Shown piece after piece: positions 1 through 58,320 of a DNA stretch of 58,320 nt. Within the stretch, counting starts at the first letter, position 1. Every line of letters starts with the position of its first letter. The position numbers and the translations under genes are program-made. Source of the DNA: a virus (taxonomy: Duplodnaviria; Caudoviricetes); IMG/VR virus record IMGVR_UViG_3300046791_000324, positions 1 through 58,320 of that record. One strand, written 5' to 3'. The notes below the pieces were generated by a model, which saw only the letters and a list, made by a program, of their open reading frames with translations, ran no database searches and was not told the origin of the DNA.

Positions 1-60
1 CGTCGCGATTCCAAGAAGCCCGGCGAAGGTCACCTTGATGTTGTCGGCCACATGGTTCAT
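1..60 (-). CDS. 5' part of a small, possibly membrane protein (runs off the window)
   Basis: ATG at 60, MNHVADNIKVTFAGLLGIAT..., 4 nt after the stop of the upstream gene. Confidence 0.45.
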   Translation of the reverse strand, partial: MNHVADNIKVTFAGLLGIAT

Positions 61-64
61 GGTT

Positions 65-229
65 TTACTCGCCGGCCAGGAGCCGAGCGATTTTGGAGAG
101 GAGGTCATTGTCGGAGTCGCCGGGCATCGGAGGGAAATTCCCTGAGCCGGCGGTGTTGAAAACTTCACAGATTTTTCCGAGAAGGACGTTGTCCGAGTCT
201 CCCGGTTTTGGTGCGGTGTCAGAATACAT
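65..229 (-). CDS. 54-aa protein with an internal repeat (PGDSDNxLLxKI twice)
   Basis: Manual translation MYSDTAPKPGDSDNVLLGKICEVFNTAGSGNFPPMPGDSDNDLLSKIARLLAGE; preceded by a class-II promoter motif. Confidence 0.7.
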   Translation of the reverse strand: MYSDTAPKPGDSDNVLLGKICEVFNTAGSGNFPPMPGDSDNDLLSKIARLLAGE

Positions 230-237
230 AGTCTCTG

Positions 238-266
238 AATAAGTCCGGCTGATTGCGTTACGTCAA
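238..266 (-). promoter_or_regulatory. Class-II (putative late) promoter TTGACG-N17-CTTATT
   Basis: Matches a motif recurring upstream of structural and replication genes. Confidence 0.5.
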
Positions 267-270
267 CGAA

Positions 271-305
271 CAAAAAAGGGCTGCGGAGTTCGTCCGCAAC
301 CCTCT
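271..305 (-). terminator. Rho-independent terminator after the capsid operon
   Basis: AGGGTTGCGGA-CGAAC-TCCGCAGCCCT stem followed by a T run on the minus strand. Confidence 0.8.
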
Positions 306-349
306 CCTACGAACCGGCGTTGCTGCGTGCAAAGCAACACCGACAGTGT

Positions 350-556
350 TTACGAGACTCGGTTGAGCAGCTTGACGAGAAGCTGGTCGAGGGTCTCTGT
401 GGTTTTCGCGGCCACGCCCAAAGACGTGAGGACCGCGACGAGAACCTGAGGAGGTTCATCGTAAGGGGACAGCGTGAGCGAGAACTTGGCGTTCGCCGCT
501 TTCGCGAGCGTCGGCCACTCCTGGTCATGCAGTCCATGTTCAACGAATTCAGCCAT
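350..556 (-). CDS. Small hypothetical protein downstream of MCP (possible virion protein)
   Basis: 68-aa ORF, ATG start, co-oriented with MCP. Confidence 0.65.
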   Translation of the reverse strand: MAEFVEHGLHDQEWPTLAKAANAKFSLTLSPYDEPPQVLVAVLTSLGVAAKTTETLDQLLVKLLNRVS

Positions 557-615
557 AAAAAGAGTTTGGGTCTGTAAGAAAAACTACTCAGTATTTCTTA
601 CAAGACCCAGGTTGA

Positions 616-1896
616 TTAGGCTTCGCAAGTCACGCCCACCGTGGTGAATGCGTCAGACCCAGTGTAGCTGGAGCTGGAAGGCACGGTGCAGTCCGGCAGA
701 CCGAGGTCAGCGGTGCAGCGTTTGTAGAGAATCGGAACCACGAACTGAGGCCGGATGGGCTTGTAGGCGCGGATGATTTGGTATTTGTGCCACCCGAAAT
801 CGCCATAGACGTTACAGTCGTTGTCGATTTGGTAGTGCCATTCCAGTTCGCCCATGTAAAGCTGGGGCGCGAACTTGAACGTGCCTTCACCGACGTAGCG
901 TTCGGGCACGAGGCGCTCGAAGCTCATGTCGGCCAGGAGGAACAACACTTCGTAGTCAGCCGTCAACCACGAGGGGTTGGGCTTCGCATACGCGGTGTTC
1001 TTCGTGGAGTTCGTCACGATGGTGACGGGGTCCACGAGGTTCAGCGTGCCGTTGGCCTTGAAGCCAGTGGCGCGCAGAGGGCGCTGGTCGATACCGAAGG
1101 CGAGGCCTCGGTAAGCGGGAGCAGTCTCCCAGCTATAGCCGGCGAGCGAAAGCTCACCCTGCTTGTAGCCGCCAGTCACGTAAGACTGGAGAACGTCCTT
1201 GACGCCGGACTCGGCGCGGAACAGTTCAATCTGGTCAGCGGAGGCGATGACCCGGAAGTGCGGGCTGCCCTTGTCGCCAGCGTCGAACATCTCGGCGAAC
1301 AGGTTCTCCTTGATGTAGCGGGCGATGTAGTGAAGCGCCTTGAAGCTCATCGGCCCAGTGGGCAGGAGCGGGGCGAACTTCACGCCGATGTCGGTCTCAA
1401 CACCGCCAGTGAACAGCGAGTTGAAATCGTAGCCGGCGACGGCAGTGAACTTCGACGCGGAGCGCAGGTAGAGCTGAGCCCGAATGTCGGAGTTGATGTA
1501 TTGCGTGACGAGCTTCTTGAGCGAGTCCTCGGAGGCGAGGTAGCTCGTCTTGAAAGCCGCGTAGCCTTTCTTGACGCAGACGCGCGGACCGAAGCCACGC
1601 TTCGATTCGAGACGACTGACAAAGTTGATGGCGTCCGTCAGGTCCTGATGCCCCTGGGTTCCGCACAGGTCGGTGTCGCAGACGAATTCGGGCAGGGCCA
1701 GAGAATCGCCAGGAGCAGCCTGGAGCTGGACACTCGTCCTGATTTCATCGGAAACGCCGGACGGGAAAACGCCCCCGCCAATCACGTTCATGAATGGAGC
1801 GTTGGCAGCCAACGTCTTAGCGATGGCCCCCACCAGCCTTTGCGTATCTTTTTGCGCGATGTCACTGACCTGCGCCGGAGTAATGCAGTCACCCAT
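616..1896 (-). CDS. Major capsid protein (probable HK97 fold)
   Basis: 426 aa, strongly biased codon usage, downstream of portal and scaffold; long structured leader and a downstream terminator; assigned mainly from context. Confidence 0.75.
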   Translation of the reverse strand: MGDCITPAQVSDIAQKDTQRLVGAIAKTLAANAPFMNVIGGGVFPSGVSDEIRTSVQLQAAPGDSLALPEFVCDTDLCGTQGHQDLTDAINFVSRLESKRGFGPRVCVKKGYAAFKTSYLASEDSLKKLVTQYINSDIRAQLYLRSASKFTAVAGYDFNSLFTGGVETDIGVKFAPLLPTGPMSFKALHYIARYIKENLFAEMFDAGDKGSPHFRVIASADQIELFRAESGVKDVLQSYVTGGYKQGELSLAGYSWETAPAYRGLAFGIDQRPLRATGFKANGTLNLVDPVTIVTNSTKNTAYAKPNPSWLTADYEVLFLLADMSFERLVPERYVGEGTFKFAPQLYMGELEWHYQIDNDCNVYGDFGWHKYQIIRAYKPIRPQFVVPILYKRCTADLGLPDCTVPSSSSYTGSDAFTTVGVTCEA

Positions 1897-2092
1897 ATTC
1901 TTATCTTAGAAGGACTTGCGTCCCTCAAACTTTCTATCTGAAATGTCCCTTTCGGGACGGTTTAACTCAACAATTTTTCACGATTGAAGTCGTGATGCTT
2001 TTCCGATTCTTTCGGGGGAATCGAAGCCGCCTTGTCGAGCCAACCAAGGAATTAGGCTCTGTCGCGGTGACCAGTCGCGGGTATGGTCAAAG
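1897..2092 (-). other. Structured 5' leader of the capsid gene (about 6 hairpins)
   Basis: TGACCA/TGGTCA, GAGCC/GGCTC, CGATTC/GAATCG, TCACGA/TCGTGA, GTCCC-GAAA-GGGAC, AGGGAC-GCAA-GTCCTT. Confidence 0.55.
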
Positions 2093-2123
2093 AAGAGTGT
2101 TGGAGGAAACCCGGGTCTGTCAA
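2093..2123 (-). promoter_or_regulatory. Class-II promoter for MCP, TTGACA-N19-ACTCTT
   Basis: Recurrent motif at the start of the MCP leader. Confidence 0.5.
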
Positions 2124-2656
2124 CCCGTAAACTTGCGGAGGTAGTCAATCGCCGATTGCAAGAGCTTTTGAGAATCTTTGAAGCCGCCAAGAGCCTTGTT
2201 GCAGTCCGGGCACAGAAGGGCTCTGAATTTTCCGGTCGCGTGGTCGTGGTCCGCCTGTGCCCCGGCGACTCCCCGCGGGCTCAAAGGGCTGAAACAGATT
2301 CCGCATTTCCCGTCTTGGGAGAGGAACGCTTGGTCGAAATGTTCCAGGGAGATTCCGTATTTGCGGCGAAGGACTTGGTCGCGCTGCTTCTCTGGGTTTT
2401 TGTGGTAGTTCTCGCGGACTCTGAGAAGCCGTTTCTTACGGGACTCCTCGGACTCCGGTGCCCAGTGCTCGCGCCGCTTTTTCCGAGCGTTCTCCTGCTT
2501 GCGCCATTCGGGGTCCTTGGATTTTTCCTCCCGCCACGCAGCGTCCCGGCGATAACAACAGTCCTTGCAAATAGTCTCTAGCCCGTCGGAGTTTGACGCC
2601 CGCTTATAGAAGGCCTCCGACGGGTGGGTCTGCTTACAGACTCGGCACGTCTTCAC
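2120..2656 (-). CDS. Endonuclease VII-family (His-Me finger) nuclease, probably a free-standing homing endonuclease
   Basis: N-terminal CRVC...CKDC zinc motif; LRRKYGI...QDGKCGIC...DHDHATGKFRALLCPDCNKALG signature. Confidence 0.9.
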   Translation of the reverse strand: MKTCRVCKQTHPSEAFYKRASNSDGLETICKDCCYRRDAAWREEKSKDPEWRKQENARKKRREHWAPESEESRKKRLLRVRENYHKNPEKQRDQVLRRKYGISLEHFDQAFLSQDGKCGICFSPLSPRGVAGAQADHDHATGKFRALLCPDCNKALGGFKDSQKLLQSAIDYLRKFTG

Positions 2657-2660
2657 ACCC

Positions 2661-3437
2661 TCACCCTACCATATCCTTCCGGACGTGGTCAATTATGGAC
2701 GAGTCTTTGATGCCGTGGACGAAAAAGACGCCTTCCTTGCGAAGACGGTCGAAGACTTGGCGGGGCATGGGCGGCGAACGCCAGAAGGAACGCATCCCCG
2801 GGCAGTTTGCCCAGCCGGCGGCCTTGAAGGTCGGCGCGAGCACCCAATCCCAGCCGGCGGTCGGGCGGCAGCCGCCAATTTTCCGGGCAATCCAGTGCAG
2901 GTATTCCTGGCCGGCGTCCACGAGGCAGTTGCCGTTGATGTGCTTGCCGTCTGTCTCTTTGGGGCCCGGCGGGATAAGCGCGCCAACCATGTGCGCGCCC
3001 TTCGCGTGAAACTTGTCCCAGTTCGCGTGGAGCTGAGAAATCCAGTCGGCGCACATTGGGTTGCCGTCGGCCTCGAACGCGAGCACGGCTTTGTATTGGG
3101 GCATTTTCTTCGCCTCGATTTGCGTGAAGACGTGGTCAACCATGCCGAAGAAAAGCTCGTTGCAGCCGAAGGGCCAGCCCTCCGCGCGGCGGTTCTTGTT
3201 CACGTAGGTGAACGTGTTGAACTTGCTCGACACGTAGGCGACGGTCGCGGGGTCGTTGGTGCAGTCGAAGCGCGCGCAAAAAAGGAAGTCGGCCAGCTTG
3301 GAATGCTCGGGTTCGAGGTCGGCGACGAAGCGGGCCATTCTCATCGCGTCCGCTTTGTCGTTCGCCCAGAACTGAATCGCCAGGAGGATTTTGTTCATGC
3401 TGTTTATTCTGCGGGTTAGGCGAAGATTAAATATCAA
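2661..3437 (-). CDS. Glycosyltransferase-like hypothetical protein
   Basis: 258 aa; GWPFGCN...FEADG (DxD-like)...HINGN...WD...HG pattern; next to a GT2-like gene; true start may be the later M(NKILL). Confidence 0.5.
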   Translation of the reverse strand: MIFNLRLTRRINSMNKILLAIQFWANDKADAMRMARFVADLEPEHSKLADFLFCARFDCTNDPATVAYVSSKFNTFTYVNKNRRAEGWPFGCNELFFGMVDHVFTQIEAKKMPQYKAVLAFEADGNPMCADWISQLHANWDKFHAKGAHMVGALIPPGPKETDGKHINGNCLVDAGQEYLHWIARKIGGCRPTAGWDWVLAPTFKAAGWANCPGMRSFWRSPPMPRQVFDRLRKEGVFFVHGIKDSSIIDHVRKDMVG

Positions 3438-3438
3438 A

Positions 3439-4269
3439 TCACGTCAACCGCCCATAGCAACGGTCCCCGAGATGTCCGCAATACAACGCCATGTCGATGT
3501 GGGTGACGTGGCCGCAGTCGGCGGCGCGCTGGCAGAATGAAACGTCTTCGCCCGCGCCCACGGGCAGACGATTAGATTGTCGCACGGCGGTTTCGTAGTG
3601 GGCCTGGAGCTTCGCGAGCTTCTGTGTCGGGTCAGTCTGTTCCTTGAGGATGTCCCCGAACAAATCGAAGTTGCGGCGAACGTCCTGCTCGTTCGGTGAG
3701 AACCAATTTCCTTCGGTGCCGTCTTCCTTGCGCGCGAGATGCGGATAGCGTTTCTCGATGTCTAGAAAAACAGAACGGTGAACGAGCACTGCGCCGAAGC
3801 CAACCCATGCCGTCGGTTTGATGAGGTCATACGGGCCCTTGCGCGCGTAGGCGTCCTCTTTTTCGGAGGTCATCGCCTCCGCATAAATCGGTTTGCTATT
3901 CGGCGAACGGCCCCAATATACCCCTCCAACCAAAGTCTTGCCATGAGAAAGGAGTCGGTCGATGATGTGGAGTCCGGCGAAAGCATCAGGCAGACGCATC
4001 CCAGTAAGAGCGTTGTGAAGTTTGGCATCGCCGACAGGTAAGATTTCATCACCATCCACCCAAAAAGACCACTCAACACCAGAGCGTAGAAATTCATCCG
4101 TGAGCTTGTTGCGAACGTGCCACACAGCCGCGTCGCCCCAGCGAGCGCGGACGCCGATGCGGCCTTTGTCCATGAGGCGCATGACGCTGAACGCGACTTG
4201 AGGCGCAACCTCGCGATACCACGGGAGAAGAATTTCAACTTGCTTGCCTTCGTGTAGGGTCGTGTTCAT
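3439..4269 (-). CDS. Glycosyltransferase, GT-A/GT2-like
   Basis: RNKL, WVDGD (DxD), GFGAVLVHRSVF, GEDVSFC, CGHLG motifs. Confidence 0.8.
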   Translation of the reverse strand: MNTTLHEGKQVEILLPWYREVAPQVAFSVMRLMDKGRIGVRARWGDAAVWHVRNKLTDEFLRSGVEWSFWVDGDEILPVGDAKLHNALTGMRLPDAFAGLHIIDRLLSHGKTLVGGVYWGRSPNSKPIYAEAMTSEKEDAYARKGPYDLIKPTAWVGFGAVLVHRSVFLDIEKRYPHLARKEDGTEGNWFSPNEQDVRRNFDLFGDILKEQTDPTQKLAKLQAHYETAVRQSNRLPVGAGEDVSFCQRAADCGHVTHIDMALYCGHLGDRCYGRLT

Positions 4270-4554
4270 TTAGTCTTTTTTGCACCTGCACCAGCCGCAG
4301 TCTTTTCCGTGTCCGAAGAAAAGCATAATCTGAAATCGAACGCCGCAGGCGAATCCAAACCGGAGGCACTTGGGCTTATGCTCCCAATCTTCATACCAGC
4401 CTCCCCACGGAACGTCCCACATTTCGAGACGGCACATTCTTAGAGGGGTCGGTCCGTTCCATCCGCCATTGGCGAAGAAGCGAACAGGAGAACGGAATCG
4501 GCGCATCCCCAGAGAAAATGACCAATACCGGCGAGGCGCGCTCTCAACGCTCAT
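4270..4554 (-). CDS. Hypothetical protein
   Basis: 94 aa; ATGA overlap with the upstream gene and abuts the downstream gene. Confidence 0.5.
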   Translation of the reverse strand: MSVESAPRRYWSFSLGMRRFRSPVRFFANGGWNGPTPLRMCRLEMWDVPWGGWYEDWEHKPKCLRFGFACGVRFQIMLFFGHGKDCGWCRCKKD

Positions 4555-5858
4555 GACCCTGCGGTTTGTTCAGCTCGAAGGCGGTCGATTGCGACATCGC
4601 CCTTCTCGTGAATGGTTGGCTGGCTGGCTGCGGCTCCGGGGTTGCTCGGGGCTCCGCCGTCGCGCAGGCTGGTGCGTGTGGCACCTTTGATGCGGGCGAT
4701 GAAGTCGTCGCGCTCCTTGAGCGTGGCTTTCAGCTTCTCGATTTCGGTGGCGAGAGTTTTCTTCTCAGCCTCGTGCTCCTCTTGGAGCATGGGAATCTCG
4801 GCCTGGAGCCGAAGCATCTGAGCGTAGCCGAGCGCGGCAACGGCGCGCATTTCGGGCGACGTGTCCTTGAGCATCAGCTTGACTTGGTCCTGCGTCTGGA
4901 GGACGAATTTGTTCTCGGCTTCGATGCCGGCCTTCTGCTCGGCGGTCGCGTTCGCGGGCACCGACTGAATCTTGAACCACGGGAGCTGCGGAGCGACCTT
5001 GGTCAGGTGCGTCTCGGCGGCGGCGTAGTGGGCCAGCTCGTCCTGCGTCTGGTTCTTCTGGCGCTCGGCCAAAAACTCGGACGCGTTCTTCTTGGCCTCT
5101 TCGATGGCGCGCTTGCGCTGGTCGTTGAGGTCCTCGTTCACGGCGAGCTTGTTCTCGACGTAGCGGCGGGTGACCGGCGGCAGTTTGTCGAGGATGTCTT
5201 CCCACGCGAGGTCTTTCGCCCCGATGGCTTTCATCTTCGCGAGAACGTCGTCGCTCGCGCCGGACTCTTTCAGCTTGGCCCAGATGGACTCTTCGTTCGC
5301 GGTGGCTTCCTTGACGTATTCCTTGAACGTCGGGTCGGCCTCCACGTCCATGCGCTGGCGGAACGCGCGCAGCTCTTTCAGCTCCTCGTCAACCTTCGGG
5401 TCAACGGCGGGGCGGGTCTCCAGCTCCTTTACCTTGGCGGCCAAGTCCTCGCGCTCCTTCGTAACGGCCAGGAGCCGTTCGCGGGAGGTTTTCTTGAGGG
5501 TCTCAAACGAGGTCGCGACTTCGGACTTCGTGTGCGGCGGCAACTGCACGGCGTCGAACTCGTCCTTGACGGGCTCGGGTGTCGCGGGCGTCGCGGGCGT
5601 CACTGCCGGCGTGGCGGCGGGGACGAGGTCGGTGGCCGCGGGGAGGACAACGGCGGGCGCTCCGGCATCCGGCTTCGGCGCGCTGGCCGGAGGCGTGGAC
5701 GCCGCGGGCGCGGCTGCGGCGGGCTCAGTTACGGGCGCGTCGAAAGGTTTGAAAAGGGCGTCAAGCGCGGAGCCGGTGTCGGCGATGGCGGCTTGGTCGG
5801 GTTTGATGTCAACCCCCGGAGGGATGGACGACAGTTCGGGAAGGGCGGTGTCAGCCAT
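4551..5858 (-). CDS. Capsid scaffolding/assembly protein
   Basis: Pro/Ala-rich disordered N-terminus then long coiled coil; lies between portal and MCP; start taken at M(ADTAL). Confidence 0.65.
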   Translation of the reverse strand: MADTALPELSSIPPGVDIKPDQAAIADTGSALDALFKPFDAPVTEPAAAAPAASTPPASAPKPDAGAPAVVLPAATDLVPAATPAVTPATPATPEPVKDEFDAVQLPPHTKSEVATSFETLKKTSRERLLAVTKEREDLAAKVKELETRPAVDPKVDEELKELRAFRQRMDVEADPTFKEYVKEATANEESIWAKLKESGASDDVLAKMKAIGAKDLAWEDILDKLPPVTRRYVENKLAVNEDLNDQRKRAIEEAKKNASEFLAERQKNQTQDELAHYAAAETHLTKVAPQLPWFKIQSVPANATAEQKAGIEAENKFVLQTQDQVKLMLKDTSPEMRAVAALGYAQMLRLQAEIPMLQEEHEAEKKTLATEIEKLKATLKERDDFIARIKGATRTSLRDGGAPSNPGAAASQPTIHEKGDVAIDRLRAEQTAGS

Positions 5859-5884
5859 AAGCACAGTTCGTAGTTATCGGTCGA

Positions 5885-6232
5885 TTAAGAGGTTGTCGGT
5901 TTATCAGATTTGTCAACCGCCGCTTTGTCTTCTTCCACCCAAGCGGAGTCGTCGTCGAGAGACTTGTAGTTCTCGGACGCGACCTCGGGGACCACAGGCT
6001 CGTTCGGGTTCTCGTAGGTCAGCTTGAAAATGACTTCGAGGACCTCGTTGAATCCGTCCACCTTGCCGGCGGCGACGAGCGTTTTATTTTTGTGCGTCCC
6101 GTCGAGCAGGGCGGGCTTGGCGATGTCCACGATTTGCAACATGCGCTGGCCGGAGGGTGATTCGAGAAAAGTCCGGAGGCGCGACGCGTCTTCGGAATTC
6201 CACTCGACGACTTTTGGCGAGAAGATAATCAT
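5885..6232 (-). CDS. Small protein following the portal (Bbp19-like position)
   Basis: FLESPSGQRML motif typical of the small gene after portals; overlaps the portal stop. Confidence 0.6.
   Translation of the reverse strand: MIIFSPKVVEWNSEDASRLRTFLESPSGQRMLQIVDIAKPALLDGTHKNKTLVAAGKVDGFNEVLEVIFKLTYENPNEPVVPEVASENYKSLDDDSAWVEEDKAAVDKSDKPTTS
5887..5916 (-). promoter_or_regulatory. Class-II promoter TTGACA-N18-CCTCTT
   Basis: Upstream of the scaffold gene. Confidence 0.6.
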
Positions 6233-8349
6233 TGAGGTAGCGGTTGTCCCATCGGGCCCATTTGCGGTGCGCCGGCTGCCTGGGCGGGCAGTGCTCCGGT
6301 CTGGTCAATCTGGTGAGCCATCTGGAGGCCCGCGTGTTGGTCCGCGGTGTCAGCGTGCTCCTGCGCGTTCTGTTCGAGCGCGGCCATCTCTTTCTGGAGA
6401 TGGTTGAGCAGGTCGGCAATCGGGGCGATTTCGTTTTTGTCAACGCCCTGCTGCGTCGCAAAGTTTACGTGCTCCATGCCGTGAGACATGAGAGCCTTGA
6501 GCGTCTCCACCTGGGTCGGGTCTTGAAGCGCGGCCTTCGCCACAGATTCGAGAGCGGGCACCAAAAGCTGCAAGTGCATCATGTGATTGTCGCGAGGGGC
6601 GACAGGCACAGGAGCCGAATGGCTGATGATGTGGTCAAGCTCGAACATCTGGATGCGGCTCTGCTCGGCCTGTTCTCCGGGGTCGTTGTCCGGCAGCAAC
6701 ACGGCGTCCGCGAACTCTTCGTCAATCTGCGCGGTGAGCTTGCGGCGTTCGAGTTCCTTCGCGTTGTAAAGCGGGTTGCCCCGGGCCTCTTGCGCGATGA
6801 GAATGATTTGCTGGCGTTCGAGGTCCGTGTAGTCCTTCACCGTCTCGGCGACGCGCTGGCTGGAAATGTAGTCCAGCTCCTCGCGCGACATCACCAGCAA
6901 AAGCCGGCGTTGCATGTCGAGGGCGTCCTTCTCGGTCGTGTCTGGGTCGCACGCGCATTTCTGAACGGTCGTCATCATGTCGGCGAACTGGTTCAGCGCG
7001 CGACCGATGATGTTGTCCTTCGACTCTCCTTCGCGCTGAGCGAAGAAGTCCACCTGGGCCTTCGTCACGCGTTCGCCCTCGAACACGCGCGGCGTGGTAG
7101 CGCCGGCAATCTGGTCGAGCAGGCTGGTGAGAAATTGGTCGAGCTGCAAGAAGGGCTCGACAGCCCCTTCGATTTTCCGGTCGAGGACTTCGTAGCCCTT
7201 GCCGATGAGAATGGTGTTGCCGACGACGCTCATGCGGAATTTCTTGAGCATCTTCTCGTCGCCTTGGATGACGAGCTTTCCGCTGAGGTTCAAGCGGTCC
7301 GCGACTTCGTTGCGCGTGCGGTCGAGCATCGCGGCGAGAGAATAAATCTCGCGGCCAATTCCTTTCGAGCCGTGGATGTTTCCGTTGCCGTGTTGGAAGG
7401 AAAAGAACACGCAGGCGTCCGACATGTTCTCGAACTCGTCCTCTTTTTCGTAGAGGCAGTCAAATTGGTTCGCGACGTAGATGTAGTGGCTGACTTTTCC
7501 CGTGGTTTCGCGCGCGAGAAGGTGCCACGTCTCGATGATGCGCGCGCCCTGCTCGTGAGAGATGCCGACGTTGCTCTCGCGAATCAAATCCTCATACATC
7601 CGCTCCCAGTTCGAGTATTTTGCGCGCCGATTCTCGGGAACTGCGTTGTTGATGGCTGCGACGGTCTCCGGAATGTTCCAGCCGGCGATTTTCGCGGCTT
7701 CTTTGTCCTCAATCAGGCCGAAAAGCTCGTGGATGAGGTATTTTTCCTTGAGCACGACGATTTGCGCGCTGTCCGAGTGCTGCTTGGTGCCCGTGGGGAC
7801 GAAAAACTCGTCCTGGCGCACGAATTTGGGGAACCACTCGAAGCGGTTGAGCCGGCTGGCGGCGCAGAAGCCGAAAAGTGCGTCCTCCTGGAAGATTTCA
7901 GTGAGAAGATTGTTCCAACCGGGCTTCTGGCGGCACAGTTTCGTGATTTCTCCGCGGAAGGCTTCGGTTTTCTTGGCCGCGCCGGGGGCGTCATCGGGGA
8001 AATGGCTGTTCGTCAGGTATTTCATCGACTGAATCGACATCACGAAGCGTGGTGCGACTTTGTCGATGAGCATCGGCAGCGGTTTGGTCGTGAAATTCGA
8101 TTTCCAGTCGAGCCCGTCCTGCTTCAACGCGTCGTGCGTGTAGGGTCGCTCGCTGTTATACTTCGCCATGATGCGCGCGTTCTTGATGTTGCGATGGCGG
8201 TTGTTCACTTCGAGCGAAGTGATGATGTTTTTCGCCTGCATCGCGTCTTTGATGGCGCGGTTGCGGGGTTTCAGATTCGGCCCGATGTCCGGCGGGGAGA
8301 CGGCACCCTGTGTGTCGCCAGTGTAGCCGGCGGTTTGGTTCTCAAGCAT
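6229..8349 (-). CDS. Portal protein
   Basis: 706 aa, downstream of TerL; helical, Q-rich C-terminus with DNHMMH, as in P22-like portals. Confidence 0.75.
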   Translation of the reverse strand: MLENQTAGYTGDTQGAVSPPDIGPNLKPRNRAIKDAMQAKNIITSLEVNNRHRNIKNARIMAKYNSERPYTHDALKQDGLDWKSNFTTKPLPMLIDKVAPRFVMSIQSMKYLTNSHFPDDAPGAAKKTEAFRGEITKLCRQKPGWNNLLTEIFQEDALFGFCAASRLNRFEWFPKFVRQDEFFVPTGTKQHSDSAQIVVLKEKYLIHELFGLIEDKEAAKIAGWNIPETVAAINNAVPENRRAKYSNWERMYEDLIRESNVGISHEQGARIIETWHLLARETTGKVSHYIYVANQFDCLYEKEDEFENMSDACVFFSFQHGNGNIHGSKGIGREIYSLAAMLDRTRNEVADRLNLSGKLVIQGDEKMLKKFRMSVVGNTILIGKGYEVLDRKIEGAVEPFLQLDQFLTSLLDQIAGATTPRVFEGERVTKAQVDFFAQREGESKDNIIGRALNQFADMMTTVQKCACDPDTTEKDALDMQRRLLLVMSREELDYISSQRVAETVKDYTDLERQQIILIAQEARGNPLYNAKELERRKLTAQIDEEFADAVLLPDNDPGEQAEQSRIQMFELDHIISHSAPVPVAPRDNHMMHLQLLVPALESVAKAALQDPTQVETLKALMSHGMEHVNFATQQGVDKNEIAPIADLLNHLQKEMAALEQNAQEHADTADQHAGLQMAHQIDQTGALPAQAAGAPQMGPMGQPLPQ

Positions 8350-8358
8350 AACTAAAGC

Positions 8359-8387
8359 AATAGGTTCACGTTTTTACCAACGGTCAA
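8359..8387 (-). promoter_or_regulatory. Class-II promoter TTGACC-N17-CCTATT
   Basis: 9 nt upstream of the portal ATG. Confidence 0.55.
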
Positions 8388-8604
8388 CCGGGCATTTCTC
8401 GGTTGTGAGCTGGGTTTTCAGGCCCAAAAAGCAGGAGCATCGGCGGCACTGGTCGGTTTGGGGGTCCCGGTGGAAGCAACAGTTGCAAGTCCGGCGTCGT
8501 TTTTTCAACGTCCGGCCAGAGACGAACACTTCGTCGCCCCGCCAGTAGGCTCGGGCCACGCGGAGAAGCGCCGTCGCGGCTCGAAATGGGTTCGGGAAGA
8601 CCAT
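8374..8604 (-). CDS. Small Cys-rich metal-binding protein
   Basis: RRRTCNCC...QCRRCSCFL...EKCPVDRW; start taken at M(VFPNP). Confidence 0.7.
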   Translation of the reverse strand: MVFPNPFRAATALLRVARAYWRGDEVFVSGRTLKKRRRTCNCCFHRDPQTDQCRRCSCFLGLKTQLTTEKCPVDRW

Positions 8605-9179
8605 CAGCAACTCCTTCGCCAGCATTCCGCCGGCAAGCTGGCGTCCTGGCGCTGTGGGACAGCGAGATGAACGACGGTGCAAACGTCTTCTTCGAGGGCG
8701 GAGCACACCGCGATACCAGCGTGGACCGGGTCTTGCCCGTTGAGGATGCCCCGGCGGCTGGTCGCGACGCTGGAGGCGCAGCTTCCGCACGTCGTCGGGA
8801 GGCTTCTCTGCCTCGGGCAGCGGGCGCAGATTTGCGCGCGCGCGAGAGCGACGTTGCGGTCGATAAGTTTAATGTGGCCGAGGCGCTTTTCCTGGCTGAG
8901 CCAGCCCATGTAGTTGAGAATTTTCGCCATCAGGTTCCCATTCGGCGATTCAGGAATCGGTCCGGGCCCGTTCGTGTCTTTGCAGAAGCCGCGGTTTCGC
9001 CCGCAGAGCTGCGTCATGATTTCGAGCGTGGGGTTTCCCACGTCCTGAGCGCGGCGCTGGCGATACTCAATGAGCTGCTTGACGAGCAAGTTGAAACTGC
9101 TGGCCTTGTGCTTGGTCCCTTCGGCGTCTTTGAACCACCAGCCGCCGTCGGGCCAGAGGTTCGGATTCATGGTCAGCAT
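8604..9179 (-). CDS. Cys-rich hypothetical protein
   Basis: RAQICARCP...CGSC...CSAL...C...ECW; between TerL and portal. Confidence 0.7.
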   Translation of the reverse strand: MLTMNPNLWPDGGWWFKDAEGTKHKASSFNLLVKQLIEYRQRRAQDVGNPTLEIMTQLCGRNRGFCKDTNGPGPIPESPNGNLMAKILNYMGWLSQEKRLGHIKLIDRNVALARAQICARCPRQRSLPTTCGSCASSVATSRRGILNGQDPVHAGIAVCSALEEDVCTVVHLAVPQRQDASLPAECWRRSC

Positions 9180-9180
9180 A

Positions 9181-11076
9181 TCATGGGTCGTCGGGGAGGT
9201 CCTCGAATCGGTTTGTGCAATCCACGCGATAGTCGGGACTGTTGTCGTCCTCGTCGTAGCCGTCTGCGGAAGTGTTTTCTGGCGTCATGCCGAACGTGAC
9301 CTGGGCGGCGTTGCGCGCGCCGAAGCACATCAGAGTAAAAGCGTCCGCCTCGTCGGGAGAGGTCGCCTGATTGCGGAGCTTGTAGTCGTCCTTCGACTCC
9401 ACTTTTGAAATTTTCCCGGTCGCGCGAAACCAGCGAGTGCCGAGTTGCGTGATGAGGTCCGCGGTGTCAGCCGCCGGCAAAATCTTGACGTAGTCGAACT
9501 CGATGAGCTTCTGCGCGAGGAACCACAGCTCCGTCTGAATCCGGTCGTAGAGTTCGTCGGGCGTCTTAGTGTCCTCCGCCATGATTTTGCGGTCGGTGCA
9601 GCCCTCGGAGTAGTTCACGGCTTGGACCTCTGTTGACCAGAGATATTTCACCATGTCCCACACGCCTTGCCCGTTGCCGGTGCGGTCCATGCAGAGCCAG
9701 CCCGGTTTGATGGAAAGCTGCTTGCAGATTTTGACGACGGCGTCCGCCAACTCCTTCGTGGGGATTTCTCCTACGGGCTTCGGGAACTTGAACATCGCTT
9801 CGAGCTGGAGAGCCCAGCGAGGCGCGTTGTTGCCGACTCGGTTCTTGAAAAAAATCGTGGTGCCGTTCGGGGCGGCGACGGTCGGCGGCAACCTGATGCC
9901 GGCGGCCACGCCGAATTTTCCCTTCGCAAAATACGCGGAGTCTTTTCCTTGGAGCGCGGGGTCGAAGCCGGCGCATTCGTTCGGCGTTTCGAGCCAGATG
10001 AACTCGCCCTTGATTTTGTTGAGCGTCCCGCCGGAGATGACTGACATGCACACGCCCATTGGCGGGAAGCAGCCGCGCGCCATCGTGTGGTAGCCCTGCG
10101 AGTCCGTGCCGCCGGAGTTCGCGATGATGAGGTCGTAGCCCTCCTTGGTCTGGAGGCCCTCGTAAATCTTAACGCCCGCCTGGACGTTCTCGGAATACTT
10201 CGCGTCTAGCCGGACCACGCGCCAGCCGCGCACTGATTTCCAATCGAAGTCTCGGTCCGGGTCGAAGCCCGCCCAGCCGCCCTTCGGCTCGCAGCGTTTG
10301 CCGACTTCGTCCTGCGGGTCAGTCGGGTTGAAAGCGCCGATGACCTTGAGACCGTTGTCGCCTTGCGCGTTCGCCAGGACGTTGTCGATGTCTTTCCAAA
10401 TCCCCTTCGGGATGTTCACCATTTCATCGAGGAACACGAACATGCGGCTCAGCGTTCCGAAAATTTTGTGTGGCTTCTTGCGGTTGAATCGTTTCGTCCC
10501 CTGGATGCGGCCCGCGGCCTTCTTGCCGAGAGGCACGACGACTCCGCGGATTGCGCCGCGGCGTTTGCGGGGGTCGATGCCGATGAAAAGTTTTCCGATG
10601 ACGCCGGGCAGCGGGATGGTCGCGCTCCGGTGCAGTTCGACAAGGTGCGAGAAAAGATTGTCCTCAAGATGGTTCTCGGACGGACCGATGACCTGCACCG
10701 TGGTGAACTCCGGGTCGCGAATCCATTCGAGCATCAGGCGCACGCCCATTGAGTAGGACTTGGACATGGACGCCGCGCCCATGAGCAGGATGTAGTTGTC
10801 GGAGTCGAACGCGCGCCACACGCGAGCCGTGGACTCGGGCTTCGGCGTGAACAAAGTCGGGCTCCACAAAAGCTGTGCGGCCTCTTCCATGCCGGCGTTG
10901 TTGAGGCAGTAGTGGAGCAGAGGCGTGAGGACGGCGAAGGCCTCGGACTTCGTGGTGACCTTGTCGTTGCGGCCTGCGTTGGCGATGAGCAGGCGCGCGG
11001 CTTCGACGGGCTGTTCCGCGTGGAGTAGAACGGACAGCTTGTCGATGAGAAGTTTTGTCTCCGCGGGGATGGGCAT
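9181..11076 (-). CDS. terL: Terminase large subunit
   Basis: Walker A-like GAASMSKS, Walker B VFLDE, coupling motif FNP, nuclease acidic residues GFDPA, MDRTGNG, SPDEADA. Confidence 0.9.
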   Translation of the reverse strand: MPIPAETKLLIDKLSVLLHAEQPVEAARLLIANAGRNDKVTTKSEAFAVLTPLLHYCLNNAGMEEAAQLLWSPTLFTPKPESTARVWRAFDSDNYILLMGAASMSKSYSMGVRLMLEWIRDPEFTTVQVIGPSENHLEDNLFSHLVELHRSATIPLPGVIGKLFIGIDPRKRRGAIRGVVVPLGKKAAGRIQGTKRFNRKKPHKIFGTLSRMFVFLDEMVNIPKGIWKDIDNVLANAQGDNGLKVIGAFNPTDPQDEVGKRCEPKGGWAGFDPDRDFDWKSVRGWRVVRLDAKYSENVQAGVKIYEGLQTKEGYDLIIANSGGTDSQGYHTMARGCFPPMGVCMSVISGGTLNKIKGEFIWLETPNECAGFDPALQGKDSAYFAKGKFGVAAGIRLPPTVAAPNGTTIFFKNRVGNNAPRWALQLEAMFKFPKPVGEIPTKELADAVVKICKQLSIKPGWLCMDRTGNGQGVWDMVKYLWSTEVQAVNYSEGCTDRKIMAEDTKTPDELYDRIQTELWFLAQKLIEFDYVKILPAADTADLITQLGTRWFRATGKISKVESKDDYKLRNQATSPDEADAFTLMCFGARNAAQVTFGMTPENTSADGYDEDDNSPDYRVDCTNRFEDLPDDP

Positions 11077-11080
11077 TTAA

Positions 11081-11770
11081 TCAAAACCTCCGAAGTTTCT
11101 CAATCCACTGATACTTGGGCCAAAACCCGGCGTGCTTCATGTCGAACCCATAGTGGACGAGCGGCGCAGTTTTGAAACTCTCGCGAGGGAATCTTCCTTG
11201 AACTCCACACTCTTTTTGTAACCATTCGGGTTTAGGAAAGTTTTTGTGCTCGAACATGCGAACAAGTAGGCTCAGGTCGGAACAGTGATATCCGTGATAC
11301 GTGGATGAATCATTCCAGTCGTTCTTGTCCGGAGTCCAATTTGCGATTATCTCGCACATCTTCTGGTAGTGCTCTCGCGTGCCCAGGACTGCGCCCAAAT
11401 CAACGGGGATAGGTGGATGCTCGCAAAAGACAACCATCTTGTTAGGGTCTGGTTCGCGAGGGGAGAGTCCGTAGTTTATCACGTCATAGTCCAACATGAT
11501 TCCGCCACCATGCGTGCCGGCTTCCTGCGCCGCCATCGCCAGCCATCGGATGAAGCACGCTCGGTCATAAAGTGGGCCGTATTCAGACGGAAGTGACGAC
11601 ACCCGTTGATTGAATCGCTCCCACATAGGGTGTTGCCTCGCGTCGCCTTCGTTCAGGACAATGGGCTCCCACCCATGTTTTTCCCAGGACCTCGCCCACA
11701 CATCTATAAGGCGGCGTTGAGACTCGTCGTCGTAAAGACCAACCGGCATGTAGTAAGTGTAGCATCTCAT
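11081..11770 (-). CDS. Putative DxD glycosyltransferase, paralog A
   Basis: W.RSW...GWEP, CFIRWLA, GGIMLDYDVINY (GT32-like GGxxxDxD). Confidence 0.65.
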   Translation of the reverse strand: MRCYTYYMPVGLYDDESQRRLIDVWARSWEKHGWEPIVLNEGDARQHPMWERFNQRVSSLPSEYGPLYDRACFIRWLAMAAQEAGTHGGGIMLDYDVINYGLSPREPDPNKMVVFCEHPPIPVDLGAVLGTREHYQKMCEIIANWTPDKNDWNDSSTYHGYHCSDLSLLVRMFEHKNFPKPEWLQKECGVQGRFPRESFKTAPLVHYGFDMKHAGFWPKYQWIEKLRRF

Positions 11771-12468
11771 TCAATAGGTCGGATTTTCTCAATCCATTCG
11801 TGTTTAGGCCAGAAACCAGCATCGCGCATTGCGTATGCAAAGTGTGTCATGGGGGAACTTTTCCACCCATCGTGCGGGAAAAGCGAGCACCCGGGAACGC
11901 GAATAAGCCACACTGGCTTTTCTTTTGTCCCTTCAAACATCCGCTCCAGAAGCCTGAGGTCGTCGAGATGGTATTGATTCCCCGCAACATCCCAATCCCG
12001 CTCGTCGGGCTTCCAGGCAGCGAAGAGTTCGGCCATGTCTAGATAGTGTTGTGCGCTCCCTTGCACAGCCCCCATGAAGATTTTGTCGGGGGGTGAGTTG
12101 GAGAATATCCGCATAAATCCGTCTGACGTGTTTCTCGGTTCAAACCCATAGTTTATCACATCGTAGTCCACCATCATGCCTCCGCCCACATTCGCAAGCG
12201 CAAGCCAGCGCATAAAGCAAGCCACTGTATAGTGCTCGCCGTATTTCGTGGGCTTTGTGGCGAAGTGCTCATTGAAGAAATCAAATCGGGGGTGTTGTTT
12301 TGCGTCTGTTTCCGTCAGCACAACAGGCTCCCATCCGGCGCGACGCCAACTTCGTTCCCAAACCTTGATGAGCGAAAGCTGCGTGTCCACGGGCCACAAC
12401 CCGGGCACATCGACGTAATAAGTGTAAACGGGCAGACTCATCGGGTTTGAATAGACGATGTTTGCCAT
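11767..12468 (-). CDS. Putative DxD glycosyltransferase, paralog B
   Basis: Same motifs (CFMRWLA, GGMMVDYDVINY); tandem paralog of 11081-11770. Confidence 0.65.
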   Translation of the reverse strand: MANIVYSNPMSLPVYTYYVDVPGLWPVDTQLSLIKVWERSWRRAGWEPVVLTETDAKQHPRFDFFNEHFATKPTKYGEHYTVACFMRWLALANVGGGMMVDYDVINYGFEPRNTSDGFMRIFSNSPPDKIFMGAVQGSAQHYLDMAELFAAWKPDERDWDVAGNQYHLDDLRLLERMFEGTKEKPVWLIRVPGCSLFPHDGWKSSPMTHFAYAMRDAGFWPKHEWIEKIRPIE

Positions 12469-13385
12469 AGCTCATTGTTGACCGTGCGGTCGAAGAGGTC
12501 GCGATATGTTTTCTCCAGTCCGACCAAAAGGGTAGTTGATGGCTCCCACTTTAAGGCGGCGCGAAGCGCCGCGTTGTCGGATGTCTTATGGCGGCACCCC
12601 TGCGGGGCATCGCGGTTATAGAACCGCACGGGCTTGATGCCGGAGATTTCTTCGAGGATGTCCACGATGTCGTTCACCGAGTGGGGCTCGGGGTGCGCGA
12701 GGTTCAGCGGTCCGCATTTCAGTCCGCCCTGTCGCGCCTTCACCATCATCCAGATTCCCCGGACACAGTCGTCGATGTATAGGAAATTTCGAGTCTGCAA
12801 TCCGTCACCCCAGATTTCGATTTCGTTTTTCCCGCTGAGCTGAGCCGCGATGAATTTTTTGCAGAGGGCCTCGATGACGTGCTCGCGACCCGCGGGCCGA
12901 ATGTCGCCAGGACCGTAGAGCGTGTGGAACCGCGCGACGGCGACGGGGACATTCTTGTCGTGCGAGAATGCCCAGCACATATCTTCGCTGAAAAGTTTTT
13001 CCTTGCCGTAGCCGGTGTGCGGGCTCTCCGAGTAAGCATCATGCTCTCGCATCGCGTGGTGTCCGCTGGGATAGACGCAGGACGAGGACGCGAAAAAGTA
13101 GCAGGCCGGCGGCTGGTAGGCGCACGCGCGGAGAAGATTCGCGTTGATGACCGCGGACATCATGCAGTCGGCGTCGTTGGCTTCGACGAAGCCGATGCCT
13201 CCGACCTGAGCGGCTAGATTGAAAACGTAGTCCGCGTGCTGACACACCAGCGTTGCCGTCTCCGGGTTGAGCAGGTCGTCGCCATACTTCCGGCTGGCGG
13301 TCTTGACATCGAGTCCGCGCTCGCGGAGAAAGGTGGTGAGGGCGCGGCCAACAAAACCGCTGGCCCCGGCGACAGTTGCACGCAT
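12438..13385 (-). CDS. NAD-dependent nucleotide-sugar epimerase/dehydratase (GDP-mannose 3,5-epimerase-like SDR)
   Basis: GASGFVG Rossmann motif, LAAQVGGIG, SSSCVY, YGKEK (YxxxK), RFHTLYGP, IWGDGLQTRNFLYIDD. Confidence 0.92.
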   Translation of the reverse strand: MRATVAGASGFVGRALTTFLRERGLDVKTASRKYGDDLLNPETATLVCQHADYVFNLAAQVGGIGFVEANDADCMMSAVINANLLRACAYQPPACYFFASSSCVYPSGHHAMREHDAYSESPHTGYGKEKLFSEDMCWAFSHDKNVPVAVARFHTLYGPGDIRPAGREHVIEALCKKFIAAQLSGKNEIEIWGDGLQTRNFLYIDDCVRGIWMMVKARQGGLKCGPLNLAHPEPHSVNDIVDILEEISGIKPVRFYNRDAPQGCRHKTSDNAALRAALKWEPSTTLLVGLEKTYRDLFDRTVNNELWQTSSIQTR

Positions 13386-13393
13386 GGCGGGGA

Positions 13394-13585
13394 TTAGACC
13401 TTGGTGTTCGTGGTGAAGCCAGGGCCCTTTGCGCCGTCGTAGCTTTCGTTGAACTTGCCCGGGGCCTTGGTGGACGGGTCAGGTCCGGACTTGTTGCAGG
13501 AAGCGCCTTCGCCGAGTTCGGCGTCGCGATAGTCTTCCTCGTCTTTGAAGGACCTGGGGTCGTGGGCGGTGATGTTCTTTGGCAT
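13394..13585 (-). CDS. 63-aa hydrophilic hypothetical protein
   Basis: ATG 7 nt after a class-II promoter; the longer upstream frame overlaps ncRNAs. Confidence 0.65.
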   Translation of the reverse strand: MPKNITAHDPRSFKDEEDYRDAELGEGASCNKSGPDPSTKAPGKFNESYDGAKGPGFTTNTKV

Positions 13586-13592
13586 ACGAGGA

Positions 13593-13621
13593 AAGAGGTT
13601 CCTCGCGGGGCCAAAAGTCAA
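13593..13621 (-). promoter_or_regulatory. Class-II promoter TTGACT-N17-CCTCTT
   Basis: Recurrent motif. Confidence 0.6.
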
Positions 13622-13634
13622 CCTGGAAAAAGGT

Positions 13635-13730
13635 TGGGCAGCGGTGGAATCGAACTCACATCGAGTTGGGTAGCTCGTCCCAATCCGACCTGTTGCAACA
13701 GCCGGGCTCCTCGCCCGGTTCAAACTGCCC
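13635..13730 (-). ncRNA. tRNA-like RNA with SelC/allo-tRNA-like layout and a TTGCAA mini-loop
   Basis: Acceptor GGGCAGT/GCTGCCC-A; 6-bp hairpin CCGGGC/GCCCGG; CTG-TTGCAA-CAG; long arm; GTTCGATTC T loop. Confidence 0.65.
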
Positions 13731-13738
13731 GTAAAAGT

Positions 13739-13870
13739 AAGCGGGGTTTTTTGCCTCACTATCGCAGAGCTCTCTCGGGCCGCGGCTCGGCCATCTCCGT
13801 TGGTGCGGGCTCGACGCGGACCCCGCTTGCCGAGGACAAATGCTTCGGCCTGATTGGCGAGCGAACACCA
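13739..13870 (-). ncRNA. Pseudoknotted structured RNA (ncRNA-C)
   Basis: TGGTGT/GCACCA crossed by AAGCGGGG/CCCCGCTT; GCCGA/TCGGC hairpin; U-rich spacers on both sides. Confidence 0.5.
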
Positions 13871-13874
13871 AAAT

Positions 13875-14094
13875 TGGTGGAGATTTCTTTGGTCAGTTTG
13901 AGGCCCCCGGACCCGGGAGTTTTCAGGCTCCCTTCTGTTATCCCGGTTTTTCTGGTCGCCCAGTTTTTCCGGAAATGGCACCTACTCTCAGGTTGTCACG
14001 TCTCCCCTCCGCGTTTGGAGCGCGGTCAGGACTTGTCGCAAGGTGGACGTTCACCGATTTAGCGGCTGTTTAGTCGCCGGCTTTCAGCCCCTCC
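13875..14094 (-). ncRNA. 220-nt multi-hairpin RNA ending in ACCA (ncRNA-B)
   Basis: 5' GGAG pairs with 3' CTCC-A-CCA; at least 7 hairpins; AATTTT spacers. Confidence 0.6.
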
Positions 14095-14099
14095 AAAAT

Positions 14100-14276
14100 T
14101 CGGGCCTACTTCACCAAGGGCCATTGCTCCATTACTGGGCAGCTCCCTTGTATTCTCTCGACAGCGATTGGCGTGTGGCGACGCCTACGTTTTACGCAGC
14201 AACCAAGAGCTTATCATACTCATTTGGCTTCTTGCACCCGCACCGTATCGTGATACCGGATGCCGCCTCGCGCCGA
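14100..14276 (-). ncRNA. 177-nt multi-hairpin RNA (ncRNA-A)
   Basis: TCGG/CCGA closing stem; GCATCCG/CGGGTGC, AGCCAA/TTGGTT, CTGCGT/ACGTAG, GGCGT/ACGCC, CAAGGG/CCCTTG with a CCA-GTAA-TGG tip. Confidence 0.55.
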
Positions 14277-14281
14277 GAAAT

Positions 14282-14391
14282 TGGCGGGTCCAGGGTTTAA
14301 GCCGAAGCATACCCATCTTGGCTCCTGGCAGCCCTCGACCGTAAATCACGAGGGCTGTCACGAGCCGTGTCCTTTCTTAGACGACAGACCC
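14282..14391 (-). ncRNA. tRNA-like RNA with greatly extended anticodon arm and CCA end
   Basis: GGGTCTG/TGGACCC-G-CCA; D arm GTC/GAC; ~16-bp arm GGCTC..CAGCCCTCG/CGAGGGCTG..GAGCC; atypical T arm with a C(TTCG)G tip. Confidence 0.7.
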
Positions 14392-14393
14392 AT

Positions 14394-14465
14394 TGGTTGC
14401 GGAGACAGGAGTCGCACCTGTGGAGTTTTGCTTATGAGACAAAATTGAATCTCATTCTCTCCGCA
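14394..14465 (-). tRNA. Atypical tRNA-Met/Ile2 (CAT) with a minimal D arm
   Basis: TGCGGAG/CTCCGCA-A-CCA; GAAT-GAG-ATTC; TTTTGT-CTCATAA-GCAAAA; ACAGG-TGCGACT-CCTGT. Confidence 0.8.
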
Positions 14466-14466
14466 A

Positions 14467-14478
14467 TTTCAAAGAACA
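14467..14478 (-). promoter_or_regulatory. boxA-like antitermination element TGTTCTTTGAAA
   Basis: Resembles rrn boxA; lies between the promoter and the first RNA of the cluster. Confidence 0.55.
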
Positions 14479-14491
14479 AACCTAACACCAG

Positions 14492-14521
14492 AACATATCA
14501 CGCAAAACGCGCGACCGTCAA
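14492..14521 (-). promoter_or_regulatory. Sigma70-type promoter of the RNA cluster (TTGACG-N18-TATGTT, TG-extended -10)
   Basis: Sequence motif directly upstream of the cluster. Confidence 0.55.
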
Positions 14522-14532
14522 CTCAAGAAAAA

Positions 14533-14715
14533 CTAAATTGGGAGGATGGCTTGCGCGGTCACCGTGTGACCGTATTCCTCGCCGCGCATGTCCGTCTTGT
14601 GCTGCACCACAAACGCGATGCTGCCGGCGGCCACCTGCTTCTGCAACTTAGCAGAAAGCGCGGCGGCAATGAGGTTCAGCAGCTCCGTTTCGTTGATTTC
14701 GACTTTGAGGTTCAC
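14533..14715 (-). CDS. Hypothetical protein
   Basis: GTG start overlapping the upstream TGA; 60 aa. Confidence 0.55.
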   Translation of the reverse strand: MNLKVEINETELLNLIAAALSAKLQKQVAAGSIAFVVQHKTDMRGEEYGHTVTAQAILPI

Positions 14716-14849
14716 TTGGCCTTGCTCCCGGTTTTTTCCCAGTTCTTGGGATGCAGTTTCTTGCCGGCGTTGAGCGCCTTGGCGCGCTTCTGGATTTTCT
14801 TGGACTCCTTCGGGGAGTTGATGAACTTGATGGTGGTGAGGTCGAACAT
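14712..14849 (-). CDS. Small basic hypothetical protein
   Basis: MFDLTTIKFINSPKESKK..., 45 aa, phage-like codon bias. Confidence 0.5.
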   Translation of the reverse strand: MFDLTTIKFINSPKESKKIQKRAKALNAGKKLHPKNWEKTGSKAK

Positions 14850-14863
14850 GTTGGTCTTGGTGG

Positions 14864-15154
14864 CTAGTTGTTTGGGTTGAAAACGGTGAGCGGGCGCGAG
14901 ACCCCTTCGACGCTCTCGCCCCAGGCGAACAGAAAGGCTTCGTGCAGCTTGGCGGTCTCGGCGTTGCGCGCCGCGGCAGCCTTCTTGCCCTCGCCCTGGT
15001 CGGGCGCGGCGAATTGAAAGGGCTCCTCGCAGCCCACGGTGTAAACTGCCCAGGCATCGCAGCCCAGCACGGGGCTCTGGAATACCCCAGAGACGGAGAC
15101 GATGTGTTGTGCTCGGAGGAACATGCCGTTTGGTGCTTCGATGATTTTGCTCAT
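14864..15154 (-). CDS. Hypothetical protein
   Basis: M(SKIIE) start downstream of TTGACA-N17-TACCTT. Confidence 0.6.
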   Translation of the reverse strand: MSKIIEAPNGMFLRAQHIVSVSGVFQSPVLGCDAWAVYTVGCEEPFQFAAPDQGEGKKAAAARNAETAKLHEAFLFAWGESVEGVSRPLTVFNPNN

Positions 15155-15155
15155 A

Positions 15156-15389
15156 TCAGTAAATTTCTTTTCTACGCAGGGGTAAGGTATCACCTGGGTG
15201 CGCGCATGTCAAGTCGCGGATGGTGCGGGCAATCGCTTTCTCCACCAGCTTCTGCACCCAGCCAAAGCCGGCCAAGAGTTCCTCCATCGAGCTGTCGGGG
15301 TGCAACAGGCAGTAGTCCCGGAAAAGCGGGTTGGTCTCGTTCATCTGTTTGAACTCTCGCTCGATTCTACTTGCGGCGTCTTTTCTCAT
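15156..15389 (-). CDS. Hypothetical protein
   Basis: 77-aa ORF in a packed operon. Confidence 0.45.
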   Translation of the reverse strand: MRKDAASRIEREFKQMNETNPLFRDYCLLHPDSSMEELLAGFGWVQKLVEKAIARTIRDLTCAHPGDTLPLRRKEIY

Positions 15390-15765
15390 TGGCTTTGATT
15401 TTCTTGCACAGGTGCGTGAGGTTTGAAAAGGTGTTGCCCGCAGCCATCACGTAGAGGATGCGCGTGTGCAGCTCGAACCATTCGTTGCTGTGCTCCACCG
15501 TGAGCAGGTGCGCCAGCTCGTGTGACATCGTGTCGATGATTTGATAGGGCAGGTCGAGGCCGCCCCACTTGTCTCCGCTGTTCGAGTTCCGGACGCGAAT
15601 GCAAATGTCGCCGTGCTTGTTGCACTTGCCGTAATACCAACATTTCTTTCGGGGCAACGGGGAGACGGAGCGCAGCGGCAGATTGAACATGCGCGCGTGA
15701 TGCTCCACCTGTCCCTTCACGAACTCAAAAAGCAGGCGGTCAGATTTCTTCAGGAGTTTGCTCAT
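15367..15765 (-). CDS. Zincin metallopeptidase (WLM/SprT-like)
   Basis: DTMSHELAHL (HExxH) followed by EH...WF. Confidence 0.75.
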   Translation of the reverse strand: MSKLLKKSDRLLFEFVKGQVEHHARMFNLPLRSVSPLPRKKCWYYGKCNKHGDICIRVRNSNSGDKWGGLDLPYQIIDTMSHELAHLLTVEHSNEWFELHTRILYVMAAGNTFSNLTHLCKKIKANEKRRRK

Positions 15766-15953
15766 GTTTCGATTTTGATGCAGGGCTTTGTTGAGCCGAC
15801 CCCGGCGTAGTAAAAGTATTCTGTGGTGAGCGACACGGTTTCCGCGTTGTCAAAGTTGCTGTCCCAGAGTCCGTCGTTGACCAGGACGGGGACCTTCCCG
15901 TGGCCGGCGGACTGGAGCGTCTGCAATTCGAGAATGAGTTCGTCGAGTGTCAC
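15762..15953 (-). CDS. Hypothetical protein
   Basis: VTLDELILELQ...; GTGA and ATGA overlaps with neighbours. Confidence 0.6.
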   Translation of the reverse strand: MTLDELILELQTLQSAGHGKVPVLVNDGLWDSNFDNAETVSLTTEYFYYAGVGSTKPCIKIET

Positions 15954-16645
15954 TTGCCGCCCTCCTGTCGCCGCTTCATCTCGCGCGTGTAGAGCACGCC
16001 CACCGTGGACGCAAACCAGTAGCGACCGTTCGGCGCGGGGAAGCCCTGGCCCTGCATATACCGCGCGATGTGGCGGAAGGTCCACTTGTCGCCGTTGCGG
16101 CACTTCACAATCGTGGCAATCATTGCGCGCTCAGCGTCCGTCTGCCCGTAGGGCTTCGGGCCCCCACACGGCTCGCCGGTTTCCCGTGCGACCTTGCGCC
16201 GGCCAGCCTGGAGCTTCAACACGAGCTGCGCCTTTTCCCACTGAGCCAGTGCGCCCAGGAGCTGTCGAATCAAAACGCGTGTCGGGTCGGCGTCTGCCAT
16301 CACGAGTTCCTCGCCCGAGTCCGCGGCATAAACCTTGATGCCCTTCTTGCGGCACTCACTCAGGAAAATCTCCTGCACCATCAAGTCGCGTGCGATGCGT
16401 GACGCGTCTTCGACGACGATGGTTTCAATCCCGTGGGCCGCATTCGCGCCGGCCAACGAAAGAATTTCGTGCAGCCCCGCGCGGCTGTCGAACTCCGTGC
16501 CTCCGGACTGTTGGTCCTCGAAGGTCCTCACGATGCGCCAGCCCTTCTTGTCGCAGAAGCCGGAGATTTTGTTTTGCTGGCGGTCGAAGCCGCCGCCGTT
16601 GAGCTGCTCCTTCGTGGAGACGCGGCAGTATGCGAAAACTTTCAT
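15950..16645 (-). CDS. Serine recombinase (resolvase/invertase family)
   Basis: AYCRVSTKEQ (catalytic Ser), SGG...RAGL, DASRIARD, C-terminal GGPKPYG plus HTH. Confidence 0.92.
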   Translation of the reverse strand: MKVFAYCRVSTKEQLNGGGFDRQQNKISGFCDKKGWRIVRTFEDQQSGGTEFDSRAGLHEILSLAGANAAHGIETIVVEDASRIARDLMVQEIFLSECRKKGIKVYAADSGEELVMADADPTRVLIRQLLGALAQWEKAQLVLKLQAGRRKVARETGEPCGGPKPYGQTDAERAMIATIVKCRNGDKWTFRHIARYMQGQGFPAPNGRYWFASTVGVLYTREMKRRQEGGK

Positions 16646-16647
16646 GG

Positions 16648-16980
16648 TTAGAAAACCCAGCGGATGGTGACGCTCGACCAGTCGGTTCCGTGGAAGGGCG
16701 AATCGGCGTTGAAGCCGAGGTCCAAAAAGTGGTGGCGCACCCTCTCGGCAGCTTCGTTCACCGCGTATTCAATCTTCGGCAGCAACACGGAGGCTTCCAA
16801 GCTGTTAGAGGAAACGGACACGCTCTCCTGCGGGTCCTCTTCGTGGAAGGCGCTGTCGATTCTAGTCTCCAGCGCGGCAATCCAGTCAGCCGTGAACTGC
16901 TCCACGCGCCGCTCGAACTTCGCTTTGCGCTCGGCCTCTTGCACGTCGTAGCGCGCTTTCATCTCGGCGTAGGTTTTCAT
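16648..16980 (-). CDS. Hypothetical protein
   Basis: ~110-aa ORF in a packed operon. Confidence 0.6.
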   Translation of the reverse strand: MKTYAEMKARYDVQEAERKAKFERRVEQFTADWIAALETRIDSAFHEEDPQESVSVSSNSLEASVLLPKIEYAVNEAAERVRHHFLDLGFNADSPFHGTDWSSVTIRWVF

Positions 16981-16982
16981 TG

Positions 16983-17591
16983 TCACTTGTTCTGGTCACG
17001 GCTGTCCATGATGACTTGGTGAAGTTTGCGGAGCGTGGCGCGAAGGCGCAAAATCTCGTTGTAGTTGTAGTTGTGGTCTCGCATCGCGCGGACCGACTCC
17101 AGCTCGGAGCGCATCGTGTTGCACTCCGTCGCGGTGACGCGGCTGTTGTCGCGATTGGGGTCCAGATGCTGCGTGCAGATGTGGGCCGCGACCAAACAGC
17201 CGGGGTGTAGCTTGTCGATTGCGCGGAGCAGTTCCGACTGGCGGTTGTTACACGCGGTCAGGCTGGCGATGGTGAGTTCCGACTGCGCGATGGTGTTATA
17301 CTTCTCGGCGTTCAAGGCGCGCAGGTCAGCCACGTCCTTCGTCAGGCCGGCGATGACGTTGGTGTTCTCGTCGCGAATCTTCACGAGCCTCTCAGCCGTG
17401 AGCTGGTGCGCGCCATCCGTGTCGGACACCCGCTTCTCAAGCTCTCGGATTTTGTTGGCCTGCCACTCGTTGGTCTTGGTGTAGCTGGCGTTCTGGCGTT
17501 CGAGAGACTCAATCGTAGTCTTCACGTTGTATGAGGCGATTTCAAATTGCTTGATTGCGTTGTTCATGAGCATGAGTCCGGTGAGGAACAT
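16983..17591 (-). CDS. Coiled-coil hypothetical protein
   Basis: Heptad pattern, 202 aa. Confidence 0.6.
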   Translation of the reverse strand: MFLTGLMLMNNAIKQFEIASYNVKTTIESLERQNASYTKTNEWQANKIRELEKRVSDTDGAHQLTAERLVKIRDENTNVIAGLTKDVADLRALNAEKYNTIAQSELTIASLTACNNRQSELLRAIDKLHPGCLVAAHICTQHLDPNRDNSRVTATECNTMRSELESVRAMRDHNYNYNEILRLRATLRKLHQVIMDSRDQNK

Positions 17592-17924
17592 TCAGTCGTT
17601 GCGTTTGAGGAGTGACGTGGGGACGTGCAGGACGGTGACGTGCTTGCCGCTCTCCCCGATGAAAAGCACCTTGCTATCGTCAAAATAAAGCGGGTTGACT
17701 TCGAGGATGACTCCAACGGCTTCGTGGAATAGGCAGGCCTTGATGATGACCCGGTCGCCCTTCTTGAGCGCCGCGGGCGCGGGCTTCTCGACGGGCACCA
17801 CGACGGCGTGGATTTCTTTGGGCGGCGCGTTGAGCAGGGAGCAGCCGTGGAGTATTCCGAAGGCGACACCCATGCTCAGGGCGAAGGTTGCGAGCAGTGC
17901 GAATTTGGTTTTGTTGATGTTCAT
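17592..17924 (-). CDS. Putative lipoprotein with a KOW-like motif
   Basis: Signal peptide ending LHGC; LKKGDRVIIK; preceded by TTGACA...TAGACT. Confidence 0.55.
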   Translation of the reverse strand: MNINKTKFALLATFALSMGVAFGILHGCSLLNAPPKEIHAVVVPVEKPAPAALKKGDRVIIKACLFHEAVGVILEVNPLYFDDSKVLFIGESGKHVTVLHVPTSLLKRND

Positions 17925-18300
17925 TACGGTGGTCAGTCTATCACAGGTTGGCGGTTTGTCAAATAGCAGATGGCGAAAGCGAGGCCGATGCAAAAGGGCG
18001 AGCAGCCGGTGGCCGCCAGGAAGCTAATCACGGCGAGCGTGCTCAAGAGGGTCTTGAGGGCCGGGCTCATCGGCTTGCAGAGTTCGTGTGCCGGCGGGGC
18101 CGGGGGCGCGGGGCGGCTCAGTCCAAAACTTGAGTTCATAATTTGTTGCCTTTGCGGCTGTAGATTTTCTTGCTCTGCCGGACGCGGGTCACGGGTTTCA
18201 GTGCGCCCCAGCTCCGGCGGACCTTGATGTCTTTCTTCTTCACACCCCAATGTCGCACAGCCCGGGAAAAAGTCAAGGCCCACGTCATGCGGGCCCTGCT

Positions 18301-18406
18301 TGGATGCGACCGGGAGGGATTTGAACCCTTGGGTGCTCCTTCACGGACCTACCCAGCGCCTGCAACTTGCCAACCCGGGTCCCCCCGGAGCCAGCTCAGC
18401 CGGTCA
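18301..18406 (-). ncRNA. Stand-alone tRNA-like RNA with the same layout as 13635-13730
   Basis: TGACCGG/CCGGTCG acceptor, hairpin, GTTGCA linker, TGGGT/ACCCA arm, AGGG-TTCAAAT-CCCT T arm; TTGACG...TACTTT upstream. Confidence 0.6.
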
Positions 18407-18800
18407 GGGGAAAAGTAGTCCCGCGGGGTCCCGGGCGTCAAGTCAAGCGGGCCAGTAGAACTCCGGTAGTGCGGGCGCGTAGTCATGCGGACAGGTCGCG
18501 AGTAGGCAGTTTTTTCATGGCGCGGCAACCGCTGAGCGGGGGACCCCCCGCGGAATGCCCCCCTTGGGGGTGGCCCTCGCGCTTTAACGCTAACGCGTGA
18601 GAATCGCGCATCGGCAAAGGCTGCCGACCGCTGCTGTCCTCAGTCTGGACTGTCCGCCTGCCCCTAAGTCGTTGCGTCGCAAGGTCAGCGCGTCATCGGG
18701 CCACACGGATGCGGCATTCTCACGCGTAAGCAGCTCTTGTGCCACGACATATCGTGGGCGCGACACGGTTCGTCCCACTTCTGGGACGCTCGACCTTCGC

Positions 18801-19463
18801 TCAGTCGTCGGCAGAATCTGCCGGGTCTAGGGGATTTGCTGAGGTCTTGTCCCGTGCTTGTGCGGCGTTGCGCCTCTGCACTTCTTCATTCGCCTCAGCG
18901 ATAAGCTGTTGCGTCACGGGCTCAGGCTGTGCGTCTGGATTGGACAGGCTCGCGATGATGGCTGCGTGCAAGTCGTTGCTGCTCGGGCCCTTCTGTCCGT
19001 TGCCGCCTTCGGCCTCGCATCGTTCGGTGATTGTGTCACCGAGGGCTGCGTAAGTCATTCGATGACAGGTCTCAGCGCACGCTGCCATGTCCAGCAAAAA
19101 CTTGGCCGACAACTGCATTCCGCCGTCTCGGGTCCGGACGCAGGCGCGGCTCAGTAGTTCCTCGTTGGTCATGGCCTGGACTTCGGTCAACAGCCTGTTC
19201 ACCTGCTGCCGCAAAACCTGGGCCTGGACAAAGCAGAGAGCACGGTTGGTTGCCCTCTCGAAGTCGCCCGGCTTGCCGCTCTTGGACATCAGCGACACGC
19301 GCCTGATTTTGTCCTGCCATCCTTCAGCCTCGGCCAGCTCCTGAATCTGTTTCGGTTCAAGGTCCAGAGCGTGGGCGGTGCGCTCCACATCTCCGACGAA
19401 GGTCATGTAAGCCAGAAAGGCTTGGCTCACGTCCACCTTGTTCTTGTCCAGTGCTCGGCTCAT
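18801..19463 (-). CDS. Putative terminase small subunit
   Basis: N-terminal HTH-like GDVERTAHALDLEPKQIQELAEAEGW then a helical region; start taken at M(SRALD). Confidence 0.5.
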   Translation of the reverse strand: MSRALDKNKVDVSQAFLAYMTFVGDVERTAHALDLEPKQIQELAEAEGWQDKIRRVSLMSKSGKPGDFERATNRALCFVQAQVLRQQVNRLLTEVQAMTNEELLSRACVRTRDGGMQLSAKFLLDMAACAETCHRMTYAALGDTITERCEAEGGNGQKGPSSNDLHAAIIASLSNPDAQPEPVTQQLIAEANEEVQRRNAAQARDKTSANPLDPADSADD

Positions 19464-19654
19464 GTCTCGATGTCTCCGCCTCTGGTCTCGTCCGTGGCCT
19501 TCGGCTGTGGCTTGTTCTGGTTCCACCATTCCCGCCTCGCGGCGAGCCGGCGCACGCGCTTGGTCTGGGCATACAGCTCCTTCGCGCGTTCGGATGAGCC
19601 GGTGAATAGGTTGGCCTCGTGGTCTTCGGGGCTGTCTTGCGGTGGCAGTGGCAC
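19460..19654 (-). CDS. Hypothetical protein
   Basis: GTG 4 nt after class-II motif TTGACA-N17-CTTGTT (19659-19687). Confidence 0.5.
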   Translation of the reverse strand: MPLPPQDSPEDHEANLFTGSSERAKELYAQTKRVRRLAARREWWNQNKPQPKATDETRGGDIET

Positions 19655-19745
19655 TCTGAACAAGTGCGCCAGCCGGCGCTATGTCAAAAGGAAAAGTGCC
19701 CACAGCCCGCCCGAGTTCCGTTTGACCTGATGTCCTTGTGCCATC

Positions 19746-19910
19746 TGTCCACGATGTCACTGACACTCTTTGTTTTTCGTCACCAACTCTTAGGAACCCT
19801 CTCAGCATACACATTCACATATATATTTAATTCCCGTGTAATAGAATAAACTGAGAGGGTTCCTAAGACTACATGACGAAAAACAAAGAGTGTCAGTTAC
19901 ACCGTGGACA
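19746..19910. repeat. ~60-bp imperfect inverted repeat around a 45-nt AT-rich spacer; putative origin at the strand switch
   Basis: Arms 19746-19805 and 19851-19910 with perfect blocks ACTGACACTCTTTGTTTTTCGTCA and TCTTAGGAACCCTCTCAG. Confidence 0.85.
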
Positions 19911-20845
19911 AGCTGCGCCTGCTGACGCAAATGCCTGGGTTGACACTGTGGTCATTTGTCACATATCTTTGGGGCGTGCAAAAGTCCTACCGTCACACCT
20001 ACTGGTCGCTCGGGTCGCAGAAGACTCCATACCACTTTCGCTTTTCCATCAGCTCCGACGTGTTCCGTCAGTCCAATGGGCCTGGGCGTCCTGCTGGCGT
20101 GTTCAACGCTGACTGCTACGGCATCACGCCACAAGACCCGAACGAGAAGCGCACGCTGGTGAAGCTGAGTGAAGACCCGAACACGGCAAAGCGTTTTCCT
20201 TTGGCCACTGCGTTCACGTCTCGTGAGCAGGCCGCACTCGAATGCGATTTTTGGAAGCTGGTCCTGGCCCGCAAGTTTTTCCTCATCATCCCATTCTCTC
20301 ACGGCACAGAGAAGGAATACGTGGACGCTGCACGCATGGCGATGCAGGAGCCCTACGACAGGCTCGAAGACGAGAAGCAATGGTCTCATGAGCTGCTGGA
20401 CTTCATCAACGAGCACAGCGCGCAGTTGTATCAGCACCGTGATGCACACAAGCCCGAGCTGGACCTCGACGAGTGGATGCGCGTTGCCAAGTCGCGCAAC
20501 AACTGGCAGCTCGGCCTCTGGGTTGCACAGGTGAAGAACGCACAGGCTGAGCTGGCCGCAATCCCGAACACGGATGCGCTGGTCACGCTCGCGCGTTCTC
20601 TGTCACGCATCAGCACCAAGGGCATCCCAACGCTGGACAGGCGCTCAGAGTTTTCGTCCGTGTTCGCCGGCATTCACAACGGCGTGCTGAACACAGCCGC
20701 TCTGCTGATTGAATGCGAGGACGCAACCAAGGCCGTCGAACGCGCGCGACGCAAGGCCGAGGCCACGCTCGCGAACCTAATCAACTCACGACCGTCTGCT
20801 GATTTGACCAGCGACCAGCCGATGGTTTTTCAAGCGGACGCATGA
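19904..20845 (+). CDS. Hypothetical protein (weak AP2-like segment AFTSREQAA)
   Basis: 313-aa ORF, first rightward gene; GTG lies in the right repeat arm. Confidence 0.65.
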   Translation: MDKLRLLTQMPGLTLWSFVTYLWGVQKSYRHTYWSLGSQKTPYHFRFSISSDVFRQSNGPGRPAGVFNADCYGITPQDPNEKRTLVKLSEDPNTAKRFPLATAFTSREQAALECDFWKLVLARKFFLIIPFSHGTEKEYVDAARMAMQEPYDRLEDEKQWSHELLDFINEHSAQLYQHRDAHKPELDLDEWMRVAKSRNNWQLGLWVAQVKNAQAELAAIPNTDALVTLARSLSRISTKGIPTLDRRSEFSSVFAGIHNGVLNTAALLIECEDATKAVERARRKAEATLANLINSRPSADLTSDQPMVFQADA

Positions 20846-21201
20846 AATACATCACGCGCAAGAAACGCGGGACCACGACGCACGCTGTGTTCATGCTGGG
20901 CGTGAAGCGCGACTACGACAAGCACTGGACCTGGATGTGCGACGGACACTCTGACCCTCTGTGCTATTGGCGCAAGACAAGCTGCCGAGAGTATCACCTG
21001 GGCTTCATCTCAATCTGGTTCACACGACAACAGTATTGGATTGAGACCAGCTACCACGAATTTCATCCGGCTTTTCCGCCGGGCTTGAACACGCCACCAC
21101 CGTCGTGCCAGTGCGACAAGAACCCAATCGCTTGCGGCGAGTATTGCACTCGCTGCTGGCCCAAACACAATGAGCAAAAACAGCAAAAAGCAAACGGGTA
21201 A
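20842..21201 (+). CDS. Hypothetical Cys/Trp-rich protein
   Basis: ATGA overlap with the upstream gene. Confidence 0.55.
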   Translation: MKYITRKKRGTTTHAVFMLGVKRDYDKHWTWMCDGHSDPLCYWRKTSCREYHLGFISIWFTRQQYWIETSYHEFHPAFPPGLNTPPPSCQCDKNPIACGEYCTRCWPKHNEQKQQKANG

Positions 21202-21694
21202 AACCCACACTCATCGACCTCTGCACCCGACGGCGGCGAACATCGACAGCATCAAGAGCCAGTTCGTGCAGCACATCAGCAACAAGGTTGTTGTGCAGGG
21301 TGCGAACCTTGACCCGAAGGCACCGGAGAAAGAAGTGAGCGATGAACAGTTGCACAAGGAGGCCGAGCAGCAACGCTTTTACACCTTCCCGAGTGGGCTC
21401 ATCTGCGAGTGGGTCAGCAATCCCGCGCGCCCTGGCATCTATGTGATTGTGGTGAACCTCGAAGAGGACGCCACCAAGGAACCACGCCCTGGCTTCTTTG
21501 CGACATGCCGGCAGCCTGAGGTTGCTCAGATGCTCTGCGACGGCGTCAACTTTTTGATGAAGTGTCAGAAGCAGATGGCCGAGGTTGGTGCAGGAGAAGA
21601 GTTGAAGCCGACAATCCTCGGGCCCGTTGTTCTGCCCGCTGCAGCGCAGATGCCCGCCTCAGTTGACGACAGCACTCCGACTGACCTACGCTGA
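21170..21694 (+). CDS. Hypothetical protein
   Basis: 174-aa ORF. Confidence 0.65.
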   Translation: MSKNSKKQTGKTHTHRPLHPTAANIDSIKSQFVQHISNKVVVQGANLDPKAPEKEVSDEQLHKEAEQQRFYTFPSGLICEWVSNPARPGIYVIVVNLEEDATKEPRPGFFATCRQPEVAQMLCDGVNFLMKCQKQMAEVGAGEELKPTILGPVVLPAAAQMPASVDDSTPTDLR

Positions 21695-21715
21695 GCCTAA
21701 CAACATCGCGAAACT

Positions 21716-22204
21716 ATGAACCCGAACGACCAGTTTATGCACGACGCTCTGCGAGAATTAAATCTCTTACCGCATCGACCCATGAACGCACAACAACGCT
21801 TCCAACAACACCTGCGTCACGCGCAGGACCAGTTCGGTGAACAGCCGAAGATGCCTTACCTCTGCGTGGTAGGCTCACACGACTTCGACGAGTTGAAGGC
21901 CGAGCTGTTGAAGCACACCGAATTCCTGGCGATGCATGAGCGCATCGCTCGTCGGCTCTCCAATGACTGGGACCCTTTCAACACGAGCTGTGCAAACTTC
22001 GCGCAGTTCAAGGAGAATGTCGAGCAGGAGGAGTTCACGCGAGAGCTGATGGAGAACGAGACGGCTGCGTCCTCGCCACTTGTCGCCGAAGCACAGGCCG
22101 CGATGGACCCGATACAGCGCAAGAGCCTCACGGACTATTTTCTCTACTGCGGTTGCCACTGCTTCCGCTCACTCAACGAGCCTCGCGGCTTTTGGTTCGC
22201 ATGA
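21716..22204 (+). CDS. Hypothetical protein
   Basis: 162-aa ORF. Confidence 0.65.
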   Translation: MNPNDQFMHDALRELNLLPHRPMNAQQRFQQHLRHAQDQFGEQPKMPYLCVVGSHDFDELKAELLKHTEFLAMHERIARRLSNDWDPFNTSCANFAQFKENVEQEEFTRELMENETAASSPLVAEAQAAMDPIQRKSLTDYFLYCGCHCFRSLNEPRGFWFA

Positions 22205-22306
22205 GTATGCTGCTGAAAATTCTGATTGTCGGCCTCGCCCTCACTTACCTGCTCTGCAAGCTGACCGAGTGGCTACAAACTTTTTGATATGGCACACAAG
22301 ACTGGA

Positions 22307-22447
22307 ATGATGGGCAACCAACGAGAGTTTGGTTTGCATGGTGGGCCCGGCAAGGGCAGCAAGACGCGCGTCAAAGACACCAAGAAGTTCAACGAGAATT
22401 ACGACGCCATCAACTGGGGCCCCAAGAAAAAGAAATCGACACCATGA
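22307..22447 (+). CDS. Small basic phage protein (GKGSK...KKFNENYDAI motif)
   Basis: Manual translation; motif seen in small phage ORFs. Confidence 0.55.
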   Translation: MMGNQREFGLHGGPGKGSKTRVKDTKKFNENYDAINWGPKKKKSTP

Positions 22448-22650
22448 ACCAGCCGCAACCACCGAAGGGCCTCGATGAAGATGTCGAACCATGCGCGCGC
22501 AAAGTTGCCGGCGTCGTGTGCTACAAGTGCAAGACCGACATCATGTGGGATGGGCGACAGGCTCTGTGGTGCAACAACCAGGAGTGCGAGCGGTGCGGAG
22601 TTGTGTGTTGGAACGCCGACCTGCGTGAGACCCTCGAAATATCGTCATAA
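22444..22650 (+). CDS. Small zinc-finger protein
   Basis: CYKC...WD...WCNNQEC; resembles 45778-45909. Confidence 0.55.
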   Translation: MNQPQPPKGLDEDVEPCARKVAGVVCYKCKTDIMWDGRQALWCNNQECERCGVVCWNADLRETLEISS

Positions 22651-22733
22651 CCGCGGCGTGCCGCCCGGCTGGTGGAACTGGTTTGCATTAGCGGCGCTTG
22701 TCGTTTGGCTCATAGATAAGATTCTACACTTTT

Positions 22734-23000
22734 ATGGACGGTGACATCAGAGACAGTTATCACGACGCGGAGATTTCAGAACTCCGCACGAACGCCGATT
22801 GTGAGCGCCAAGGCCGCCACGCGCTGGAGATTGCAATCAAGATGCACTGCCGTGGCCAGATGATTCCGGACGAGATTGCGCGCTATGCCCGCACGGAGTG
22901 TGTGAACCTCAACCGAGATTTGCTTTTCAGCAAGGGCATCGACCCGGGCCCCATCAAGGGCAGGCTGGAAGACTACCGACAGAGAGAGCTGCCACTATGA
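22734..23000 (+). CDS. Hypothetical protein
   Basis: 88-aa ORF. Confidence 0.55.
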   Translation: MDGDIRDSYHDAEISELRTNADCERQGRHALEIAIKMHCRGQMIPDEIARYARTECVNLNRDLLFSKGIDPGPIKGRLEDYRQRELPL

Positions 23001-23180
23001 CCGAAGCAAAAAGACTCTCTCAGCTCGTCATCAAGTTTTTGGCCAACCGCAAGGGCTTCGACGACTGGTGGGACACCATCGACAAGCCTACCCGGGCCGA
23101 GCTGGAGGCTGACCTTGAGGAGCTGCTGGCCAACACCATCCCCGAGCATCCCCTACCCACGAAGAAGTAGTTCCGCACAC

Positions 23181-23208
23181 TTGCACTTCTGCCCCGCCGT
23201 GGTATCTT
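23181..23208 (+). promoter_or_regulatory. Early promoter: TTGCAC, 16-nt spacer ending TGG, TATCTT (leaderless)
   Basis: ATG 6 nt after the -10. Confidence 0.7.
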
Positions 23209-23214
23209 AGGGGC

Positions 23215-23457
23215 ATGAAGAACAAGAACAGTTTCACCAAGTCCGACCTCTGGGCCAGCGTTGTGTTCGCGGGCTTCGACGGTGGCAGCTACAGCGCCAT
23301 CATCGTCGAGGTCAATCTCCAGAACCCGCCCTCTGTGCGCGTAGTTTACTTTCCGACGGGCCCGCAGCAGCCGGTGTTCGCCACCCTCATCAAGGCCGAC
23401 TGGGCTCGCCTCACCCGGTTCGGTGCCGACAAGTTCCTGGCCCCGGAGGTCCTGTGA
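23215..23457 (+). CDS. Early hypothetical protein
   Basis: Directly after the promoter. Confidence 0.7.
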   Translation: MKNKNSFTKSDLWASVVFAGFDGGSYSAIIVEVNLQNPPSVRVVYFPTGPQQPVFATLIKADWARLTRFGADKFLAPEVL

Positions 23458-23548
23458 ATAAGCTCGACCGCGAAATCCTTCTCACCGTAATCACCTGCGC
23501 CATCTGGGCCTACGTCCTGGCCCACGCGTTCGCTCTACTCTGCAACCC

Positions 23549-23917
23549 ATGAAAATCCGCTACCACGTCGCCGTCAACAACCGCCTGCAACGCTCCGTCG
23601 TGGAGCTTGATGTAAACGGGCCCCTCGCCCGCCGCATCGTCCACTTTGTCCGACCTGAGGACGGCTCGCCTTTGCGCGACCTGGAGACCCCGCTGTGGCA
23701 AGAGTATTTCCCTGGCTTCCACGACTATCACCACGTTGATAGCAAGCGCGCCGCTGAGCTGGAGAAGGCCTTCGTCGCCGAGGTCATCGCGAACGCAAAC
23801 CACCCGGCACCGATGAAGGATGAACTCGGAGCCTGGAAGGGCGAGCGCGACGCCGCGCTGACCTTGGAGGACTGCCTGCTTTTCCCGAAACCCTGCCGGC
23901 AGCCCTACAACACGTAG
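23549..23917 (+). CDS. Early hypothetical protein
   Basis: 122-aa ORF. Confidence 0.6.
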   Translation: MKIRYHVAVNNRLQRSVVELDVNGPLARRIVHFVRPEDGSPLRDLETPLWQEYFPGFHDYHHVDSKRAAELEKAFVAEVIANANHPAPMKDELGAWKGERDAALTLEDCLLFPKPCRQPYNT

Positions 23918-23955
23918 TTTTACGGTGTTGCACAATCCTGGCCCCGTGGTATCTT
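23912..23955 (+). promoter_or_regulatory. Early promoter cassette with upstream palindrome
   Basis: ACGTA-GTTT-TACGG, TTGCAC-N16-TATCTT, ATG at 23961. Confidence 0.75.
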
Positions 23956-23960
23956 ACACC

Positions 23961-24149
23961 ATGAAGAAAATCTCGCTCACAACGCTGACCCCGGGGACCG
24001 AAGTCACTGTGATGAACTGCGCGACCACGGGTCGCATCATTCGTCGGACCCGCATGGGCTGTTACATCGTGGCCTTCAAAGGCGTCGAAATCGAGATGCA
24101 GCGGAGCAAGCACAACCTCATCCCATTGGGCCAGAAAACCAACTACTAA
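23961..24149 (+). CDS. Early hypothetical protein
   Basis: Leaderless ATG after the cassette. Confidence 0.6.
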   Translation: MKKISLTTLTPGTEVTVMNCATTGRIIRRTRMGCYIVAFKGVEIEMQRSKHNLIPLGQKTNY

Positions 24150-24153
24150 CACC

Positions 24154-24588
24154 ATGAACGACATCGACAAAGCTGTGAACGAAATCACCACACCCAAGCC
24201 CCTCCGCCCCGTGGCCGTCGGCGACATCTTCGAGATGTCCTGGGGCTACGACCAGACCAACGTCAACTACTTCGAGGTCACGCGCCTGAGCAAGTCCGGC
24301 GTGTTCGTCCGCGAGATTGGAGCCAAGTCCGTGCCCGGCACGCAGGGATTCATGTGCGAGACCGTCAAGCCCGCACCCGGCAACTTCCTGGACCGCTCCC
24401 AGTGGTGCGTCAAGCGCACCTGGAACGCCGCCGGCAACATCCCCACGGGCGAGACCAAGGGCAACCCCGAAGTGTTCCGCAAGGTTTACCAGAGCACCAG
24501 CGGCGAGCCCAGCTTCACCTTTTCGGGCCGCTACTTCGCGCGCCGCATCAAGGCGGACGAGTCCACGTATTCCTCCTGGTATGCTTGA
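24154..24588 (+). CDS. Phage hypothetical protein (GDIF..SWGYDQTNV.YF.V motif)
   Basis: Recognisable SWGYDQTN motif, C-terminal SSWYA. Confidence 0.75.
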   Translation: MNDIDKAVNEITTPKPLRPVAVGDIFEMSWGYDQTNVNYFEVTRLSKSGVFVREIGAKSVPGTQGFMCETVKPAPGNFLDRSQWCVKRTWNAAGNIPTGETKGNPEVFRKVYQSTSGEPSFTFSGRYFARRIKADESTYSSWYA

Positions 24589-24632
24589 CCGTAGTTCCTC
24601 GGGCTTGCAATCCGGCAGGCCCGTGGTATCTT
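24589..24632 (+). promoter_or_regulatory. Early promoter cassette (degenerate palindrome)
   Basis: CCGTAGTTCCTCGG, TTGCAA-N16-TATCTT, ATG at 24638. Confidence 0.65.
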
Positions 24633-24637
24633 TTCCC

Positions 24638-24868
24638 ATGAAGGAAATTAACAAGTTGCAGTGGTCCTCCAACGGAGAGTCGTATCACACACACGCGCAC
24701 GGTTTTCGGCTGGCCACTTCTGCAACGGCCTACCGTTTTCGCAAACTGGTGCGGGTGCCCTTTTATGATACCGCGAACACCCCAAGAGGGTCAACGTATC
24801 TAGAGGTCGATTCAACGCCCGCACCGCCTTCTGCAAACGGCTTGCTGGCCTATATTCCCCGCGCCTGA
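24638..24868 (+). CDS. Early hypothetical protein
   Basis: Leaderless ATG after the cassette. Confidence 0.55.
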   Translation: MKEINKLQWSSNGESYHTHAHGFRLATSATAYRFRKLVRVPFYDTANTPRGSTYLEVDSTPAPPSANGLLAYIPRA

Positions 24869-24916
24869 CAAATAAAAACCCCTTGCGGCCCTCGCCGACC
24901 TGTGATACCTTATCCC

Positions 24917-25156
24917 ATGAGTGAAACATTCGCCAAAATCGAAACCCTGGTCCCCATCACGCCGATTGTCCGCGCGGACGACGGCAGCCGCTGGCTTCAA
25001 ATCTCCATCCCGGAGGGCTGGGACGACGTGAAAAAAATCTGCAAGAAGGTCCTCTCGTTCGAGGGCCGCACCTACACGTTCCGCTCGTGGAACAGCGACA
25101 CCCTGCTGTGCCACTTCCGCGAGGATGGCAACGTCGCCCGCATCGTCAAACGCTAA
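24917..25156 (+). CDS. Early hypothetical protein
   Basis: After TTGCGG-N17-TACCTT (24883-24911). Confidence 0.65.
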   Translation: MSETFAKIETLVPITPIVRADDGSRWLQISIPEGWDDVKKICKKVLSFEGRTYTFRSWNSDTLLCHFREDGNVARIVKR

Positions 25157-25167
25157 CCTAACACCTT

Positions 25168-25599
25168 ATGGCTAAACTATCTGCACACGGTCGCGAGCTG
25201 GCTCGCTTTGAATACGCAACGTCCCGCGTCGCCTACTTCGAGGACGGCAAAATCCTCCGCAACTGCGGCGACGGCTGGAAACGCTGGAAGAAAGTCAAGG
25301 CCGGCTTGGATGTGGCCGCCGTGGTCGAAACGCGCAAGGCTGGCCACGCCCAGTTTTTGCACGACTGCCCGAACTGGGCCCATTTCATCAAGCTGATGAA
25401 GGCCTGCGGCAGCCTGGAGAAGCGCGGCCTGCTGCTGTGCCTCATCGAGATGATGCCCGACGACCCGGACGGCATCTGGGTGGGCGCGGTCGACGACCTT
25501 GACCTGGGCCTGACCTTGGAAGACATCGTGGACCTGTGCGACAGCTACAAAACCGGCACGCAGGAGCGCCAGGAGCGCGCCGCGCGCCTCAAGAAGTAA
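25168..25599 (+). CDS. Early hypothetical protein
   Basis: 143 aa, phage-like codon bias. Confidence 0.7.
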   Translation: MAKLSAHGRELARFEYATSRVAYFEDGKILRNCGDGWKRWKKVKAGLDVAAVVETRKAGHAQFLHDCPNWAHFIKLMKACGSLEKRGLLLCLIEMMPDDPDGIWVGAVDDLDLGLTLEDIVDLCDSYKTGTQERQERAARLKK

Positions 25600-25604
25600 T
25601 TGCC

Positions 25605-25847
25605 ATGACTGACGAGACCGCCAAACTTTTCCGCAGCATCGTCGAGGACCTCCCGAACTGGACAGGCACGACGCCCTGCTTCAACCACCTGAACGCCGCG
25701 CGCCGCGGGAACCTGACCGACCTGAAAAAGCTCGGGCTGGTCACCACCTTCCGCAGCGACGGCGACGACTGGATTGAACTGACGCCGGCAGGAGAGGACC
25801 GGGCCCGCGAGCTGGGCCTGGAGAAATACCTGCCCTCCAAACCGTAG
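25605..25847 (+). CDS. Winged-helix-like small protein
   Basis: RGNLTDLKKLGLV...WIELTPAG wing pattern. Confidence 0.55.
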   Translation: MTDETAKLFRSIVEDLPNWTGTTPCFNHLNAARRGNLTDLKKLGLVTTFRSDGDDWIELTPAGEDRARELGLEKYLPSKP

Positions 25848-25885
25848 AACTACGGGGTTGCACTCTGGCCGCCGTGTGGTATCTT
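25842..25885 (+). promoter_or_regulatory. Early promoter cassette with perfect palindrome CCGTAG-AA-CTACGG
   Basis: TTGCAC-N16-TATCTT, ATG at 25891. Confidence 0.75.
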
Positions 25886-25890
25886 ACACC

Positions 25891-26127
25891 ATGAAGAAAT
25901 TCTCAATCGTTTGGAAGTTGCGGGAAGCGGGTCGCGTGACCTTCCGCCGCGACCTCAATGCGGCAAGCATGGAGGAAGCCATCGCACTGTTCCGCCGCGA
26001 GGAGCGGCACGCTTTCATCGTTCGCTCGTATGAGTGGACGCCCATTGACCCGGCTCTGCTCGCCGGCCTGATGGGTCACCTGGAGCAGAAGGCAGTTGCG
26101 GACGGCTGGCGTTCGCTCGGAGACTAA
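25891..26127 (+). CDS. Early hypothetical protein
   Basis: Leaderless ATG; 5' end shared with the gene at 23961. Confidence 0.6.
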   Translation: MKKFSIVWKLREAGRVTFRRDLNAASMEEAIALFRREERHAFIVRSYEWTPIDPALLAGLMGHLEQKAVADGWRSLGD

Positions 26128-26321
26128 TCACATGATGCCCTCAAGCGTAATCAAGCACAAGGTCCGAATATCGCAAATGACGCCGGACGAGGCGCGCACC
26201 TACTTTTCCGCGCTCACCTACGAGAAGGTCCGCGACATGGAACGCCGGCACTGCGTGAAGCCTGGCACCTATTTTCGGCTCCGCGTGCCCGCGATGCCCA
26301 TCGGCAACCCCTGCGAATAAC

Positions 26322-26549
26322 ATGAGCGCAAAATTCAGAATCGTTTACACCATCGCCGGCTCTGGCCACGCTTCCGAGAAGGCCGCGCGCCGCGCGCTGC
26401 GTGGCCAGCTCGACGACCTGGACGAGTATGCGTCCGGCCAAATCACCAACAGCAACGTCACCGCGAAAATTCAGGAGCGCATCAAAATCTCCTACAGCGA
26501 CGAGCTGGACATGTTTATCTGGAAAGACCTGCCCGATGAAGCTACATAA
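26322..26549 (+). CDS. Hypothetical protein
   Basis: 75-aa ORF. Confidence 0.55.
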   Translation: MSAKFRIVYTIAGSGHASEKAARRALRGQLDDLDEYASGQITNSNVTAKIQERIKISYSDELDMFIWKDLPDEAT

Positions 26550-27018
26550 AATCAAACACGACCTGAAATCCACGCTCTGGTGCGGGCCTGCCGCGCTCAG
26601 CGCAGTGACAGGAGAGCCAACCTCTCGCATTCACGGAATCATCAAGGGGCTCCGCGGAAACGACAAGCCAATCATCGGCGTGAGAAACTCCGAGCTGGTG
26701 AAGGCCGCGCGCATTCTGGGCTTCGAGCTGGAGCCAATTTTTGACGCGTTCGCCGAGTGGCGCGCGATGCCCGCGTGTGGTCTCCCCTTGATTTATCCCA
26801 CGCTCGCGAAGTTCGTCCGCGTGAACCGCGACGCCCTCAAGGACCCGGTCATCATCAACGTCACAGGCCACTACGTCACCGTGCATCGGCGCACGTTCGT
26901 CGATAACAACGTCAACCCCGAGGGCGTCCGGCTGAAGACCGCGCCGCACCGTCGCTGCCGCGTGAAGCGCGCTTGGCGAGTCGTGCCTAAGTTGACCTTG
27001 ACCGAGCCCTCGTGCTAA
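26536..27018 (+). CDS. Papain/C39-like hypothetical protein
   Basis: WCGPAALS...GHYVTV...VD triad-like pattern. Confidence 0.5.
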   Translation: MKLHKIKHDLKSTLWCGPAALSAVTGEPTSRIHGIIKGLRGNDKPIIGVRNSELVKAARILGFELEPIFDAFAEWRAMPACGLPLIYPTLAKFVRVNRDALKDPVIINVTGHYVTVHRRTFVDNNVNPEGVRLKTAPHRRCRVKRAWRVVPKLTLTEPSC

Positions 27019-27028
27019 CGTCCCCGCA

Positions 27029-27268
27029 ATGAGCAAACAGAAATATCCTCAGAACAAAGCAGACGGCGCTTCGGTCCCTGGCCGCCGCCTCCGCACCGAA
27101 GGCTACAGCAACGCCACGCTGCACGCCAAGCGCGACCGCAAGCGCAGCGAGGCCGAGGCCCGGCAGCGCAGCTACAAGGCTCTCACGCGCGACGAGAAGC
27201 TCGCCCTGTGCGAAGACCGCCGCGGCACCAGCGCGCGCGAAGTGGCCCGCCTGCAAATCGCCGGTTGA
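27029..27268 (+). CDS. Small basic hypothetical protein
   Basis: 79-aa ORF after a promoter-like sequence. Confidence 0.6.
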   Translation: MSKQKYPQNKADGASVPGRRLRTEGYSNATLHAKRDRKRSEAEARQRSYKALTRDEKLALCEDRRGTSAREVARLQIAG

Positions 27269-27297
27269 CACCACGGCATAACCCAAACCTCTTTCGT

Positions 27298-27969
27298 ATG
27301 CCTTCATTCATCATTGGCTCTTTCAAGGTCCCCGGCGTGCCGGGCCCCGTCATCGTCGAAGCCCCGCTCGCCGGAGTGGGCAAGCAGGACTACGCGAACC
27401 TCCTCAAGGAGGTCCTCAAGCTGCACCCGAAAGTGTCGCCCGTGGACATCCGCCGGCTGGGCTCGACAATCGAGACCCGCGAAGAGGCCGCGCAGTTCAT
27501 CAATCCGTATCCCGGGATGACCCTGCGCCAGTTGTTCATCGACAACGCCACGGCGGACGGCAGCGGTGCGGAATGCTTCCGCGAAATCGGCACCGTCTTT
27601 TTCGAGGGCGCAGCGCAGGACGTTCTGCTCCGCTACATGCAGGACAAGGGCACCGTCGGACTCACGCTCAAGGACCGCATGACGCGCAACGCGACACGCT
27701 TTTCCAACCAGATGAACGCCGGCATCCCCGTGGAGAAACTGCCCGAGCTGATTTTGGAAATCCTCGGACGCGACGGTCGCGAGCTGGCCCTGCGCCTCAA
27801 GTCTCACGCCTCCGACCAACCCATCAAGCCGTCGGCACCGAAGCGCAAGCAGCAACTCGCGCCCGTGTTCACGCCGCCCGAACATCTCCCCGCGCCGAAA
27901 GCGCCGAAGACACCGCCCGCCGCGAAGCCGGCAGTGAAGACACCGGAGCCCGAAGCTCCCGCGAAGTAA
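27298..27969 (+). CDS. Hypothetical protein with a Pro/Lys-rich tail
   Basis: ATG 4 nt after class-II motif TTGACA-N17-CCTCTT (27265-27293). Confidence 0.7.
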   Translation: MPSFIIGSFKVPGVPGPVIVEAPLAGVGKQDYANLLKEVLKLHPKVSPVDIRRLGSTIETREEAAQFINPYPGMTLRQLFIDNATADGSGAECFREIGTVFFEGAAQDVLLRYMQDKGTVGLTLKDRMTRNATRFSNQMNAGIPVEKLPELILEILGRDGRELALRLKSHASDQPIKPSAPKRKQQLAPVFTPPEHLPAPKAPKTPPAAKPAVKTPEPEAPAK

Positions 27970-28401
27970 TGCACGCTTGCCTGACATACTCCGCGCACTT
28001 GCCTTGGAGAATCAACCAAGTGTGGCGCGACTGTCACGGGCATCGTTTCGTAGTCATCGCGTTCAACAAGCTGGGCTGGGCAATCCTGAAAATGATTTAC
28101 CCGTTCAACGGTAGCCCCGTGACCCAAAAATCTGTTCCCGAGAGCTGGCGTCTCGATGAGAACGCTTCCAACTGGAGGATGGTTTGACCCCTTTCTGCGC
28201 GAACAAAATCTGTCCGCTGCACAGCGTCGAAGTTCCCGGACCGGAGTTCGATTGCGCCGAGTTTGTTTCCTACAACGGGAACAAGGTCCGAACAAATCGC
28301 CACCGCATTCAGCGCGAGGACGGCGTCAGATTTGACCTGTGCTCCACATGCGCGTATGCTGTGGCCCTGGTGAACGAATCAAAACCCAAACAAGAACCAA
28401 C

Positions 28402-28794
28402 ATGAACGACACGACAAACGCCCCGACAGTCGTCGGCGACGACATCAGCCCCGACCTCAGCCACAAGAGCACCGTTGACCTGTTCGACCCGAAGGCCAAG
28501 CACACGGCGAAGCAACGCCGCGCCGCAATGCGCGCACGTCAGAGCAAAGTTTACGGACGCCCGCCGGCCAATGCGACGGAGAAGTATATCGCCAAGCTGG
28601 GCACGCTCACCATGCAACAGCTTGTGCGCCGCCTCAAGCAGGCCGCTCGCTGGTCCTCGCACTTCAAGCACGAAATCGCGCGCAGCGACACCTACGTGGC
28701 CGCGAAGCTGCGACCGCTGCACGACTTGGCTTTGATGCGCTTCGCGCGAGTGAAGACCGAAATCGAATTTCGCACTGAGCCGAAAGAAGTATGA
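28402..28794 (+). CDS. Hypothetical protein
   Basis: M(NDTTN) start with ATGA overlap. Confidence 0.55.
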   Translation: MNDTTNAPTVVGDDISPDLSHKSTVDLFDPKAKHTAKQRRAAMRARQSKVYGRPPANATEKYIAKLGTLTMQQLVRRLKQAARWSSHFKHEIARSDTYVAAKLRPLHDLALMRFARVKTEIEFRTEPKEV

Positions 28795-29225
28795 CGCTCG
28801 AAGAAATCAGAGAGCTTGTCCGGAACATCACGGTGCAGAACACGCTGATGATGGGCGGGGCAATCTTGGTCCGGGGCATGACTCAAGAGCAGTTGCTCGA
28901 AATCATTTTGCTGGCTCAGTCCAGACTCTGCGAATTGGAAAACAAACGCGCGTGCGACAACCCTCCAAACCCGTCGTGAACTCACCAGCACTCCGCGAAT
29001 ACCGCTCAGCTTTTTTCCGGACGATGGCAGAGGAACACGACCTCGAAATCGAATGGAACCTTCCGAGTTGGCTGCCTCCCGTATCCGACAAAAAATCTCC
29101 CCTGGGTCTGAACCCTTCGGGGCGTTCTCAAGGCCCGCCGCGTGGCAGGCATGGCATGACAGTGAGTGGTTCCTAACATGGCTCGCACTCGCAAACCAAA
29201 AACCTGAACTCCTACCAGAAATCAA

Positions 29226-29792
29226 ATGTCACTTCGCAAAATACTCTTCTGTGGCTACGGTCGCGCCGGCAAAGATGAAGCCGCAATCTTCCTCGGACGC
29301 ATCACATCTCTGAGCTACGCCGGCAGCTTTTCCTGGGCGGGCCTGCCGCACATGGCCAAGGTCCTCGGCGTGCATCCCTGCCAAGCCTGGGAGCAGAGGC
29401 ACCAGCAACGCCAGTTCTGGAAAGACGAGCTGGACAAGGTCCGCCTCACTGACCAGTGCTTCCTCGCGCGCCTTGTCATCGCCAGCGGAGACATCGCCGC
29501 CGGCCTGCGCGACATCGCCGAGATTAACGCGGTGAAGGCCGAGCATCTGTTCGACCGCATCGTCTGGGTGGACAGGCCCGGCAACGCCGTGGACCCGACG
29601 GTGACATTCTCTCCCGCGGACTGCGACGAGACCATTGTGAACGGCGGCACCCTGGCTGAGTATCACGCCACGCTTTTCGCCTGGGCAGTGGACAACGAGA
29701 TTCCCATCAAGCGCACGGACGAAACCGTCGCCCTTTTCCGCGCGTCGAAGTTTTATGCCTGGACCGACAGGCGCATCCAAAACATGCTGTGA
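29226..29792 (+). CDS. P-loop deoxynucleoside monophosphate kinase-like protein
   Basis: ILFCGYGRAGKDE, GLRD..E, IVWVDRPG, I.NGGTL. Confidence 0.7.
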   Translation: MSLRKILFCGYGRAGKDEAAIFLGRITSLSYAGSFSWAGLPHMAKVLGVHPCQAWEQRHQQRQFWKDELDKVRLTDQCFLARLVIASGDIAAGLRDIAEINAVKAEHLFDRIVWVDRPGNAVDPTVTFSPADCDETIVNGGTLAEYHATLFAWAVDNEIPIKRTDETVALFRASKFYAWTDRRIQNML

Positions 29793-30478
29793 AAATCGGA
29801 ACGAAGTCATTGCTGTTCGGCTGCCACCAATTTCTGTGGCACCCCATCACGGTCGCCATCGCCTACCGCCGGCTGTTCAAGCGGTGGCCTGACGCCGTCG
29901 GCTGGCTCTGCATCGCGGTCCACGACATCGGATACTGGGGCTGCGAAGACATCGACGGAGAGAAGGGCAAGCTGCACCCGCTGCTCGGCGCTAAAGTCGT
30001 GAGCAAAATCGTCTATCGTTTTCGCCGCTGGTTCTGCGGAGAATCGAAGCTCGCCTCCGCCCTAATCTCCGCAGAGGCCGCGCAGCGTTGCCTGTTTCAC
30101 AGCGGCTCACTCGCGAAGCTGTGCAACGAGACGCCCTCTGACATCTGCTGGGCCGACAAGTTTTCCATCTTCTGCGAGCCTGCTTGGTTCTACTTGTTCC
30201 GCATCACGCTCTCTGGTGAGGTCAAGGAGTTCGTCGCGCATGGCGTCGAATCGAAGCACGTCCCCGCCGGCTGCCCGCCGCAGCTCTGGCTCTACTGGTT
30301 CAAGGACTACCTGTGCAGCCGCAACGAAATCTTTTCTCTGCTGCAAAGCAACTCTGCGGTGCGTGAACAGCTTCTCCTACGATATAACCCTCGCGTGTTG
30401 AAAGGCTGGACAAACCAGTTTGAAAAAACTAATCGCGACGCTACTGCTCGCACTCACGCTAACGGCACAAGCAACTGA
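29789..30478 (+). CDS. HD-domain-like protein
   Basis: H...H...VHDIGYWG...HP...H...WADK. Confidence 0.6.
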   Translation: MKIGTKSLLFGCHQFLWHPITVAIAYRRLFKRWPDAVGWLCIAVHDIGYWGCEDIDGEKGKLHPLLGAKVVSKIVYRFRRWFCGESKLASALISAEAAQRCLFHSGSLAKLCNETPSDICWADKFSIFCEPAWFYLFRITLSGEVKEFVAHGVESKHVPAGCPPQLWLYWFKDYLCSRNEIFSLLQSNSAVREQLLLRYNPRVLKGWTNQFEKTNRDATARTHANGTSN

Positions 30479-30962
30479 ACCTGACCGCCCAATCATCCTC
30501 GATTGGCGCGAGCTGGCCAACTCTGTATCTGAATGCCTCCGATGGAAGATGTCTAATGAAGACAACGAAAAAGGTGTTCTGTTCGGTCCGGAGGACTCTT
30601 ACTACATTTCTCCGACGCAGAAGGACATCGAAGACATGGTTGTGTTCGCCATCGCACACAAGGAGTTCACACCCTACGTCGAAGAGGCCTGGGACTGTGA
30701 CAACTTCGCCCGCGAAGCCAAGCATTGGATGGACGTGTGGTCGCTCCGACACTACCGTCACAGCCGCTCGGCTATCGCCGTCGGCATGGCCTACGTGCGA
30801 TTGTCGGACCCGGATGGCGAGCTGCTGGGCTACCATGCGATGAACGTCATCCGCCGCAACGATGGACAGTGGTTTTTCTACGAGCCGCAGAACGGCCAAC
30901 TGATTCCCGTTGACGGGCCGCTCTCTGACGGCTGCATCACCGTTTTGCGAATCACAATGTGA
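30420..30962 (+). CDS. Exported transglutaminase/papain-like protein
   Basis: Signal peptide; WDCDNFA, HAMN, FYEPQ (Cys-His-Glu). Confidence 0.65.
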   Translation: MKKLIATLLLALTLTAQATEPDRPIILDWRELANSVSECLRWKMSNEDNEKGVLFGPEDSYYISPTQKDIEDMVVFAIAHKEFTPYVEEAWDCDNFAREAKHWMDVWSLRHYRHSRSAIAVGMAYVRLSDPDGELLGYHAMNVIRRNDGQWFFYEPQNGQLIPVDGPLSDGCITVLRITM

Positions 30963-32452
30963 ACATTGAAGGGCTCAAACCGCATCAGCCGAAGGCCGCC
31001 GAGCACCTGCTCGACTGCATCCGCCGATACGGCGCAGCCCTCGATGGTTCCGACATGGGCACCGGCAAGACCTACGTCGCCGCTGCCGTCCTGCGTGAGC
31101 TGGACCTGCCGACTCTCGTTGTGTGTCCCGAGGTCGCGCAGACAGGCTGGCGACGCGCCGCCGAGCACCTGGGCACCAGCTTCGATGTCATCAACTACGA
31201 AATGCTCCGGACCGGGCGCACGCCATACGGTCGCTGGCAATTCCCGAAGACCGGGCCCCTCAAGACCCGGCTGAAATGCACCGAATGCCAGTGCTGGGTT
31301 GAAGAGGACACGCCGCGCTGCCCCTACGGCGTCCACGGCATCCACTGCGTTGAGACCAAGACCATACCGCACAACTACGGGCGGTTTATTTTCCACCCCG
31401 GCGTGAAGGCCGCCGTGTTCGACGAGGTCCACCGCTGCAAGGCCACGGACTCACTCAACGCTGAGACCCTGATTGCCGCTCGCCGGCAGGGCCTACGCGT
31501 GCTCGGGCTGAGCGCAACTGCCGGAGACAGCCCCCTTGACTTTAAGGCGCTGGGCTACACCCTGGGGCTCCACGAACTGGACGAGGGCGTTCGCTTCTGG
31601 ACCTGGGTGCGCCGCTGGAACTGCCGCCCCTCGCCGCACGGCGGCTTCCGATTCGCCGGGGACGAGAACGAGCGCAAGCAAACGATGGCAAGGCTCAACT
31701 CGGAAATCTTCCCGGACCACGGCGTCCGCGTCCGCACGCAGGACCTGCCTGACTTCCCCGAGTGTCAAATCAACGCCGAGCTTTATGACCTGAACGAAGG
31801 GAAGGCAATCGAGAAGCTCTACGAGCAGATGGACGACTCCATCCGAGCCCTGCGTGACAAGGCCGCCGCCGACAAAGAGACGCATCTGACGCTCATCCTC
31901 CGGGCCCTGCAAGAGGTCGAGCTTTTGATGGTGCCCGTGTTCGTGCAGCTCACCGAGGACGCGAACGAGCAGGGCTACAGCGTGGTCAACTTCGTCACCT
32001 TCACGCAAACCTTGGATGAACTCTGCAAGAGACTCAAAACAGAATGCCGCATCGACGGCTCGCAAGTGGGGCCCGCGGGCCAGAAGCGCCGGCAGTCTTG
32101 CATTGACTCTTTCCAAGCTAACCGCGACCGTCGCCTTGTCTGCAACTCTGCTGCTGGCGGCGTGTGCATTTCTCTTCATGATGTCCACGGCGGTTTTCCT
32201 CGCGTTGGCCACGTTTCGCCTTGCAACTCGGCTGTCAACATCAGGCAGGTTTTCGGACGCCTCCCCCGCATCGGGTCCAAGTCCAAAAGCCTCTACCGCG
32301 TCGTCCTGGCCGCCGGCACGAGGCAGGAGAACACGCACCGAAGGCTGGTGACCCGGCTGAACCAGCAAGACGCCTTCAACGACGCGGACCTGTTCGCCTC
32401 AAATCTCCGTTTGACAGAAGGCGAGTTGAGTGATATTTTCTCGATGTTGTGA
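30959..32452 (+). CDS. SF2 (SNF2/DEAD-like) helicase
   Basis: DMGTGKT, FDEVH, LSAT, QVFGRLPR; Cys-rich insert. Confidence 0.9.
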   Translation: MNIEGLKPHQPKAAEHLLDCIRRYGAALDGSDMGTGKTYVAAAVLRELDLPTLVVCPEVAQTGWRRAAEHLGTSFDVINYEMLRTGRTPYGRWQFPKTGPLKTRLKCTECQCWVEEDTPRCPYGVHGIHCVETKTIPHNYGRFIFHPGVKAAVFDEVHRCKATDSLNAETLIAARRQGLRVLGLSATAGDSPLDFKALGYTLGLHELDEGVRFWTWVRRWNCRPSPHGGFRFAGDENERKQTMARLNSEIFPDHGVRVRTQDLPDFPECQINAELYDLNEGKAIEKLYEQMDDSIRALRDKAAADKETHLTLILRALQEVELLMVPVFVQLTEDANEQGYSVVNFVTFTQTLDELCKRLKTECRIDGSQVGPAGQKRRQSCIDSFQANRDRRLVCNSAAGGVCISLHDVHGGFPRVGHVSPCNSAVNIRQVFGRLPRIGSKSKSLYRVVLAAGTRQENTHRRLVTRLNQQDAFNDADLFASNLRLTEGELSDIFSML

Positions 32453-32459
32453 AACATCT

Positions 32460-32738
32460 ATGAACATCAGCTCTGAGAACAAACGAATCACCGTCACCGA
32501 CAACCCCGAGCTGGCTCTCACCGAGAACCAGAAGAAAGTTTTCGCGCACTGGGAGGCAGGCTTCGTCGCCCAGGCCTCCGGCGCGCGACTAGAGGACTGT
32601 CCGGTCTTCAACCGCTACGCTTACAAAATCCGCAAGCTGTGGCGTGAAGGCTGGCTGGCCGGCGCAGCCGTGGACCGCATCCAAGCGGGCTGGCTCGCGC
32701 CCTCACACAACCCAACCCAAGCAAATGCCATACGGTAG
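32460..32738 (+). CDS. Hypothetical protein (RMF-like CP...WREGW motif)
   Basis: AGF...DCPVF...LWREGWLAG. Confidence 0.45.
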   Translation: MNISSENKRITVTDNPELALTENQKKVFAHWEAGFVAQASGARLEDCPVFNRYAYKIRKLWREGWLAGAAVDRIQAGWLAPSHNPTQANAIR

Positions 32739-32931
32739 CAAGACAATCAAGAAGGGCCACGTCCGCGTGTTCAACAAAGACACGGGCCGCACCCTCGCCA
32801 AAGACACAACGCCTGAGAAGGCCGCCGCACAGAAGCGGCTGCTCGAAGGCATCAAACACAACCCGACGTTCGCCAGGAAAATCCGGGCCGAACACAAATC
32901 CTAAAAGACCTACAACCAGCGTCTGCGTGCA

Positions 32932-33888
32932 ATGCAAACTGACAACCATCTCTCATCCTATCCGTCCATCTACGCCATCGGGCACCGCTATCTCAACGAG
33001 CTGTTGAGTGGCCCAGTTGTCGTCGAAGAAAAGGTGGACGGCTCACAATTCTCAATGTGCCGACTGCCTTGCGGCCTGCTCCAAGTCCGCAGCAAGGGCC
33101 AGGAGATTCACCTGGGCGCGGTCCCTCAGCTTTTCAACCACGCTGTCTCCACCGCTCAGACGTTGGACCTGCACCCCGGCTGGGTGTATCGCGGCGAGTA
33201 TTTGCAGAAGCCGAAGCACAACACGCTCACCTACTCGCGCACGCCTGCGAAGCACGTCATCCTCTTCGACGTGATGACCGGGCCCGAGGTTTACCTCACG
33301 CCTCAGGAGAAGCGGGTCGAGGCTACAAGGTTGGACTTGGACGTAGTCCCCACATTTTTTGAAGGCGAGCTGCATGGGCTCATGGAGGACCGCAGGCCGA
33401 ATGCCACGGACTTCCTCGCCCATGACAGTATCCTCGGCGGCTGCAAGGTCGAAGGCTTCGTCGTGAAAAACTACAACCGCTTCGGCATCGACAAGAAAAT
33501 CCTCATCGGCAAGTTCGTGAGCCAGGAGTTCAAGGAACGCCACGGCGGCGAGTGGAAGAAAGCGAACCCCGGCACGCAGGACGTGGTGCAGAACCTCATC
33601 GTGCAGCTTCGCACCGAAGCACGTTGGCGCAAGCAGATTCAACACCTGCGCGACGCCGGCACGCTGACCGACACGCCGCAGGACATCGGGCCACTGATGC
33701 GCGAGCTGGCGACGGACCTGTTGAAAGAGGAAACGGACTTCATCCGCGACACTCTTTTCAATCACTTCATCAAACAGATTCAGCGCGGCGTGGCCGGCGG
33801 CTTCCCCGAGTTCTACAAGAAAGAAATCGGCATCGTCTCCGCACCTGAGTTGACGCCCGAAGTCGCGCCTGCTACAGTCACGCAATGA
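32932..33888 (+). CDS. RNA ligase (Rnl2-like ATP-dependent ligase)
   Basis: EEKVDGSQF (motif I), YRGE (III), LFDV (IIIa), EGFVVKN (IV), GKFVS..FKE (V). Confidence 0.85.
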   Translation: MQTDNHLSSYPSIYAIGHRYLNELLSGPVVVEEKVDGSQFSMCRLPCGLLQVRSKGQEIHLGAVPQLFNHAVSTAQTLDLHPGWVYRGEYLQKPKHNTLTYSRTPAKHVILFDVMTGPEVYLTPQEKRVEATRLDLDVVPTFFEGELHGLMEDRRPNATDFLAHDSILGGCKVEGFVVKNYNRFGIDKKILIGKFVSQEFKERHGGEWKKANPGTQDVVQNLIVQLRTEARWRKQIQHLRDAGTLTDTPQDIGPLMRELATDLLKEETDFIRDTLFNHFIKQIQRGVAGGFPEFYKKEIGIVSAPELTPEVAPATVTQ

Positions 33889-34449
33889 GCAAAAAAGGAA
33901 AAGTCGGGACCAGCGGTCGCGAAATCGCCAAGTCTCTGTGGAAGAGTGGCGAGCGACCGGAGACAGAAGCATACCGGGAAGAGTGCGCGAGGCGCGGTCT
34001 CCCCTCCGGGCTGGTCCCGGCTCCGCGGTTGCCCGAGCGCGAACGCAAATCACCAAGCCAAACATGAGGTTCCTTGTTGCCCTGTTAATCATTGTCGCAA
34101 CCATTGTCATTGCAGAGACCTTAATCTTTGCCGCGGTGTCGATGGTGCGAGACTTTTTCCTAAATTTATGAAACCCTGTCCAGACTGCGGACGAACTCCA
34201 TCCTGCTTTTTCGTGAAAGCCGTCGTGGCCCTCGTGTTCACTATCATCATCCTGGGGGGCACCATCGCTGTGTTGTGCCTATGAAATCAATTCTGCTGGA
34301 CCCAAAGGTCTTCAACTACGTCATCCTGACGTTGTATTTTCTCAACTCGATTCGCTGGGCGTTCGAGAAGAAACCGGCGGACGTGTGCTACTGGATGAGC
34401 GCCGCCGCAATCACCGCAACCGTCACGTTCCTCTACAAACACTAATCCT

Positions 34450-34668
34450 ATGGCCGACTCAAACAACAACTACTCCGGAGGCATCGGCCTCGGGGGCCTC
34501 GTCTTCACCGTGTTCCTCACCCTCAAGCTGACGCACGTCATCGACTGGTCCTGGTGGTGGGTCACCGCTCCGCTGTGGGGCGGCTGCGCCCTCGTGCTCT
34601 CCGTCTTCGCTGTCATCGCGATTGTGTGGGGCATCATCTGCGCGTTCGGGCTTTTCCTGAAAAAGTGA
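34450..34668 (+). CDS. Small membrane protein
   Basis: LKLTHVIDWSWWWVTAPLW motif seen in small phage membrane proteins. Confidence 0.75.
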   Translation: MADSNNNYSGGIGLGGLVFTVFLTLKLTHVIDWSWWWVTAPLWGGCALVLSVFAVIAIVWGIICAFGLFLKK

Positions 34669-34909
34669 AATACCGTATCGTCAAGAAGCCCTTCTGGTCC
34701 TCGTTATCCGGGGACGGATTCCGATTCCACCCGCAAGCAAAGTTTTTGGGCGTGTGGTGGGAACAGGCTGACTACGGCTGCCTGACGCTGGAGGACGCGG
34801 AGGATTTCATCCGGAGACTCCGGACGCCCGCGGTCCCGCCAGAAGTTGTGAAGACGTTTGCAGATTGACACAACGCACTTTTGCCACACCTGTTGAACAA
34901 GTAAATTGT

Positions 34910-36124
34910 ATGTCTGAACAAGTTGACAAGTCCGCCGCCGAAGTCCGTCTTCATCACCCCTACTCTCCTTCAACTCTCCAATGCCGAGAGGCCTGCCCGA
35001 AGTATGTCCCCACGCAGTCTGAGACCGAAGCGTCTATCATGGGCACGCTCCAGCATAACGCGGTTGAGTCTGACGCTGACGACAACCGCATTCCCGACTA
35101 CAAGGCCTTGGTTGTGGCCCAATGCAAGGACCTCGCGTTCGAGCGCATCGCGGCCTTCGGGCCCGGCGTCAAAGTAGTCCGCGAAATCTACCTGCCCGTG
35201 GACGACGAAGTGATGCCCATACCCGCAGAAAAGGGGCACGCCACCACCTTTTTCAAGGGCACCACGGGCGGCTACCTGGACCTGGGCATCATCAACGCCG
35301 AAGAGACGCACGCGGAAATCATCGACTGGAAGTTCGGCAAGAACGCGGTGACCAACGCCGAGGACAACCTGCAAGGCATCTGCTACATGTTGGGCCTCAA
35401 GAAAATCTATCCCAAACTCAAGACGTGCCGCGTCCTGTTTTTCCAACCCCCCATTGACCATGAGTCCGAGCACACTTTTGACATCACTGTTCCCGATTCG
35501 TATCTCCTACGTGTCCGAACTGTTGTTCTTCGGGCTGTGGAGGCGGCGCGAAATCCGGATGACTTTTCAATGGCGCGGGCGACGCTTGGGACCTGCCTTT
35601 TTTGTTCACTGGTGGGCAGGTGCCCGCGGGTTGCCGAGCTGGCAATTCAGGTGGGTAAAAAGTATGCGCCCCTCGCCGTCCCCGAAGACATCAACACCGT
35701 GACCCTGGAGGACCCCGTGCAGGTCTCCGTCGGCATGAAGCTGGCGCAAGTCGTGAAGCTGTGGGCCGAATCATTCCGCAAGAACGCGACTCAGAAAGCC
35801 ATCAACGACGAAGACTTCATCCCCGCCGGCTACGTGCTGGTGCCTGGGCAGCGGCTGAACATCAAGCACGCGAAGAAGGTCGGCGAGATTGCCAAACGCT
35901 TTTTGCCGCCCGAGCATCAGGACAAAGTCGAGGCCCTCTACGACATCACGCTCACGCCTCTCGACGAGCTGATTGAGCTGGTCGCACCGCGCGGCAGCAA
36001 AGAGAAAACTCAAGCAGCTTTTCGCGCCGCCTTAGTTGACGAGGGTGCTGCTGAGATGGGAAAATCCTATGCGTCGCTGAGAATGGCGACGGATAAAGAC
36101 TCGGGCAATAAAGCCGCGAGATAG
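34910..36124 (+). CDS. PD-(D/E)xK Cas4-like exonuclease (DUF2800-like)
   Basis: SPS..C..C, GTLQH, GYLD, IIDWKFG, NLQGICY, C.FC....C; class-II promoter at 34865-34894. Confidence 0.85.
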   Translation: MSEQVDKSAAEVRLHHPYSPSTLQCREACPKYVPTQSETEASIMGTLQHNAVESDADDNRIPDYKALVVAQCKDLAFERIAAFGPGVKVVREIYLPVDDEVMPIPAEKGHATTFFKGTTGGYLDLGIINAEETHAEIIDWKFGKNAVTNAEDNLQGICYMLGLKKIYPKLKTCRVLFFQPPIDHESEHTFDITVPDSYLLRVRTVVLRAVEAARNPDDFSMARATLGTCLFCSLVGRCPRVAELAIQVGKKYAPLAVPEDINTVTLEDPVQVSVGMKLAQVVKLWAESFRKNATQKAINDEDFIPAGYVLVPGQRLNIKHAKKVGEIAKRFLPPEHQDKVEALYDITLTPLDELIELVAPRGSKEKTQAAFRAALVDEGAAEMGKSYASLRMATDKDSGNKAAR

Positions 36125-36154
36125 TAAACCACAACCAAGAACACAAAGACCAAC

Positions 36155-36997
36155 ATGGCCAATGTATCGTTCAGCAAACCCGGGGTGCCCGACTCAGCGT
36201 CGGAACCAATCACCGCGGACACCGCAACCCCCAACGCAGTTCCCTGCGACACTGACGGCAATCCTACTTGCACCGACGTGGCCGCTCCGACCCCTGCGTT
36301 CCCATACAATGAGGACAACATCGGCTTCGCGGACATCCGCTTTCCGAAGTTGAAAGTCGTGCAGAAATCGAGCAGCCTCGCGGTTGCGTTCGACCTGGGC
36401 GAAGTCGTCCTCAAGGACCAGATTGCCATCTACACGCCGCCCGTCATCAAAGACGGTCAGCTCGTGAAGGCCGGCAGCGAACCCGTCACTCTCGTCTGTA
36501 TCGGCTTCCGCAAGGACCGCTACACCGAAGTGGTCCCCTACGGTTCGGATGCTCAGGGCATTCTGGCCAACTCACTCCAAGAAGTCGCGCGCGCCAACGG
36601 CACGCTCAACTACAAGGAGCACCGTGAAAAGCTGGCGGCCAAAATCCCGTCACGCGAGTTCAAGACGCTGGCGACGGCGTTGTTCCTCATCAAGAAGCCT
36701 GCCGACGTGCAGGACCCTGACCGCGTCCTTTTCCCGTTCGTGTGCGAAGACAGCCAGTGGGCTCTCGCCACGCTCGACATGAAGGGCGGGCTGTTCACGG
36801 AGTGCGCGCAGGTTCTCCGCCAGGAGAAGAAAGCGGGCTACCTCACCGCGGGCGGCTACACGTCGTTCCTCCACACCTTCGGCACCAAGCTGAAAACCTA
36901 CGGAACTGGCAACACCAGCTACGTCCCGGTTGTCAAGGCCGGCGCGAAGACCTCGGACGTGCTCCGCGCGTTTATCAAGCAAATCACGGGCAGCTAA
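36155..36997 (+). CDS. Putative ssDNA-binding/annealing protein
   Basis: DIRFPKLKVVQ..S motif; between the exonuclease and the polymerase; strong codon bias. Confidence 0.55.
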   Translation: MANVSFSKPGVPDSASEPITADTATPNAVPCDTDGNPTCTDVAAPTPAFPYNEDNIGFADIRFPKLKVVQKSSSLAVAFDLGEVVLKDQIAIYTPPVIKDGQLVKAGSEPVTLVCIGFRKDRYTEVVPYGSDAQGILANSLQEVARANGTLNYKEHREKLAAKIPSREFKTLATALFLIKKPADVQDPDRVLFPFVCEDSQWALATLDMKGGLFTECAQVLRQEKKAGYLTAGGYTSFLHTFGTKLKTYGTGNTSYVPVVKAGAKTSDVLRAFIKQITGS

Positions 36998-37417
36998 CAA
37001 CTGCACGAGAAACCTCGCCCTGTAAGTTTTCAGGGTGTTACCAGTGCCTGTCCTGGTGAGGATGACAGGCTCCACTTTTTATGACCCTCTGCGACTGCTC
37101 TTGCTGTGACCCGTGCCCACTGGGCCGAACCGGCATGATGTATCGCTGCTCTGTTGAGCTGCGTGAGAGATTTCTCCGCGCCCAAGAGAACCACAAAGAG
37201 GCTTGGCAGATGGCGCTCGACCACAACCAGCCGGCGGACATTCGGCGCGAGTGGGAAACCAAGCGCGACCTGTTTGAGTTGACCATGCGCCGCCTCCGTG
37301 GTAACATCGGGCAATGAACAATCTCCCCGCATTAAGGAAAATGTGGCCGGCTGACACGAGTGTGTTCCCTGGCTTACCATCCGCGGGGCCTTCTTTCAAC
37401 TGAACCAACAAGAAGCC

Positions 37418-37753
37418 ATGAGCGAACAAGTCATCAGCAACCAACGCACGAACCTCACCGTCGAATCGAACGTCCGCACGTATTTTCTCGCGTGCTCCAA
37501 ACAGAATCGCGCCAACAAGTTCAAGCGCGTCTCTCAGGAGCGCCTGGACGAAGTCGAAGCGGAAGTCGATTGCATCATCCGCCAGATTGAGAGCAAGATT
37601 CGCGAGCCTCTGCATTCGCTGCCGCCCGACGACGACTTGCGCCTCATCACCGGCTTCGCCGCCGAGCGCGCGCTGGCCCGCCTTGAGAAGGCCATCCGCA
37701 AAATCATCTGCAACAAAACCCAGAGCACGCCGTCCTGCGGCATCACATTATGA
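37418..37753 (+). CDS. Possible phage histone-fold protein
   Basis: L...S.VR...L......R..KF.RVS...LD.VEA and C-terminal PS.G.TL. Confidence 0.4.
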   Translation: MSEQVISNQRTNLTVESNVRTYFLACSKQNRANKFKRVSQERLDEVEAEVDCIIRQIESKIREPLHSLPPDDDLRLITGFAAERALARLEKAIRKIICNKTQSTPSCGITL

Positions 37754-37926
37754 GCGACCTGAAAATCAAATGGCTGTTTGCAATCGTCCTGACGCTTTTC
37801 CTGCCCGCTTGCCTCGGAGTCTGCTGGTTGCTCAATGCCTTGGGCAATGTAGTCGGCCACGGGTGGGTGATTCTCGGCATTGTCTCTCTCGTCTTCGGCG
37901 CACAGGCCTTCACTGGAGACTAGACC

Positions 37927-39933
37927 ATGAGCCAAATCCTCGGTTTCGACTACGAAACTTTTTACCACAAATCGAAGAAGGTCGGCTACTCAGTCACCCT
38001 CATGGGCGACTACGCCTACATGCACAGCCCGCGCTTCGACGCCTACCTGCTCACGGTGTGCGACGACAAGGAGACCTGGGCCGGGCACCCGCGGGACTTC
38101 AACTGGGACGCCATCGACCACGAGACAACGCTCGTCTCTCACAACGCGCACTTCGACAGCGGCGTCCACGACCGCCTCGTCGAACTGGGCACCGCGCCGG
38201 CAATCAAGCCCGCACACTGGTTCTGCACGGCGAACATGTCCGCGTATCTCTGCAACCGCAGGTCCCTGGACGAGGCAGCCAAATTTTTGCTGGGCGTTGA
38301 GCTGGACAAGTCCGTTCGCGACAAGGCCAACGGCAAGACTGCCGACCAGATAAAGGCCGAGGGCTGGTGGAACGACATGGTGCGCTACGGACGCCGCGAC
38401 GCGGTGACCTGCCGCGAGCTGTGGATGAAGCACGGAGACAAGTGGCCGGAGTTCGAGCGCCAGCTCGCTGACCAGACCTCGCGCCAGGGCAAGCGCGGCG
38501 TGCAGGTGGACGTGGACAAGCTGACGGACTACATCAAGACGGCGCACACCATGCAGCTCGACTGCGAGGCCACGCTGCCCTGGATTGCCGAGGGCCACAA
38601 GCCAACGTCACCGAAGGCAATCGCTGAACGCTGCCGCATGGAAGGCATCCCGTCCCCGCCGGTCATCAGTCACGACGGAGAAGAGGCCTTCGACCTGTGG
38701 GAGAAAACCTACGCGCCACGTTTTGCCTGGGCCGCGAACGTCGCCAAGCTCCGCAGCATCCGCCAGTTCCTGGGCAGCCTGGAGACCATCAAGGAGCGCC
38801 TGACGCCCGAAGGCATCCTGCAATTCCGCTTGAAGTATTTCGGCGCTCACACGGGCCGCTGGTCCGGCGACGGCGGCGTCAACATGCAAAACTTCCGCAA
38901 GGAGCCGCTGTATCGCGACGACAAAGGTTTTCTCATCAACGAGGCGGACAGGCTCAAAGAAATCGACCACAACCTCGGCAAGTCCGGCACGGTCCCGAGC
39001 TTCGTCACCGCGACTCTCGATGTCCGTTCGCTTTTTATTCCGCGCGCCGGCAAGAAAATGATTGTGTCTGACCTCAGCCAGATTGAGCCGCGCGTGCTCG
39101 CCTGGGTGACAGGCAACCAAGAGCTGCTCGACCTGATGGCAGCCGGCCAGAGCCCCTACGAAGCCTTCGCGCGCCAGCAAATGGGCTGGACCGGCGGTGA
39201 CTTGAAGAAGGGAGACAAGGACCGCTACGCGCTGAGCAAGGCGCAGGTGTTGAGCCTCGGCTACCAAGCCGCCTGGGAAAAGTTCATCGCGATGGCAATG
39301 ACGCACGCGCGCATCGACATCACGGAAAAGGACCCGGAGTTCGTGCCCGTGCTGAACGAAGACGGAGAGCCCATCCTGAACAAGGACGGGTCCCCGAAGC
39401 TGGTCAGCGGCTACGGCAGCTTTTCCCGCGAGTGCGTGAAAAACTTTCGGGCCAACAACCCGAAAATCGTCGGGCTGTGGAAGCACCTGGACAAGGCCTA
39501 CAAAGACAGCCTGCTCGACGGCGAGTTTTCCATCGAGCTGCCGTCCGGTCGCAAGCTGACCTACCGCAAGCTGGCCCGCGAGTGGGTGAAGCAATACGAC
39601 GAAGAGACTGACCAGTGGCGCAACCGCTGCTGCGTTCGGGCCGAGGGAATTAAGAATGGCCGGCTGGTGCGGATTCCTTACTACGGCGGGATGCTCACGG
39701 AGAACATGATTCAAGCAATCGCCCGTGAAGTTTTCGCCGAACACTGCTTGGCCCTGGACCGAACCTTCGGCGACGGCACGGTGTTGTGGACGGCGCACGA
39801 CGAAACCATCAACGAGGTTGACCAATCTGTGACGGCGAAAGATGTCGAGCATGTGATGTCACAGTGCCCCACATGGCTCCAAGGTTGTCCAATCGCTGCC
39901 GAAGCGAAAGAGGTTCCCTACTACCTGAAATGA
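37927..39933 (+). CDS. polA: DNA polymerase, family A, with 3'-5' exonuclease
   Basis: DYET, HNAHFD, HTGRWSG, motif A DLSQIEPR, motif B K...LSLGY, motif C HDE. Confidence 0.95.
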   Translation: MSQILGFDYETFYHKSKKVGYSVTLMGDYAYMHSPRFDAYLLTVCDDKETWAGHPRDFNWDAIDHETTLVSHNAHFDSGVHDRLVELGTAPAIKPAHWFCTANMSAYLCNRRSLDEAAKFLLGVELDKSVRDKANGKTADQIKAEGWWNDMVRYGRRDAVTCRELWMKHGDKWPEFERQLADQTSRQGKRGVQVDVDKLTDYIKTAHTMQLDCEATLPWIAEGHKPTSPKAIAERCRMEGIPSPPVISHDGEEAFDLWEKTYAPRFAWAANVAKLRSIRQFLGSLETIKERLTPEGILQFRLKYFGAHTGRWSGDGGVNMQNFRKEPLYRDDKGFLINEADRLKEIDHNLGKSGTVPSFVTATLDVRSLFIPRAGKKMIVSDLSQIEPRVLAWVTGNQELLDLMAAGQSPYEAFARQQMGWTGGDLKKGDKDRYALSKAQVLSLGYQAAWEKFIAMAMTHARIDITEKDPEFVPVLNEDGEPILNKDGSPKLVSGYGSFSRECVKNFRANNPKIVGLWKHLDKAYKDSLLDGEFSIELPSGRKLTYRKLAREWVKQYDEETDQWRNRCCVRAEGIKNGRLVRIPYYGGMLTENMIQAIAREVFAEHCLALDRTFGDGTVLWTAHDETINEVDQSVTAKDVEHVMSQCPTWLQGCPIAAEAKEVPYYLK

Positions 39934-39982
39934 GCGCCCCTCAGTTGACAACACGCGATAACCCGAGATACTCTTCTCCACT

Positions 39983-42262
39983 GTGCTAAGATACCTCAAG
40001 AACCTTACGTCCACGCAAACCTTCGAGGGTGAGCCGTGGAAATTCGACAAACTCTCCTCCGTTCCTCAAAGCTGCATCGACGACAAGGCTGCCCGGACCG
40101 CCTGGGCAAACCTCTCCGGGACCGATTACATGTTCTACTCCGGCTTCGTCGCCGTCAACGAGAACATGCGCGTGAGCGAACGTGGGCTAAAGGACAACGA
40201 CAACCGACCCTGGGAAATGCGCGCGTTCGTCGGCGACTACGATGCCAAGTTCACTGAGCAGGAAGTCGATAGCGCAATCGCTCGGATGGACATCAAGCCA
40301 AACTGGGTGGAGCGTTCTCTCTCCGGCAACTGGCGCTTGGTCTGGATTTTCGCCGTGCCCATCGCCCTCTCCTCTCGCAACTTCGCGGTTCACCTTCTCA
40401 AGCAGCTTCACGAGTTCCTTCCGATTCTCCAGTTGAGCAACCTCGACGTTGGCTACCTGGAACCGTCTCGCTACTACACTGCCGGCTCTCAGTGGCGGCA
40501 GATTGAGCCTGACCCCATCCCGCACGCGACCGTCTGCGGCTGGCTGTTGAAGGTCTGCCGGACCTACGCGTGGAAAGACAACGAGCCCGGCGTGACCATC
40601 CCCGCGAAGATTGTCGCCGACCGCTTCCGCGAGCTGTCCGACAAGTTCCCCCGCTTCAAGGAGTGGGAAGGCGACTTCGACTTCGGTCTGCAAGGCCCGT
40701 CCTTCTGGATTGAAGGCTCCACGTCGAAGGCGTCCGCGATGGTGTGCGAGACCGGCATGAAAACTTTTGCGGCGCACGCGGGCGGCAAGGGCTGGTGGAC
40801 ATGGCCCGAGCTGCTCGGAGCTGACTGGGTCAAACAGTTCGAGCAGAACCGAACGGGGAACGCGGTCAAGGACATCTACTTCGACGGCAAAGATTACGGC
40901 GTCAAGCGGGAGTCCGGGCGCTGGGATATTCTGAACAAGGACAACGTCATCAACGAGCTGGTGGTGATGCGCGGCCTCACGCGTGACATCAGCAAGAAGA
41001 AGGGCGAGACCTTTTCCGAAGTCGAAGGCGCGATTGCTTTCATTCACGGAGAGCAGCGGGTCAAGGGCATGAAGTCCTTCGCCTTCTGGCCCAAGGGCAA
41101 AATCCCTTTCAACAGCGAGTGGTATATCAACACGCACAACGTCGATGCCATGTCGCCGGCTGACGGCAAAGCGGTGTGGGGCCCCGAGGGACAGTTCCCC
41201 TGGATTTCCGAATACTACGACAACTTTTTCACGACGCCCGACCAGCTCCCTTTCTACTTGAGCTGGGCCAGCTACTTCTACAAGGGCTGCTACGAGCGCG
41301 ACCTGCAACTCGGTCACGCAATCTACATCGCGGGGCCCGTGGCCTGCGGCAAGACTTTCGGCTGCCGGAAAATCCTCGGCGCGATTGTCGGAGGATTCTC
41401 GGAAGCCGCGGCACACCTGCTCGGCGAGACCACCTTCAACTCTCAGCTTTTCGACCACGCTCTGCACGTCGTTGACGACACTGCGGTCACCGAGAACGAG
41501 AGGATGCTCCGCCGGTTCAGCGAGAACGTCAAGAAGAACACGGCGAACAACGAGCGCGAGTGCAACGAAAAGTTCCGCCTGGGTGGCGTCGTGGGCAGCC
41601 GGGCCCGGACGCACATCACCAGCAACCTCGACGCTGACGCCGTCCTGCATCCCGACCTCGACGCCAGCATGGCAGACAAGGTCATGATGTTCATGGCGCA
41701 GTCGCCCAAGAAAACTTTTCCGCCGGCCAAAGAGCTTGACGCCATCCTCGCGCGCGAGCTTCCGTGGTTCTGCCGCTTCCTGTTTGACTGGGTGGTCCCG
41801 CCCCAGTGCGTCGGCACGTCGCAGGATGAAGCCCGCTTCGGCGGCATCAAGGCCTATCACAACCCCGAGATGGTGACGAGCGCGCAGCGGTCCAGCAAGA
41901 CCTCGGCTCTCGCTCAGGTCCTCATCGTGTGGATGCGCGAGTATTTCACGAAGACCGAGCCCGAAGCCAACAACTGGGTGGGCTGCGCTCTCGACCTCTA
42001 TCAACAGTTCCAATCCGTGGCCGGCATCTCGGAGGTCCTCCGGCAAATGCAATTCCCCAAATTTAACCGCGACCTGCACACTCTCAGCAAGGGCAAACTC
42101 TTCAAAATCGAAGAGAGGCCCGGGGTCGCAGGCGTTCACACATACTCAATCGACCGTTCGACTCACTACCCCAAGAACCTTCGGGTTCTGGACGTGCCTG
42201 AGCAAAGGACTGACAGCCGATTCCAGAAAAACCCGACGAATGAACAACGAGAACAGCAATAA
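39983..42262 (+). CDS. Primase-helicase (prim-pol-like N-terminus plus SF3/DUF5906-like ATPase)
   Basis: GDYD...SLSGNWRLVW; GPVACGKT, VVDD, TSN; class-II motif at 39945-39975. Confidence 0.8.
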   Translation: MLRYLKNLTSTQTFEGEPWKFDKLSSVPQSCIDDKAARTAWANLSGTDYMFYSGFVAVNENMRVSERGLKDNDNRPWEMRAFVGDYDAKFTEQEVDSAIARMDIKPNWVERSLSGNWRLVWIFAVPIALSSRNFAVHLLKQLHEFLPILQLSNLDVGYLEPSRYYTAGSQWRQIEPDPIPHATVCGWLLKVCRTYAWKDNEPGVTIPAKIVADRFRELSDKFPRFKEWEGDFDFGLQGPSFWIEGSTSKASAMVCETGMKTFAAHAGGKGWWTWPELLGADWVKQFEQNRTGNAVKDIYFDGKDYGVKRESGRWDILNKDNVINELVVMRGLTRDISKKKGETFSEVEGAIAFIHGEQRVKGMKSFAFWPKGKIPFNSEWYINTHNVDAMSPADGKAVWGPEGQFPWISEYYDNFFTTPDQLPFYLSWASYFYKGCYERDLQLGHAIYIAGPVACGKTFGCRKILGAIVGGFSEAAAHLLGETTFNSQLFDHALHVVDDTAVTENERMLRRFSENVKKNTANNERECNEKFRLGGVVGSRARTHITSNLDADAVLHPDLDASMADKVMMFMAQSPKKTFPPAKELDAILARELPWFCRFLFDWVVPPQCVGTSQDEARFGGIKAYHNPEMVTSAQRSSKTSALAQVLIVWMREYFTKTEPEANNWVGCALDLYQQFQSVAGISEVLRQMQFPKFNRDLHTLSKGKLFKIEERPGVAGVHTYSIDRSTHYPKNLRVLDVPEQRTDSRFQKNPTNEQREQQ

Positions 42263-42938
42263 CTACTACCGCGCGAATGAAGACCTGCGGTTCAAACTCA
42301 CCACACCCGAAGAAGAGGCCAAACTTTTCCTGGCGGCGAAAAAGGGCGACGCAAACGCTCGTGAGTTCCTTATCAAAAACCATCTGCTCTATGCAGCAAG
42401 ATTTGCTCGCCGCGCAAATCGTGGCCGGCTTCCAGATGATGAAGTAATCTCCGCCGTGAACGCCGCCCTGATGAACGCCATCGACCGCTTCGACCCCGCC
42501 TGGGGCAATAGGTTCACGCGTTACCTCACGCCTTTTCTGCGCGGCGCAATCGCCGGCCTGTGGAAGGAGCGCAACGTGGTGACGCCGTCGTCGCACTCTG
42601 ACAAGTTCCCGACGTTCACGCCTTACAAGGAGCACGACGACGAGCATGGGAACGACGCCGCGCGCATCATGCCCAAGGCAGTGCAACAGGCCTGCGTCGA
42701 GACGGCCCCGCCGACTGACGAAATCGTTTCTCAGAAAGAGGAACTAGGCCTCAACCTCGCGATGCTCAAGAAGTGCAAGTGCAAGCTGACGCGCCCCGAG
42801 CGGGAGCTGCTGACGCTCATCTACGACGTGGGCCAGAGCATGGCAGACATCGCCCGAGACCGCGGGGTGAGCCGACAAGCGGTCCACGCGGCACATGGGC
42901 AGATTATTACCAAGCTGAGAAAGGGATTTAGGAAGTGA
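42240..42938 (+). CDS. Phage RNA polymerase sigma factor (sigma70 family)
   Basis: LTTPEEEAKL...GDANAREFLIKNHL (regions 1.2/2.1), AIDRFDPAWGNRFTRY (2.3), SMADIARDRGVSRQAV (4.2). Confidence 0.9.
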   Translation: MNNENSNNYYRANEDLRFKLTTPEEEAKLFLAAKKGDANAREFLIKNHLLYAARFARRANRGRLPDDEVISAVNAALMNAIDRFDPAWGNRFTRYLTPFLRGAIAGLWKERNVVTPSSHSDKFPTFTPYKEHDDEHGNDAARIMPKAVQQACVETAPPTDEIVSQKEELGLNLAMLKKCKCKLTRPERELLTLIYDVGQSMADIARDRGVSRQAVHAAHGQIITKLRKGFRK

Positions 42939-43107
42939 AAACTAAATGGCGCATTGATTGGGCTAAAATATCTGAGAGGGAAGACGGAAGCTGCTGCATC
43001 GGGATTGGGTATTGTGGCCCGATTGATGCGGTCTTCTGTCTATGGGACTCTCTCGAGATTTTCTTATTCCGGCGGGTTCTTCGAATCCACCGACATCGTC
43101 TTTTTAA

Positions 43108-43635
43108 ATGAAAACCATCCTCGCCTTGGACCTCGGCACCACCACGGGCTGGGCCTATCGCTCTCGCTCCGGCGGCATTACCGCGGGCGCGTGGCTCTTG
43201 CAGGACGAGAAGGCCCGCAAGCTGGCCGCCAAGGCGCGCCTGGACCGCCGGCTGGACGCCCGCATCCCCACACTTTACGGGAAGCTGCGCGCCATCTGGG
43301 CCGACAACATCGCCGACGGGACGGCCAACAACCCGGTTGACTTCCTGGTGTTCGAGGACGTGGAGTTTTCCCAATACACCTTGCAGACGCAACTGTGGTC
43401 AAGCCTCCGCGCCGCCCTCTGGCTTTTCGCGCATCGCCACGGCATCATCACCGACTGCATCAACGTCAAGACCCTCAAGAAGTTGGCCACGGGCTCCGGC
43501 GGGGCCGACAAAGATTTCATGATTCGGACCGCGACGAAGCTGTTCCCGACGGTCACCATAGTTGACGACAACGCAGCGGATGCCTTACATCTACTACAAT
43601 GGGCAATGACAATCACAAAGAGAAGCGCCAAGTAG
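43108..43635 (+). CDS. ruvC: RuvC-like Holliday junction resolvase
   Basis: ILALDLGTTTGWA, VFED, LKKLATGSGGADK, DDNAADA. Confidence 0.85.
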   Translation: MKTILALDLGTTTGWAYRSRSGGITAGAWLLQDEKARKLAAKARLDRRLDARIPTLYGKLRAIWADNIADGTANNPVDFLVFEDVEFSQYTLQTQLWSSLRAALWLFAHRHGIITDCINVKTLKKLATGSGGADKDFMIRTATKLFPTVTIVDDNAADALHLLQWAMTITKRSAK

Positions 43636-44205
43636 GAGCCGCTGTGGTTCCGACTCGCGAGGCTCTCACCCGCACGCAGCTCGACACGCTGCAAACCGTC
43701 GTGAACACGCTGAGCCCTTTCATCCTGGGGCACCGCAGCATCTTCATGATGTCGGAGGAAGAGACGCCCCGGAAGATTGACGGTGGCAGCCGCAGTGACC
43801 TTCGCCAACGTGTGCGGACGCATCGACGCGATTCTCGCGGACCAAACGCGCTGGGACACGTCGAAGCACGACGAGCTATATGGCTCGATTCAAGCAGTGC
43901 AGAACGCGCAGGTTGAATATCTGAAAGCGCAGACGGACGCCGCCAAGAGCCCGGCCTACCAGCTCCGGCCAATCATCGCCAACGACGGCTTCCAGTTCAT
44001 CTGTTACCACGGCGACATCACCAAGTCCGGCTACGCCATCATCGGCTGCGGACAAACGCCGGCAGAGGCTCTCGCCGCTTTCGACGCAGCTTTTCACAAG
44101 ACCCCGCAGCAACAAGTAATCATGGCATCGCAGGCCGCCGCCGACGAAGCCCCAAAACCAAAACGGAAACCCAAAACAGAACCGCCCTCGGGCAGCTTAA
44201 TATGA
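43599..44205 (+). pseudogene. Hypothetical gene split by a frameshift near 43780
   Basis: Coding-like ORFs 43599-43916 and 43777-44205 join in frame if one ACGGTGGC 8-mer is restored. Confidence 0.5.
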
Positions 44206-45413
44206 CCTGGACAAAGCAAGACATCCAACAATTCCGAACCGCCGTGATGTCCGGCATGACCGACAAGGCTCTCGCGCAGACCTTCGGCGTCAGCGAGCCC
44301 GCCATCCGCCGCGCCCGTCAGCGGTTCGCCCCGGAGAGCGTGAAGACCCGCGTCGCTGCCGACAAGAAACACGGCTTCGACACCGTCTATTGCGACGCTG
44401 TGTCCAACCCGACGGGGGAGAACACTGCCACGCAAGTCAACCCGGCCTGGATTGACGCAGAGGTCACATCAGAGACCGTCGGGCCCCTCGGGCAAACGGG
44501 CCCCGTCGGAGGTCCCGGTGACCCTGGCGCTCCTGGTCCGTGTCCCCTGATGGAAGCGGCCAAGGAAATCCCGACCGAGTTCGGCAAAATCCCGCTCGAC
44601 ATTTTCGACGGAGATGCCTGGACGAAAATCGGTCTCGTGTCAGACACACACTTGGCCTGCCGCGAGGAACGCCTCGACGCCCTGCACGCGCAGTATGACC
44701 TGTTCGTTCGTGAAGGCGTGAAGGACGTTTTCCACGCCGGCAACATCGTGGACGGCTACGTTCCGCGCATCAACGGCGCGAGCGTCATCGAGACCAGCAT
44801 CGACGGGCAGGCAATGTATTGCGCCCGCCAATATCCGCAACGGGACGGCATCACCACGCACTTCATCACGGGCGACGACCACGAGGGCTGGTGGCAGAAA
44901 GAGGGCTTCAACTTCGGCGCTTACTTGCAGATGGTCTGCGAGCGCATGGGTCGCACGGACATGAAGTATATCGGCCACGTCGAAGCCGACGTTGAGCTGA
45001 CCTGCGGAGAGTTCGTCAACCGCATGAAGATTCAGCATCCGGGCGGCGGCAGTGCCTACGCCAGGAGCTACAAGGGCCAGAAGATGGTCGAGAGCTTTCA
45101 GGGCGGAGAGAAGCCGGCCATTCTGGTGCAGGGCCACTACCACGTCAGCGGCTACAGCTTCGACCGCAACGTCCACATCATCGGGATGCCTGGGTTCAAG
45201 GACCAAGACATGTTCACCCGCAAGCAACATCTCCGCTGCGAAATCGGCGGCGTGATTCTCGAATTCAAAATGTCGAGCACGACGGGAGCCATCACGCGCA
45301 TCCGCCCAGAGTTCAACATGTTTTTCGACCGAGGCTTCTACAAGAAGTTCCTTCCGTCGGACGGCGTGCTCCGCGGTCAACCGAAATCCATCATCACGGG
45401 GAACGGACAATGA
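44202..45413 (+). CDS. Calcineurin-like metallophosphoesterase with N-terminal HTH
   Basis: SDTH, HAGNIVDG, TGDDHE, QHP, QGHYH; short Gly-X-Y linker. Confidence 0.85.
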   Translation: MTWTKQDIQQFRTAVMSGMTDKALAQTFGVSEPAIRRARQRFAPESVKTRVAADKKHGFDTVYCDAVSNPTGENTATQVNPAWIDAEVTSETVGPLGQTGPVGGPGDPGAPGPCPLMEAAKEIPTEFGKIPLDIFDGDAWTKIGLVSDTHLACREERLDALHAQYDLFVREGVKDVFHAGNIVDGYVPRINGASVIETSIDGQAMYCARQYPQRDGITTHFITGDDHEGWWQKEGFNFGAYLQMVCERMGRTDMKYIGHVEADVELTCGEFVNRMKIQHPGGGSAYARSYKGQKMVESFQGGEKPAILVQGHYHVSGYSFDRNVHIIGMPGFKDQDMFTRKQHLRCEIGGVILEFKMSSTTGAITRIRPEFNMFFDRGFYKKFLPSDGVLRGQPKSIITGNGQ

Positions 45414-45760
45414 GCAACAGAACCTGGACACTGACCGAGGCTCTCGCCCTCGTCCGAGACCTTGAGGAACACTTCTCAACTGTGGCGGACGGAGAACGGT
45501 TCCACTTCGCCCTCGGTGGCTCGGTGCTGCACAAGGGGGAGTCCAAGAAGGACCTCGACATCTTCGTGTATCCCCGCAAGAAGCCCGACGCGGGCTGGGG
45601 CTACACGTATGCTGCGATGGCAATCGGGGAGTATCTCAGCCTCGCGCTGAGACGCTGCACCAGAAACAAAGAAGAGGAGCCCCAGTATCGCGACGCCAAG
45701 AACGTGTGCTACGCCTACACCAGCGCCGGCAAACGCATAGACTTCTTTTTCCTCTCGTGA
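45410..45760 (+). CDS. Minimal nucleotidyltransferase (Pol-beta superfamily)
   Basis: LGGSVL...KDLDIFV...RIDFF. Confidence 0.7.
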   Translation: MSNRTWTLTEALALVRDLEEHFSTVADGERFHFALGGSVLHKGESKKDLDIFVYPRKKPDAGWGYTYAAMAIGEYLSLALRRCTRNKEEEPQYRDAKNVCYAYTSAGKRIDFFFLS

Positions 45761-45777
45761 CCGTCATCGGCTACAAA

Positions 45778-45909
45778 ATGAAAAACGTCCTGTGCGGATG
45801 TTGCAAGCAGAACATCTGGTGGGACAGGGACGCGCGGTTCTGGTGCGAGAACAAAGCGTGCAAAGAATTCAAACTCGTCGAATACAACCCGAAATTCAAA
45901 AACCCATGA
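45778..45909 (+). CDS. Small zinc-finger protein
   Basis: CGCC...WD...WCENKAC. Confidence 0.45.
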   Translation: MKNVLCGCCKQNIWWDRDARFWCENKACKEFKLVEYNPKFKNP

Positions 45910-46289
45910 AACCACTAAACTCAGACGGCAAGCCGGCCAACGAGCTGCACGAAGGCAGTTGGATTGGCGTGGACCTCGACGGCACGCTCGCGCACTACGA
46001 CGGCTGGAAGGGCGTCTCTCATATCGGCGAGCCGATTCCCGCGATGGTTGAGCGGGTGAAGCGTTGGTGCGCCGAGGGAAAAGAGGTTCGCATCTTCACG
46101 GCGCGCGCCTACAACGACCTGTCAGCCCTCAAGTGGATTTATGCTTGGTGCGAAAAGCATCTTGGCCAGAGGCTGCGAGTGACCTGCGAGAAGGACCTGA
46201 AAATGTATGAGCTGTGGGACGACCGTTCTGTGTGCGTCGAACGCAACACGGGCCGAGTCCTCGGCTGCAACCCAACGGACACACTATGA
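45906..46289 (+). CDS. HAD-family phosphatase (PNKP-phosphatase/nucleotidase-like)
   Basis: WIGVDLDGTLA, IFTAR, K...LWDDR. Confidence 0.85.
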   Translation: MKPLNSDGKPANELHEGSWIGVDLDGTLAHYDGWKGVSHIGEPIPAMVERVKRWCAEGKEVRIFTARAYNDLSALKWIYAWCEKHLGQRLRVTCEKDLKMYELWDDRSVCVERNTGRVLGCNPTDTL

Positions 46290-46633
46290 ACTACGCCGAC
46301 GACACACGCCAGATTCACGTCATCCAATACGGAGCTGACGGCGGAGTTGAGCACACGGTCACGCAGGCCTTCTTGACCATGAAGGCCCGCGAGTTCTACC
46401 GCAAGGTGTGCTTCGCGCAACGGGAGAAGGGCGGAGAGAGGCCCCGCGTGTGCATCGCCGGCTTCATGGATTTTCTCTGGCTCCGCTCCTACTGCGCCGA
46501 CTACTTGGGCAACGCTCCGATGTTCGACACGGGCGTGCAGTCGATGCCAGAAAATTTCCCAAAACACTTCACCTGGAGAGGCGTCCTCATCATCGAGGCC
46601 CTCGAAAACGAAACCGGATACACCTTCGCATGA
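46286..46633 (+). CDS. Hypothetical protein
   Basis: ATGA overlaps at both ends. Confidence 0.55.
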   Translation: MNYADDTRQIHVIQYGADGGVEHTVTQAFLTMKAREFYRKVCFAQREKGGERPRVCIAGFMDFLWLRSYCADYLGNAPMFDTGVQSMPENFPKHFTWRGVLIIEALENETGYTFA

Positions 46634-47022
46634 GCGACGTAGCCTCACTCCTGGGCAACGTCAGAGAGATGCCCATTCCGACGGGGCAACGCCTCGACGT
46701 TTTCGTGTGCCCCGGCGTCTCGCAGGAGGCGCTGGACCGCTGGGTGACGCAGGGCGGCAAGACCACGTTCCACACCGACGAGTGCAGCGGCAACATCGCC
46801 GACTGGGGCGTGGACATGGCCAAGAAGTGCGGAATTGCTCTGTTCACCATCTGGTCGCAGCGGGGCGTGCGAGACGGCTACCTCGACGGCAAAACGTCTG
46901 AACTGCTCCAACCCTTCTACGACCGCGCGGGCGAAGAGGCGAACTGTTTCCAGTGGCAGCCCATCGAGAAAAACTTTGTGCGGCGCGGACCCGACTGGTT
47001 CAACGAACGGAAGACCGCTTGA
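46630..47022 (+). CDS. Hypothetical protein
   Basis: ATGA overlap with the upstream gene. Confidence 0.55.
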   Translation: MSDVASLLGNVREMPIPTGQRLDVFVCPGVSQEALDRWVTQGGKTTFHTDECSGNIADWGVDMAKKCGIALFTIWSQRGVRDGYLDGKTSELLQPFYDRAGEEANCFQWQPIEKNFVRRGPDWFNERKTA

Positions 47023-47063
47023 TTTGACGGGGCGCGTCGCCCCGTGCTAACCTACGAACACTG

Positions 47064-47561
47064 ATGAACAAAACCATCAAAACCCTATTGGCGCTGGCAG
47101 GACTGCTCGCGGTAATTAACACCGCTTCGGCGGGAGTCAAGAAAATCGGCACGCTCAACGGCTTCGATGTCTATCGCATCAAGAACATGGGCCTCTTCTG
47201 CCCGAGCACGACCACGACCGTTTTGGCGGACCCGAAGAAACCCGGGACCATCGAAGGCGTCGTGTCGAGTGCCTCAGGCACGTCGGTCCTCGGCAGTGTG
47301 GCGGCTCCTGCGGCTACCGCGGCGAGCGCGTATCTGCACAAGCCCGACACGACCACGGTGAGCCAATCCGGCGGCGGAGCCTCGGCCACGTCGAACGCTG
47401 ACGCGAGCGCGAAGTCCAAAGCGACCGGCGGGGCTGGCGGAGTGGGCAACGGCGGCGCAGGCGGCACTGGCAACGGTGGCGCGGGCGGAAACGGCACGGC
47501 CAATGGCGGCGGACAGTTTGTTCCCCCGGGCCACATCAACAACCCGTCGAGCAACAACTAA
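47064..47561 (+). CDS. Exported Gly/Ser-rich protein with its own promoter and terminator
   Basis: Signal peptide ending ASA; GGAGG repeats; TTGACG-N18-TAACCT upstream. Confidence 0.75.
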   Translation: MNKTIKTLLALAGLLAVINTASAGVKKIGTLNGFDVYRIKNMGLFCPSTTTTVLADPKKPGTIEGVVSSASGTSVLGSVAAPAATAASAYLHKPDTTTVSQSGGGASATSNADASAKSKATGGAGGVGNGGAGGTGNGGAGGNGTANGGGQFVPPGHINNPSSNN

Positions 47562-47593
47562 ATCTGGCCTCTCCAAGGACGGGTTCAAAGGCA

Positions 47594-47627
47594 GGGCGGG
47601 CACGGATTGCTCGCCCCTTTTTCTTTT
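47594..47627 (+). terminator. Rho-independent terminator
   Basis: GGGCGGGCA-CGGAT-TGCTCGCCC plus T tract. Confidence 0.75.
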
Positions 47628-47752
47628 CATGAGCCAATACCCGATGACCATCGCAGCGCAATGCGCGCGGGCTCGGCTGCGGCGCAAGCTGGCTGTCTTG
47701 ATGCTGTTCCTGGTCCTCGTCGGGCCGATTGCCGAAGATGACGCGGATGCAT

Positions 47753-47780
47753 TTGACAAGTTGCCGGGGTGTGGTAAAAT
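47753..47780 (+). promoter_or_regulatory. Near-consensus sigma70 promoter: TTGACA, 16-nt spacer ending TGG, TAAAAT
   Basis: 6 nt upstream of the first RNA of cluster 2. Confidence 0.8.
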
Positions 47781-47786
47781 GTCTGC

Positions 47787-47974
47787 GGTTCGGTAGCACA
47801 AACGGAATAGTGCAGTCGCCACTTGAGTGTGGACCTCACGAGTAGGCAGGAGATGACCACGGAGTAATCAACCGGGCTGGCGTCCCTCATTGAAAGTGAC
47901 AGGGTGAGCCTGGAGGGAGTGATTCGCCCGAAAAGCAAACCCTGATGCCGGTTCGAGCCCGGCCTGAACCACCA
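47787..47974 (+). ncRNA. 188-nt tRNA-scaffolded RNA with a 132-nt structured insert
   Basis: GGTTCGG/CTGAACC-A-CCA; D arm GCAC/GTGC; T arm GCCGG-TTCGAGC-CCGGC; no canonical anticodon arm. Confidence 0.8.
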
Positions 47975-47979
47975 ATTTT

Positions 47980-48084
47980 GTCGGTGACGGTCCGCAGTGG
48001 GGTTGACCGGGACGGGACGGCGAGTCAACGCGCCTGTCAGCTCCCGCCCGCTGCGCCCGGGTTCGTTTCCCGGGGCTGACACCA
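47980..48084 (+). ncRNA. tRNA-like RNA (6-bp acceptor, 6-bp T stem) with a pseudoknot-capable core
   Basis: GTCGGT/GCTGAC-A-CCA; CCCGGG-TTCGTTT-CCCGGG; CGCAGTGGG/CCCGCTGCG; GTTGAC/GTCAAC. Confidence 0.7.
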
Positions 48085-48091
48085 ATTTTTC

Positions 48092-48190
48092 GGGAGGGTG
48101 GCGAAACTGGTAAACGCGTCGCTCCACAAGGGCGGCTGCCGGATATTGGCCATAAGCCGGTGTGTGCGGGTTCGACCCCCGCCCCTCCCA
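48092..48190 (+). tRNA. Type-II (Leu-like body) tRNA with an aberrant anticodon loop CC-ACA-AG
   Basis: GGGAGGG/CCCTCCC-A; GCG-AAACTGGTAAA-CGC; TCGCT/GGCGG; long variable arm; GCGGG-TTCGACC-CCCGC. Confidence 0.7.
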
Positions 48191-48241
48191 CTTTTTCTGA
48201 AATAAAACTTGCGCCGGGCGCAGCCTGTGGCACATTACGGT

Positions 48242-48604
48242 ATGATGAACGAACAAGAACGATTTGAGCTGGACGCGGAAAACGACGGCTTCACGAACGA
48301 CTTTCAGCGGGCCCTCGCGGTCTCTCACTCGCGCCGCGCACCGTCTCAGCGCGGGCAGGCCGAGGCCCTGGTGGCTGCCGGCTTCGCCGTCGTGGTGGAA
48401 CGCCGCCCCGAGTATTGCGGCATCACTGACGCCATCCTGGGCGAGAGCCTGACCATCGCCGGGCATTTCAAGACCCGCGCCGAGGCCTCCGCTCACGCCG
48501 AAGCCAGCCACTGCGATTTTGGCGACAGCACCTTCGAGGTTTGGCCCCGCGAGGTTCCCTTTTTGCCCCGCGAGGTTGTGACCTCCGACGACCTGCCTTT
48601 CTGA
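48242..48604 (+). CDS. Early hypothetical protein
   Basis: Leaderless ATG after TTGCGC-N16-CACATT; ends DDLPF. Confidence 0.65.
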   Translation: MMNEQERFELDAENDGFTNDFQRALAVSHSRRAPSQRGQAEALVAAGFAVVVERRPEYCGITDAILGESLTIAGHFKTRAEASAHAEASHCDFGDSTFEVWPREVPFLPREVVTSDDLPF

Positions 48605-48624
48605 CACCCAACCCCAAAGACACC

Positions 48625-48831
48625 ATGACCAAAGACCGAACCAAATACACCTACCGCCTCGATGTTCGCTACGAAAACGGGGCTGGCACCAGCACAGAAC
48701 TGTCGGACCAACAGACGGCAATCCGTGACGGCTGGAGGGCCGCCGGCAACCCGTTCGTGACCTCCGCCAAGGTCCTGCGGGCCCCCGAGGGCAGCTTTTC
48801 CTTCCGGCAGGTCCACAACATCAAGGGCTGA
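48625..48831 (+). CDS. Hypothetical protein
   Basis: M(TKDRTK) start. Confidence 0.55.
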   Translation: MTKDRTKYTYRLDVRYENGAGTSTELSDQQTAIRDGWRAAGNPFVTSAKVLRAPEGSFSFRQVHNIKG

Positions 48832-48836
48832 ACTAG

Positions 48837-49436
48837 ATGAAGCCCAAAGGACCAGTTTTTGACGCGGAGTGGCGCAGGAATTCCGAATTGCGGCCCGTCC
48901 CTCTCTGTGAAGTCGCAGCATTCGTCTCCGCACACTACCTCAAGAAACGCCCGGCCATCGTTCTGCTATCGCTCGGCGTTTTTTCCTTTGGTAGGCTGGT
49001 CGGCATGGTGCTTTTCTCGGCACCCCCGAAACAATCGGATGTTCGGTATGGCGGAAAGACCTGGGAACTAGCCCGGCTGTATCTGCTGGACAGTATCCCG
49101 GCCAACGCTGAAACTTGGGCAATCTCTGGCAGTGTGCGACATATCCGCAAGAACTATCCGGACGTGCGGTGCCTTGTGTCTTACGCAGACCCTAGCGCGG
49201 GACACGCCGGGACGATATACCGGGCGGCGAACTGGGAGTCTGACGGTCGGACCGATGAAGGCCGCAAGACACCACGTCATGACTATGCCGATGCGCGCAC
49301 CGGGAAAAAATACGGACGCCGAGGGAATGTCCCTGCGGGAGCCGAATTGGTTAGAATCCCACGGGTCTCTAAGTTTCGGTTTAAGCTGGTCTTGCACCCC
49401 GTAAAACTACGGACTTGCGCCGCCACGTCCCGATGA
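48837..49436 (+). CDS. mom: Mom-like GNAT DNA-modification protein
   Basis: HYL, WELARL, LVSYAD...GH.GTIYRAANW signature of the Mu Mom family. Confidence 0.8.
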   Translation: MKPKGPVFDAEWRRNSELRPVPLCEVAAFVSAHYLKKRPAIVLLSLGVFSFGRLVGMVLFSAPPKQSDVRYGGKTWELARLYLLDSIPANAETWAISGSVRHIRKNYPDVRCLVSYADPSAGHAGTIYRAANWESDGRTDEGRKTPRHDYADARTGKKYGRRGNVPAGAELVRIPRVSKFRFKLVLHPVKLRTCAATSR

Positions 49437-49442
49437 TAAGTT
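49399..49442 (+). promoter_or_regulatory. Early promoter cassette with palindrome
   Basis: CCGTA-AAAC-TACGG, TTGCGC-N16-TAAGTT, ATG at 49448. Confidence 0.65.
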
Positions 49443-49447
49443 GACGC

Positions 49448-49618
49448 ATGATTAAAAATCAGACCGAAATCGAAATCCACTTCCCCCGCGGCTGGCCGGT
49501 TATTCAATGCCAAGATTGGTTGCTGGGGCGATGGACCAGTAACTTTTTCCTGGGGGCCACCCGCGGCACCCGTTGGCAATTCCGGTCTTTCGGTTGGGTC
49601 ATCACCTTTAAGGGCTGA
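49448..49618 (+). CDS. 56-aa hypothetical protein
   Basis: Manual translation MIKNQTEIEIHFPRGW...; lies between two promoter cassettes. Confidence 0.55.
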   Translation: MIKNQTEIEIHFPRGWPVIQCQDWLLGRWTSNFFLGATRGTRWQFRSFGWVITFKG

Positions 49619-49623
49619 ACGAA

Positions 49624-49667
49624 CCGTAGAAATACGGTATTGCACAACTCGCAGTCCGTGGTATCTT
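49624..49667 (+). promoter_or_regulatory. Early promoter cassette with palindrome
   Basis: CCGTA-GAAA-TACGG, TTGCAC-N16-TATCTT, ATG at 49674. Confidence 0.75.
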
Positions 49668-49673
49668 CTCTGC

Positions 49674-51326
49674 ATGAGCGAAACAGCATACGTCGAAATC
49701 ACTGGAAACACCTTCCCCGTGAAAGAAGCCCTGAAGGCGATGGGCGCACGGTGGAACGGCGTCAAGAAGTGCTGGACCGTCAAGGCCGAGGTCGCCGAGA
49801 AGGCCCTCGCGCTGGTGAAGGGCGGTTGCCGCCCCGTGGCCAAGCCCACGACCCTCCGCGAGGTCACCGGCAACGTGGACTGGTCCGCTGAGCAGACCGC
49901 GATTTTCTCCTGGTTCGCGACCGGCCAGGGCAACCTCGTTGTGCAGGCTCGCGCGGGCACGGGCAAGACCACCACCATCAAGGAAGCCTTCAACCACGCC
50001 CGCGAAGAGGGCCGCTTGCTCTACGCCGTGTTCAACAAGAAAAATCAGGTCGAGGCGCAGGAGAAAATCACCGATGGTCGCGTTGAGGTCAAGACCCTGC
50101 ACAGCCTCGGCTACAGCTTCATCAAGCGCGTCTGGACCGATGCGAAGCCCGAGGACAACGTCGAGTTTGACCGTATCGAGCACGTCTCCCCGGGCCTGCC
50201 TGAGGAAATCACGACGCCCGTCGTCAAGCTGGTCGGCTTCTGCAAGAACACCTTCGTGAACGTCCCGAGCCTCAACGAAGTGCTGGAGCTGGCGGACGCC
50301 CGCGACATCTCCGCTCCCGATAACCTGGAGGCCGCTTTTCCGGTCGCCAAGCTGAGCCAGATTGCAATCGACGTGTTGCGCTGCACGCTGGAGAAGGACG
50401 GACAGGGCCGAATTTCTTTCAACGACATGGTCTGGTTGCCCGTCGCCGCCGGCTGGGTGAAGCCCTCCTTTTCCCTCGTCGTCGTGGATGAAGCGCAGGA
50501 CATGAACCTGCCGCAGTTGCTGATGGCTGAGCGCGCCTGCAAAACGGGCGGACGCATCTGCATCGTGGGCGACGACAAGCAGGCAATCTACGGCTTCCGC
50601 GGTGCGGCCTCGGACGGAATGCACCTGATGAAGCAACGGCTTAACGCGAGCACGCTCGGCCTGACCACGACCTACCGCTGCCCGAAGGCGGTTGTCGCGC
50701 TGGCCAACGAAATCGTGACTGACTACACCGCTGCGCCGTCCGCCCCCGAGGGCGAAGTGCGCGAGCTGGCCCTGGGTGCCGCGGTTGCCTCTCTGGTGCC
50801 CGGTGACGCCGTCCTGAGCCGCCTGAACGCCCCGCTGATGGGCATCTGCCTCGGCCTGCTCCGCAAGGGCACTCCGGCACGCGTCGAAGGCCGCGACATC
50901 GGCCAACAGCTCGTCGGAATGGTCCGCAAGCTGAAAGCCAAGAGCGTCCCCGATTTTCTCTCGAAGCTGGCGCGCTGGGGCGAAAAGCAAATCGCGCGCG
51001 CGAACGCTGCCGGCGGAAAATACGTCCAGAACAAAATCGAGCTGGCCAACGACCAAGTCGCGACGCTCACGGCAATCGCCGACGGCTGCGCGAACGTCTC
51101 CCAGGTCGAGGCCCGCATCACGGAAATCTTTCAGGACAGCCAGGGCAACCGGACGCCCGCCGTTGTCTGCTCGTCGGTCCACAAGGCGAAGGGCCTGGAG
51201 TGGAACACGGTTTGCCTCGTCAACAGCTCGTTCCGTCACGGGCTCGCGGATGCGAACAGCGAAGAGGCGAACATTTTCTACGTCGCCGTGACCCGCGCCA
51301 AGAAAATCTTGATTCGCGGGCTGTGA
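49674..51326 (+). CDS. UvrD/Rep-like SF1 helicase
   Basis: ARAGTGKTT, VDEAQD, VGDDKQAIYGFRGA, TYRCP, HKAKGLEW, YVAVTRAK. Confidence 0.93.
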   Translation: MSETAYVEITGNTFPVKEALKAMGARWNGVKKCWTVKAEVAEKALALVKGGCRPVAKPTTLREVTGNVDWSAEQTAIFSWFATGQGNLVVQARAGTGKTTTIKEAFNHAREEGRLLYAVFNKKNQVEAQEKITDGRVEVKTLHSLGYSFIKRVWTDAKPEDNVEFDRIEHVSPGLPEEITTPVVKLVGFCKNTFVNVPSLNEVLELADARDISAPDNLEAAFPVAKLSQIAIDVLRCTLEKDGQGRISFNDMVWLPVAAGWVKPSFSLVVVDEAQDMNLPQLLMAERACKTGGRICIVGDDKQAIYGFRGAASDGMHLMKQRLNASTLGLTTTYRCPKAVVALANEIVTDYTAAPSAPEGEVRELALGAAVASLVPGDAVLSRLNAPLMGICLGLLRKGTPARVEGRDIGQQLVGMVRKLKAKSVPDFLSKLARWGEKQIARANAAGGKYVQNKIELANDQVATLTAIADGCANVSQVEARITEIFQDSQGNRTPAVVCSSVHKAKGLEWNTVCLVNSSFRHGLADANSEEANIFYVAVTRAKKILIRGL

Positions 51327-51357
51327 GATGGTAGAGTCACAACACAAAAAGAAAAAT

Positions 51358-51549
51358 ATGAATACACCCTACGACATACTGGCTAGTCAGGTCATCGCCC
51401 GGGCCCGCGAGAGCGGGTTGCCGGTGGACGGAAATTACCCGAGCGCACAGGGCCGCGAAGAGGTCCGTCAGGCCCTTTCTGACGTGATGGTCGGGAAGCT
51501 GCTAATTGTGCGTCGGACCACCGACGACTACACTCTGGAGGTCCGATGA
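51358..51549 (+). CDS. Hypothetical protein
   Basis: Short ORF in the operon. Confidence 0.45.
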   Translation: MNTPYDILASQVIARARESGLPVDGNYPSAQGREEVRQALSDVMVGKLLIVRRTTDDYTLEVR

Positions 51550-51857
51550 AAACCGTAAAACTGATGATTGAAGTCGAGCTGGACGGCGACACGGAGCAGA
51601 GCGCCCGCGACGCCGTGAAGACCTTGCTGGGCGAGTCTTACTACTCCGCGACCGCTGTGGAAATCTACAACCCCGAGCACGCCGAGCGCGCCGCTTTCCT
51701 GGTTCTCGACAACGCTTTCATCGTGAACATTCGCTCGAACAACGAGCCGGTGATGAAGCTGCAAGGCTCCTGGGACAAGCTGCACAAGGACCTCGTGAAG
51801 GCGATGGACCCGATTGAATCCGCGCGCGAGTTGCAGCGGGCGAAAGAAATTTCCTAA
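51546..51857 (+). CDS. Hypothetical protein
   Basis: 103-aa ORF, ATGA overlap. Confidence 0.6.
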   Translation: MKTVKLMIEVELDGDTEQSARDAVKTLLGESYYSATAVEIYNPEHAERAAFLVLDNAFIVNIRSNNEPVMKLQGSWDKLHKDLVKAMDPIESARELQRAKEIS

Positions 51858-51913
51858 CCGGCTCGCGGTCCTCTGACCCACTTCAAATCGCGACGCCAAA
51901 AAGACCCACCTAC

Positions 51914-51953
51914 AAAAAGGGCCCGTGCCTAGCAAGCGCGGGCCTCTTCTTTT
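51914..51953. terminator. Bidirectional terminator at the convergence point
   Basis: AAAAA-GGGCCCGTGC-loop-GCGCGGGCCT-CTTCTTTT. Confidence 0.8.
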
Positions 51954-52593
51954 AGATGGAGCGTTTGAGAATTGAGTTGAGAATCTGACCTGCGCCCGGT
52001 GCGGGGCCTCCCGTTGGCCCGGAGGGCTGGAGGTTCGCGGTGCGCTGTGTGGCGAGCTTCGTTTGCACGCTGGGGGCTGGCTGGCTCTCGGGTGCCATCG
52101 GGGAGGGCTCGGCTGCGCCTGGGGCCGGAGCACCTGCGCCAGCGGGAGAGGCGGCGCTGTTCACGCTGTCAAAGGGCGGGGCCAATTCCAACAGCCGGCC
52201 TTGCTGGTCGGCTTCCTGGAGGTCGCCAGGGTGCAGCACCTGGGTGTTGAAAAGCACCTGTGTCTTGCCGTCGATGCTCTCGTAGATGCCGAAGCCAGCG
52301 GCAACCAGAGGCTGCGCGTGCTTGGCGATTGTGGTGACGACGGGGTCCTTGGACTTGTCCGGGGCCGACACGGCGGAGGGCTTGCCCTTGGCCACGGCGA
52401 AAATCATCGGGTTGTCGAGCAGCTCGGCAGGCAGCGTTTCGAGCATGGCCGCGGGGTGCATTTCCAGCTTCGGGTCGCCGGCTGCGGGGGCCTCGGGTGC
52501 GGCTGGGGCGGCGGCGGTTGCTTCGGGCGTGCCCGGGTCCATCGGAGGAGCGCCGGCTGCTTGAACGTCTGCGGTAGTGAGTGAGAGGGCCAT
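51952..52593 (-). CDS. Pro/Ala-rich hypothetical late protein
   Basis: ATG 6 nt after class-II motif TTGACA-N18-CCTCTT (52600-52629). Confidence 0.7.
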   Translation of the reverse strand: MALSLTTADVQAAGAPPMDPGTPEATAAAPAAPEAPAAGDPKLEMHPAAMLETLPAELLDNPMIFAVAKGKPSAVSAPDKSKDPVVTTIAKHAQPLVAAGFGIYESIDGKTQVLFNTQVLHPGDLQEADQQGRLLELAPPFDSVNSAASPAGAGAPAPGAAEPSPMAPESQPAPSVQTKLATQRTANLQPSGPTGGPAPGAGQILNSILKRSI

Positions 52594-52770
52594 AGGATTA
52601 AGAGGTCTTGCGTTTGGGTTCGATGTCAAGGTCCGGAGTGTTGTCGGCGAGCGTGCCGTCGTCCTCGCGGGCCGGCATGAACCGCTGCGCGCCGCGGACG
52701 ATGGTGTCCAACTCTTTTTCGCTCAGCCCGAAATCTTCGAGCGTCACTTCTTTGTGCTTTGGGTTCGTCT

Positions 52771-55700
52771 TCATTTTTTCTTAATGTCGCCCGCTTCGAG
52801 CGTCTTCGCAACTTTGGTCTTCTTGACCTTTGGCTTCACGTCGGCCTCCTTCAAGTCCAACAGGCCCTCGGGAGTCCGAGTCGTGCGGTCCAAAAGAGTG
52901 TTGTAGTCGGACTTCGCTTTTCCTGCGGCGGCAGTCCAACCGTTCTTCTCCCACAAATCTTTTTCGGCGAACCAGATGATTGCCTGGAGCGCGTCGGCCT
53001 TGATTCCCAAGTCGTCGGCGGCCTTCTGGAAAGCGTCCTGACCGAAATAAAAGTCCGGGTCAGACACGCCGCTTTCGTTCGCCGGCTGAATGCGCCACGG
53101 CTTGCCGGAGTCTTCGCCCGCGAGGCGGGTGAGTGAGCGCATGGCCCACACGTCAATCGTGGCCTTGAAAGTCGTCCCCGAGAGGTTGCCCGTGAAGTTT
53201 GGAGTCTTCGGGCCCTCGACGCCTTCGAGCCAGGAGCGGTCCAACACCTTCATCACCGCGCGAGAGTTCATGCCGAACTTTTTCCCGTTCGCTTTTGTCG
53301 GAAGGAGGTTGTGCTTCTTCGCCCACCAGCCCATGAAGGCGGCGTAGTCGGCCTTCTTGCCGGTCTTGCCCGTCTCCTTGGAAAACTCTTCGAGGTCGCC
53401 CTCGTTGAATTTCTTTTTGCCCTCGCGATATTTTTCAATCATCGAGTTGTAGGCCCCAGTCTTGAACTGGTTGTAGGCCGCGAGTGCGTCCTTGAAGTTT
53501 GGACCCACGGCTTGCTGCGCGGAAGTCGCGCCGAGCAGCTCGCAGAAAAACTTTGTGTCGTCGCCGAGCACCTTGCCGATTTTGTCTCGGAAGGTCGAAT
53601 ACCAAAACTCGCCCTCGGCGATTGCCGGGTCGGCCTTCGCTTTGTGATACTCGCGCTGCAACTTCTTCGCGAGCGCGTCGCGGAATGCCTCCTTGGAGCC
53701 GGACTTCTCAGCGAGGTCAGACTTGAGCAAACCGTAAGGCTTGGCCACAGGCAGGGCGTCGCCGTCCCACTGCGACTTGTAATTGCCGTCCTTGCCCTTC
53801 TGGAATTCGAGAGGAAAGGCCTCCGGAAAGGTCTTGCTCTTTTCGATTTTGTTTTCGACGTAGGCGTTGAACTCTGGCGTGCCCTGCTTCTGAAACTTTT
53901 GTCCGCCCTTGCCCAGCACGGTCTCGCTCTTTTTCTTCTCGGGCTCCACGCTGAAAGCGAAGTCTTCCTTGTTGCCGAACTTCGCGTCCTTCACGAACAC
54001 GCTGTTGCCGGCGCTCACAGCTTGCGAGCCGCCGACGACAGGTTCGTCGGTTCCCTTCTCGTAGAAGTAGGAGTGCTTGTTGGGGTTGAATCCGACTTCC
54101 GTCCACCCTTCGAGGTTCTGTGGGATGGACCGGGAGGGATTGAACTCGCCTTCCACTGTCGCGATGGGGAACTTGGGTGCGCCTTCGCGGATTTTCTCCG
54201 CGCCCCTCTCGTTAGAGAAAAAGGTCGGATTGTCCACCGTGGCCACGGAGTCGTAGCCGATGCGCTTGCCGACGCTGCCGCCCTTGGCCTTCTCGTGGAC
54301 GGTCACCACGTAGGTGCCGTGCCGCGTGAAAGCGGGGATGTCGATTCGCAGACCAACCGGCGTGCCGGGTTCGAGGTCTCGGTGCGCGCCGACGAAAGAT
54401 TTCTTGTCCTCACTGAGTGCAGCGGTGACTTCTTTGTCTGTCGGGACCTTGCTCACAGAGAATCGAACGTCCTGGCTGGTCTTCCGGAAGGTGCCCACGT
54501 TGCCGGTCGCAGATTTGATTTGCTCAGGCTTGAACGCGATGTAGTGAATCGTGTCAGGGCTCAGGTTCATCCCGCGGAACTTGTCTGACACCGTCTCGTC
54601 GATGATTCCATCGAAGCCAGAGTCTTCAATGGTCTGCCGGATGATTTCCGCTCGCGCAAATTCGCCCGTGTTGTCGTCCATCGCGTAGGCGATGTGCTCG
54701 CTGTCCTTGATGGTCTTTACCAGCTCGGAGGCCCGCACAGAGTCGCTCTCGTCGTAAAGGCTGAGGTTCTCTCTGACATCCTGGACTAGCGCGTGCCCGT
54801 CTGCCTCGCTGTAGCGGTCAGTGTTCTCTTGCAGGTGTTGCAAAAACTTGTCGAGCTGTCGGCCTTCGAGGACTGTCTGCCCGCTGCCGCTAACTTTGCT
54901 TCCGAGACGAAAGGGCTTCTTGATGGCTAGATACGCGGGCATCGTGGCACCCCCGTGTGAGCCTTTTAGTTTCTTCCGGGCTACGTCCATCGCTTCGTCG
55001 TGAGAGATGTCGTGCTCGCTGTCGCTCATGATTCTCTCGGCCTCCTGTTCGAGGCGAGATGTGAGGTCCGGGCCTTCTCCCGCGTAGTTCTTGCCAACGT
55101 CGTGCGGGTCGCTGGTGAAATAGAATCCCTTGCCCAAATCGTTTTCGATGTTCGTGTTCTTATTGTCGAACTGCGTGAACTCGTGCGTCGTGCCGTGGTA
55201 AACCACCTGCGGGTCGCCTGGGCGAGCGGGGTCCACAACCTCGGACTTGCCGAACCACTTCTTGAAGTATGGGGACTCAGTGCCCTGCTCCACCCAAGCC
55301 TTGCGCGCCTTTTCTTGCGACGCCTTGCTGGGCTCTGCGCCCGCGAGCGCGGGAGAGAATTTGGACTCCGCGATGACCCGACCAAAGTCTTCGTCCATGA
55401 TTTTGCGCGCCTCCTCGGTCGATAGTGGCCCACCAGCGGTGTATTTGGTATTCCCCTTCCCGAAGACCGATTCCCGAATCTGTAGTGGCCCCGAGCCTTC
55501 TAGTGACCCCCTCAGCGTGTCAACCCCGTGGGCTCTGAGTTCTCGCTTGGCCCTCTTGTAGAGGTCCATCGCGATACCTTTTCGTTGGTGTGCCTCATCG
55601 ACATCAACCGCGGCAACTACGGCTGACTTCTGTCCGGTGTAATCAATCTGAAGTTTTCCGACTACATTCCCATCTTCATCACGAGACACGACATCAAAAC

Positions 55701-58320
55701 CCCCAGCCCTTCGCTCAACCACGCCAGGAGAGAATCGGTCCTCGGGACGAATGCGGTTCGTCACGTCGATGCCGGGGACGTAGGTGCCGGCTGTGCCCTT
55801 CTTGATGTCCGCCGCGGTGAGCAGAGCGTCCTTGACTGACATCGGTTCTCCGCCGCCTTCGAGCCGCTCGAAGCGACCTTCAAAAATCTTGTTGCGAAGT
55901 GCGATGGGCTCCGGTGCAACTGCCATGCCTTCGACGAGTTCAACGCCGTCCTTCTGTAGCTGCGCGAACATCTCTCGATAGACAACCTCGCCGAGGCCCT
56001 TGCCTCGCGCCGACTTGTCGATTTGAATCATCGCGAGGTCCGCGGTCTTCGGGTCAATCTGTTTCGAGGTCGCGTAGCCGATTGGCTCGCCGTTCTTGAA
56101 GACGTTGACCGTGCGGTTGCCCTTCTCTCCGGTGACGCGGAAATCGAAGCCCTGCTTTTCCAGCTCCTGGCCCTTGGCGGTAGCCGGAGAAAAGCTCTCG
56201 CCTTCCTTCATCAGGAAAGGAGGCTTCGGCGTGGTGCCGGACTCCTTGGCGTAGCGTTCGAGGCCGCCCTTGGCGCTCGCGATGCCTTGCGCGGCTTCCC
56301 AAGCCTCGCGGTAAAACTGTCCCTTGGTCGCGTGCGCCATCGCAGCGTCCGTGTCGCCGTCAGCCATCGCGGACTTGAAGTCGTCGCCGGCCTTCTTGGC
56401 GAGGTCAGACAGACGCGTGAGGTCCGCGCGGTCCTTGAGGCCGAGCCCAAGGCGATAGGCCTCTTGCGTGAGCCCGCCCTTGAAGGCCTGCGTGGTTTTA
56501 GCCCACTCTTCCGGAGATTGTTTTAGCAGCTTCGCAGCTTCGTCCACGTTGCTGACGGAAAACTTGCCCGCCACTTTTTCAACTGTCGATGGGCGCGTGA
56601 GAATGGTCTCTCCCGTTCCGCCGGTCGGGATTGGTTTGCCGCTGGACACGTCGAAGACGGACTCTTGGTTGTTCTGCGCTCCGATTGCCCGGGCCTCGGC
56701 CTCCTTTGATTTCGGGACGACGACGTTGAGGTCCGCGGAGATGCGACCATCGGCCAAACGGAACAAGCCGGCCTTGACGTTCGGATTCTTGGAGGCCAGC
56801 TCGTGGTGTTTGTCCAGAAAGGCCTGCACGGCTTCCGGCGTCACTTTGTCCGCAGCAAAATTCTCGCTGGCGAGCGTGACGACGAGCACGTCTTTGTTTT
56901 TCGGGCTGAACACAGTGCCGTCGAAGTTAAAGGACTCTCCGCCCTTCTCGCCTTTCAACACCTTGTCGAACTCCGCTCGGAACTCCGGGTTGGAGCTGAC
57001 AGAAAAGCCGCCGCGGGTGATGTCAGTCGAGCCGCCTCGTCCGGCCATATCGGGACGCGGGGTGACGGACTCGATATTTTCCCGGTTGATGTTCTCGGTG
57101 ACCTCGATGAGGTTCTCGACTGGCGCACCAGCGGCGCGTAATTCGTTCCGCAGCGGGTTCACTTCCATGATGCTGCGCGCAGTCAGCTCTCCTGCGATTG
57201 GCTTGAAGGTTTTCGCCTTCACGTCGGCAGCGGTGAAGCCGGCGGGAGTCGCGGGCTTCTTGCCCTGCATCTCCGCGAGGAGCTGGCCCTTGATGTTGCC
57301 CGGGACCTTCGCGCCCGCGGGGGAGCGAGTCGTCTCGGGAATGTTCAGGCCCTGCACCAGATTCAAAAAGTCGGTGCGCGCTGGCGAGATGACGGCTGCG
57401 GGTCCGCGCGGGTCTTCCGGCGGAATACTCTGGCCAACGTCTTTCGTCCGGGTCTCGGGCGAGAGCTTTTCACCATCGCCGCGGAAGCCGCGGTCCTGGT
57501 TCGTCCAGTAGTCCTTGAGGTCTTGCACGGCCTCGCTCCATCCGGCGTGCGTGAGCTTGCCGGCGGCGTCCACTTCGTAAGGGAGGGTGACTTTCTTGTC
57601 GGCGGACATGTCCACCGCGTTCTTGATGTTCGCGAGGACCTTGTCGAGGCTCCGCGCGGTGATTTGCTTGCCGGCTTTCAGCCAGCGAGTAGGGAAAAAA
57701 GTTTTCTGGTGCTGCTCCCGGATGTCTTCGGGAACCGCGCCCATCGCTTCGGCGACATAGGCCGCCTCTTGCTCGGCTCGGCGTTCGCCGCGGGCAACGG
57801 GCTTCTCTGGGGTCGGGCCGCCTTCGCGGATGACGCCCTTGTGAACGATTTCGACGGCGTGTCCGGCTTCCATTGAGGCGTTGATTGCCTGGACGTGCGC
57901 GGCCTGGGCGGAGTCGCCGGCCTTATTGGCGGCGGCCACGGCTTGGTCAGCGTTTGTGACCTTGGCGCGCTCTGCGGCAAAGTCGGCCTGCTCCTTAGGG
58001 GTCACCCGGATGTTCGGGACCGTAGAAACTACCGGCGCAGGGGCCTCCGGGCGAACGGGAGTAGGGATTGGTGCGGGCTCTGGGGCCGCCGGGGGCGCTT
58101 CGGGCGTAGGGGTAGCCGCTGCCGGGCGCACGTCCGAGGGTGACAGGGGCTCAGACGCCTTGCGGCTCGTCCTAGAGGCTCCTGGGGCCTCTTCGCCTGG
58201 GGGCGTTACGGGCTTCGGCGGGTTGAGGGTGCCGTCCTCCGCGCGCTTGGTGATGTCCTTGAGAAAATCTTGGCCAATTTTCAGCTCGGCGTGACCGGGA
58301 CGGACTCCGAGGGCACTGAC
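52771..58320 (-). CDS. Giant polyvalent protein, probably an injected virion protein (5'-truncated, at least 1849 aa)
   Basis: Frame open to the window end; two GNAT-like domains (RGKGLG, QRKGIA), an ART-like domain (FKKWFG...VVYHGT...GKGFYFT), C-terminal WY...GATS domain. Confidence 0.85.
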   Translation of the reverse strand, partial: VSALGVRPGHAELKIGQDFLKDITKRAEDGTLNPPKPVTPPGEEAPGASRTSRKASEPLSPSDVRPAAATPTPEAPPAAPEPAPIPTPVRPEAPAPVVSTVPNIRVTPKEQADFAAERAKVTNADQAVAAANKAGDSAQAAHVQAINASMEAGHAVEIVHKGVIREGGPTPEKPVARGERRAEQEAAYVAEAMGAVPEDIREQHQKTFFPTRWLKAGKQITARSLDKVLANIKNAVDMSADKKVTLPYEVDAAGKLTHAGWSEAVQDLKDYWTNQDRGFRGDGEKLSPETRTKDVGQSIPPEDPRGPAAVISPARTDFLNLVQGLNIPETTRSPAGAKVPGNIKGQLLAEMQGKKPATPAGFTAADVKAKTFKPIAGELTARSIMEVNPLRNELRAAGAPVENLIEVTENINRENIESVTPRPDMAGRGGSTDITRGGFSVSSNPEFRAEFDKVLKGEKGGESFNFDGTVFSPKNKDVLVVTLASENFAADKVTPEAVQAFLDKHHELASKNPNVKAGLFRLADGRISADLNVVVPKSKEAEARAIGAQNNQESVFDVSSGKPIPTGGTGETILTRPSTVEKVAGKFSVSNVDEAAKLLKQSPEEWAKTTQAFKGGLTQEAYRLGLGLKDRADLTRLSDLAKKAGDDFKSAMADGDTDAAMAHATKGQFYREAWEAAQGIASAKGGLERYAKESGTTPKPPFLMKEGESFSPATAKGQELEKQGFDFRVTGEKGNRTVNVFKNGEPIGYATSKQIDPKTADLAMIQIDKSARGKGLGEVVYREMFAQLQKDGVELVEGMAVAPEPIALRNKIFEGRFERLEGGGEPMSVKDALLTAADIKKGTAGTYVPGIDVTNRIRPEDRFSPGVVERRAGGFDVVSRDEDGNVVGKLQIDYTGQKSAVVAAVDVDEAHQRKGIAMDLYKRAKRELRAHGVDTLRGSLEGSGPLQIRESVFGKGNTKYTAGGPLSTEEARKIMDEDFGRVIAESKFSPALAGAEPSKASQEKARKAWVEQGTESPYFKKWFGKSEVVDPARPGDPQVVYHGTTHEFTQFDNKNTNIENDLGKGFYFTSDPHDVGKNYAGEGPDLTSRLEQEAERIMSDSEHDISHDEAMDVARKKLKGSHGGATMPAYLAIKKPFRLGSKVSGSGQTVLEGRQLDKFLQHLQENTDRYSEADGHALVQDVRENLSLYDESDSVRASELVKTIKDSEHIAYAMDDNTGEFARAEIIRQTIEDSGFDGIIDETVSDKFRGMNLSPDTIHYIAFKPEQIKSATGNVGTFRKTSQDVRFSVSKVPTDKEVTAALSEDKKSFVGAHRDLEPGTPVGLRIDIPAFTRHGTYVVTVHEKAKGGSVGKRIGYDSVATVDNPTFFSNERGAEKIREGAPKFPIATVEGEFNPSRSIPQNLEGWTEVGFNPNKHSYFYEKGTDEPVVGGSQAVSAGNSVFVKDAKFGNKEDFAFSVEPEKKKSETVLGKGGQKFQKQGTPEFNAYVENKIEKSKTFPEAFPLEFQKGKDGNYKSQWDGDALPVAKPYGLLKSDLAEKSGSKEAFRDALAKKLQREYHKAKADPAIAEGEFWYSTFRDKIGKVLGDDTKFFCELLGATSAQQAVGPNFKDALAAYNQFKTGAYNSMIEKYREGKKKFNEGDLEEFSKETGKTGKKADYAAFMGWWAKKHNLLPTKANGKKFGMNSRAVMKVLDRSWLEGVEGPKTPNFTGNLSGTTFKATIDVWAMRSLTRLAGEDSGKPWRIQPANESGVSDPDFYFGQDAFQKAADDLGIKADALQAIIWFAEKDLWEKNGWTAAAGKAKSDYNTLLDRTTRTPEGLLDLKEADVKPKVKKTKVAKTLEAGDIKKK

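What the first reader, a model, noticed from the sequence alone, without database searches (positions are those of the whole stretch)
13635..18406. Two sequence-divergent RNAs share one layout: acceptor-TGA-hairpin-GTTGCA-hairpin-T arm
Seen: 13635-13730 and 18301-18406 differ in stem sequence. Both have a 7-bp terminal stem plus a pyrimidine mismatch, a TGA linker, a GC-rich hairpin, the hexamer GTTGCA, a second long arm and a ~4-bp T stem with a TTCRA loop. Established: an 8/4 frame with a long variable arm recalls allo-tRNA and selC* tRNA-Cys (GCA anticodon). Here the anticodon stem is only 3 bp or missing. Inference: a distinct ncRNA class, with the two copies supporting each other.
Basis: partly seen in the sequence, partly recalled or inferred. 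Interest (0 to 1): 0.75.

Follow-up and report, generated by a model that had tools for sequence, protein, structure and literature searches.

The report
Two unrelated tRNA-shaped phage RNAs
A soil phage carries two tRNA-shaped RNA genes that cannot read codons: one belongs to a small family kept by compensatory mutations in related phages, the other stands alone, and they are not two copies of one new RNA class.

Summary
Both elements exist at the given coordinates and are read on the minus strand of a 58-kb soil-phage contig. Each has a 7-bp end stem, a GC-rich hairpin whose loop holds GG, a long extra arm and a 4-bp T arm.

E1 (13635-13730) is a real conserved RNA:
- It is the last module of a 0.9-kb promoter-driven row of tRNA and tRNA-like modules.
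- It has relatives at or near the same slot in two related phage lineages.
- 94% of pair cells are kept, and 13 of 30 pairs changed on both sides.
- Its anticodon arm is only a 3-4 bp mini-hairpin with a 4-7 nt loop, so it cannot decode.

E2 (18301-18406) is an orphan:
- It is absent from the same slot in five relatives and from four complete related genomes.
- The E1-family model scores it at 10 bits, no better than other tRNA look-alikes in the window.

The shared GTTGCA and TGA are at chance level. E1's relatives read CTTGCA and TATGCG.

The closest known things are allo-tRNAs and the "polycistrons of irregular tRNAs" from soil (Mukai 2017). I read E1 as a new variant of a known kind. Its function is untested; a non-decoding tRNA mimic is most likely. 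This scan has noted similar arrays on other DNA.

The parts
13635..13730 (-). E1: a 96-nt tRNA-shaped RNA, the last module of the array. End stem 13730-13724 with 13642-13636. D-like hairpin 13718-13702. Mini-hairpin holding GUUGCA 13701-13690. Long arm 13688-13661. T arm 13659-13644.
   Evidence: Sequence. Fold z -2.99. Relatives in L009 and L020. Covariation, 94% of 84 cells paired, 13 of 30 pairs changed on both sides, 0 of 500 shuffles as high.
18301..18406 (-). E2: a 106-nt orphan tRNA-shaped element. End stem 18406-18400 with 18313-18307. Long hairpin 18395-18369. Unpaired 13-nt stretch holding GUUGCA 18368-18356. Long arm 18355-18330. T arm 18329-18315. Tail CAUCCA 18306-18301.
   Evidence: Sequence. 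One of 2 strict T-arm-plus-end-stem hits in the window against 0.33 expected. No relatives. Absent from the same slot in L001, L002, L014, L018 and L021.
18274..18298 (-). Terminator-like hairpin directly after E2: 10 pairs, then ACTTTTTCCC.
   Evidence: Consensus scan. The scan found 12 such sites in the region against a mean of 7.7 in shuffles, so this is weak on its own.
14492..14521 (-). Promoter-like site, TTGACG-18-TATGTT, at the head of the RNA array that ends with E1.
   Evidence: The same TTGAC...GATATGTTC...TGTTCTTTGAAA leader heads the arrays of related phages.
14394..14465 (-). tRNA-Met (CAU), the first module of the array. It has a reduced D arm and T loop UGCGACU.
   Evidence: ARAGORN. 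Rfam tRNA at 31.2 bits.
14282..14391 (-). Second module: a derived tRNA-like RNA that starts GGGUCUGUCGUCUAAGAAAGGACAC and ends ...CUGGACCCGCCA.
   Evidence: Sequence. Coordinates. The same 5' motif occurs in L001, L004 and L015. In L020 a nearly normal tRNA begins with a similar stretch.
13733..13831 (-). Module M3: a structured RNA closed by AAGCGGGG with CCCCGCUU, directly upstream of E1.
   Evidence: Present in all 9 related arrays examined. No Rfam match. The structure was not resolved.

Best explanation
E1 and E2 are two separate, non-decoding tRNA-shaped RNA genes of an uncultivated soil phage. They are not two members of one new class.

E1
- Shown: it is the last module of a 0.9-kb row of tRNA and tRNA-like modules, headed by a promoter-like site and a tRNA-Met, that is conserved and reshuffled among related phages.
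- Shown: its end stem, D-like hairpin, long arm and T arm are kept by compensatory changes in two other phage lineages.
- Shown: the anticodon arm is only a 3-4 bp mini-hairpin with a 4-, 4- or 7-nt loop, so selection does not act on decoding.
- Inferred: the row is transcribed as one RNA. Host tRNA-maturing enzymes cut E1 out: RNase P at the 5' end, with trimming and CCA addition at the 3' end.
- Inferred: E1 folds into an L shape, with the GG of the D-like loop docking on the T loop.
- Inferred: it works through its end-stem/T-arm/elbow half as a tRNA mimic that binds a tRNA-recognising protein. That protein could be a host tRNA-directed defence enzyme or a synthetase that ignores the anticodon.

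E2
- Shown: it has a similar outline and sits between a second conserved non-coding region and a terminator-like hairpin.
- Shown: it is a lineage-specific insertion with no relatives found.
- Open: it may be a recently acquired tRNA-like gene or a decayed one.

My odds: E1 is a real conserved tRNA-shaped RNA, about 0.85. E1 and E2 are not one family, about 0.8. The mimic or decoy mechanism for E1, about 0.35.
For: Context
- The window is a phage record with phage genes.
- ARAGORN and Rfam tRNA do not call either element.
- Related phages are syntenic around both elements. E1 sits right after module M3 and in front of the conserved promoter of a conserved 63-aa gene.

E1 relatives
- The single-sequence model R1 finds L009 2780-2882 (31.5 bits, E 3.2e-5) and L020 3440-3537 (28.3 bits, E 2.1e-4) in 168,309 bases. 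The only other hit scores 9.5 bits.
- With model R2 they score 64.1 and 86 bits.
- The L020 copy follows M3 directly. The L009 copy is the last module before the next gene.

E1 covariation
- On a MAFFT alignment of E1 and L020 made independently of any model, 17 pairs are 97.1% paired and 5 changed on both sides.
- On the three-row alignment, 30 pairs are 94.0% paired over 84 cells and 13 changed on both sides. 0 of 500 shuffles reach this, and the slid controls are 27-49% paired.

E1 anticodon region
- It reads CUGU-UGCA-ACAG in E1, CUG-CUUGCAA-CAG in L009 and CUU-AUGC-GAG in L020.
- All three D-like loops hold GG.

E1 variant in another sample
- A contig of run X2 covers 13300-13714. It lacks the bulged A at 13656 and 15 letters of the long arm.

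E2
- It is one of 2 strict hits in the window against 0.33 expected.
- A terminator-like hairpin follows it.
- It scores 10.0 bits with R2, against 10.2 and 9.9 for other look-alikes in the window.
Against: - The E1 family has only three distinct sequences. The three-row alignment was fitted to the model's own structure, which leans the counts towards that structure. The model E-values are rough.
- Patterns built from the three members found no further member in IMG/VR or in one genome per prokaryote species. The family is therefore tiny, or the patterns are overfitted.
- Nothing here shows transcription, processing, charging or any binding partner.
- Pfam scans of 65 reading frames found no Ro/TROVE protein, synthetase or CCA-adding enzyme. 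The only RNA-related hit is an RNA-ligase domain at 32932-33888.
- The discriminator base is not conserved (A, U, and U or G). E1 encodes no CCA, while the other two end in CCA.
- L009 has a regular 7-nt loop, CUUGCAA, on a 3-bp stem, so decoding in that one member is not excluded.
- In both E1 and E2 the stretch between the hairpin and the long arm is 13 nt with GUUGCA at offset 3. That coincidence is post hoc, but it is exact.
Confidence: 0.55

Rival explanations
1. One reading: E1 and E2 are two diverged copies of one distinct non-coding RNA class. The class is defined by end stem, TGA, hairpin, GTTGCA, long arm and T arm.
For: Both elements have all the listed features. In both, the stretch between the hairpin and the long arm is 13 nt with GUUGCA at offset 3. 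Both hairpin loops hold GG.
Against: - The E1-family model gives E2 10.0 bits, the same as generic look-alikes in the window.
- The E2 model does not list E1.
- GTTGCA is not kept in E1's two relatives, and the kept linker is GAA rather than TGA.
- Shared hexamers are expected by chance.
- E2 has no relative.
Confidence: 0.1
2. They are working decoder tRNAs of an unusual shape. Candidates are an allo-tRNA, or a selC*-like tRNA-Cys reading UGC/UGU through GCA or tRNA-Ala through UGC, with a shortened anticodon stem.
For: - UUGCAAC in E1 and UUGCAGG in E2 can each be read as Y32-U33-GCA-R37.
- L009 has a regular 7-nt loop, CUUGCAA.
- A phage tRNA with a long arm and anticodon loop UUGCAAC exists at L085.
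- Allo-tRNAs with an 8/4 shape do work in translation (PMC5389517, Results read).
Against: - The stem under the loop has 3 pairs in L009, 2-4 in E1 and 1 in E2.
- Loop length varies between 4 and 7 nt, and the loop triplet is not kept among the three E1 relatives.
- There is no U73, which CysRS needs, and no G3:U70, which AlaRS needs (identity rules as stated in PMC5389517).
- ARAGORN and Rfam tRNA reject both elements.
Confidence: 0.08
3. They are decaying tRNA genes with no function. This is the main alternative for E2.
For: - E2 has no relatives, and its fold is no better than shuffles.
- Its centre is unpaired.
- It resembles, in pieces, long-arm phage tRNA-Met-like genes such as L090: end stem, GUUGCAGGC and T arm, 22.9 bits.
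- Inactive allo-tRNA pseudogenes are on record (PMC5389517).
Against: - For E1: compensatory changes in four helices across three lineages.
- For E2: an intact 7-bp end stem and a perfect T arm in a compact phage genome, lying in its own gap with a terminator-like hairpin.
- The 22.9-bit likeness to L090 is inflated, because those loci were picked by a pattern taken from E2.
Confidence: 0.2
4. E1 acts only in cis. It is a tRNA-shaped 'punctuation mark' that lets RNase P and 3' tRNA-end trimming enzymes release or stabilise the neighbouring module M3 and close the polycistron.
For: - A tRNA-like module always follows M3 directly, but its type differs between phages: E1-type, GGGYCUGUCG-type or the L006 type.
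- Module borders read ...CCA AUUU throughout the rows.
Against: - A processing mark needs only the end stem and T arm, yet the D-like hairpin and the long arm are also kept by covariation.
- In L020 the E1-type module is followed by two more tRNAs, so it is not always terminal.
Confidence: 0.17

Closest known systems
Allo-tRNAs (8/4 and 9/3) and inactive allo-tRNA(UAU)-like sequences (Mukai et al. 2017, NAR, PMC5389517; Results and Discussion read)
   Same: - tRNA-Sec-like outline: a long D stem (6 bp in E1) with a 4-5 nt loop holding GG, a long variable arm and a 4-bp T stem.
- An eighth position on the end stem, here a pyrimidine mismatch.
- Soil origin.
- Some published members are inactive in translation and were proposed to be regulatory RNAs.
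   Different: - Published allo-tRNAs have a long anticodon stem and a normal 7-nt loop. E1 and E2 have a 1-4 bp stem or none.
- The 12-bp acceptor branch is incomplete here: 7 pairs, a mismatch, then 4 pairs.
- Six short motifs from E1 and E2 are absent from the paper's supplementary sequence table.
Polycistrons of irregular tRNAs from forest and peat soil metatranscriptomes (same paper; passages in PMC7609411)
   Same: - A row of several aberrant tRNA-like sequences transcribed together, from soil.
- Extra loops and odd stems.
- Charging possible without use in translation.
   Different: - Those were attributed to acidobacteria and placed near toxin-antitoxin genes. Here the row is on a phage and starts with tRNA-Met.
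- Here the row also holds non-tRNA modules (M1-M3).
- I found no sequence overlap with the motifs I searched for.
selC* tRNA-Cys
   Same: A tRNA-Sec-like body with GCA in the anticodon place. E1 has a bulged A in the T stem, recalling the A51a bulge.
   Different: - No U73 in E1.
- No 6-bp anticodon stem.
- No Pfam hit to a selB- or cysS-type protein among the 65 frames scanned.
- The bulge is absent in both relatives and in the X2 variant.
YrlA / bacterial Y RNAs (recalled; no paper read here)
   Same: A non-coding RNA with a tRNA-like T arm, D arm and acceptor-like stem, also found in phages.
   Different: In Y RNAs, as I recall, the ends form a long Ro-binding helix and the tRNA-like part is internal. 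Here the T arm abuts the end stem as in a tRNA. No TROVE/Ro gene was found among 65 frames scanned, and there was no Rfam hit.

Membership tests
Canonical tRNA (Rfam RF00005 / ARAGORN) | The element scores above the family threshold and has a 5-bp anticodon stem with a 7-nt loop | tested here: not met
   ARAGORN at default settings calls neither element. RF00005 matches only 48092-48190 and 14397-14465. With thresholds lowered to 80%, ARAGORN reports 68 'genes' in the window, which is noise.
Allo-tRNA (Mukai 2017) | A 12-bp acceptor branch, as 8/4 or 9/3 | tested here: inconclusive
   E1 and E2 have 7 pairs, a pyrimidine x pyrimidine mismatch at the eighth place, and then a 4-bp T stem. The mismatch recurs in L020 as U x U.
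Allo-tRNA (Mukai 2017) | A long D stem with a tetraloop, and a long variable arm | tested here: met
   E1 has a 6-bp stem with loop GAGGA and a 10-position long arm, and both covary. E2 has an 11-bp stem with loop GGGA and a long arm.
Allo-tRNA (Mukai 2017) | A long anticodon stem with a 7-nt anticodon loop | tested here: not met
   The stem is 3-4 bp with a 4-, 7- or 4-nt loop in E1, L009 and L020. E2 has essentially no stem.
selC* tRNA-Cys | U73 discriminator and a GCA or UCA anticodon in a normal loop | tested here: not met
   The discriminator is A in E1. It is C in E2, or U in an alternative register. GCA is not kept in L020.
selC* tRNA-Cys | Neighbouring selB*/cysS* genes and a Sec system | tested here: not met
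   No such Pfam family among the 65 reading frames of the window that were scanned.
tRNA-Sec (Rfam RF01852) | Score at or above the gathering threshold of 47 bits | tested here: not met
   E1 scores 18.8 bits at E 4.8. E2 has no match.
YrlA / Y RNA | A Ro-binding terminal helix and an rsr (TROVE) gene nearby | tested here: not met
   No TROVE hit in 65 frames and no Rfam Y-RNA match at E up to 10. The Ro-binding helix motif itself was not modelled.
E1 family (defined here) | Match to model R2 with the end stem, D-like hairpin, long arm and T arm all kept | tested here: met
   E1 scores 110.9 bits, L020 86 and L009 64.1. E2 fails at 10.0 bits.

The most novel reading that the evidence does not exclude
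The whole 0.6-1.3 kb row is a phage 'tRNA-mimic cassette'. It comprises tRNA-Met, several rebuilt tRNA-shaped RNAs such as E1, and the conserved modules M1-M3, which match nothing in Rfam. Its members are cut out by the host's tRNA-processing enzymes. They act as decoys or antidotes for host enzymes that attack or sense tRNAs, or they are charged and used outside translation. E1-type RNAs would then be a dedicated non-decoding tRNA mimic maintained by soil phages.
Probability: 0.2. Interest if true: 0.8.

Novelty: new variant of a known kind. Interest (0 to 1): 0.45.

Why it matters
Phage tRNA genes are usually explained by codon supply, or by replacing tRNAs that host defences cut. Here selection keeps the body of a tRNA (end stem, elbow, long arm) while the codon-reading arm is lost. 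It sits in a row with other rebuilt tRNA shapes and with conserved RNA modules of no known family. That points to a job for tRNA shape outside decoding in soil phages. It also gives a concrete, small RNA to test for processing, charging and protein binding. For this scan, the result shows that two look-alike tRNA-shaped elements in one genome need not be related.

Tried and rejected
Searches for relatives that found nothing
- blastn of 13300-18800 against deposited phages: no match.
- Short-word BLAST of E1 and E2 against the first loci: only 11-15 nt chance matches.
- Anchoring on ORF 16983-17591: no relatives.
- One viral scan was wasted on a wrong reading frame, my slip, and was repeated correctly.
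- Exact and degenerate patterns: the E1 3' part in viral contigs, 0; the E2 3' part in one genome per species, 0; the E2 centre plus T loop in viral contigs, 0.

General pattern GTTGCA-N25-45-GGGTTCRAATCC in viral contigs
- ARAGORN calls an ordinary tRNA in 56 of the 116 and none in 60.
- In many of these hits GTTGCA is the end of the D loop plus the D stem.
- The E2 model run over 100 of the 116 gives at most 22.9 bits. The last 16 were not searched.

Pattern built from the three E1-family members
- 7 viral and 51 genome stretches were returned. Only the two already-known copies of the L009 sequence score well, at 64.1 bits; the next best is 20.7 bits.

Sequencing runs
- No RNA holder is listed, so nothing can be said on expression.
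- Parts without cover in the laid runs, E2 among them, are not evidence.

Ideas dropped
- HDV-like ribozyme, RNase P RNA and tmRNA readings of modules M1-M3 were considered by eye. There is no Rfam hit, ARAGORN finds no tmRNA, and the putative catalytic C is not kept.
- RNAalifold on M3 gave no usable consensus, because the MAFFT alignment mixed a long and a short form.
In 8 of 9 rows here the longest stop-free run lies within the range of shuffles.

Full report
WHAT THE WINDOW IS. The window is a whole IMG/VR virus record of 58,320 bases, estimated 81% complete, with 60% G+C. Pfam finds phage-type genes. These include a family A DNA polymerase, a DUF5906 primase-helicase, a PD-(D/E)XK nuclease with DUF2800, a UvrD-type helicase, endonuclease VII, a small serine recombinase at 15950-16645 (-), a sigma factor, an RNA-ligase domain at 32932-33888, and a 1786-aa polyvalent protein with an ADP-ribosyltransferase domain. 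These came from 27 and 38 reading frames. Near-identical DNA occurs in soil metagenome runs.

THE OBSERVATION. Both elements must be read on the minus strand, where the T arm lies at the 3' end. ARAGORN at default settings calls only tRNA-Met at 14394-14465 (-). Rfam at its own thresholds calls only a tRNA at 48092-48190 (+). At a relaxed threshold E1 gets a weak tRNA-Sec match (18.8 bits against a threshold of 47, E 4.8), and E2 gets nothing.

CHANCE. A strict scan for a TTCRA T loop, a 4-bp T stem and a 7-bp end stem finds two places in the window, E2 and the tRNA at 48092. The mean in 100 dinucleotide shuffles is 0.33, and 5 of 100 shuffles reach two. Both hits lie between genes. E1 folds better than its shuffles (z -2.99); E2 does not (z -0.76).

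The shared hexamer carries no weight. GTTGCA occurs 38 times in the window against 37.7 expected. E1 and E2 share five different hexamers. 92% of shuffled E2 share at least one hexamer with E1, and 39% share one within 10 nt of the same position.

SURROUNDINGS OF E1. Relatives of the phage were collected through the neighbouring 337-aa protein and through a very conserved 63-aa protein that starts at 13585 (-). This gave about ten distinct phage lineages, with syntenic gene order.

In all of them a stretch of 0.6 to 1.3 kb without a convincing gene lies between the recombinase block and the 63-aa gene. In the window this stretch runs from about 14520 down to 13620. It starts with a promoter-like site, TTGACG-18-TATGTT, and a conserved leader. 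Then come a tRNA-Met and a series of modules. Many modules end in ...CCA followed by AUUU.

Some modules are recognisably tRNA-derived. An example is the one that starts GGGYCUGUCGUCUAAGAAAGGACAC; in L020 a nearly normal tRNA begins with a similar stretch. Others (M1, M2, M3) have no T arm and match nothing in Rfam. E1 is the last module. It lies directly after M3 and in front of the conserved promoter of the 63-aa gene.

E1 IS A CONSERVED RNA. A covariance model built from E1 alone, with the structure read from the sequence, was searched over the window and 14 non-redundant loci (168,309 bases). Besides E1 it found L009 2780-2882 (31.5 bits, E 3.2e-5) and L020 3440-3537 (28.3 bits, E 2.1e-4). 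One further hit of 9.5 bits is noise.

- The L020 copy follows M3 directly.
- The L009 copy is the last module before the next gene.

On a MAFFT alignment of E1 and the L020 copy, made without any model, the end stem, the long arm and one T-stem pair give 17 pairs. These are 97.1% paired, and 5 changed on both sides.

On the three-sequence alignment fitted to the model there are 30 pairs.

- 94.0% of 84 cells are paired.
- 13 pairs changed on both sides.
- None of 500 shuffles reaches this.
- Controls with the partner slid by 1-3 columns are 27-49% paired.

Fitting to the model favours the structure, and three rows are few. But six of the seven end-stem pairs changed on both sides, which is hard to explain otherwise.

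A contig of another soil run covers 13300-13714. It lacks the bulged A of the T stem and 15 letters of the long arm. The long arm therefore varies in length.

WHAT IS NOT CONSERVED IN E1.

- The stem has 3-4 pairs and the loop has 4, 7 and 4 bases.
- The hexamer reads GTTGCA, CTTGCA and TATGCG in the three.
- Before the hairpin, the linker keeps GAA, not TGA.
- The discriminator base differs between the three.
- Only L009 and L020 encode CCA.

The kept parts are the end stem, the D-like hairpin with GG in its loop, the long arm and the T arm. Those are the parts that give a tRNA its L shape and are read by processing enzymes and by synthetases that ignore the anticodon. The latter point rests on established tRNA biology, not on a test made here.

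E2 STANDS ALONE. E2 lies after a second conserved gene-free region of about 360 nt (18800 down to 18440). That region is shared with L001, L002, L014, L018 and L021. In all five of those relatives the slot of E2 is empty: the promoter of the next gene follows directly. A terminator-like hairpin follows E2.

Tests of kinship between E1 and E2:

- The three-sequence E1-family model does not list E2 at E up to 10 in 168 kb.
- With filters off it scores E2 at 10.0 bits.
- The same model gives 10.2 and 9.9 bits to two other tRNA-like elements of the window.
- A model built from E2 finds only itself in the 168 kb, and does not find E1.

Searches for E2 relatives:

- Nothing in four related phage records that are 98-100% complete; a fifth record was not held.
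- At most 22.9 bits among 100 of 116 viral loci picked by a pattern taken from E2. Those hits are ordinary or long-arm tRNAs in which GTTGCA is the end of the D loop.
- Exact searches with parts of E2 found nothing.

E2 is therefore a lineage-specific tRNA-shaped insertion. Whether it is a working gene or a decayed one cannot be decided here.

COMPARISON WITH WHAT IS KNOWN. I read the Results and Discussion of Mukai et al. 2017 (PMC5389517). They describe tRNA-Sec-like 'allo-tRNAs' with these features:

- an 8/4 or 9/3 acceptor branch;
- a long D stem with a tetraloop;
- a long variable arm;
- a long anticodon stem.

[quoted passage not shown] Passages of a review repeat this (PMC7609411).

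E1 and E2 share the body plan but fail the anticodon-arm feature. Their eighth acceptor pair is a pyrimidine mismatch. Six motifs of E1 and E2 are absent from that paper's supplementary sequence table. I could search that file but I did not read it in full.

selC* tRNA-Cys is excluded because U73, a normal GCA loop and selB*/cysS* neighbours are all lacking. Y RNAs are unlikely: no Ro gene and no Rfam match were found, and the T arm abuts the end stem.

A full-text search for phage tRNA-like arrays found nothing closer. That is one search of open-access papers only.

Earlier notes of this scan describe a similar row of RNA modules in another soil phage (e1-6035073) and an anticodon-less tRNA-shaped RNA kept by compensatory changes in a phage (e1-2101673). 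These are leads, not evidence.

MECHANISM AND VERDICT. Shown:

- E1 is a conserved, structured, tRNA-shaped RNA gene in a promoter-headed row of such modules.
- Its codon-reading arm is not under selection.
- E2 is not demonstrably related to it.

Inferred: E1 is transcribed with the row, cut out by tRNA-processing enzymes, and acts as a tRNA mimic through its end stem, T arm and elbow. It could be a decoy for a tRNA-directed host enzyme, a charged RNA used outside translation, or merely a processing mark. I give the mimic reading about 0.35, a processing mark about 0.17, decoding about 0.08 and plain decay about 0.1 for E1. For E2 I give decay about 0.4.

I class the finding as a new variant of a known kind, the irregular or allo-tRNA-like RNAs. 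Its interest is moderate. The more unusual thing is the row of modules as a whole.

Noticed in passing
window 13620-14521 (-); also L001 13300-15010, L004 2580-3500, L006 2480-3500, L009 2020-2890, L015 1575-2470, L018 5180-6500, L020 2850-3700, L021 5240-6500: A 0.6-1.3 kb promoter-headed row of RNA modules, conserved and reshuffled among about ten soil-phage lineages. Each row starts with a TTGAC-type promoter and the leader TGTTCTTTGAAA, followed in most rows by tRNA-Met. Many modules end in CCA followed by AUUU. Modules M1 (GUCGAGACGGGGUUUCGCG...GGACGCAUGGCCCCGCACC; not seen in the window), M2 (CGCAGACGGCUCCUGCGUAAUGAGAGCCG) and M3 (closed by AAGCGGGG with CCCCGCUU) have no Rfam match.
   Followed up: partly
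window 18440-18800 (-); also L001 8800-9100, L002 5960-6300, L014 1400-1740, L018 790-1080, L021 1500-1800: A second conserved gene-free region of about 360 nt lies after the 337-aa gene. Shared motifs include CAGUGAGCGAA..UCGAGCG, GCUCAGCGGUUGCCGCGCCAUGAAAAAACUGCCUACUCG and CCGGAGUUCUAC. It has only chance-level Rfam matches (E 1.7 or worse). It is probably another structured RNA.
   Followed up: no
window 47760-48195 (+): A second small row on the plus strand. A strong promoter-like TTGACA-17-TAAAAT lies near 47765-47793. Two tRNA-like elements both end in CACCA (about 47902-47974 and 47978-48086). A long-arm tRNA follows at 48092-48190, with the odd anticodon loop CCACAAG. Rfam tRNA scores it at 43 bits, and ARAGORN calls it only when introns are allowed.
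   Followed up: partly
L006 3202-3296 and L007 3211-3304: At the slot that E1 holds in the window, these phages carry a different tRNA-shaped RNA. It runs GGGAGAC...GACUCCC G CCA, has no D arm, and has a 5-bp hairpin whose 9-nt loop reads UUGCAAAGU. The two copies differ by one loop base and one deletion.
   Followed up: partly
L020 3550-3700: Two nearly normal tRNAs close this row, but their anticodon loops are odd: CAACAAA, and a 6-nt CUGAUU.
   Followed up: no
L049, L069, L083, L090, L125 (viral contigs): A group of phage tRNA-Met(CAU)-like genes with a long variable arm and a mismatched outer T-stem pair, so possibly an 8/4 shape. They share with E2 the stretch GUUGCAGGC, the T arm and part of the end stem.
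   Followed up: no
window 13397-13585 (-): A 63-aa protein (MPKNITAHDPRSF...) that is 74-86% identical across all the related phages, with 38 invariant residues. It lies directly after the RNA row behind a conserved promoter, UUUUCCCRGGUUGACW. It was not put through a family search.
   Followed up: no

Follow-up and report, generated by a model that had tools for sequence, protein, structure and literature searches.

The phage T4 tRNA cluster includes two accessory stable RNAs (species 1 and 2, rnaC and rnaD), and murine gammaherpesvirus 68 produces the tRNA-miRNA-encoded RNAs known as TMERs. Bacterial Y RNAs, described as having a tRNA-like domain and Ro/TROVE protein partners, are reported to be carried by some jumbo phages (PMC7824862), and one study describes the neutralisation of PARIS by a T5 tRNA (PMC11455837).

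The window, a stretch of 58,320 nucleotides of Caudoviricetes DNA, contains three promoter-driven gene clusters whose cargo is about ten small structured RNAs, not proteins. A sequence-only reading had placed about ten RNAs in three loci, each behind a promoter-like sequence, with unit positions and borders that proved right to within a few bases. Ten units are counted: U1–U6 in the minus operon, P1–P3 in the plus operon and S1 at the solo locus, where the proposed RNA is present but lies on the minus strand. The promoters of both operons were recovered by a scan, while that of S1 was read by eye. The inventory consists of one decoding-type tRNA-Met(CAU), three other structured RNAs and six tRNA-shaped shells, in which the acceptor stem and, mostly, the T arm are retained, other helices take the place of the anticodon arm and no normal anticodon loop is present. 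The proposed tRNA scaffold is found in most units, but not strictly in U3, U4 and U5. The features are as follows.

13632–14521, minus strand: minus RNA operon, a non-coding transcription unit with a sigma-70-like promoter
14492..14521, minus strand: minus-operon promoter, TTGACG-18-TATGTT (promoter scan)
14466..14491, minus strand: 26-nt leader with a conserved UCUUUGAAA motif, upstream of U1 (from sequence)
14394..14465, minus strand: U1, tRNA-Met(CAU)-type with encoded CCA (ARAGORN tRNA-Met CAU; Rfam tRNA, 31.2 bits)
14282..14391, minus strand: U2 (Z family), cloverleaf shell with GCCA end (MFE cloverleaf, alignment A3)
14100..14279, minus strand: U3, structured RNA of ~180 nt (fold z −2.06, 4/200 shuffles)
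13875..14094, minus strand: U4, multi-hairpin RNA of 220 nt (fold with terminal stem, z −1.02)
13733..13869, minus strand: U5 (K family), non-tRNA structured RNA with ACUUUU end (alignment A2, model R1)
13632..13730, minus strand: U6, tRNA-shaped shell (fold z −2.70)
18274–18441, minus strand: solo locus, a non-coding transcription unit with a sigma-70-like promoter
18430..18800, minus strand: S0, conserved non-coding stretch upstream of the S1 promoter (nhmmer)
18412..18441, minus strand: promoter-like TTGACG-N18-TACTTT of S1 (by eye from sequence; not flagged by the consensus scan)
18299..18405, minus strand: S1, solo tRNA-shaped RNA (fold z −1.39)
18264..18298, minus strand: intrinsic terminator after S1, 10-bp stem and U run (terminator scan)
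47753–48190, plus strand: plus RNA operon, a non-coding transcription unit with a sigma-70-like promoter
47753..47780, plus strand: plus-operon promoter, TTGACA-16-TAAAAT with upstream TG (promoter scan, 11/12 matches)
47787..47974, plus strand: P1, tRNA-shaped shell with ACCA end (fold z −0.58)
47980..48084, plus strand: P2, tRNA-shaped shell with ACCA end (fold z −1.60)
48092..48190, plus strand: P3, tRNA-like, no CCA encoded (Rfam tRNA, 43 bits; fold)

The minus-operon promoter and its conserved leader are also present in relatives (G002 and other loci), and the UCUUUGAAA motif also opens related operons. U1 has a 4-bp D stem with a 3-nt D loop. U2 retains a 7-bp acceptor stem and a conserved D arm, with a long hairpin in place of the anticodon arm and a UUCG-capped hairpin in place of the T arm; its fold (z −4.52) is equalled in 0/200 shuffles. 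In U3 the 5' and 3' parts pair in a long closing helix, after which comes a 3' hairpin; the unit lacks CCA, precedes an AUUUU spacer and has no Rfam match. U4 has a 5-bp terminal stem followed by ACCA, and the ACGUC of one of its hairpin loops has a complement, GACGU, further downstream; both motifs can also be read in one L135 unit. In U5, a long-range helix of 8 bp (AAGCGGGG/CCCCGCUU) and a GCCG/CGGC stem are both invariant, and a further hairpin covaries. U6 consists of an acceptor stem, a degenerate T arm (UUCGAUU), a 6-bp hairpin in place of the D arm, a hexaloop UUGCAA on a 3-bp stem, a long extra arm and an AACC end followed by a U run. Its match to the Rfam tRNA-Sec model is weak (18.8 bits, E 1.1), and the UUGCAA loop is also found in units of L131, L133, L139, L141 and L142.

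The plus-operon promoter sits inside the 3' end of a small ORF, an arrangement with a homologous counterpart in G002. P1 starts 7 nt past the −10 hexamer and has a 7-bp acceptor stem, a D arm with GG and a T arm (UUCGAGC), with ~125 nt occupying the place of the anticodon and variable regions and no Rfam tRNA match at E up to 10. In P2, an acceptor-like stem and T arm (UUCGUUU) are accompanied by a single long irregular hairpin that replaces the other arms, again with no Rfam match. P3 has canonical acceptor, D and T arms, a long extra arm and a 36-nt insert in the anticodon region relative to Rfam tRNA; its anticodon loop departs from the normal form, having C at position 33 or, in the MFE fold, a length of 5 nt, and ARAGORN detects P3 in intron mode only. 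S1 also starts 7 nt past its −10 hexamer and has a 6–7-bp acceptor stem, a T arm (UUCAAAU), remodelled other arms, a 3' tail GCAUCCA and a weak tRNA-Sec model match (14.4 bits, E 7.6); it is missing from the equivalent place in G002 and G004. The neighbouring S0 stretch matches L166 (E 3e-19), L167 (6e-13) and L168 (0.01) by nhmmer, shows neither a conserved ORF nor an Rfam match, and is probably a further structured RNA or leader.

Across the ten units, the features that had been read from the letters mostly recur on closer analysis. As had been noted, five units (U1, U2, U4, P1 and P2) encode CCA, each ending in NCCA, and CCA ends are thus not universal among the units. An acceptor stem with a T arm had been assigned to seven units; a T-loop-bearing arm is present in six (U1, U6, P1, P2, P3 and S1), and a seventh is obtained only by counting the tetraloop hairpin that U2 has at the T position. 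The replaced arms end in stable tetraloop caps in the predicted folds. AUUUU-like spacers separate the units, and the AU-rich character described for them is accompanied by motif enrichment beyond chance. The window has 13 copies of CCAATTT where 6.25 would be expected, a count that 0/100 shuffles reach. Across 14 operons totalling 12.6 kb, CCA with three A/T letters directly after it is found 49 times (3.9 per kb; 0/1000 shuffles reach 49), compared with 0.94 per kb in the flanking DNA of those loci, a roughly 4-fold enrichment. Thermodynamic z is strong for U2 (−4.5), U6 (−2.7) and U3 (−2.1) only, and is weak for P3 (−1.8), P2 (−1.6), S1 (−1.4), U4 (−1.0), P1 (−0.6) and U5 (−0.06), so that six of the nine folded units are weaker than −2.

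As far as sequence can tell, this layout agrees with maturation by RNase P and RNase E-type enzymes: it combines an acceptor-like closing stem, one discriminator base plus CCA, a U-rich spacer and mostly U at −1. The 5'/3' closing stem is present in all five CCA-ended units of the window. RNase E is reported to be able to make mature CCA ends (PMC5291269), and RCCA-dependent cleavage of non-tRNA substrates by RNase P has been described (PMC12710915). In Verrucomicrobia MAGs with a U1-type tRNA, which represent the probable host group, genes for RNase E/G and for a type-A RNase P RNA are present.

Homologous operons occupy the same genomic position as the minus operon in 14 further versions, carried by uncultured phages, probably of Verrucomicrobia, and nhmmer ties U1, U2, U5 and, through one weak and poorly alignable relative, U6 to related operons. 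Covariation supports U1 (alignment A1, 10 sequences, 21 pairs of which 10 are compensatory, with an invariant D arm), the U2 family (alignment A3, 6 sequences, 20 pairs, 9 compensatory) and U5. For the U5 family, model R1 finds one copy per source in 14 sources, 98.2% of cells are paired across the 14 sequences compared with 37–49% in slid controls, and the covariation of 0.154 against 0.073 is a score that 0/500 shuffles reach. Since U3, U4, P1, P2, P3 and S1 have no relatives by nhmmer, folding is their sole support.

These data bear on the possibility that the loci are a decaying array, in which former ordinary phage tRNA genes have mostly become drifting, functionless pseudogenes. Single families do span near-canonical tRNAs to heavily altered forms, as in the U2 family, where one L152 unit reaches 49 bits as a tRNA and the window unit does not score. 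The six units without relatives would suit such decay, as would the hypervariable U4 hairpin of the close relative X3, which carries 13 substitutions with one pair compensatory and two broken. However, diverged phages conserve the altered forms, which covary among them and keep their pairing through compensatory changes; instead of eroded stems, the replacement arms show stable helices with tetraloop caps; a strong promoter is retained at every locus, along with spacers and CCA ends; and each of 14 operons has a single copy of the non-tRNA U5, in which 12 pairs are invariant. Decay is thus unlikely, and the units are not simply decaying pseudogenes.

The units could instead be unusual tRNAs that are charged and used by the ribosome for recoding, frameshifting or the replacement of nuclease-cut host tRNAs. 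U1 has a normal 7-nt anticodon loop, CU-CAU-AA, ARAGORN calls tRNAs of related operons as Phe, Arg, Met and Cys, some U6-type relatives show a 7-nt CUUGCAA loop when read from the sequence, and G002 carries a tRNA-Lys(UUU)-like unit. U1 is nevertheless the only unit with a normal loop, as had been stated before: nine of the ten window units lack a 7-nt loop having U33, with loops of 5 or 6 nt or an arm replaced by 40–125 nt, and the window yields just one tRNA by ARAGORN and two (U1 and P3) by Rfam. A decoding role for the set as a whole is accordingly improbable, and the units are better described, as first proposed, as non-decoding RNAs on tRNA frames than as tRNAs overlooked by finders.

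Comparison of the related operons indicates that the family goes far beyond what the window shows, both in size and in modularity, and that its units behave as cassettes. The same modules recur in other orders and combinations; a U5-type unit precedes a U2-type unit in L137, L132 and L142, the reverse of the order in the window. In X3, 77 other letters replace U1 at essentially its borders (joint 14393 to 14463). At the plus locus, G002 has other cargo than the window and G003 has none. The G002 cargo includes the unusual tRNA-Lys(UUU)-like unit (42.7 bits) and, like the RNA-ligase-family protein encoded by the phage, it is counted as context for conflict over tRNA.

Such exchange, together with a serine recombinase gene 1.5 kb away and a conserved small protein gene downstream, would also be expected of cis-acting elements, either tRNA-gene mimics serving as hot spots of recombination or integration, or long structured leaders of downstream genes. 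This is highly improbable, as the downstream gene has its own promoter-like sequence past the last unit, S1 is bracketed by a promoter and a terminator, and covariation keeps RNA pairing, not DNA sequence. Least credible is a phage ribonucleoprotein or ribozyme set, with P1 as a tmRNA-like RNA (its tRNA-like domain and large insert recall tmRNA topology), a Y-RNA-like partner of an RNA repair complex (the RNA-ligase-family protein) or U5 as a minimal RNase P-like core (its invariant helix and preceding A-rich strand resemble, by eye, the P4 region of a Verrucomicrobia RNase P RNA), given that ARAGORN finds no tmRNA, the permuted-tmRNA model scores 10.9 bits against a cut-off of 47, Rfam searches of the window and 15 related loci return tRNA-type matches only, RNase P, Y RNA and other families are unmatched at E up to 10, and Ro/TROVE and RtcB are missing among the 54 ORFs scanned.

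The best overall explanation, with a probability of roughly 0.6, is that stable tRNA mimics are released from precursors through cleavage by host tRNA-processing enzymes. The three loci would be early-type RNA genes, driven by sigma-70 promoters, of an uncultured phage whose host, as indirect evidence suggests, is probably a member of the Verrucomicrobia. The two operons would be transcribed as polycistronic precursors that yield ~9 small stable RNAs, with S1 as a separate promoter-to-terminator unit. RNase P would cut at the 5' side of the acceptor-like closing stems with discriminator and CCA, an RNase E/G-type enzyme within the AUUUU or ACUUUU spacers, and exonucleases would trim back to the CCA or the terminal helix. 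The predicted products are a tRNA-Met(CAU) with a minimised D loop, six shells and three non-tRNA RNAs. As trans-acting tRNA mimics, the shells could tie up or draw away host proteins with affinity for tRNA ends or bodies, candidates being anticodon nucleases and CCA-end-modifying enzymes, while escaping translation. By inference, a decoy role against tRNA-targeting defences is the most likely one; no defence-related protein was linked to the RNA loci.

Compared with Rfam tRNA (RF00005), U1 (31.2 bits) and P3 (43 bits) pass the gathering score, and acceptor, T and partly D arms are present in six further units; eight of the ten, however, score below the threshold of the family, and nine are without a normal anticodon loop. 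Y RNAs share with these loci a phage-encoded, non-decoding RNA with a tRNA-like module and a tie to RNA repair, but here neither the Y RNA family in Rfam searches nor Ro/TROVE among the scanned ORFs was found. TMERs similarly use a viral tRNA-like module, non-decoding and receiving or carrying CCA, as the handle through which a non-tRNA structure linked to it is expressed and processed, although they are eukaryotic, depend on tRNase Z and polymerase III promoters, have miRNA hairpins for cargo and share no homology with the units described here. Anti-defence phage tRNA arrays likewise place phage tRNA-type RNAs in conflict over host tRNA, and the tRNA-Lys(UUU)-like unit of G002 lies at the homologous plus locus; phage tRNAs of this kind, such as that of T5, still decode, whereas most units here cannot because their anticodon loop is missing or mis-sized. 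The T4 cluster also has stable RNAs of unknown function with tRNA-like ends that are co-transcribed with tRNAs and freed by host tRNA-processing enzymes. In contrast to T4, compared here by description only, accessory RNAs in these loci outnumber true tRNAs nine to one and fall into many families; phages exchange them as cassettes, and some of them are shells that are clearly tRNA-derived.

The RNA operons observed in the window are real and their extent is larger than first noted; they belong to a modular system of RNA operons spread across a phage clade, in which a tRNA frame or a CCA-ended helix recurs on non-decoding RNAs. The features concerned are as follows.

RNA loci of the window and associated features (L numbers denote related loci or stretches)
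13632-14521, minus strand: minus operon, with units U1 (14394-14465), U2 (14282-14391), U3 (14100-14279), U4 (13875-14094), U5 (13733-13869) and U6 (13632-13730)
14521-14492, minus strand: promoter of the minus operon, TTGACG-18-TATGTT, from a promoter scan
47753-48190, plus strand: plus operon, with units P1 (47787-47974), P2 (47980-48084) and P3 (48092-48190)
18299-18405, minus strand: solo unit S1
18430-18800, minus strand: S0, a conserved stretch of about 350 nt, present in four phages (L166:1403-1645, L167:1435-1654, L168:1502-1580)
13600-13625, 18412-18441 and 18255-18290, minus strand, and 48205-48240, plus strand: two recurring promoter-like motifs, also in L131, L137, L139, L157 and L167
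L131-L152 (e.g. L134:980-1075, L137, L141): recurring modules that are missing from the window

The minus operon consists of its promoter, a 26-nt leader and six units, U1 to U6, separated by the spacers AU, AUUUC, AUUUU, AUUUU and ACUUUUAC. The promoter of the plus operon, TTGACA-16-TAAAAT with an upstream TG, matches at 11 of 12 positions; the first base of P1 lies 7 nt downstream of the −10 hexamer, and the spacers are AUUUU before P2 and AUUUUUC before P3. At the solo locus a TTGACG-N18-TACTTT sequence, read by eye, stops 7 nt short of the start of S1, which is followed by a 10-bp terminator with a U run, identified by terminator scan. The sequence-only reading had placed each locus behind a promoter-like sequence and AU-rich spacers between the units, and both points hold, with two promoters recovered by scan, that of S1 recognised by eye, and AU or AUUUU-like sequences read in both operons. 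The solo unit reads on the minus strand, not on the plus strand.

Few of the ten units are recognisable as tRNAs. ARAGORN reports a single tRNA in the window, Met(CAU) at 14394-14465(-), and Rfam at gathering level a single tRNA at 48092-48190, which carries a 36-nt insertion in the anticodon region. The gathering threshold of the Rfam tRNA model (RF00005) is 29 bits and is passed by U1 (31.2 bits) and P3 (43 bits) only. The tRNA-Sec model gives weak matches to U6 (18.8 bits, 13637-13729) and S1 (14.4 bits, 18306-18383), and U2, U3, U4, U5, P1 and P2 have no tRNA match at E up to 10. Beyond U1 and the two tRNA-Sec matches, Rfam with E-value thresholds on the three loci returns noise, as does ARAGORN at an 80% threshold, with 138 tRNA and 38 scattered tmRNA calls across the window. 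The ARAGORN and Rfam checks that had been proposed leave most units outside any known family.

A 7-nt anticodon loop with U33 is found in U1 only (CU-CAU-AA), in agreement with the claim of a single normal anticodon loop. In P3 position 33 is a C or else the loop has 5 nt, the corresponding loop of U6 has 6 nt, and the folds of U2, P1, P2 and S1 place other helices at the anticodon position. A 7-bp acceptor stem followed by N-CCA is present in U1, U2 and P1, a 5-6 bp acceptor-like stem with ACCA in P2, a 7-bp acceptor stem with no encoded CCA in U6 and P3, and a 6-7 bp stem with the tail GCAUCCA in S1. A discriminator base plus CCA ends five of the ten units (U1, U2, U4, P1 and P2), as had been counted from the sequence, and the ends of all five are joined by a 5-7-bp stem. 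A T arm with a T-loop-like heptamer is seen in six units (U1, U6, P1, P2, P3 and S1), one fewer than the seven said to keep both acceptor stem and T arm. The window copy of U2 has a 40-nt hairpin as its anticodon arm and a UUCG-capped hairpin as its T arm (fold z −4.5). A possible descent of U2 from tRNA-Glu was considered from its D-arm pattern; no comparable tRNA-Glu was found in the phage tRNA arrays compared, and blastn of a related unit against E. coli genomes gave no match.

Other families of structured RNA account for the units poorly. A tmRNA reading of P1/P2 was rejected, since ARAGORN at default settings detects no tmRNA in the window and the permuted tmRNA model scores 10.9 bits against a cut-off of 47; the 3-70 pair of P1, read from its fold, is U3-A70 and not the G3-U70 of tmRNA. 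Assignment of U5 to bacterial RNase P RNA (RF00010/RF00011) was likewise rejected, with no match at E up to 10 and a helix that lacks the bulged U of P4. No Y RNA was matched in Rfam, either in the whole window at gathering level or in the three loci at E-value thresholds, and Pfam and PHROGs show no TROVE/Ro-type domain among the 54 ORFs scanned in the window, which represents 81% of the genome. GOLLD, ROOL and HEARO have no match in the window at gathering level, in the three loci at E up to 10, or in 15 related loci at E up to 1 or 5.

Structural support by covariation has so far been obtained for three unnamed families, the U1, U2 and U5 types. The alignment of 10 U1 sequences, which includes phages with ordinary large tRNA arrays, shows compensatory changes at 10 of 21 pairs, with the 4-bp D stem and 3-nt loop invariant throughout. 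Six U2 sequences give a cloverleaf consensus in which 9 of 20 pairs are compensatory; the D arm is constant in this family, while the acceptor, anticodon-position and T-position stems covary. A U5 covariance model built from eight sequences hits each of 14 sources exactly once and none of six control loci. In the U5 alignment fitted to this model, 98.2% of cells are paired (37-49% with slid partners), both sides are changed in four of the five pairs of a hairpin, and the covariation score is reached by none of 500 shuffles, figures that are to be read with the lean of a model-fitted alignment towards the model's own structure. Two U5 helices, together 12 pairs, never vary. The invariant helix AAGCGGGG/CCCCGCUU has an A-rich strand before its 3′ side and an A after it.

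The proposed check by homologues and covariation came out positively for these three families. Searches of the related loci with nhmmer gave clear relatives for U1, the 5′ part of U2 and U5, a weak one for U6, and none for U3, U4, P1, P2, P3 and S1, which therefore fall outside the covariation test. U6 is poorly alignable: a multiple alignment of six U6-type units yields no consensus structure, and the compensatory changes seen by eye between the window and L141 copies, a pair mis-registered by MAFFT, were not counted. In the close relative from sequencing run X3, U4 shows one compensatory and two broken pairs among the 13 substitutions listed, with 61 further differences. No RNA run carrying these loci was found among public sequencing runs. 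The predicted folds of U3, U4, U6, P1, P2, P3 and S1 are suggestive but weak. Base pairing between units was significant in none of the 55 pairs tested; the longest complementary runs are 11 nt between P1 and S0 (47834-47846(+)/18493-18505(-); reached in 6 of 200 shuffles), 10 nt between the T-position hairpin of U2 and the first hairpin of U5 (14303-14312(-)/~13838-13847(-); 5 of 200), and 9 nt each for U4-S1 and S1-S0 (17 and 43 of 200).

Related operons were reached by two routes. A neighbouring protein of the window led to a complete 72.6-kb phage, G002, whose minus-type operon shares its promoter, leader and U1 type with the window and continues with different RNA units. Motif scans, three of viral contigs and one of metagenome contigs, were also made; the latter returned 11 stretches, comprising four new true loci, four copies of viral contigs and three unrelated sequences. 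In total 14 further operon versions were found, one of them partial. They are flanked by variable genes upstream and, on the other side, by a conserved small protein (63 aa in the window) or a sulfotransferase-like gene. ARAGORN and Rfam tRNA calls (Met, Phe, Arg and Cys-like) cover only some of their units, and non-tRNA Rfam families have no match in 15 related loci at E up to 1 or 5.

Comparison of these operons shows that cassettes are exchanged between phages of this clade. The U5 type stands behind the U2 type in the window and ahead of it in L137, L132 and L142, and in the X3 relative 77 other letters replace U1, the joint extending from 14393 to 14463, essentially the U1 borders. A small conserved ORF has the plus locus at its 3′ end, and the content of the locus varies from three units in the window to a tRNA-Lys(UUU)-like unit (42.7 bits) with another CCA-ended RNA in G002 and none in a further related phage, G003. 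At the corresponding place, G002 and G004 lack S1. At least nine further recurring unit types are present in related operons and missing from the window.

Among the modules absent from the window are a conserved RNA with a three-way junction (GAGACGGGG...CGAAAGGACGCAUGGCCCCGCACCAG), present in 14 viral stretches, an H-type pseudoknot (GCAG-ACGGCUC-CUGC-GUAAUGA-GAGCCGU) and a minihelix with the end GGNCC-GCGAUAG-GGUCC-ACCA; none of the three matches Rfam. The S0 stretch sits between two minus-strand genes and contains G/C-rich hairpins, and its conserved segment ends ...GCCGCGCCAUGAAAAA.UGCCU.CUCG. Neither a conserved ORF nor an Rfam match was found in S0, which probably represents either a long leader or one more structured RNA.

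The window is an entire virus record of 58,320 bases, with an estimated completeness of 81%, and blastn found no match to either RNA operon in 50,697 deposited phage records. Its annotated genes include DNA polymerase A, helicases, a PD-(D/E)XK nuclease, a serine recombinase, a sigma-70-family factor, an RNA-ligase-family protein, a Mom-like protein and a very large polyvalent protein. The last (52771-58320(-)) exceeds 1,786 aa, extends past the contig end and contains an ADP-ribosyltransferase domain, two GNAT acetyltransferase domains and DUF7178. The frame of the 63-aa small protein is open upstream across U6, U5 and part of U4, giving a 195-aa ORF with a GTG start (13394-13981(-)). The upstream part appears to be a chance open frame in G+C-rich DNA, because it is not conserved as protein in the relatives, where other RNA modules occupy its place.

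Two promoter-like motifs recur before protein genes. In the first, TTGAC(A/T)-N17-19 precedes a CTTCTT-like or TACTTT-like element; the second is CUGUGCGACAUU-like and lies about 10 nt ahead of start codons. Both are possible sites of action for the sigma factor that the phage itself encodes (ORF 42240-42938, Sigma70 regions 2 and 4).

Unit borders in the operons are marked by a sequence signal. The window has 13 copies of CCAATTT where 6.25 are expected; none of 100 shuffles reaches 13, and four of the 13 sites are unit ends in the right orientation. The density of CCA plus three A/T over the 14 operons is 3.9 per kb (49 sites, reached in none of 1000 shuffles), compared with 0.94 per kb in the operon flanks and 0.65-0.89 per kb elsewhere in the window. 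The spacer motif is shown to be enriched, and also shown are the promoters, the terminator, the unit borders and the CCA ends on closing stems. Bacterial type-A RNase P prefers U at position −1. The type-A enzyme is reported to bind the RCCA end (PMC12710915), and RNase E to be able to cut directly after CCA (PMC5291269). In the proposed maturation, RNase P would cut the operon precursors at the acceptor-like stems, an RNase E-type enzyme would cut the U-rich spacers, and the ends would then be trimmed to leave stable RNAs. For P1 and S1, 5′ processing may be unneeded, since each begins at a predicted transcription start.

The host is probably a member of the Verrucomicrobia, an indirect assignment based on sequence matches. 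The exact U1-type pattern occurs in four stretches of a species-genome collection, all in two Verrucomicrobia MAGs. In the first MAG (Verrucomicrobiae; L176, L177 and L179), three copies of the mini-D-arm tRNA-Met type each immediately follow the stop codon of one and the same phage-like gene, and one of these copies sits at a truncated duplicate of the gene end; the three look like prophage ends or an attachment-site duplication at a U1-type tRNA. In the second (L178), a 73-kb contig carries the U1-type copy next to a tRNA array. Both MAGs encode RNase E/G and a type-A RNase P RNA (217 and 222 bits); the one RNase P RNA sequence read has the conserved P4 strands and, by eye, GGU in the presumed L15 region. 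The U5 helix (window 13733-13869(-)) resembles, also by eye, the P4 strands of a MAG RNase P RNA, AAGUCCGA ... ACAGAACUCGGCUUA (L181:1501-1860(-)). The small downstream protein has no relative among 185,579 species genomes.

Phage tRNA genes are commonly interpreted as aids to codon usage and, lately, as replacements for tRNAs destroyed by host defences. Unlike such genes, the loci described here keep one decoding tRNA and spend two strong promoters on about nine non-decoding tRNA-like or tRNA-ended RNAs, units that are traded among related phages. The favoured, though speculative, explanation is that the products act as tRNA mimics towards host proteins that bind tRNA ends or bodies. It is favoured because the CCA-ended helix is the feature common to otherwise unrelated units, because the parts removed are those needed for decoding, and because the phage RNA-ligase-family gene and the atypical tRNA-Lys(UUU)-like unit of G002 are signs of tRNA conflict.

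In its fullest form, to which we give a tentative probability of about one in four, the operons would be a shuffling arsenal of RNA counter-defence cassettes, in which each shell (a tRNA-shaped unit without a normal anticodon loop) or CCA-ended helix baits a different host effector and the U5 (K family) RNA is the shared core. The effectors would include anticodon nucleases, CCA-modifying toxins and tRNA-binding sensors, which act on tRNA bodies or CCA ends; the clade would exchange RNA cassettes as other phages exchange anti-defence protein genes, and the invariant U5 RNA could be catalytic or a processing helper. Provided that the units are processed and stable, they would be an example from nature of the tRNA frame as a general small-RNA chassis in bacteria, and a source of more than 12 unnamed structured RNA families. 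Should they prove to be decoys, they would add an RNA-based branch to phage counter-defence and provide compact tools for probing tRNA-targeting immune systems.

No published description of such operons was found in the literature searched. Candidates resembling tRNAs are mentioned in an IMG/VR-based catalogue that lists 8,495 candidate structured RNAs (PMC10690425) and may include some of these modules; four contig numbers gave no match in the supplement files searched. Closest among the known kinds are the tRNA cluster of phage T4, which has two accessory stable RNAs; phage tRNAs acting against defences that cleave tRNA; small RNAs of herpesviruses linked to tRNAs; and Y RNAs with a tRNA-like domain. 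The T4 species 1 and 2 stable RNAs are co-transcribed with tRNAs, depend on RNase P for their release and form a sequence family of T-even phages. None of these kinds offers a family in which the searches above would place the units, and the system as a whole is best filed as a phage tRNA cluster with accessory RNAs.

Follow-up and report, generated by a model that had tools for sequence, protein, structure and literature searches.

On balance, the 220 bases flagged at positions 13875 to 14094 probably represent the 3' two-thirds of one RNA module (A) and the whole of a second (B), both part of a soil phage's polycistronic RNA operon whose small stable RNAs would be excised by host tRNA-processing enzymes, much like RNAC and RNAD of T4. 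At the level of sequence, the region proves to be an array headed by a predicted promoter, in which separate, exchangeable and partly structure-constrained units lie by an atypical tRNA.

The window, i.e., the whole 58,320-base stretch that was analyzed, is a complete IMG/VR virus record with a CheckV completeness of 81%. Minus-strand genes span positions 616 to 19814, and the flagged RNA is likewise placed on the minus strand, on which the tRNA, the promoter and the CCA ends all agree. It lies in a non-coding stretch of ∼950 bases without a credible gene, bounded upstream by a 174-aa ORF (14533-15057) and downstream by a gene for a 63-aa protein. The following features were assigned to this stretch and its downstream border:

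14492-14521, minus strand: putative sigma-70-type promoter (TTGACG, 18 nt, TATGTT), with TG before the -10.

14394-14465, minus strand: atypical tRNA-Met (CAU) with encoded CCA, called by ARAGORN; the first unit of the operon.

14282-14391, minus strand: unit U2, a cloverleaf-like, anticodon-less tRNA mimic with an acceptor-like stem (GGGUCUG/UGGACCC) followed by G-CCA.

14169-14281, minus strand: unit U3, ending in CACACGCCA, with a close homologue directly 3' of the tRNA-Met in the relative L037.

13976-14168, minus strand: module A, a structured RNA of ∼193 nt with the invariant blocks CCCGAAUU, GGUGAACGUCC and GAGACGUGAC.

13875-13975, minus strand: module B, ending in CUCCACCA; the 3' half of the flagged region.

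13943-13972, minus strand: B1, a two-tier hairpin of module B (CCGG-A5-CUGG-GCGA-CCAG-A5-CCGG), predicted in minimum free energy (MFE) folds.

13875-13942, minus strand: B2, the conserved 3' domain of module B, ending in CUCC-A-CCA and followed by AUUUU.

13731-13874, minus strand: module C, with a predicted long-range pairing between AAGCGGGG and CCCCGCUU; both motifs are found in 11 of 13 distinct arrays.

13637-13730, minus strand: last unit, tRNA-like, with a T arm (UUCGAUUCC) and neither an anticodon loop nor an encoded CCA.

13394-13585, minus strand: gene for the 63-aa protein (MPK..TA.DPRSF..), which is kept in nine relatives' loci.

The 63-aa protein, whose sequence begins with MPKNITAHDPRSF, aligns across the relatives with 74-86% identity and matches no Pfam family. 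In all relatives, the 60 bases upstream of its gene contain CCGGTTGAC(A/T)TT and a pyrimidine-rich leader with no clear Shine-Dalgarno sequence, and a gene for an NAD-dependent epimerase (12438-13385) lies downstream in the window. An extra ORF of about 200 aa (MENEFCKTLVPTECISYPRSGHHALV...) is located between the array and the 63-aa gene in the relatives L006, L007, L015, L016, and L019 and is absent from the window.

A single promoter-like site (14521-14492) was found between 13200 and 14800, compared with a mean of 0.3 in shuffled sequences. The same promoter-like arrangement, TTGAC..GATATGTT, lies upstream of the tRNA-Met in the relatives and is present in all 13 arrays compared. The phage also carries a sigma factor gene of its own (42240-42938). 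The tRNA-Met at 14465-14394 is the sole gene that ARAGORN calls in the whole window and is not listed by the Rfam tRNA model at E<=10. By eye, its D arm has a very small loop and its T loop is non-standard, and its predicted fold is more stable than that of all 200 shuffled sequences (MFE z -3.47). It is kept in most relatives, the homologue in L015 scoring 24.2 bits, below the cut-off of 29 bits.

The segment that contains U2 (14393-14257) folds with a z of -2.80 (1 of 200 shuffles equally stable), and a long hairpin stands where the anticodon loop would be. In the last unit, this place is taken by a tetraloop; the unit gives a weak tRNA-Sec-like match (18.8 bits, E 1.7) and has an MFE z of -2.36, with 5 of 200 shuffles equally stable. 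The 5' motif of U2 (GUCGUCUAA) is found also in units of L010, L012/L013, L015, and L019, and two tRNA-like genes with a similar 5' motif (GUCGUCUAG and GUCGUCUAAU) were seen by eye in L036, which suggests descent from a tRNA.

A second RNA array is located on the plus strand of the window (47754-48190), headed by a by-eye promoter (TTGACA-16-TAAAAT). It consists of two long tRNA-like units at approximately 47797-47973 (177 nt) and 47981-48084 (104 nt), both of which have a T arm and end in ACCA followed by AUUUU, and of a tRNA with a 36-nt insert at 48092-48190 (Rfam, 43 bits). None of the three units was called by ARAGORN. The phage further encodes an RNA ligase on the plus strand (32932-33888; PF09414, 47 bits; PHROG 548), which fits a tRNA-centred conflict and proves nothing about it.

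Relatives were collected with the 631-aa protein encoded 3 kb away (9181-11076), which gave 15 viral-contig loci, most of them with 77-88% protein identity. Searches based on the 63-aa protein yielded six viral loci and, from an alignment, 12 metagenome loci; only L036 and L037 were new and had upstream DNA. Four loci obtained with the ORF 14533-15057 matched over 24 residues only and were left out. With contigs of the same sequence counted once, 13 distinct arrays were compared: the window, L006, L007, L010, L013, L014, L018, L015, L016, L019, L020, L036, and L037. In addition, four DNA sequencing runs were compared at the level of their contigs, and one soil-metagenome contig, X3 (record 4, depth 5.1), covers 13912-14393, a span that also includes U3.

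In most relatives, the atypical tRNA-Met is present too, and the 0.6-1.5 kb of non-coding DNA that come after it are phage-specific in content. Module A occurs in three of the 13 arrays and module B in two. Module C comes immediately after module A in L013 and L037, which lack module B, while in L010/L011 the B2 domain ending in CUCCACCA stands directly ahead of module C, without module A. The order of modules varies as well, with the PK motif lying before C in L006 and L007 and after C in L010 and L013. Across these arrays, the modules behave as independent, exchangeable cassettes. In X3, the body of the tRNA-Met (14394-14462) is exchanged for 77 other letters exactly at the unit borders, which looks like a substitution by another cassette. 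Several relatives' arrays (among L006, L007, L010, L013, L015, L016, L019, and L037) hold conserved RNA modules that are missing from the window, including a unit of ∼70 nt starting with GUCGAGACGGGGUUUCGCG and, around GCAGACGGCUCCUGCGU..GAGAGCCGU, a compact H-type pseudoknot candidate; neither of these matches Rfam.

The units of the array mostly close with NCCA followed by AUUU. With a slash marking the border, the ends read ACCA/AU for the tRNA-Met, GCCA/AUUU for U2, GCCA/AUCG for U3, GCCA/UUU for A (GCCA/AUUU in X3), and ACCA/AUUUU for B. In the relatives, the motif CCA[AT]T[TC] was counted 38 times in 12,017 nt of arrays and 87 times in 115,060 nt of same-strand flanks, and is thus 4.2-fold denser in the arrays. 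Of the 13 CCAATTT sites in the window, 4 fall within the two RNA arrays, in sense orientation. CCA stands ahead of module C in 7 of 11 arrays, the remaining arrays having GCA, CUA or UUA at this position; another GCCA/AU, at 13858-13855, belongs to the conserved leader of module C.

Module C is the most conserved unit (window, L006, L007, L010, L013, L014, L015, L018, L019, L036, and L037). It begins with AUUUU directly 3' of module B's CCA, and GGCAAGCGGGG pairs across 73-119 nt with CCCCGCUUA, which has an A-rich run on its 5' side. A scan of viral contigs with the two blocks of C returned the known relatives and one chance match in coding DNA (L044).

The recurrence of C in 11 of 13 arrays is one of several observations that would also be compatible with a conceivable, albeit doubtful, alternative in which the ∼0.8 kb from the tRNA-Met to the 63-aa gene form one large uncut RNA in the style of GOLLD or ROOL, with C as its core and A and B among its exchangeable peripheral domains. 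The long non-coding stretch adjoins tRNAs in a phage, no minus-strand terminator was found within the array, and A and B lack clear 5' and 3' closing helices of their own. However, a search with the 4227 covariance models of Rfam 15, GOLLD and ROOL included, gave the tRNA at 48092-48190 as the window's sole match at gathering score, and thus no match to these or to any other large RNA; in the relatives, only tRNAs and chance-level matches were obtained. Moreover, the differing position of the PK motif relative to C, the enrichment of CCA and AUUU at unit borders, and the interleaving of bona fide tRNAs and cloverleaf-like units all speak against a single large RNA.

The 5' half of the flagged region (14094-13976) lies inside module A, which has homologues in L013 (5307-5433) and L037 (1752-1878) that share the blocks, the terminal hairpin and GCCA. 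Weaker similarity (AAUCG, CUGUC, AAGGGAGC) reaches position 14168, 74 nt upstream of 14094. The module ends in a hairpin with the loop GAGAG(U/A), followed by GCCA. The stem of this hairpin reads ACCU/AGGU in the window and AGGG/CCCU in L013 and L037, with three of the four core pairs double-changed and none broken (alignment A2), while X3 has ACCG/CGGU (U:A replaced by G:C) and retains the loop and GCCA. The helix ACGUC/GACGU is invariant everywhere, thus offering no covariation, and competes with GGUG/CACC.

Module B provides a second case. Within 13944-13975, X3 carries 13 substitutions and 7 inserted bases, and all eight pairs of B1 are kept, three of them double-changed: the outer stem CCGG/CCGG of the window becomes CUGG/CCAG and the inner stem CUGG/CCAG becomes CCGC/GCGG. 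The loops are not kept in X3, where A5/A5 is replaced by 9 and 5 nt and GCGA by a hexaloop. A by-eye counterpart of B1 in L010 consists of CCGAG...CUCGG around CCGCU-UGCC-AGCGG, of which the L010 MFE fold gives the inner hairpin only. B2 is homologous to L010/L011 (74.7% over 198 nt, in an alignment that also covers module C) and to loose ends of X3. A by-eye helix in B2, absent from the MFE folds, reads GGUC/GACC in the window, GGUU/AGCC in L010, and GGGU/GCUC in X3; its G:U pairs in L010 and X3 also indicate the minus strand. The 3' CUCC of B2 has three candidate partners, namely the local GGGAG, a G-run in the loop of the by-eye helix, and the distal GGAG, and the first two are indistinguishable since both strands are invariant.

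The compensatory changes in these two hairpins show that parts of modules A and B are evidently under selection for pairing, as judged from few independent sequences (window/X3, L013, and L037 for A; window/X3 and L010 for B). Of the hairpins listed in the sequence-only reading, ACCU-GAGAGU-AGGU and the two-tier hairpin are thus borne out by compensatory change. GGC-UGAAA-GCC has no hairpin counterpart in L013 or L037, and the reading of a UGAGA loop fails as well, the U in question being a paired stem base that is G in X3 and L013.

Sequence searches added few members to either family. A covariance model of A's core recovered only its three training sequences from 16 sources, and a pattern scan of viral contigs with A's two blocks matched only the L012/L013 contigs; three genome-contig matches to these blocks were put down to chance, as they lie in long open reading frames and lack the hairpin and GCCA. 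Likewise, the viral-contig scan with the 3' block of B2 returned the L010/L011 contigs only, and that with the exact B1 hairpin returned none. With the 220 nt as query, nhmmer gave no match in 19 loci and also missed the homologue in L013, so that plain sequence search is insensitive here. A BLAST comparison with the whole records of five relatives gave one match of 23 nt (E 0.036), which was disregarded.

We consider it rather unlikely that A and B do nothing but separate the units of a tRNA array, be it as spacers or as decaying remnants of it. Their sporadic occurrence in the relatives (3 and 2 of 13 arrays) and the visibly tRNA-derived units that adjoin them would fit this view, as would their ordinary thermodynamic stability: module A alone has an MFE z of -0.52 (53 of 200 shuffles fold at least as stably) and module B alone a z of -0.41 (62 of 200). 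Against it stand the two hairpins kept by compensatory changes and the invariant blocks of 8-11 nt that module A shares with phages whose neighbouring protein is ∼80% identical. In addition, the 161 nt of the A core from 13991 to 14151 show no difference between X3 and the window among those listed (a further 9 substitutions and 3 indels, probably beyond 14320, lie outside the list), while X3 differs heavily right beside this segment.

At the other extreme, and just as improbable, module A might represent a novel class of functional RNA, built around a compact core, in which CCCGAAUU, GGUGAACGUCC, and GAGACGUGAC would form a catalytic or a protein- or ligand-binding centre and the GAGAG hairpin with GCCA would fit into a host enzyme that recognizes the 3' ends of tRNAs. 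Such an RNA could serve, for example, as a ribozyme by which the array processes itself or as a decoy against a defence nuclease directed at tRNAs. Alternatively, the transcript of the entire operon might form a GOLLD/ROOL-like RNA particle.

The original proposal of one 220-nt RNA from 14094 to 13875, closed by GGAG/CUCC-A-CCA and compactly folded through T-loops, a GNRA loop and a symmetric A5/A5 loop, is very unlikely to hold. Its description of the minus-strand sequence was accurate: the 5' GGAG, the 3' CUCC-A-CCA and all listed hairpins are present, neither ARAGORN nor Rfam finds a T arm, and the MFE fold does pair both ends. As a molecule, however, the region would begin inside module A, whose homology runs 74 nt further upstream, and would contain a conserved hairpin and a GCCA end in its middle, at 13976. 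The closing helix would join strands from two modules that are found apart from each other, A without B in L013/L037 and B without A in L010/L011. Since GGAG occurs four times in the 220 nt, a 4-bp helix with the 3' CUCC carries no weight. The fold of the 220 nt (MFE -71.5 kcal/mol, shuffle mean -67.8, z -0.79) is matched or exceeded in stability by 36 of 200 shuffles. Nor are the supposed signs of a compact tertiary fold maintained: among the few homologues, the UGARA T-loops, the GNRA loop and the A5/A5 loop are either altered or missing. That the region is instead protein-coding, through the overlapping open frames of 77-228 codons (13376-14062 and 13840-14073 on the plus strand, or a 5' extension of 13394-13981 on the minus strand), can practically be dismissed, as neither 13376-14062 nor 13394-13981 has a Pfam or PHROG match, the latter is conserved in relatives over its last 63 codons only, no coding-type conservation was seen, and coding is ruled out by the X3 insertions of 2, 3, 1, and 1 bases within 13954-13975, which would shift any frame, and by alignment gaps to L013/L037 that are not multiples of three.

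The view of a non-coding structured RNA of no recognized family agrees with the covariance searches, which gave no match in the stretch at gathering score and, at E<=10 over 13000-15000, two weak matches that both lie outside 13875-14168. No tRNA (RF00005), defined by a cloverleaf of 7-bp acceptor stem, D arm, anticodon arm with 7-nt loop, and T arm, was found in 13875-14168 by ARAGORN or Rfam, and the folds of this segment contain no T arm or anticodon loop. A tmRNA was defined by a tRNA-like domain with a T arm, an acceptor ending similar to GCUCCACCA with G3:U70, a tag frame and pseudoknots; none was found by ARAGORN in the window or by Rfam at E<=10, and position 3 of GGAG/CUCC is A:U. Both this idea and that of a group I intron in a tRNA were rejected, as there was no ARAGORN or Rfam match and the size is too small. 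The GAAAGCC block of A and the AAGCGGGG/CCCCGCUUA pairing of C resemble the strands of RNase P helix P4. An RNase P reading was nevertheless discarded, as RF00010, whose match (P1-P4 core, CR-I to CR-V) served as the defining feature, gave none at E<=10 in the whole record and none in the relatives, while finding 11 of 14 known genomes in a control. Support for the helix needed to complete a P2/P4-like pseudoknot is weak, the mean best helix being 5 bp within the same array and 4 bp across arrays.

Under the favoured reading as an operon of excised RNAs, transcription from the promoter at 14521-14492 would yield a precursor containing, in this order, the tRNA-Met, two tRNA-derived units, A, B, C, and the anticodon-less tRNA-like unit. 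Cleavage by RNase E-type enzymes, 5' maturation by RNase P and exonucleolytic trimming to CCA are established steps of tRNA biology. By analogy, the precursor would be cut in its A/U-rich linkers, presumably by an RNase E-type enzyme. RNase P would then cut at the acceptor-like stems to mature the 5' ends, and 3' exonucleases would trim back and halt at CCA. Small, stable RNAs ending in CCA are the expected products, ∼190 nt long for A and ∼100 nt for B. As a guess, these RNAs might offer tRNA-like 3' ends to host tRNA enzymes, for instance as decoys against tRNA-directed defences.

The kind of element is already known, and A and B are, on the comparisons made here, new and small families that are absent from Rfam 15. 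No description of either module was found in the literature searched, and the contig numbers of the relatives are absent from six searched supplementary files of the IMG/VR structured-RNA (csRNA) catalogue (PMC10690425). Two uncatalogued modules with signs of selection on structure are thereby added, a modest addition with few members.

The likeness to GOLLD and ROOL consists in a long structured non-coding RNA beside phage tRNA genes. Unlike these, the modules described here match no Rfam model, are shuffled, and are punctuated by CCA. Minihelices and microhelices that mimic the acceptor end of tRNA are synthetic substrates of RNase P, the CCA-adding enzyme and some synthetases. Module A similarly ends in a 4-bp hairpin, one base and CCA, and a pairing of GGAG(C) with (G)CUCC just 5' of A-CCA is possible in module B. 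In contrast to minihelices, these hairpins are the 3' tips of RNAs of 100-190 nt, the stem of A has just 4-5 bp, and identity elements such as G3:U70 are absent. Should the modules indeed mimic tRNA ends and act on tRNA enzymes or defences of the host, they would broaden the theme of counter-defence by phage tRNAs, compare the viral tRNA reported to neutralise PARIS (PMC11464382).

The closest known systems are RNAD (species 2, 119 nt) and RNAC (species 1, 139 nt) of T4, non-tRNA structured RNAs that share their strand with adjoining tRNA genes in a head-to-tail arrangement, as do the modules here. The T4 RNAs are presumably processed by RNase P. Like them, A and B lie in a same-strand tRNA gene cluster and have no terminator of their own. 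T4 rnaD follows a tRNA-Arg and ends in CACCA followed by AAUUA, comparable to the CCA/AUUU borders of the present array, and A and B share with it the NCCA 3' end and A/U-rich spacer; T4 rnaC has a T arm and no encoded CCA, like the last unit (13637-13730). Modules A and B differ from RNAC and RNAD in lacking a T arm and a closing acceptor stem, and the array contains one ARAGORN-callable tRNA only, unlike the T4 cluster. When 13600-14530 was compared by blastn with 50,697 phage records, the sole match was a tRNA-Met, in two records; in the absence of sequence similarity to RNAC and RNAD, we propose that A and B work like the T4 RNAs rather than that they are homologous to them. The roles of RNAC and RNAD are described as unknown (PMC3014915, PMC9697503), and a 2025 paper describes a convergent SNP in T4 rnaD during host adaptation (PMC12685909).

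Among the relatives, the array of L007 occupies the same genomic position and has the same layout of promoter, tRNA-Met and array, with units ending in CCA followed by AUUU. It contains the modules G, PK, and C and two Ala-type microhelices and lacks both A and B. Taken together, these comparisons suggest that the non-tRNA RNAs of phage tRNA clusters, of which those of T4 are the known example, can act as exchangeable cassettes that differ even between close relatives.

Follow-up and report, generated by a model that had tools for sequence, protein, structure and literature searches.

A phage tRNA frame with a 132-nt insert in place of the anticodon arm, a candidate non-decoding tRNA mimic

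The usual explanations for tRNA genes in phages are codon supply and the replacement of tRNAs cleaved by host defences. In engineered tRNA scaffolds a foreign RNA replaces the anticodon arm, and the chimera is processed and stabilised like a tRNA. The two ends of tmRNA (SsrA), an RNA of about 360 nt, pair into a tRNA acceptor stem accompanied by a T arm and CCA, and a large insert stands where a tRNA has its anticodon arm. The species 1 and species 2 RNAs of phage T4 (rnaC and rnaD) are small stable RNAs at the end of a tRNA cluster, and no role has yet been assigned to them (PMC3014915, PMC9697503). The tRNA genes of Lak megaphages are overlong, and a preprint calls their inserts, whose removal mechanism is given as unknown, 'enigmatic introns' (bioRxiv 10.1101/356790). 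Tandem, co-transcribed irregular tRNA-like RNAs were observed in soil metatranscriptomes (Mukai et al. 2017, PMC5389517); some of them are charged, are unused in translation and were suggested to be regulatory. A search of open-access papers on phage tRNA decoys, tRNA-like ncRNAs and tRNA introns yielded none that describes an anticodon-less phage tRNA frame with an insert of more than 100 nt.

Here we analyse a frame of this kind. The window, by which we mean the whole stretch of DNA that was analysed, is an IMG/VR virus record of 58,320 bases, approximately 81% complete and with a G+C content of approximately 60%. The frame, denoted e1 (47787-47974), sits amid replication and accessory genes of a soil phage and is the first of three tandem irregular tRNA-like units, e1, e2 and e3. 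The features of the locus and its neighbourhood are as follows.

32932-33888: RNA ligase
37927-39933: family A DNA polymerase
42240-42938: sigma factor
44202-45413: metallophosphoesterase
47594..47616, plus strand: intrinsic-terminator-like hairpin with a U run, which closes the upstream gene (47064-47561) and forms the 5' border of the cassette region
47629..47796, plus strand: small ORF of 55 aa with a hydrophobic centre; the cassette promoter lies within its 3' end, which runs into the start of e1
47753..47780, plus strand: sigma-70-type promoter TTGACA-16-TAAAAT with 11 of 12 matches; TTGACA at 47753-47758, a 16-nt spacer with the TG of an extended -10, TAAAAT at 47775-47780
47787..47814, plus strand: 5' half of e1; acceptor strand GGTTCGG (47787-47793), U8 A9 (47794-47795), 4-bp D arm GCAC-AAACGGAATA-GTGC with A14, G18G19 and A21 (47796-47813), A26 (47814); pair probabilities 0.95-0.999
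47815..47946, plus strand: insert of e1, 132 nt, which replaces the anticodon arm and the variable region
47947..47974, plus strand: 3' half of e1; 5-bp T arm GCCGG-TTCGAGC-CCGGC with a loop of the UUCRANN type (47947-47963), acceptor strand CTGAACC (47964-47970), A73 (47971), encoded CCA (47972-47974); T-stem pair probabilities 0.82-0.93
47975..47979, plus strand: spacer AUUUU following the CCA of e1
47980..48084, plus strand: e2, with a 6-bp acceptor stem, a 6-bp T stem (loop TTCGTTT), one long hairpin, no D arm, A73 and CCA; MFE z-score -1.86
48092..48190, plus strand: e3, with a 7-nt loop CCACAAG (C at position 33), a 29-nt extra arm and no encoded CCA, followed by CUUUUUC
48837-49436: Mom-like gene
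49674-51326: UvrD-type helicase
Minus strand: polyvalent protein of 1,786 aa with ADP-ribosyltransferase and GNAT domains

The phage also encodes a weak HAD/NT5C-like protein. Apart from the RNA ligase, no tRNA-specific proteins were found among the neighbours, and an antisense ORF of 364 aa had no Pfam match at E<=1. By tblastn the 55-aa ORF has relatives in two related loci, L011 (47 aa aligned, 72% identical) and L002 (39 aa aligned, 59% identical); it had no match in Pfam or NCBIfam. The cassette promoter is the sole site called within 46500-49500 (1 found versus 0.4 expected). The first base of e1, G47787, lies 6 nt downstream of its end, as the earlier note had claimed in describing e1 as starting just after a near-consensus promoter.

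The tRNA frame at 47787-47974 is genuine, far beyond chance. The acceptor stem has seven of seven pairs, one of them G-U, none of the 16 stem pairs of the frame is broken, and U8, A14, G18G19, A21, U54U55C56 and A58 are all present. The canonical acceptor stem, D arm, T arm and ACCA that had been reported to enclose 47815-47946 thus lie exactly where they had been placed. A scan of both strands for the full frame found one site in the window, e1 itself, and none in 200 dinucleotide shuffles; when the D arm and CCA were optional, there were two sites in the window versus 0.185 per shuffle. In the thermodynamic ensemble the helices of the frame have pair probabilities of 0.82-0.999. The top half of a tRNA is complete in e1 (acceptor, discriminator, CCA, D arm and T arm), and the anticodon arm, that is, a 5-bp stem with a 7-nt loop, U33 and a purine at 37, is absent. 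Rfam gave no match at e1 at the gathering threshold, and on a 311-nt slice none there even at E<=10, RF00005 included. ARAGORN at default settings made no call at e1; the only tRNA that it called in the window with these settings is a tRNA-Met at 14394-14465.

The two units that follow are also irregular. The same junction, CCA followed by AUUUU, occurs after e1, after e2 and after tRNA-like units of two related loci, L011 and L029; the spacers between the units of the window read AUUUU(GUC) and AUUUUUC. The e3 unit scores 43 bits against the Rfam tRNA model with 36 extra nucleotides, and its D arm appears to resemble that of tRNA-Leu. None of e1, e2 and e3 is a standard decoder.

Related loci were collected by the helicase as an anchor, giving 79 loci from IMG/VR, 80 from metagenomes and 80 from bacterial genomes. 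The best relative of the helicase in a bacterial genome is only 33% identical, and thus there is no clue to the host. In the closest phages the helicase is 80-87% identical, and the upstream gene and terminator are common to them, but the sequence beyond differs. Equivalent terminator-like hairpins precede the cassettes of L011, L005 and L003. The L011 cassette consists of a 90-nt hairpin (z-score -3.8), a 73-nt clean cloverleaf with the loop GUUUUAA and a 122-nt multi-arm frame, and both frames end in CCA followed by AUUUUU. In L005, a 102-nt frame stands behind a TTGACA-16-TAAAGT promoter and is accompanied by a second T-arm element. The L003 cassette comprises, after a long leader, a tRNA-like unit of 72 nt whose 'anticodon' loop has only 5 nt, and a frame of approximately 160 nt with a large insert and one acceptor mismatch. 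No cassette was found in L002 and L004. More distant are L009 and L010, which have in common a 107-nt element made of an acceptor, a T arm and a long hairpin, directly upstream of the helicase gene; the two copies are 89% identical, with compensatory changes in the hairpin, T stem and acceptor. In L029 a tRNA-like frame was found at another location. A promoter similar to that of the window was called in one of three relatives scanned (L005; not L011 or L003).

At the sequence level, all cassette elements are singletons except those of L009 and L010, and the inserts of related cassettes are unrelated to one another. No homologues of e1, e2 or e3 were observed at E<=0.01 in 159 helicase-anchored loci (the 79 IMG/VR loci by blastn with word size 7, and these together with the 80 metagenome loci by blastn and nhmmer). 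The region 47600-48300 had no match by blastn in 'distant' mode among 50,697 GenBank phage records. Three exact patterns taken from e1 (29, 22 and 23 nt), insert sequence included, had no matches in IMG/VR, the first pattern covering polymorphic positions of the D loop. Alignment of e1 with the large frame of L003 yielded one local match of 15/20 and no convincing homology. An IMG/VR search with the T-arm pattern retrieved 41 loci, mostly ordinary tRNAs; the acceptor strand of e1 was absent from all of them, and the significant blastn matches to e1 covered the T arm and 3' end only. A relaxed frame scan over 1.4 Mb of loci produced 23 matches versus 5-6 in shuffles. Among the matches listed for IMG/VR tRNA 3' halves followed by CCA+ATTTT (135 in 129 loci), 69 have standard length, 20 are of 81-95 nt and 9 exceed 95 nt; 25 have no perfect 5' partner within 300 nt, several of these resembling tmRNA ends, and 12 have no T stem. 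Oversized tRNA frames are therefore a minority among the matches listed, but not unique.

The locus also occurs in other metagenomes. A k-mer search of sequencing runs retrieved 10 runs from 9 studies, none recorded as RNA. Variants were read from contigs of four DNA runs (X2-X5), the likely source run being left out, at a contig depth of 2-4. The X2 contig of 440 nt spans 47719-48158 with 11 substitutions and two single-base indels, and 151-nt contigs of two further runs span the junction of the 5' frame and the insert. Since contigs of other runs span the locus, it is not an assembly artefact; identity is approximately 97% and the frame is intact. Within e1, the X2 contig has an A added after 47799 in the D loop, 47889 A>C, 47918 A>G, one base deleted at 47926, and 47939 A>G, and both X4 and X5 have 47803 C>A, again in the D loop. 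Thus changes in the frame of e1 are limited to variable D-loop positions. The +1 and -1 indels argue against a coding frame across e1. The insert differs at 4 of 132 positions, which is similar to the flanks, and no special constraint is visible. The promoter variant 47779 A>G changes the -10 box to TAAAGT. In e2, 48077 T>C (X2 and X3) replaces an acceptor G-U pair by G-C; in e3, 48123 T>C replaces U-G by C-G, and in one low-depth X3 contig 48167 C>T together with 48181 G>A replaces a T-stem C-G pair by U-A. As these changes preserve pairs, as do those between L009 and L010, they point to selection on the folds of e2, e3 and the L009/L010 element, the contigs for e2 and e3 being of depth 2-4. 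For e1 itself the variants are compatible with selection and too few to prove its structure.

Because e1 keeps every element of the top half and has no decoding arm, we read it as a tRNA mimic that does not decode, the first of three tRNA look-alikes in what would be one operon driven by the cassette promoter. We regard this as a plausible interpretation, a little short of probable. The acceptor and T-arm top half recurs across the cassettes, frequently together with the elbow and CCA, and the inserts do not, the lower half differing from phage to phage; this favours a tRNA mimic at least as much as a scaffolded payload. Turnover of the cassette with retention of the top half is what would be expected of an accessory locus in an arms race, and e1 is probably part of such a fast-turning accessory (conflict) locus.

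The proposed mechanism is as follows. The host RNA polymerase would start at or next to G47787. The units may then be cut apart at the AU-rich spacers and matured by host tRNA-processing enzymes, a step that the intact acceptor stem, D/T elbow and A73-CCA would allow. The product would be a stable RNA of approximately 188 nt, mistaken for a tRNA by those host or phage factors that read the top half. With the anticodon arm replaced, this RNA is unable to decode and has no normal anticodon loop to present. It may act on a tRNA-binding factor as a decoy, sponge or competitor, the most plausible setting being phage-host conflict, and the role of the insert would chiefly be to replace the decoding domain.

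A broader proposal, which we consider possible but doubtful, is that e1-e3 belong, with the unrelated cassettes that occupy this site in sister phages, to a class not recognised so far, namely hypervariable operons of tRNA-top-half mimics that are matured, CCA-ended and perhaps aminoacylated. They could act as decoys or inhibitors of host tRNA-targeting immunity, such as anticodon nucleases and acceptor-end modifying toxins, or of tRNA sensors, and the lower half would set which effector is trapped.

With respect to size, a mimic needs no insert of 132 nt, as e2 manages with a hairpin; the length of the e1 insert hints that it may matter.

The main alternative is that proposed in the earlier note, a natural tRNA scaffold, in which the frame serves only for processing and stability, the functional RNA being the 132-nt insert, for instance a protein sponge, an aptamer or an antisense module. 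The genuine frame, the strong promoter and the exclusion of an ordinary intron (see below) agree with it, and so does the architecture, which is similar to those of tmRNA and engineered tRNA scaffolds. A further frame with a large insert is present at the same locus in L003, and the insert of e1 is retained at approximately 97% identity in another sample. Of its four changes in X2, one, 47939 A>G, preserves the best predicted helix by turning U47905-A47939 into U-G, and the other three fall at positions that are unpaired in the MFE fold. However, the specially structured insert postulated with the scaffold was not borne out. The insert has an MFE of -39.8 kcal/mol and a z-score of -0.11, 86 of 200 shuffles folding as well, and the z-score of the whole e1 RNA is -0.58. 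The first of the proposed hairpins has pair probabilities of 0.15-0.52 and the long interrupted helix 0.001-0.04; the CCC/GGG pairs of the suggested CCCT/AGGG contact, evaluated only as a nested helix, have approximately 0.01. When all these helices are enforced, the energy is -56.2 kcal/mol versus an MFE of -63.3 kcal/mol, that is, 7 kcal/mol worse. The sole robust predicted helix of the insert is formed by CAGGGU (47900-47905) and ACCCUG (47939-47944), with p of about 0.95. No homologue came to light that could show covariation in e1.

No Rfam model matched the insert at E<=10, and neither the GenBank phages, nor the 159 helicase-anchored loci, nor the exact-pattern scans of IMG/VR contained a homologue. 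Between the cassette and the remainder of the phage genome, complementarity does not exceed the chance level (the longest stretch is 14 nt, E = 0.07). GGA motifs of the CsrA type, counted by eye, are not enriched. The unrelatedness of the inserts among related cassettes also speaks against a scaffolded payload. On balance, this explanation seems unlikely, although it retains some weight.

An improbable explanation is that the frame has no function of its own, being either the relic of a tRNA gene wrecked by an insertion, or punctuation, that is, processing or stability signals in the 5' leader of an mRNA beginning at 48242. No promoter was called between e3 and the next gene, and hence the downstream genes may be transcribed from the cassette promoter. 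The element of L009 and L010 directly upstream of the helicase gene would also fit such a role, and the cassettes are dispensable, as L002 and L004 lack them. However, the absence of mismatches in 16 stem pairs and the retention of all conserved tertiary nucleotides are unexpected in a decaying gene. Selection on the folds, as shown by the changes in e2, e3 and L009/L010 that keep pairs intact, is likewise at odds with this explanation, and the CCA encoded in e1 and e2 is needless for a mere cleavage signal.

It is quite improbable that e1 is an intron-bearing tRNA, from which a ribozyme, or an endonuclease together with the phage RNA ligase, takes out all or part of the insert to yield a decoding tRNA. 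Every single contiguous removal was considered, with the requirement of a 5-nt stem with four or five pairs, a 7-nt loop, U33, a purine at 37 and a variable region of 4-24 nt. No excision from e1 produced an anticodon arm, even when the start of the stem was shifted by 0-3 nt, and therefore e1 has no recoverable anticodon arm. This bears out the earlier note, according to which the removal of a segment would not obviously restore an anticodon stem and e1 does not look like a tRNA with an ordinary intron. The same search gave on average 0.4-6.7 solutions in shuffled inserts, 22-29 solutions in each of five frames of ordinary length (70-75 nt; standard tRNAs and the L011 cloverleaf), and 38-40 solutions in two phage tRNAs with long extra arms, L217 and L257. 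If C33 is permitted, there are 4 and 52 solutions, which is the chance level (the share of shuffles with at least as many is 0.21 and 0.09, respectively).

When introns are allowed, ARAGORN does call e1 as a tRNA-Arg(TCG) with a 103-nt intron at 33/34. However, the anticodon stem of this model has only three Watson-Crick pairs, and the call is uninformative, since a tRNA was also called in 113 of 200 constructs with a shuffled insert inside the intact frame. A group I intron was rejected, as there was no Intron_gpI match at E<=10 and no arm could be restored by excision; to our knowledge, the smallest natural group I introns are about 200 nt, longer than the insert. A protein-spliced (bulge-helix-bulge) intron was rejected as well, for the mature anticodon arm fails to appear after excision. 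No model of a self-cleaving ribozyme matched the insert at E<=10. The RNA ligase, the metallophosphoesterase and the weak HAD/NT5C-like protein of the phage might be taken to favour splicing, but the ligase and phosphoesterase genes are not confined to relatives that carry the cassette. Nor was an allele or a joint without the insert observed in the DNA contigs of the four runs compared. The 'enigmatic introns' reported for Lak megaphage tRNAs (bioRxiv 10.1101/356790) are a precedent on the side of an intron.

Finally, a miniature tmRNA-like or otherwise translation-linked RNA, charged and entering the ribosome, is scarcely credible: e1 has the tmRNA topology and its insert contains, when read by eye, a short open frame of 15 codons to UGA, but this frame lacks the usual hydrophobic tag end, no tmRNA-family model of Rfam matched, ARAGORN made no tmRNA call by default and only permuted or overlapping calls at 80% and 70% of the default threshold with 'Tag not identified', and position 3:70 of e1 is U-A, not the G-U needed for alanine charging.

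If e1 is indeed a tRNA mimic that does not decode, its significance goes beyond the usual explanations of phage tRNA genes. A flawless upper tRNA half, the loss of the decoding part and the exchange of the cassette for other tRNA look-alikes in close relatives all point to mimicry of tRNA at the RNA level as a separate, fast-evolving phage tool. It would also offer a way into the 50-year-old puzzle posed by the species 1 and 2 RNAs of T4, and likewise into the oversized and so far unexplained tRNAs of large phages. Standard tRNA finders overlook genes such as e1 entirely.

Comparison with the known systems places e1 close to several of them. With tmRNA it has in common the pairing of the ends into an acceptor stem with a T arm and CCA, and the large insert in place of the anticodon arm. 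However, e1 is 188 nt long, retains a complete D arm, carries U3-A70 where tmRNA has G3-U70, and has neither a recognisable tag frame, nor the set of pseudoknots, nor a tmRNA match by default ARAGORN or Rfam. Engineered tRNA scaffolds are man-made, unlike e1.

Among phage RNAs, the T4 species 1 RNA (rnaC, 139 nt) comes closest as a precedent, with its canonical T arm, CCGGG-UUCGAAU-CCCGG, its terminal pairing and its long internal hairpins; e1 likewise lies in a tRNA-like operon and has a T arm, end pairing and a long insert. The similarity of e1 to rnaC and rnaD does not extend beyond T-arm matches of 15-17 nt. In rnaC the acceptor-like stem has five of seven pairs, there is no D arm, and the annotated RNA has no encoded CCA. 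Besides, rnaC folds far better than shuffles (z-score -4.6), unlike e1.

The Lak megaphage tRNAs have assigned anticodons and excision points, whereas e1 has no recoverable anticodon arm. The irregular tRNAs of Mukai et al. 2017 (PMC5389517) are likewise arranged in tandem; e1-e3 stand in a row behind one promoter, from which they may be transcribed together. As described there, the irregular tRNAs are of approximately 76-90 nt, keep the anticodon loop and have an E-loop (an extra loop) or branches of the 8/4 or 9/3 type. By this description they are set apart from e1, which is 7/5 with a 132-nt insert and no anticodon loop, and from e2, which is 6/6. Thus e1 is a member of none of the tmRNA, T4 species 1, Lak and Mukai groups, and is a variant of the tRNA-like stable RNA with a replaced anticodon domain.

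Downstream of e1, the tRNA frame whose anticodon arm is replaced by a 132-nt insert, the cassette contains two further irregular tRNA-like units (window positions).

47980-48084, second unit, e2: 6-bp acceptor, 6-bp T stem, A73-CCA
48092-48190, third unit, e3: Rfam tRNA, 43 bits

The D arm is absent from e2, which contains one hairpin region of about 70 nt. Among other metagenome DNA runs carrying a near-identical cassette, two have T>C at 48077, replacing a G-U pair of the e2 acceptor by G-C, together with C at the discriminator, 48081. The D arm of e3 presumably resembles that of tRNA-Leu. This unit has the loop CCACAAG (C33) and an extra arm of 29 nt, and CCA is not encoded. Its T stem contains a compensatory change (C-G to U-A) in one diverged contig.

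Elements of similar kind were observed in related phages. Three occupy the cassette's site (2036-2328) in the sister phage L011, whose helicase is 87% identical, and one was found in both L009 and L010.

L011, within 2036-2328, element 1: very stable 90-nt hairpin, z -3.8
L011, within 2036-2328, element 2: 73-nt cloverleaf, loop GUUUUAA
L011, within 2036-2328, element 3: 122-nt multi-arm frame
L009 5892-5998 and L010 5886-5992: 107-nt element combining an acceptor and a T arm with a single long hairpin

Both frames of L011, the cloverleaf and the 122-nt one, end in CCA+AUUUUU; the cloverleaf lacks the usual G19/C56 partners in both the D and T loops. The 107-nt elements, directly followed by the helicase gene, are 89% identical to each other and have compensatory changes in three helices.

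Genes in the vicinity of the cassette are as follows.

47629-47796: 55-aa ORF, conserved, hydrophobic core
48242-48604: 120-aa protein beginning with MMNEQER, immediately 3' of the cassette
48837-49436: Mom-like gene for DNA modification (Pfam Mom, 1.3e-27)

The last codons of the 55-aa ORF contain the cassette promoter, the -35 box coinciding with codons F-D-K, and its stop codon falls within e1. The 120-aa protein has no family match. L003 and L011, both with a cassette, encode homologues; L002 and L004, where the cassette is missing, yielded none, and neither did L005. None of 79 helicase-anchored IMG/VR loci matched the Mom-like gene (tblastn, E<=1e-3).

Four genes of the window may form an RNA end-healing and sealing set.

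32932-33888: RNA ligase
44202-45413: metallophosphoesterase
45410-45760: 116-aa protein in which a nucleotidyltransferase-like motif, G-S...D-x-D, is visible by eye
45792-46289: protein weakly similar to HAD/NT5C or polynucleotide kinase

The metallophosphoesterase occurs both in relatives that carry the cassette and in relatives that lack it, and the 116-aa protein has no family match.

Just one standard tRNA is present in the window. A recombinase gene is located 1.5 kb from it, and the two may constitute an integration module.

14394-14465, minus strand: tRNA-Met (CAT)
15950-16645, minus strand: serine recombinase, Resolvase domain

Oversized phage tRNA frames, of about 100-120 nt or more among the matches listed, were also observed in the IMG/VR loci L217, L229, L257, L313, L312 and L320, where they end in CCA+ATTTT. 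Some of these frames have a very long extra arm and an intact anticodon arm; others carry 40-60 nt within the anticodon region.
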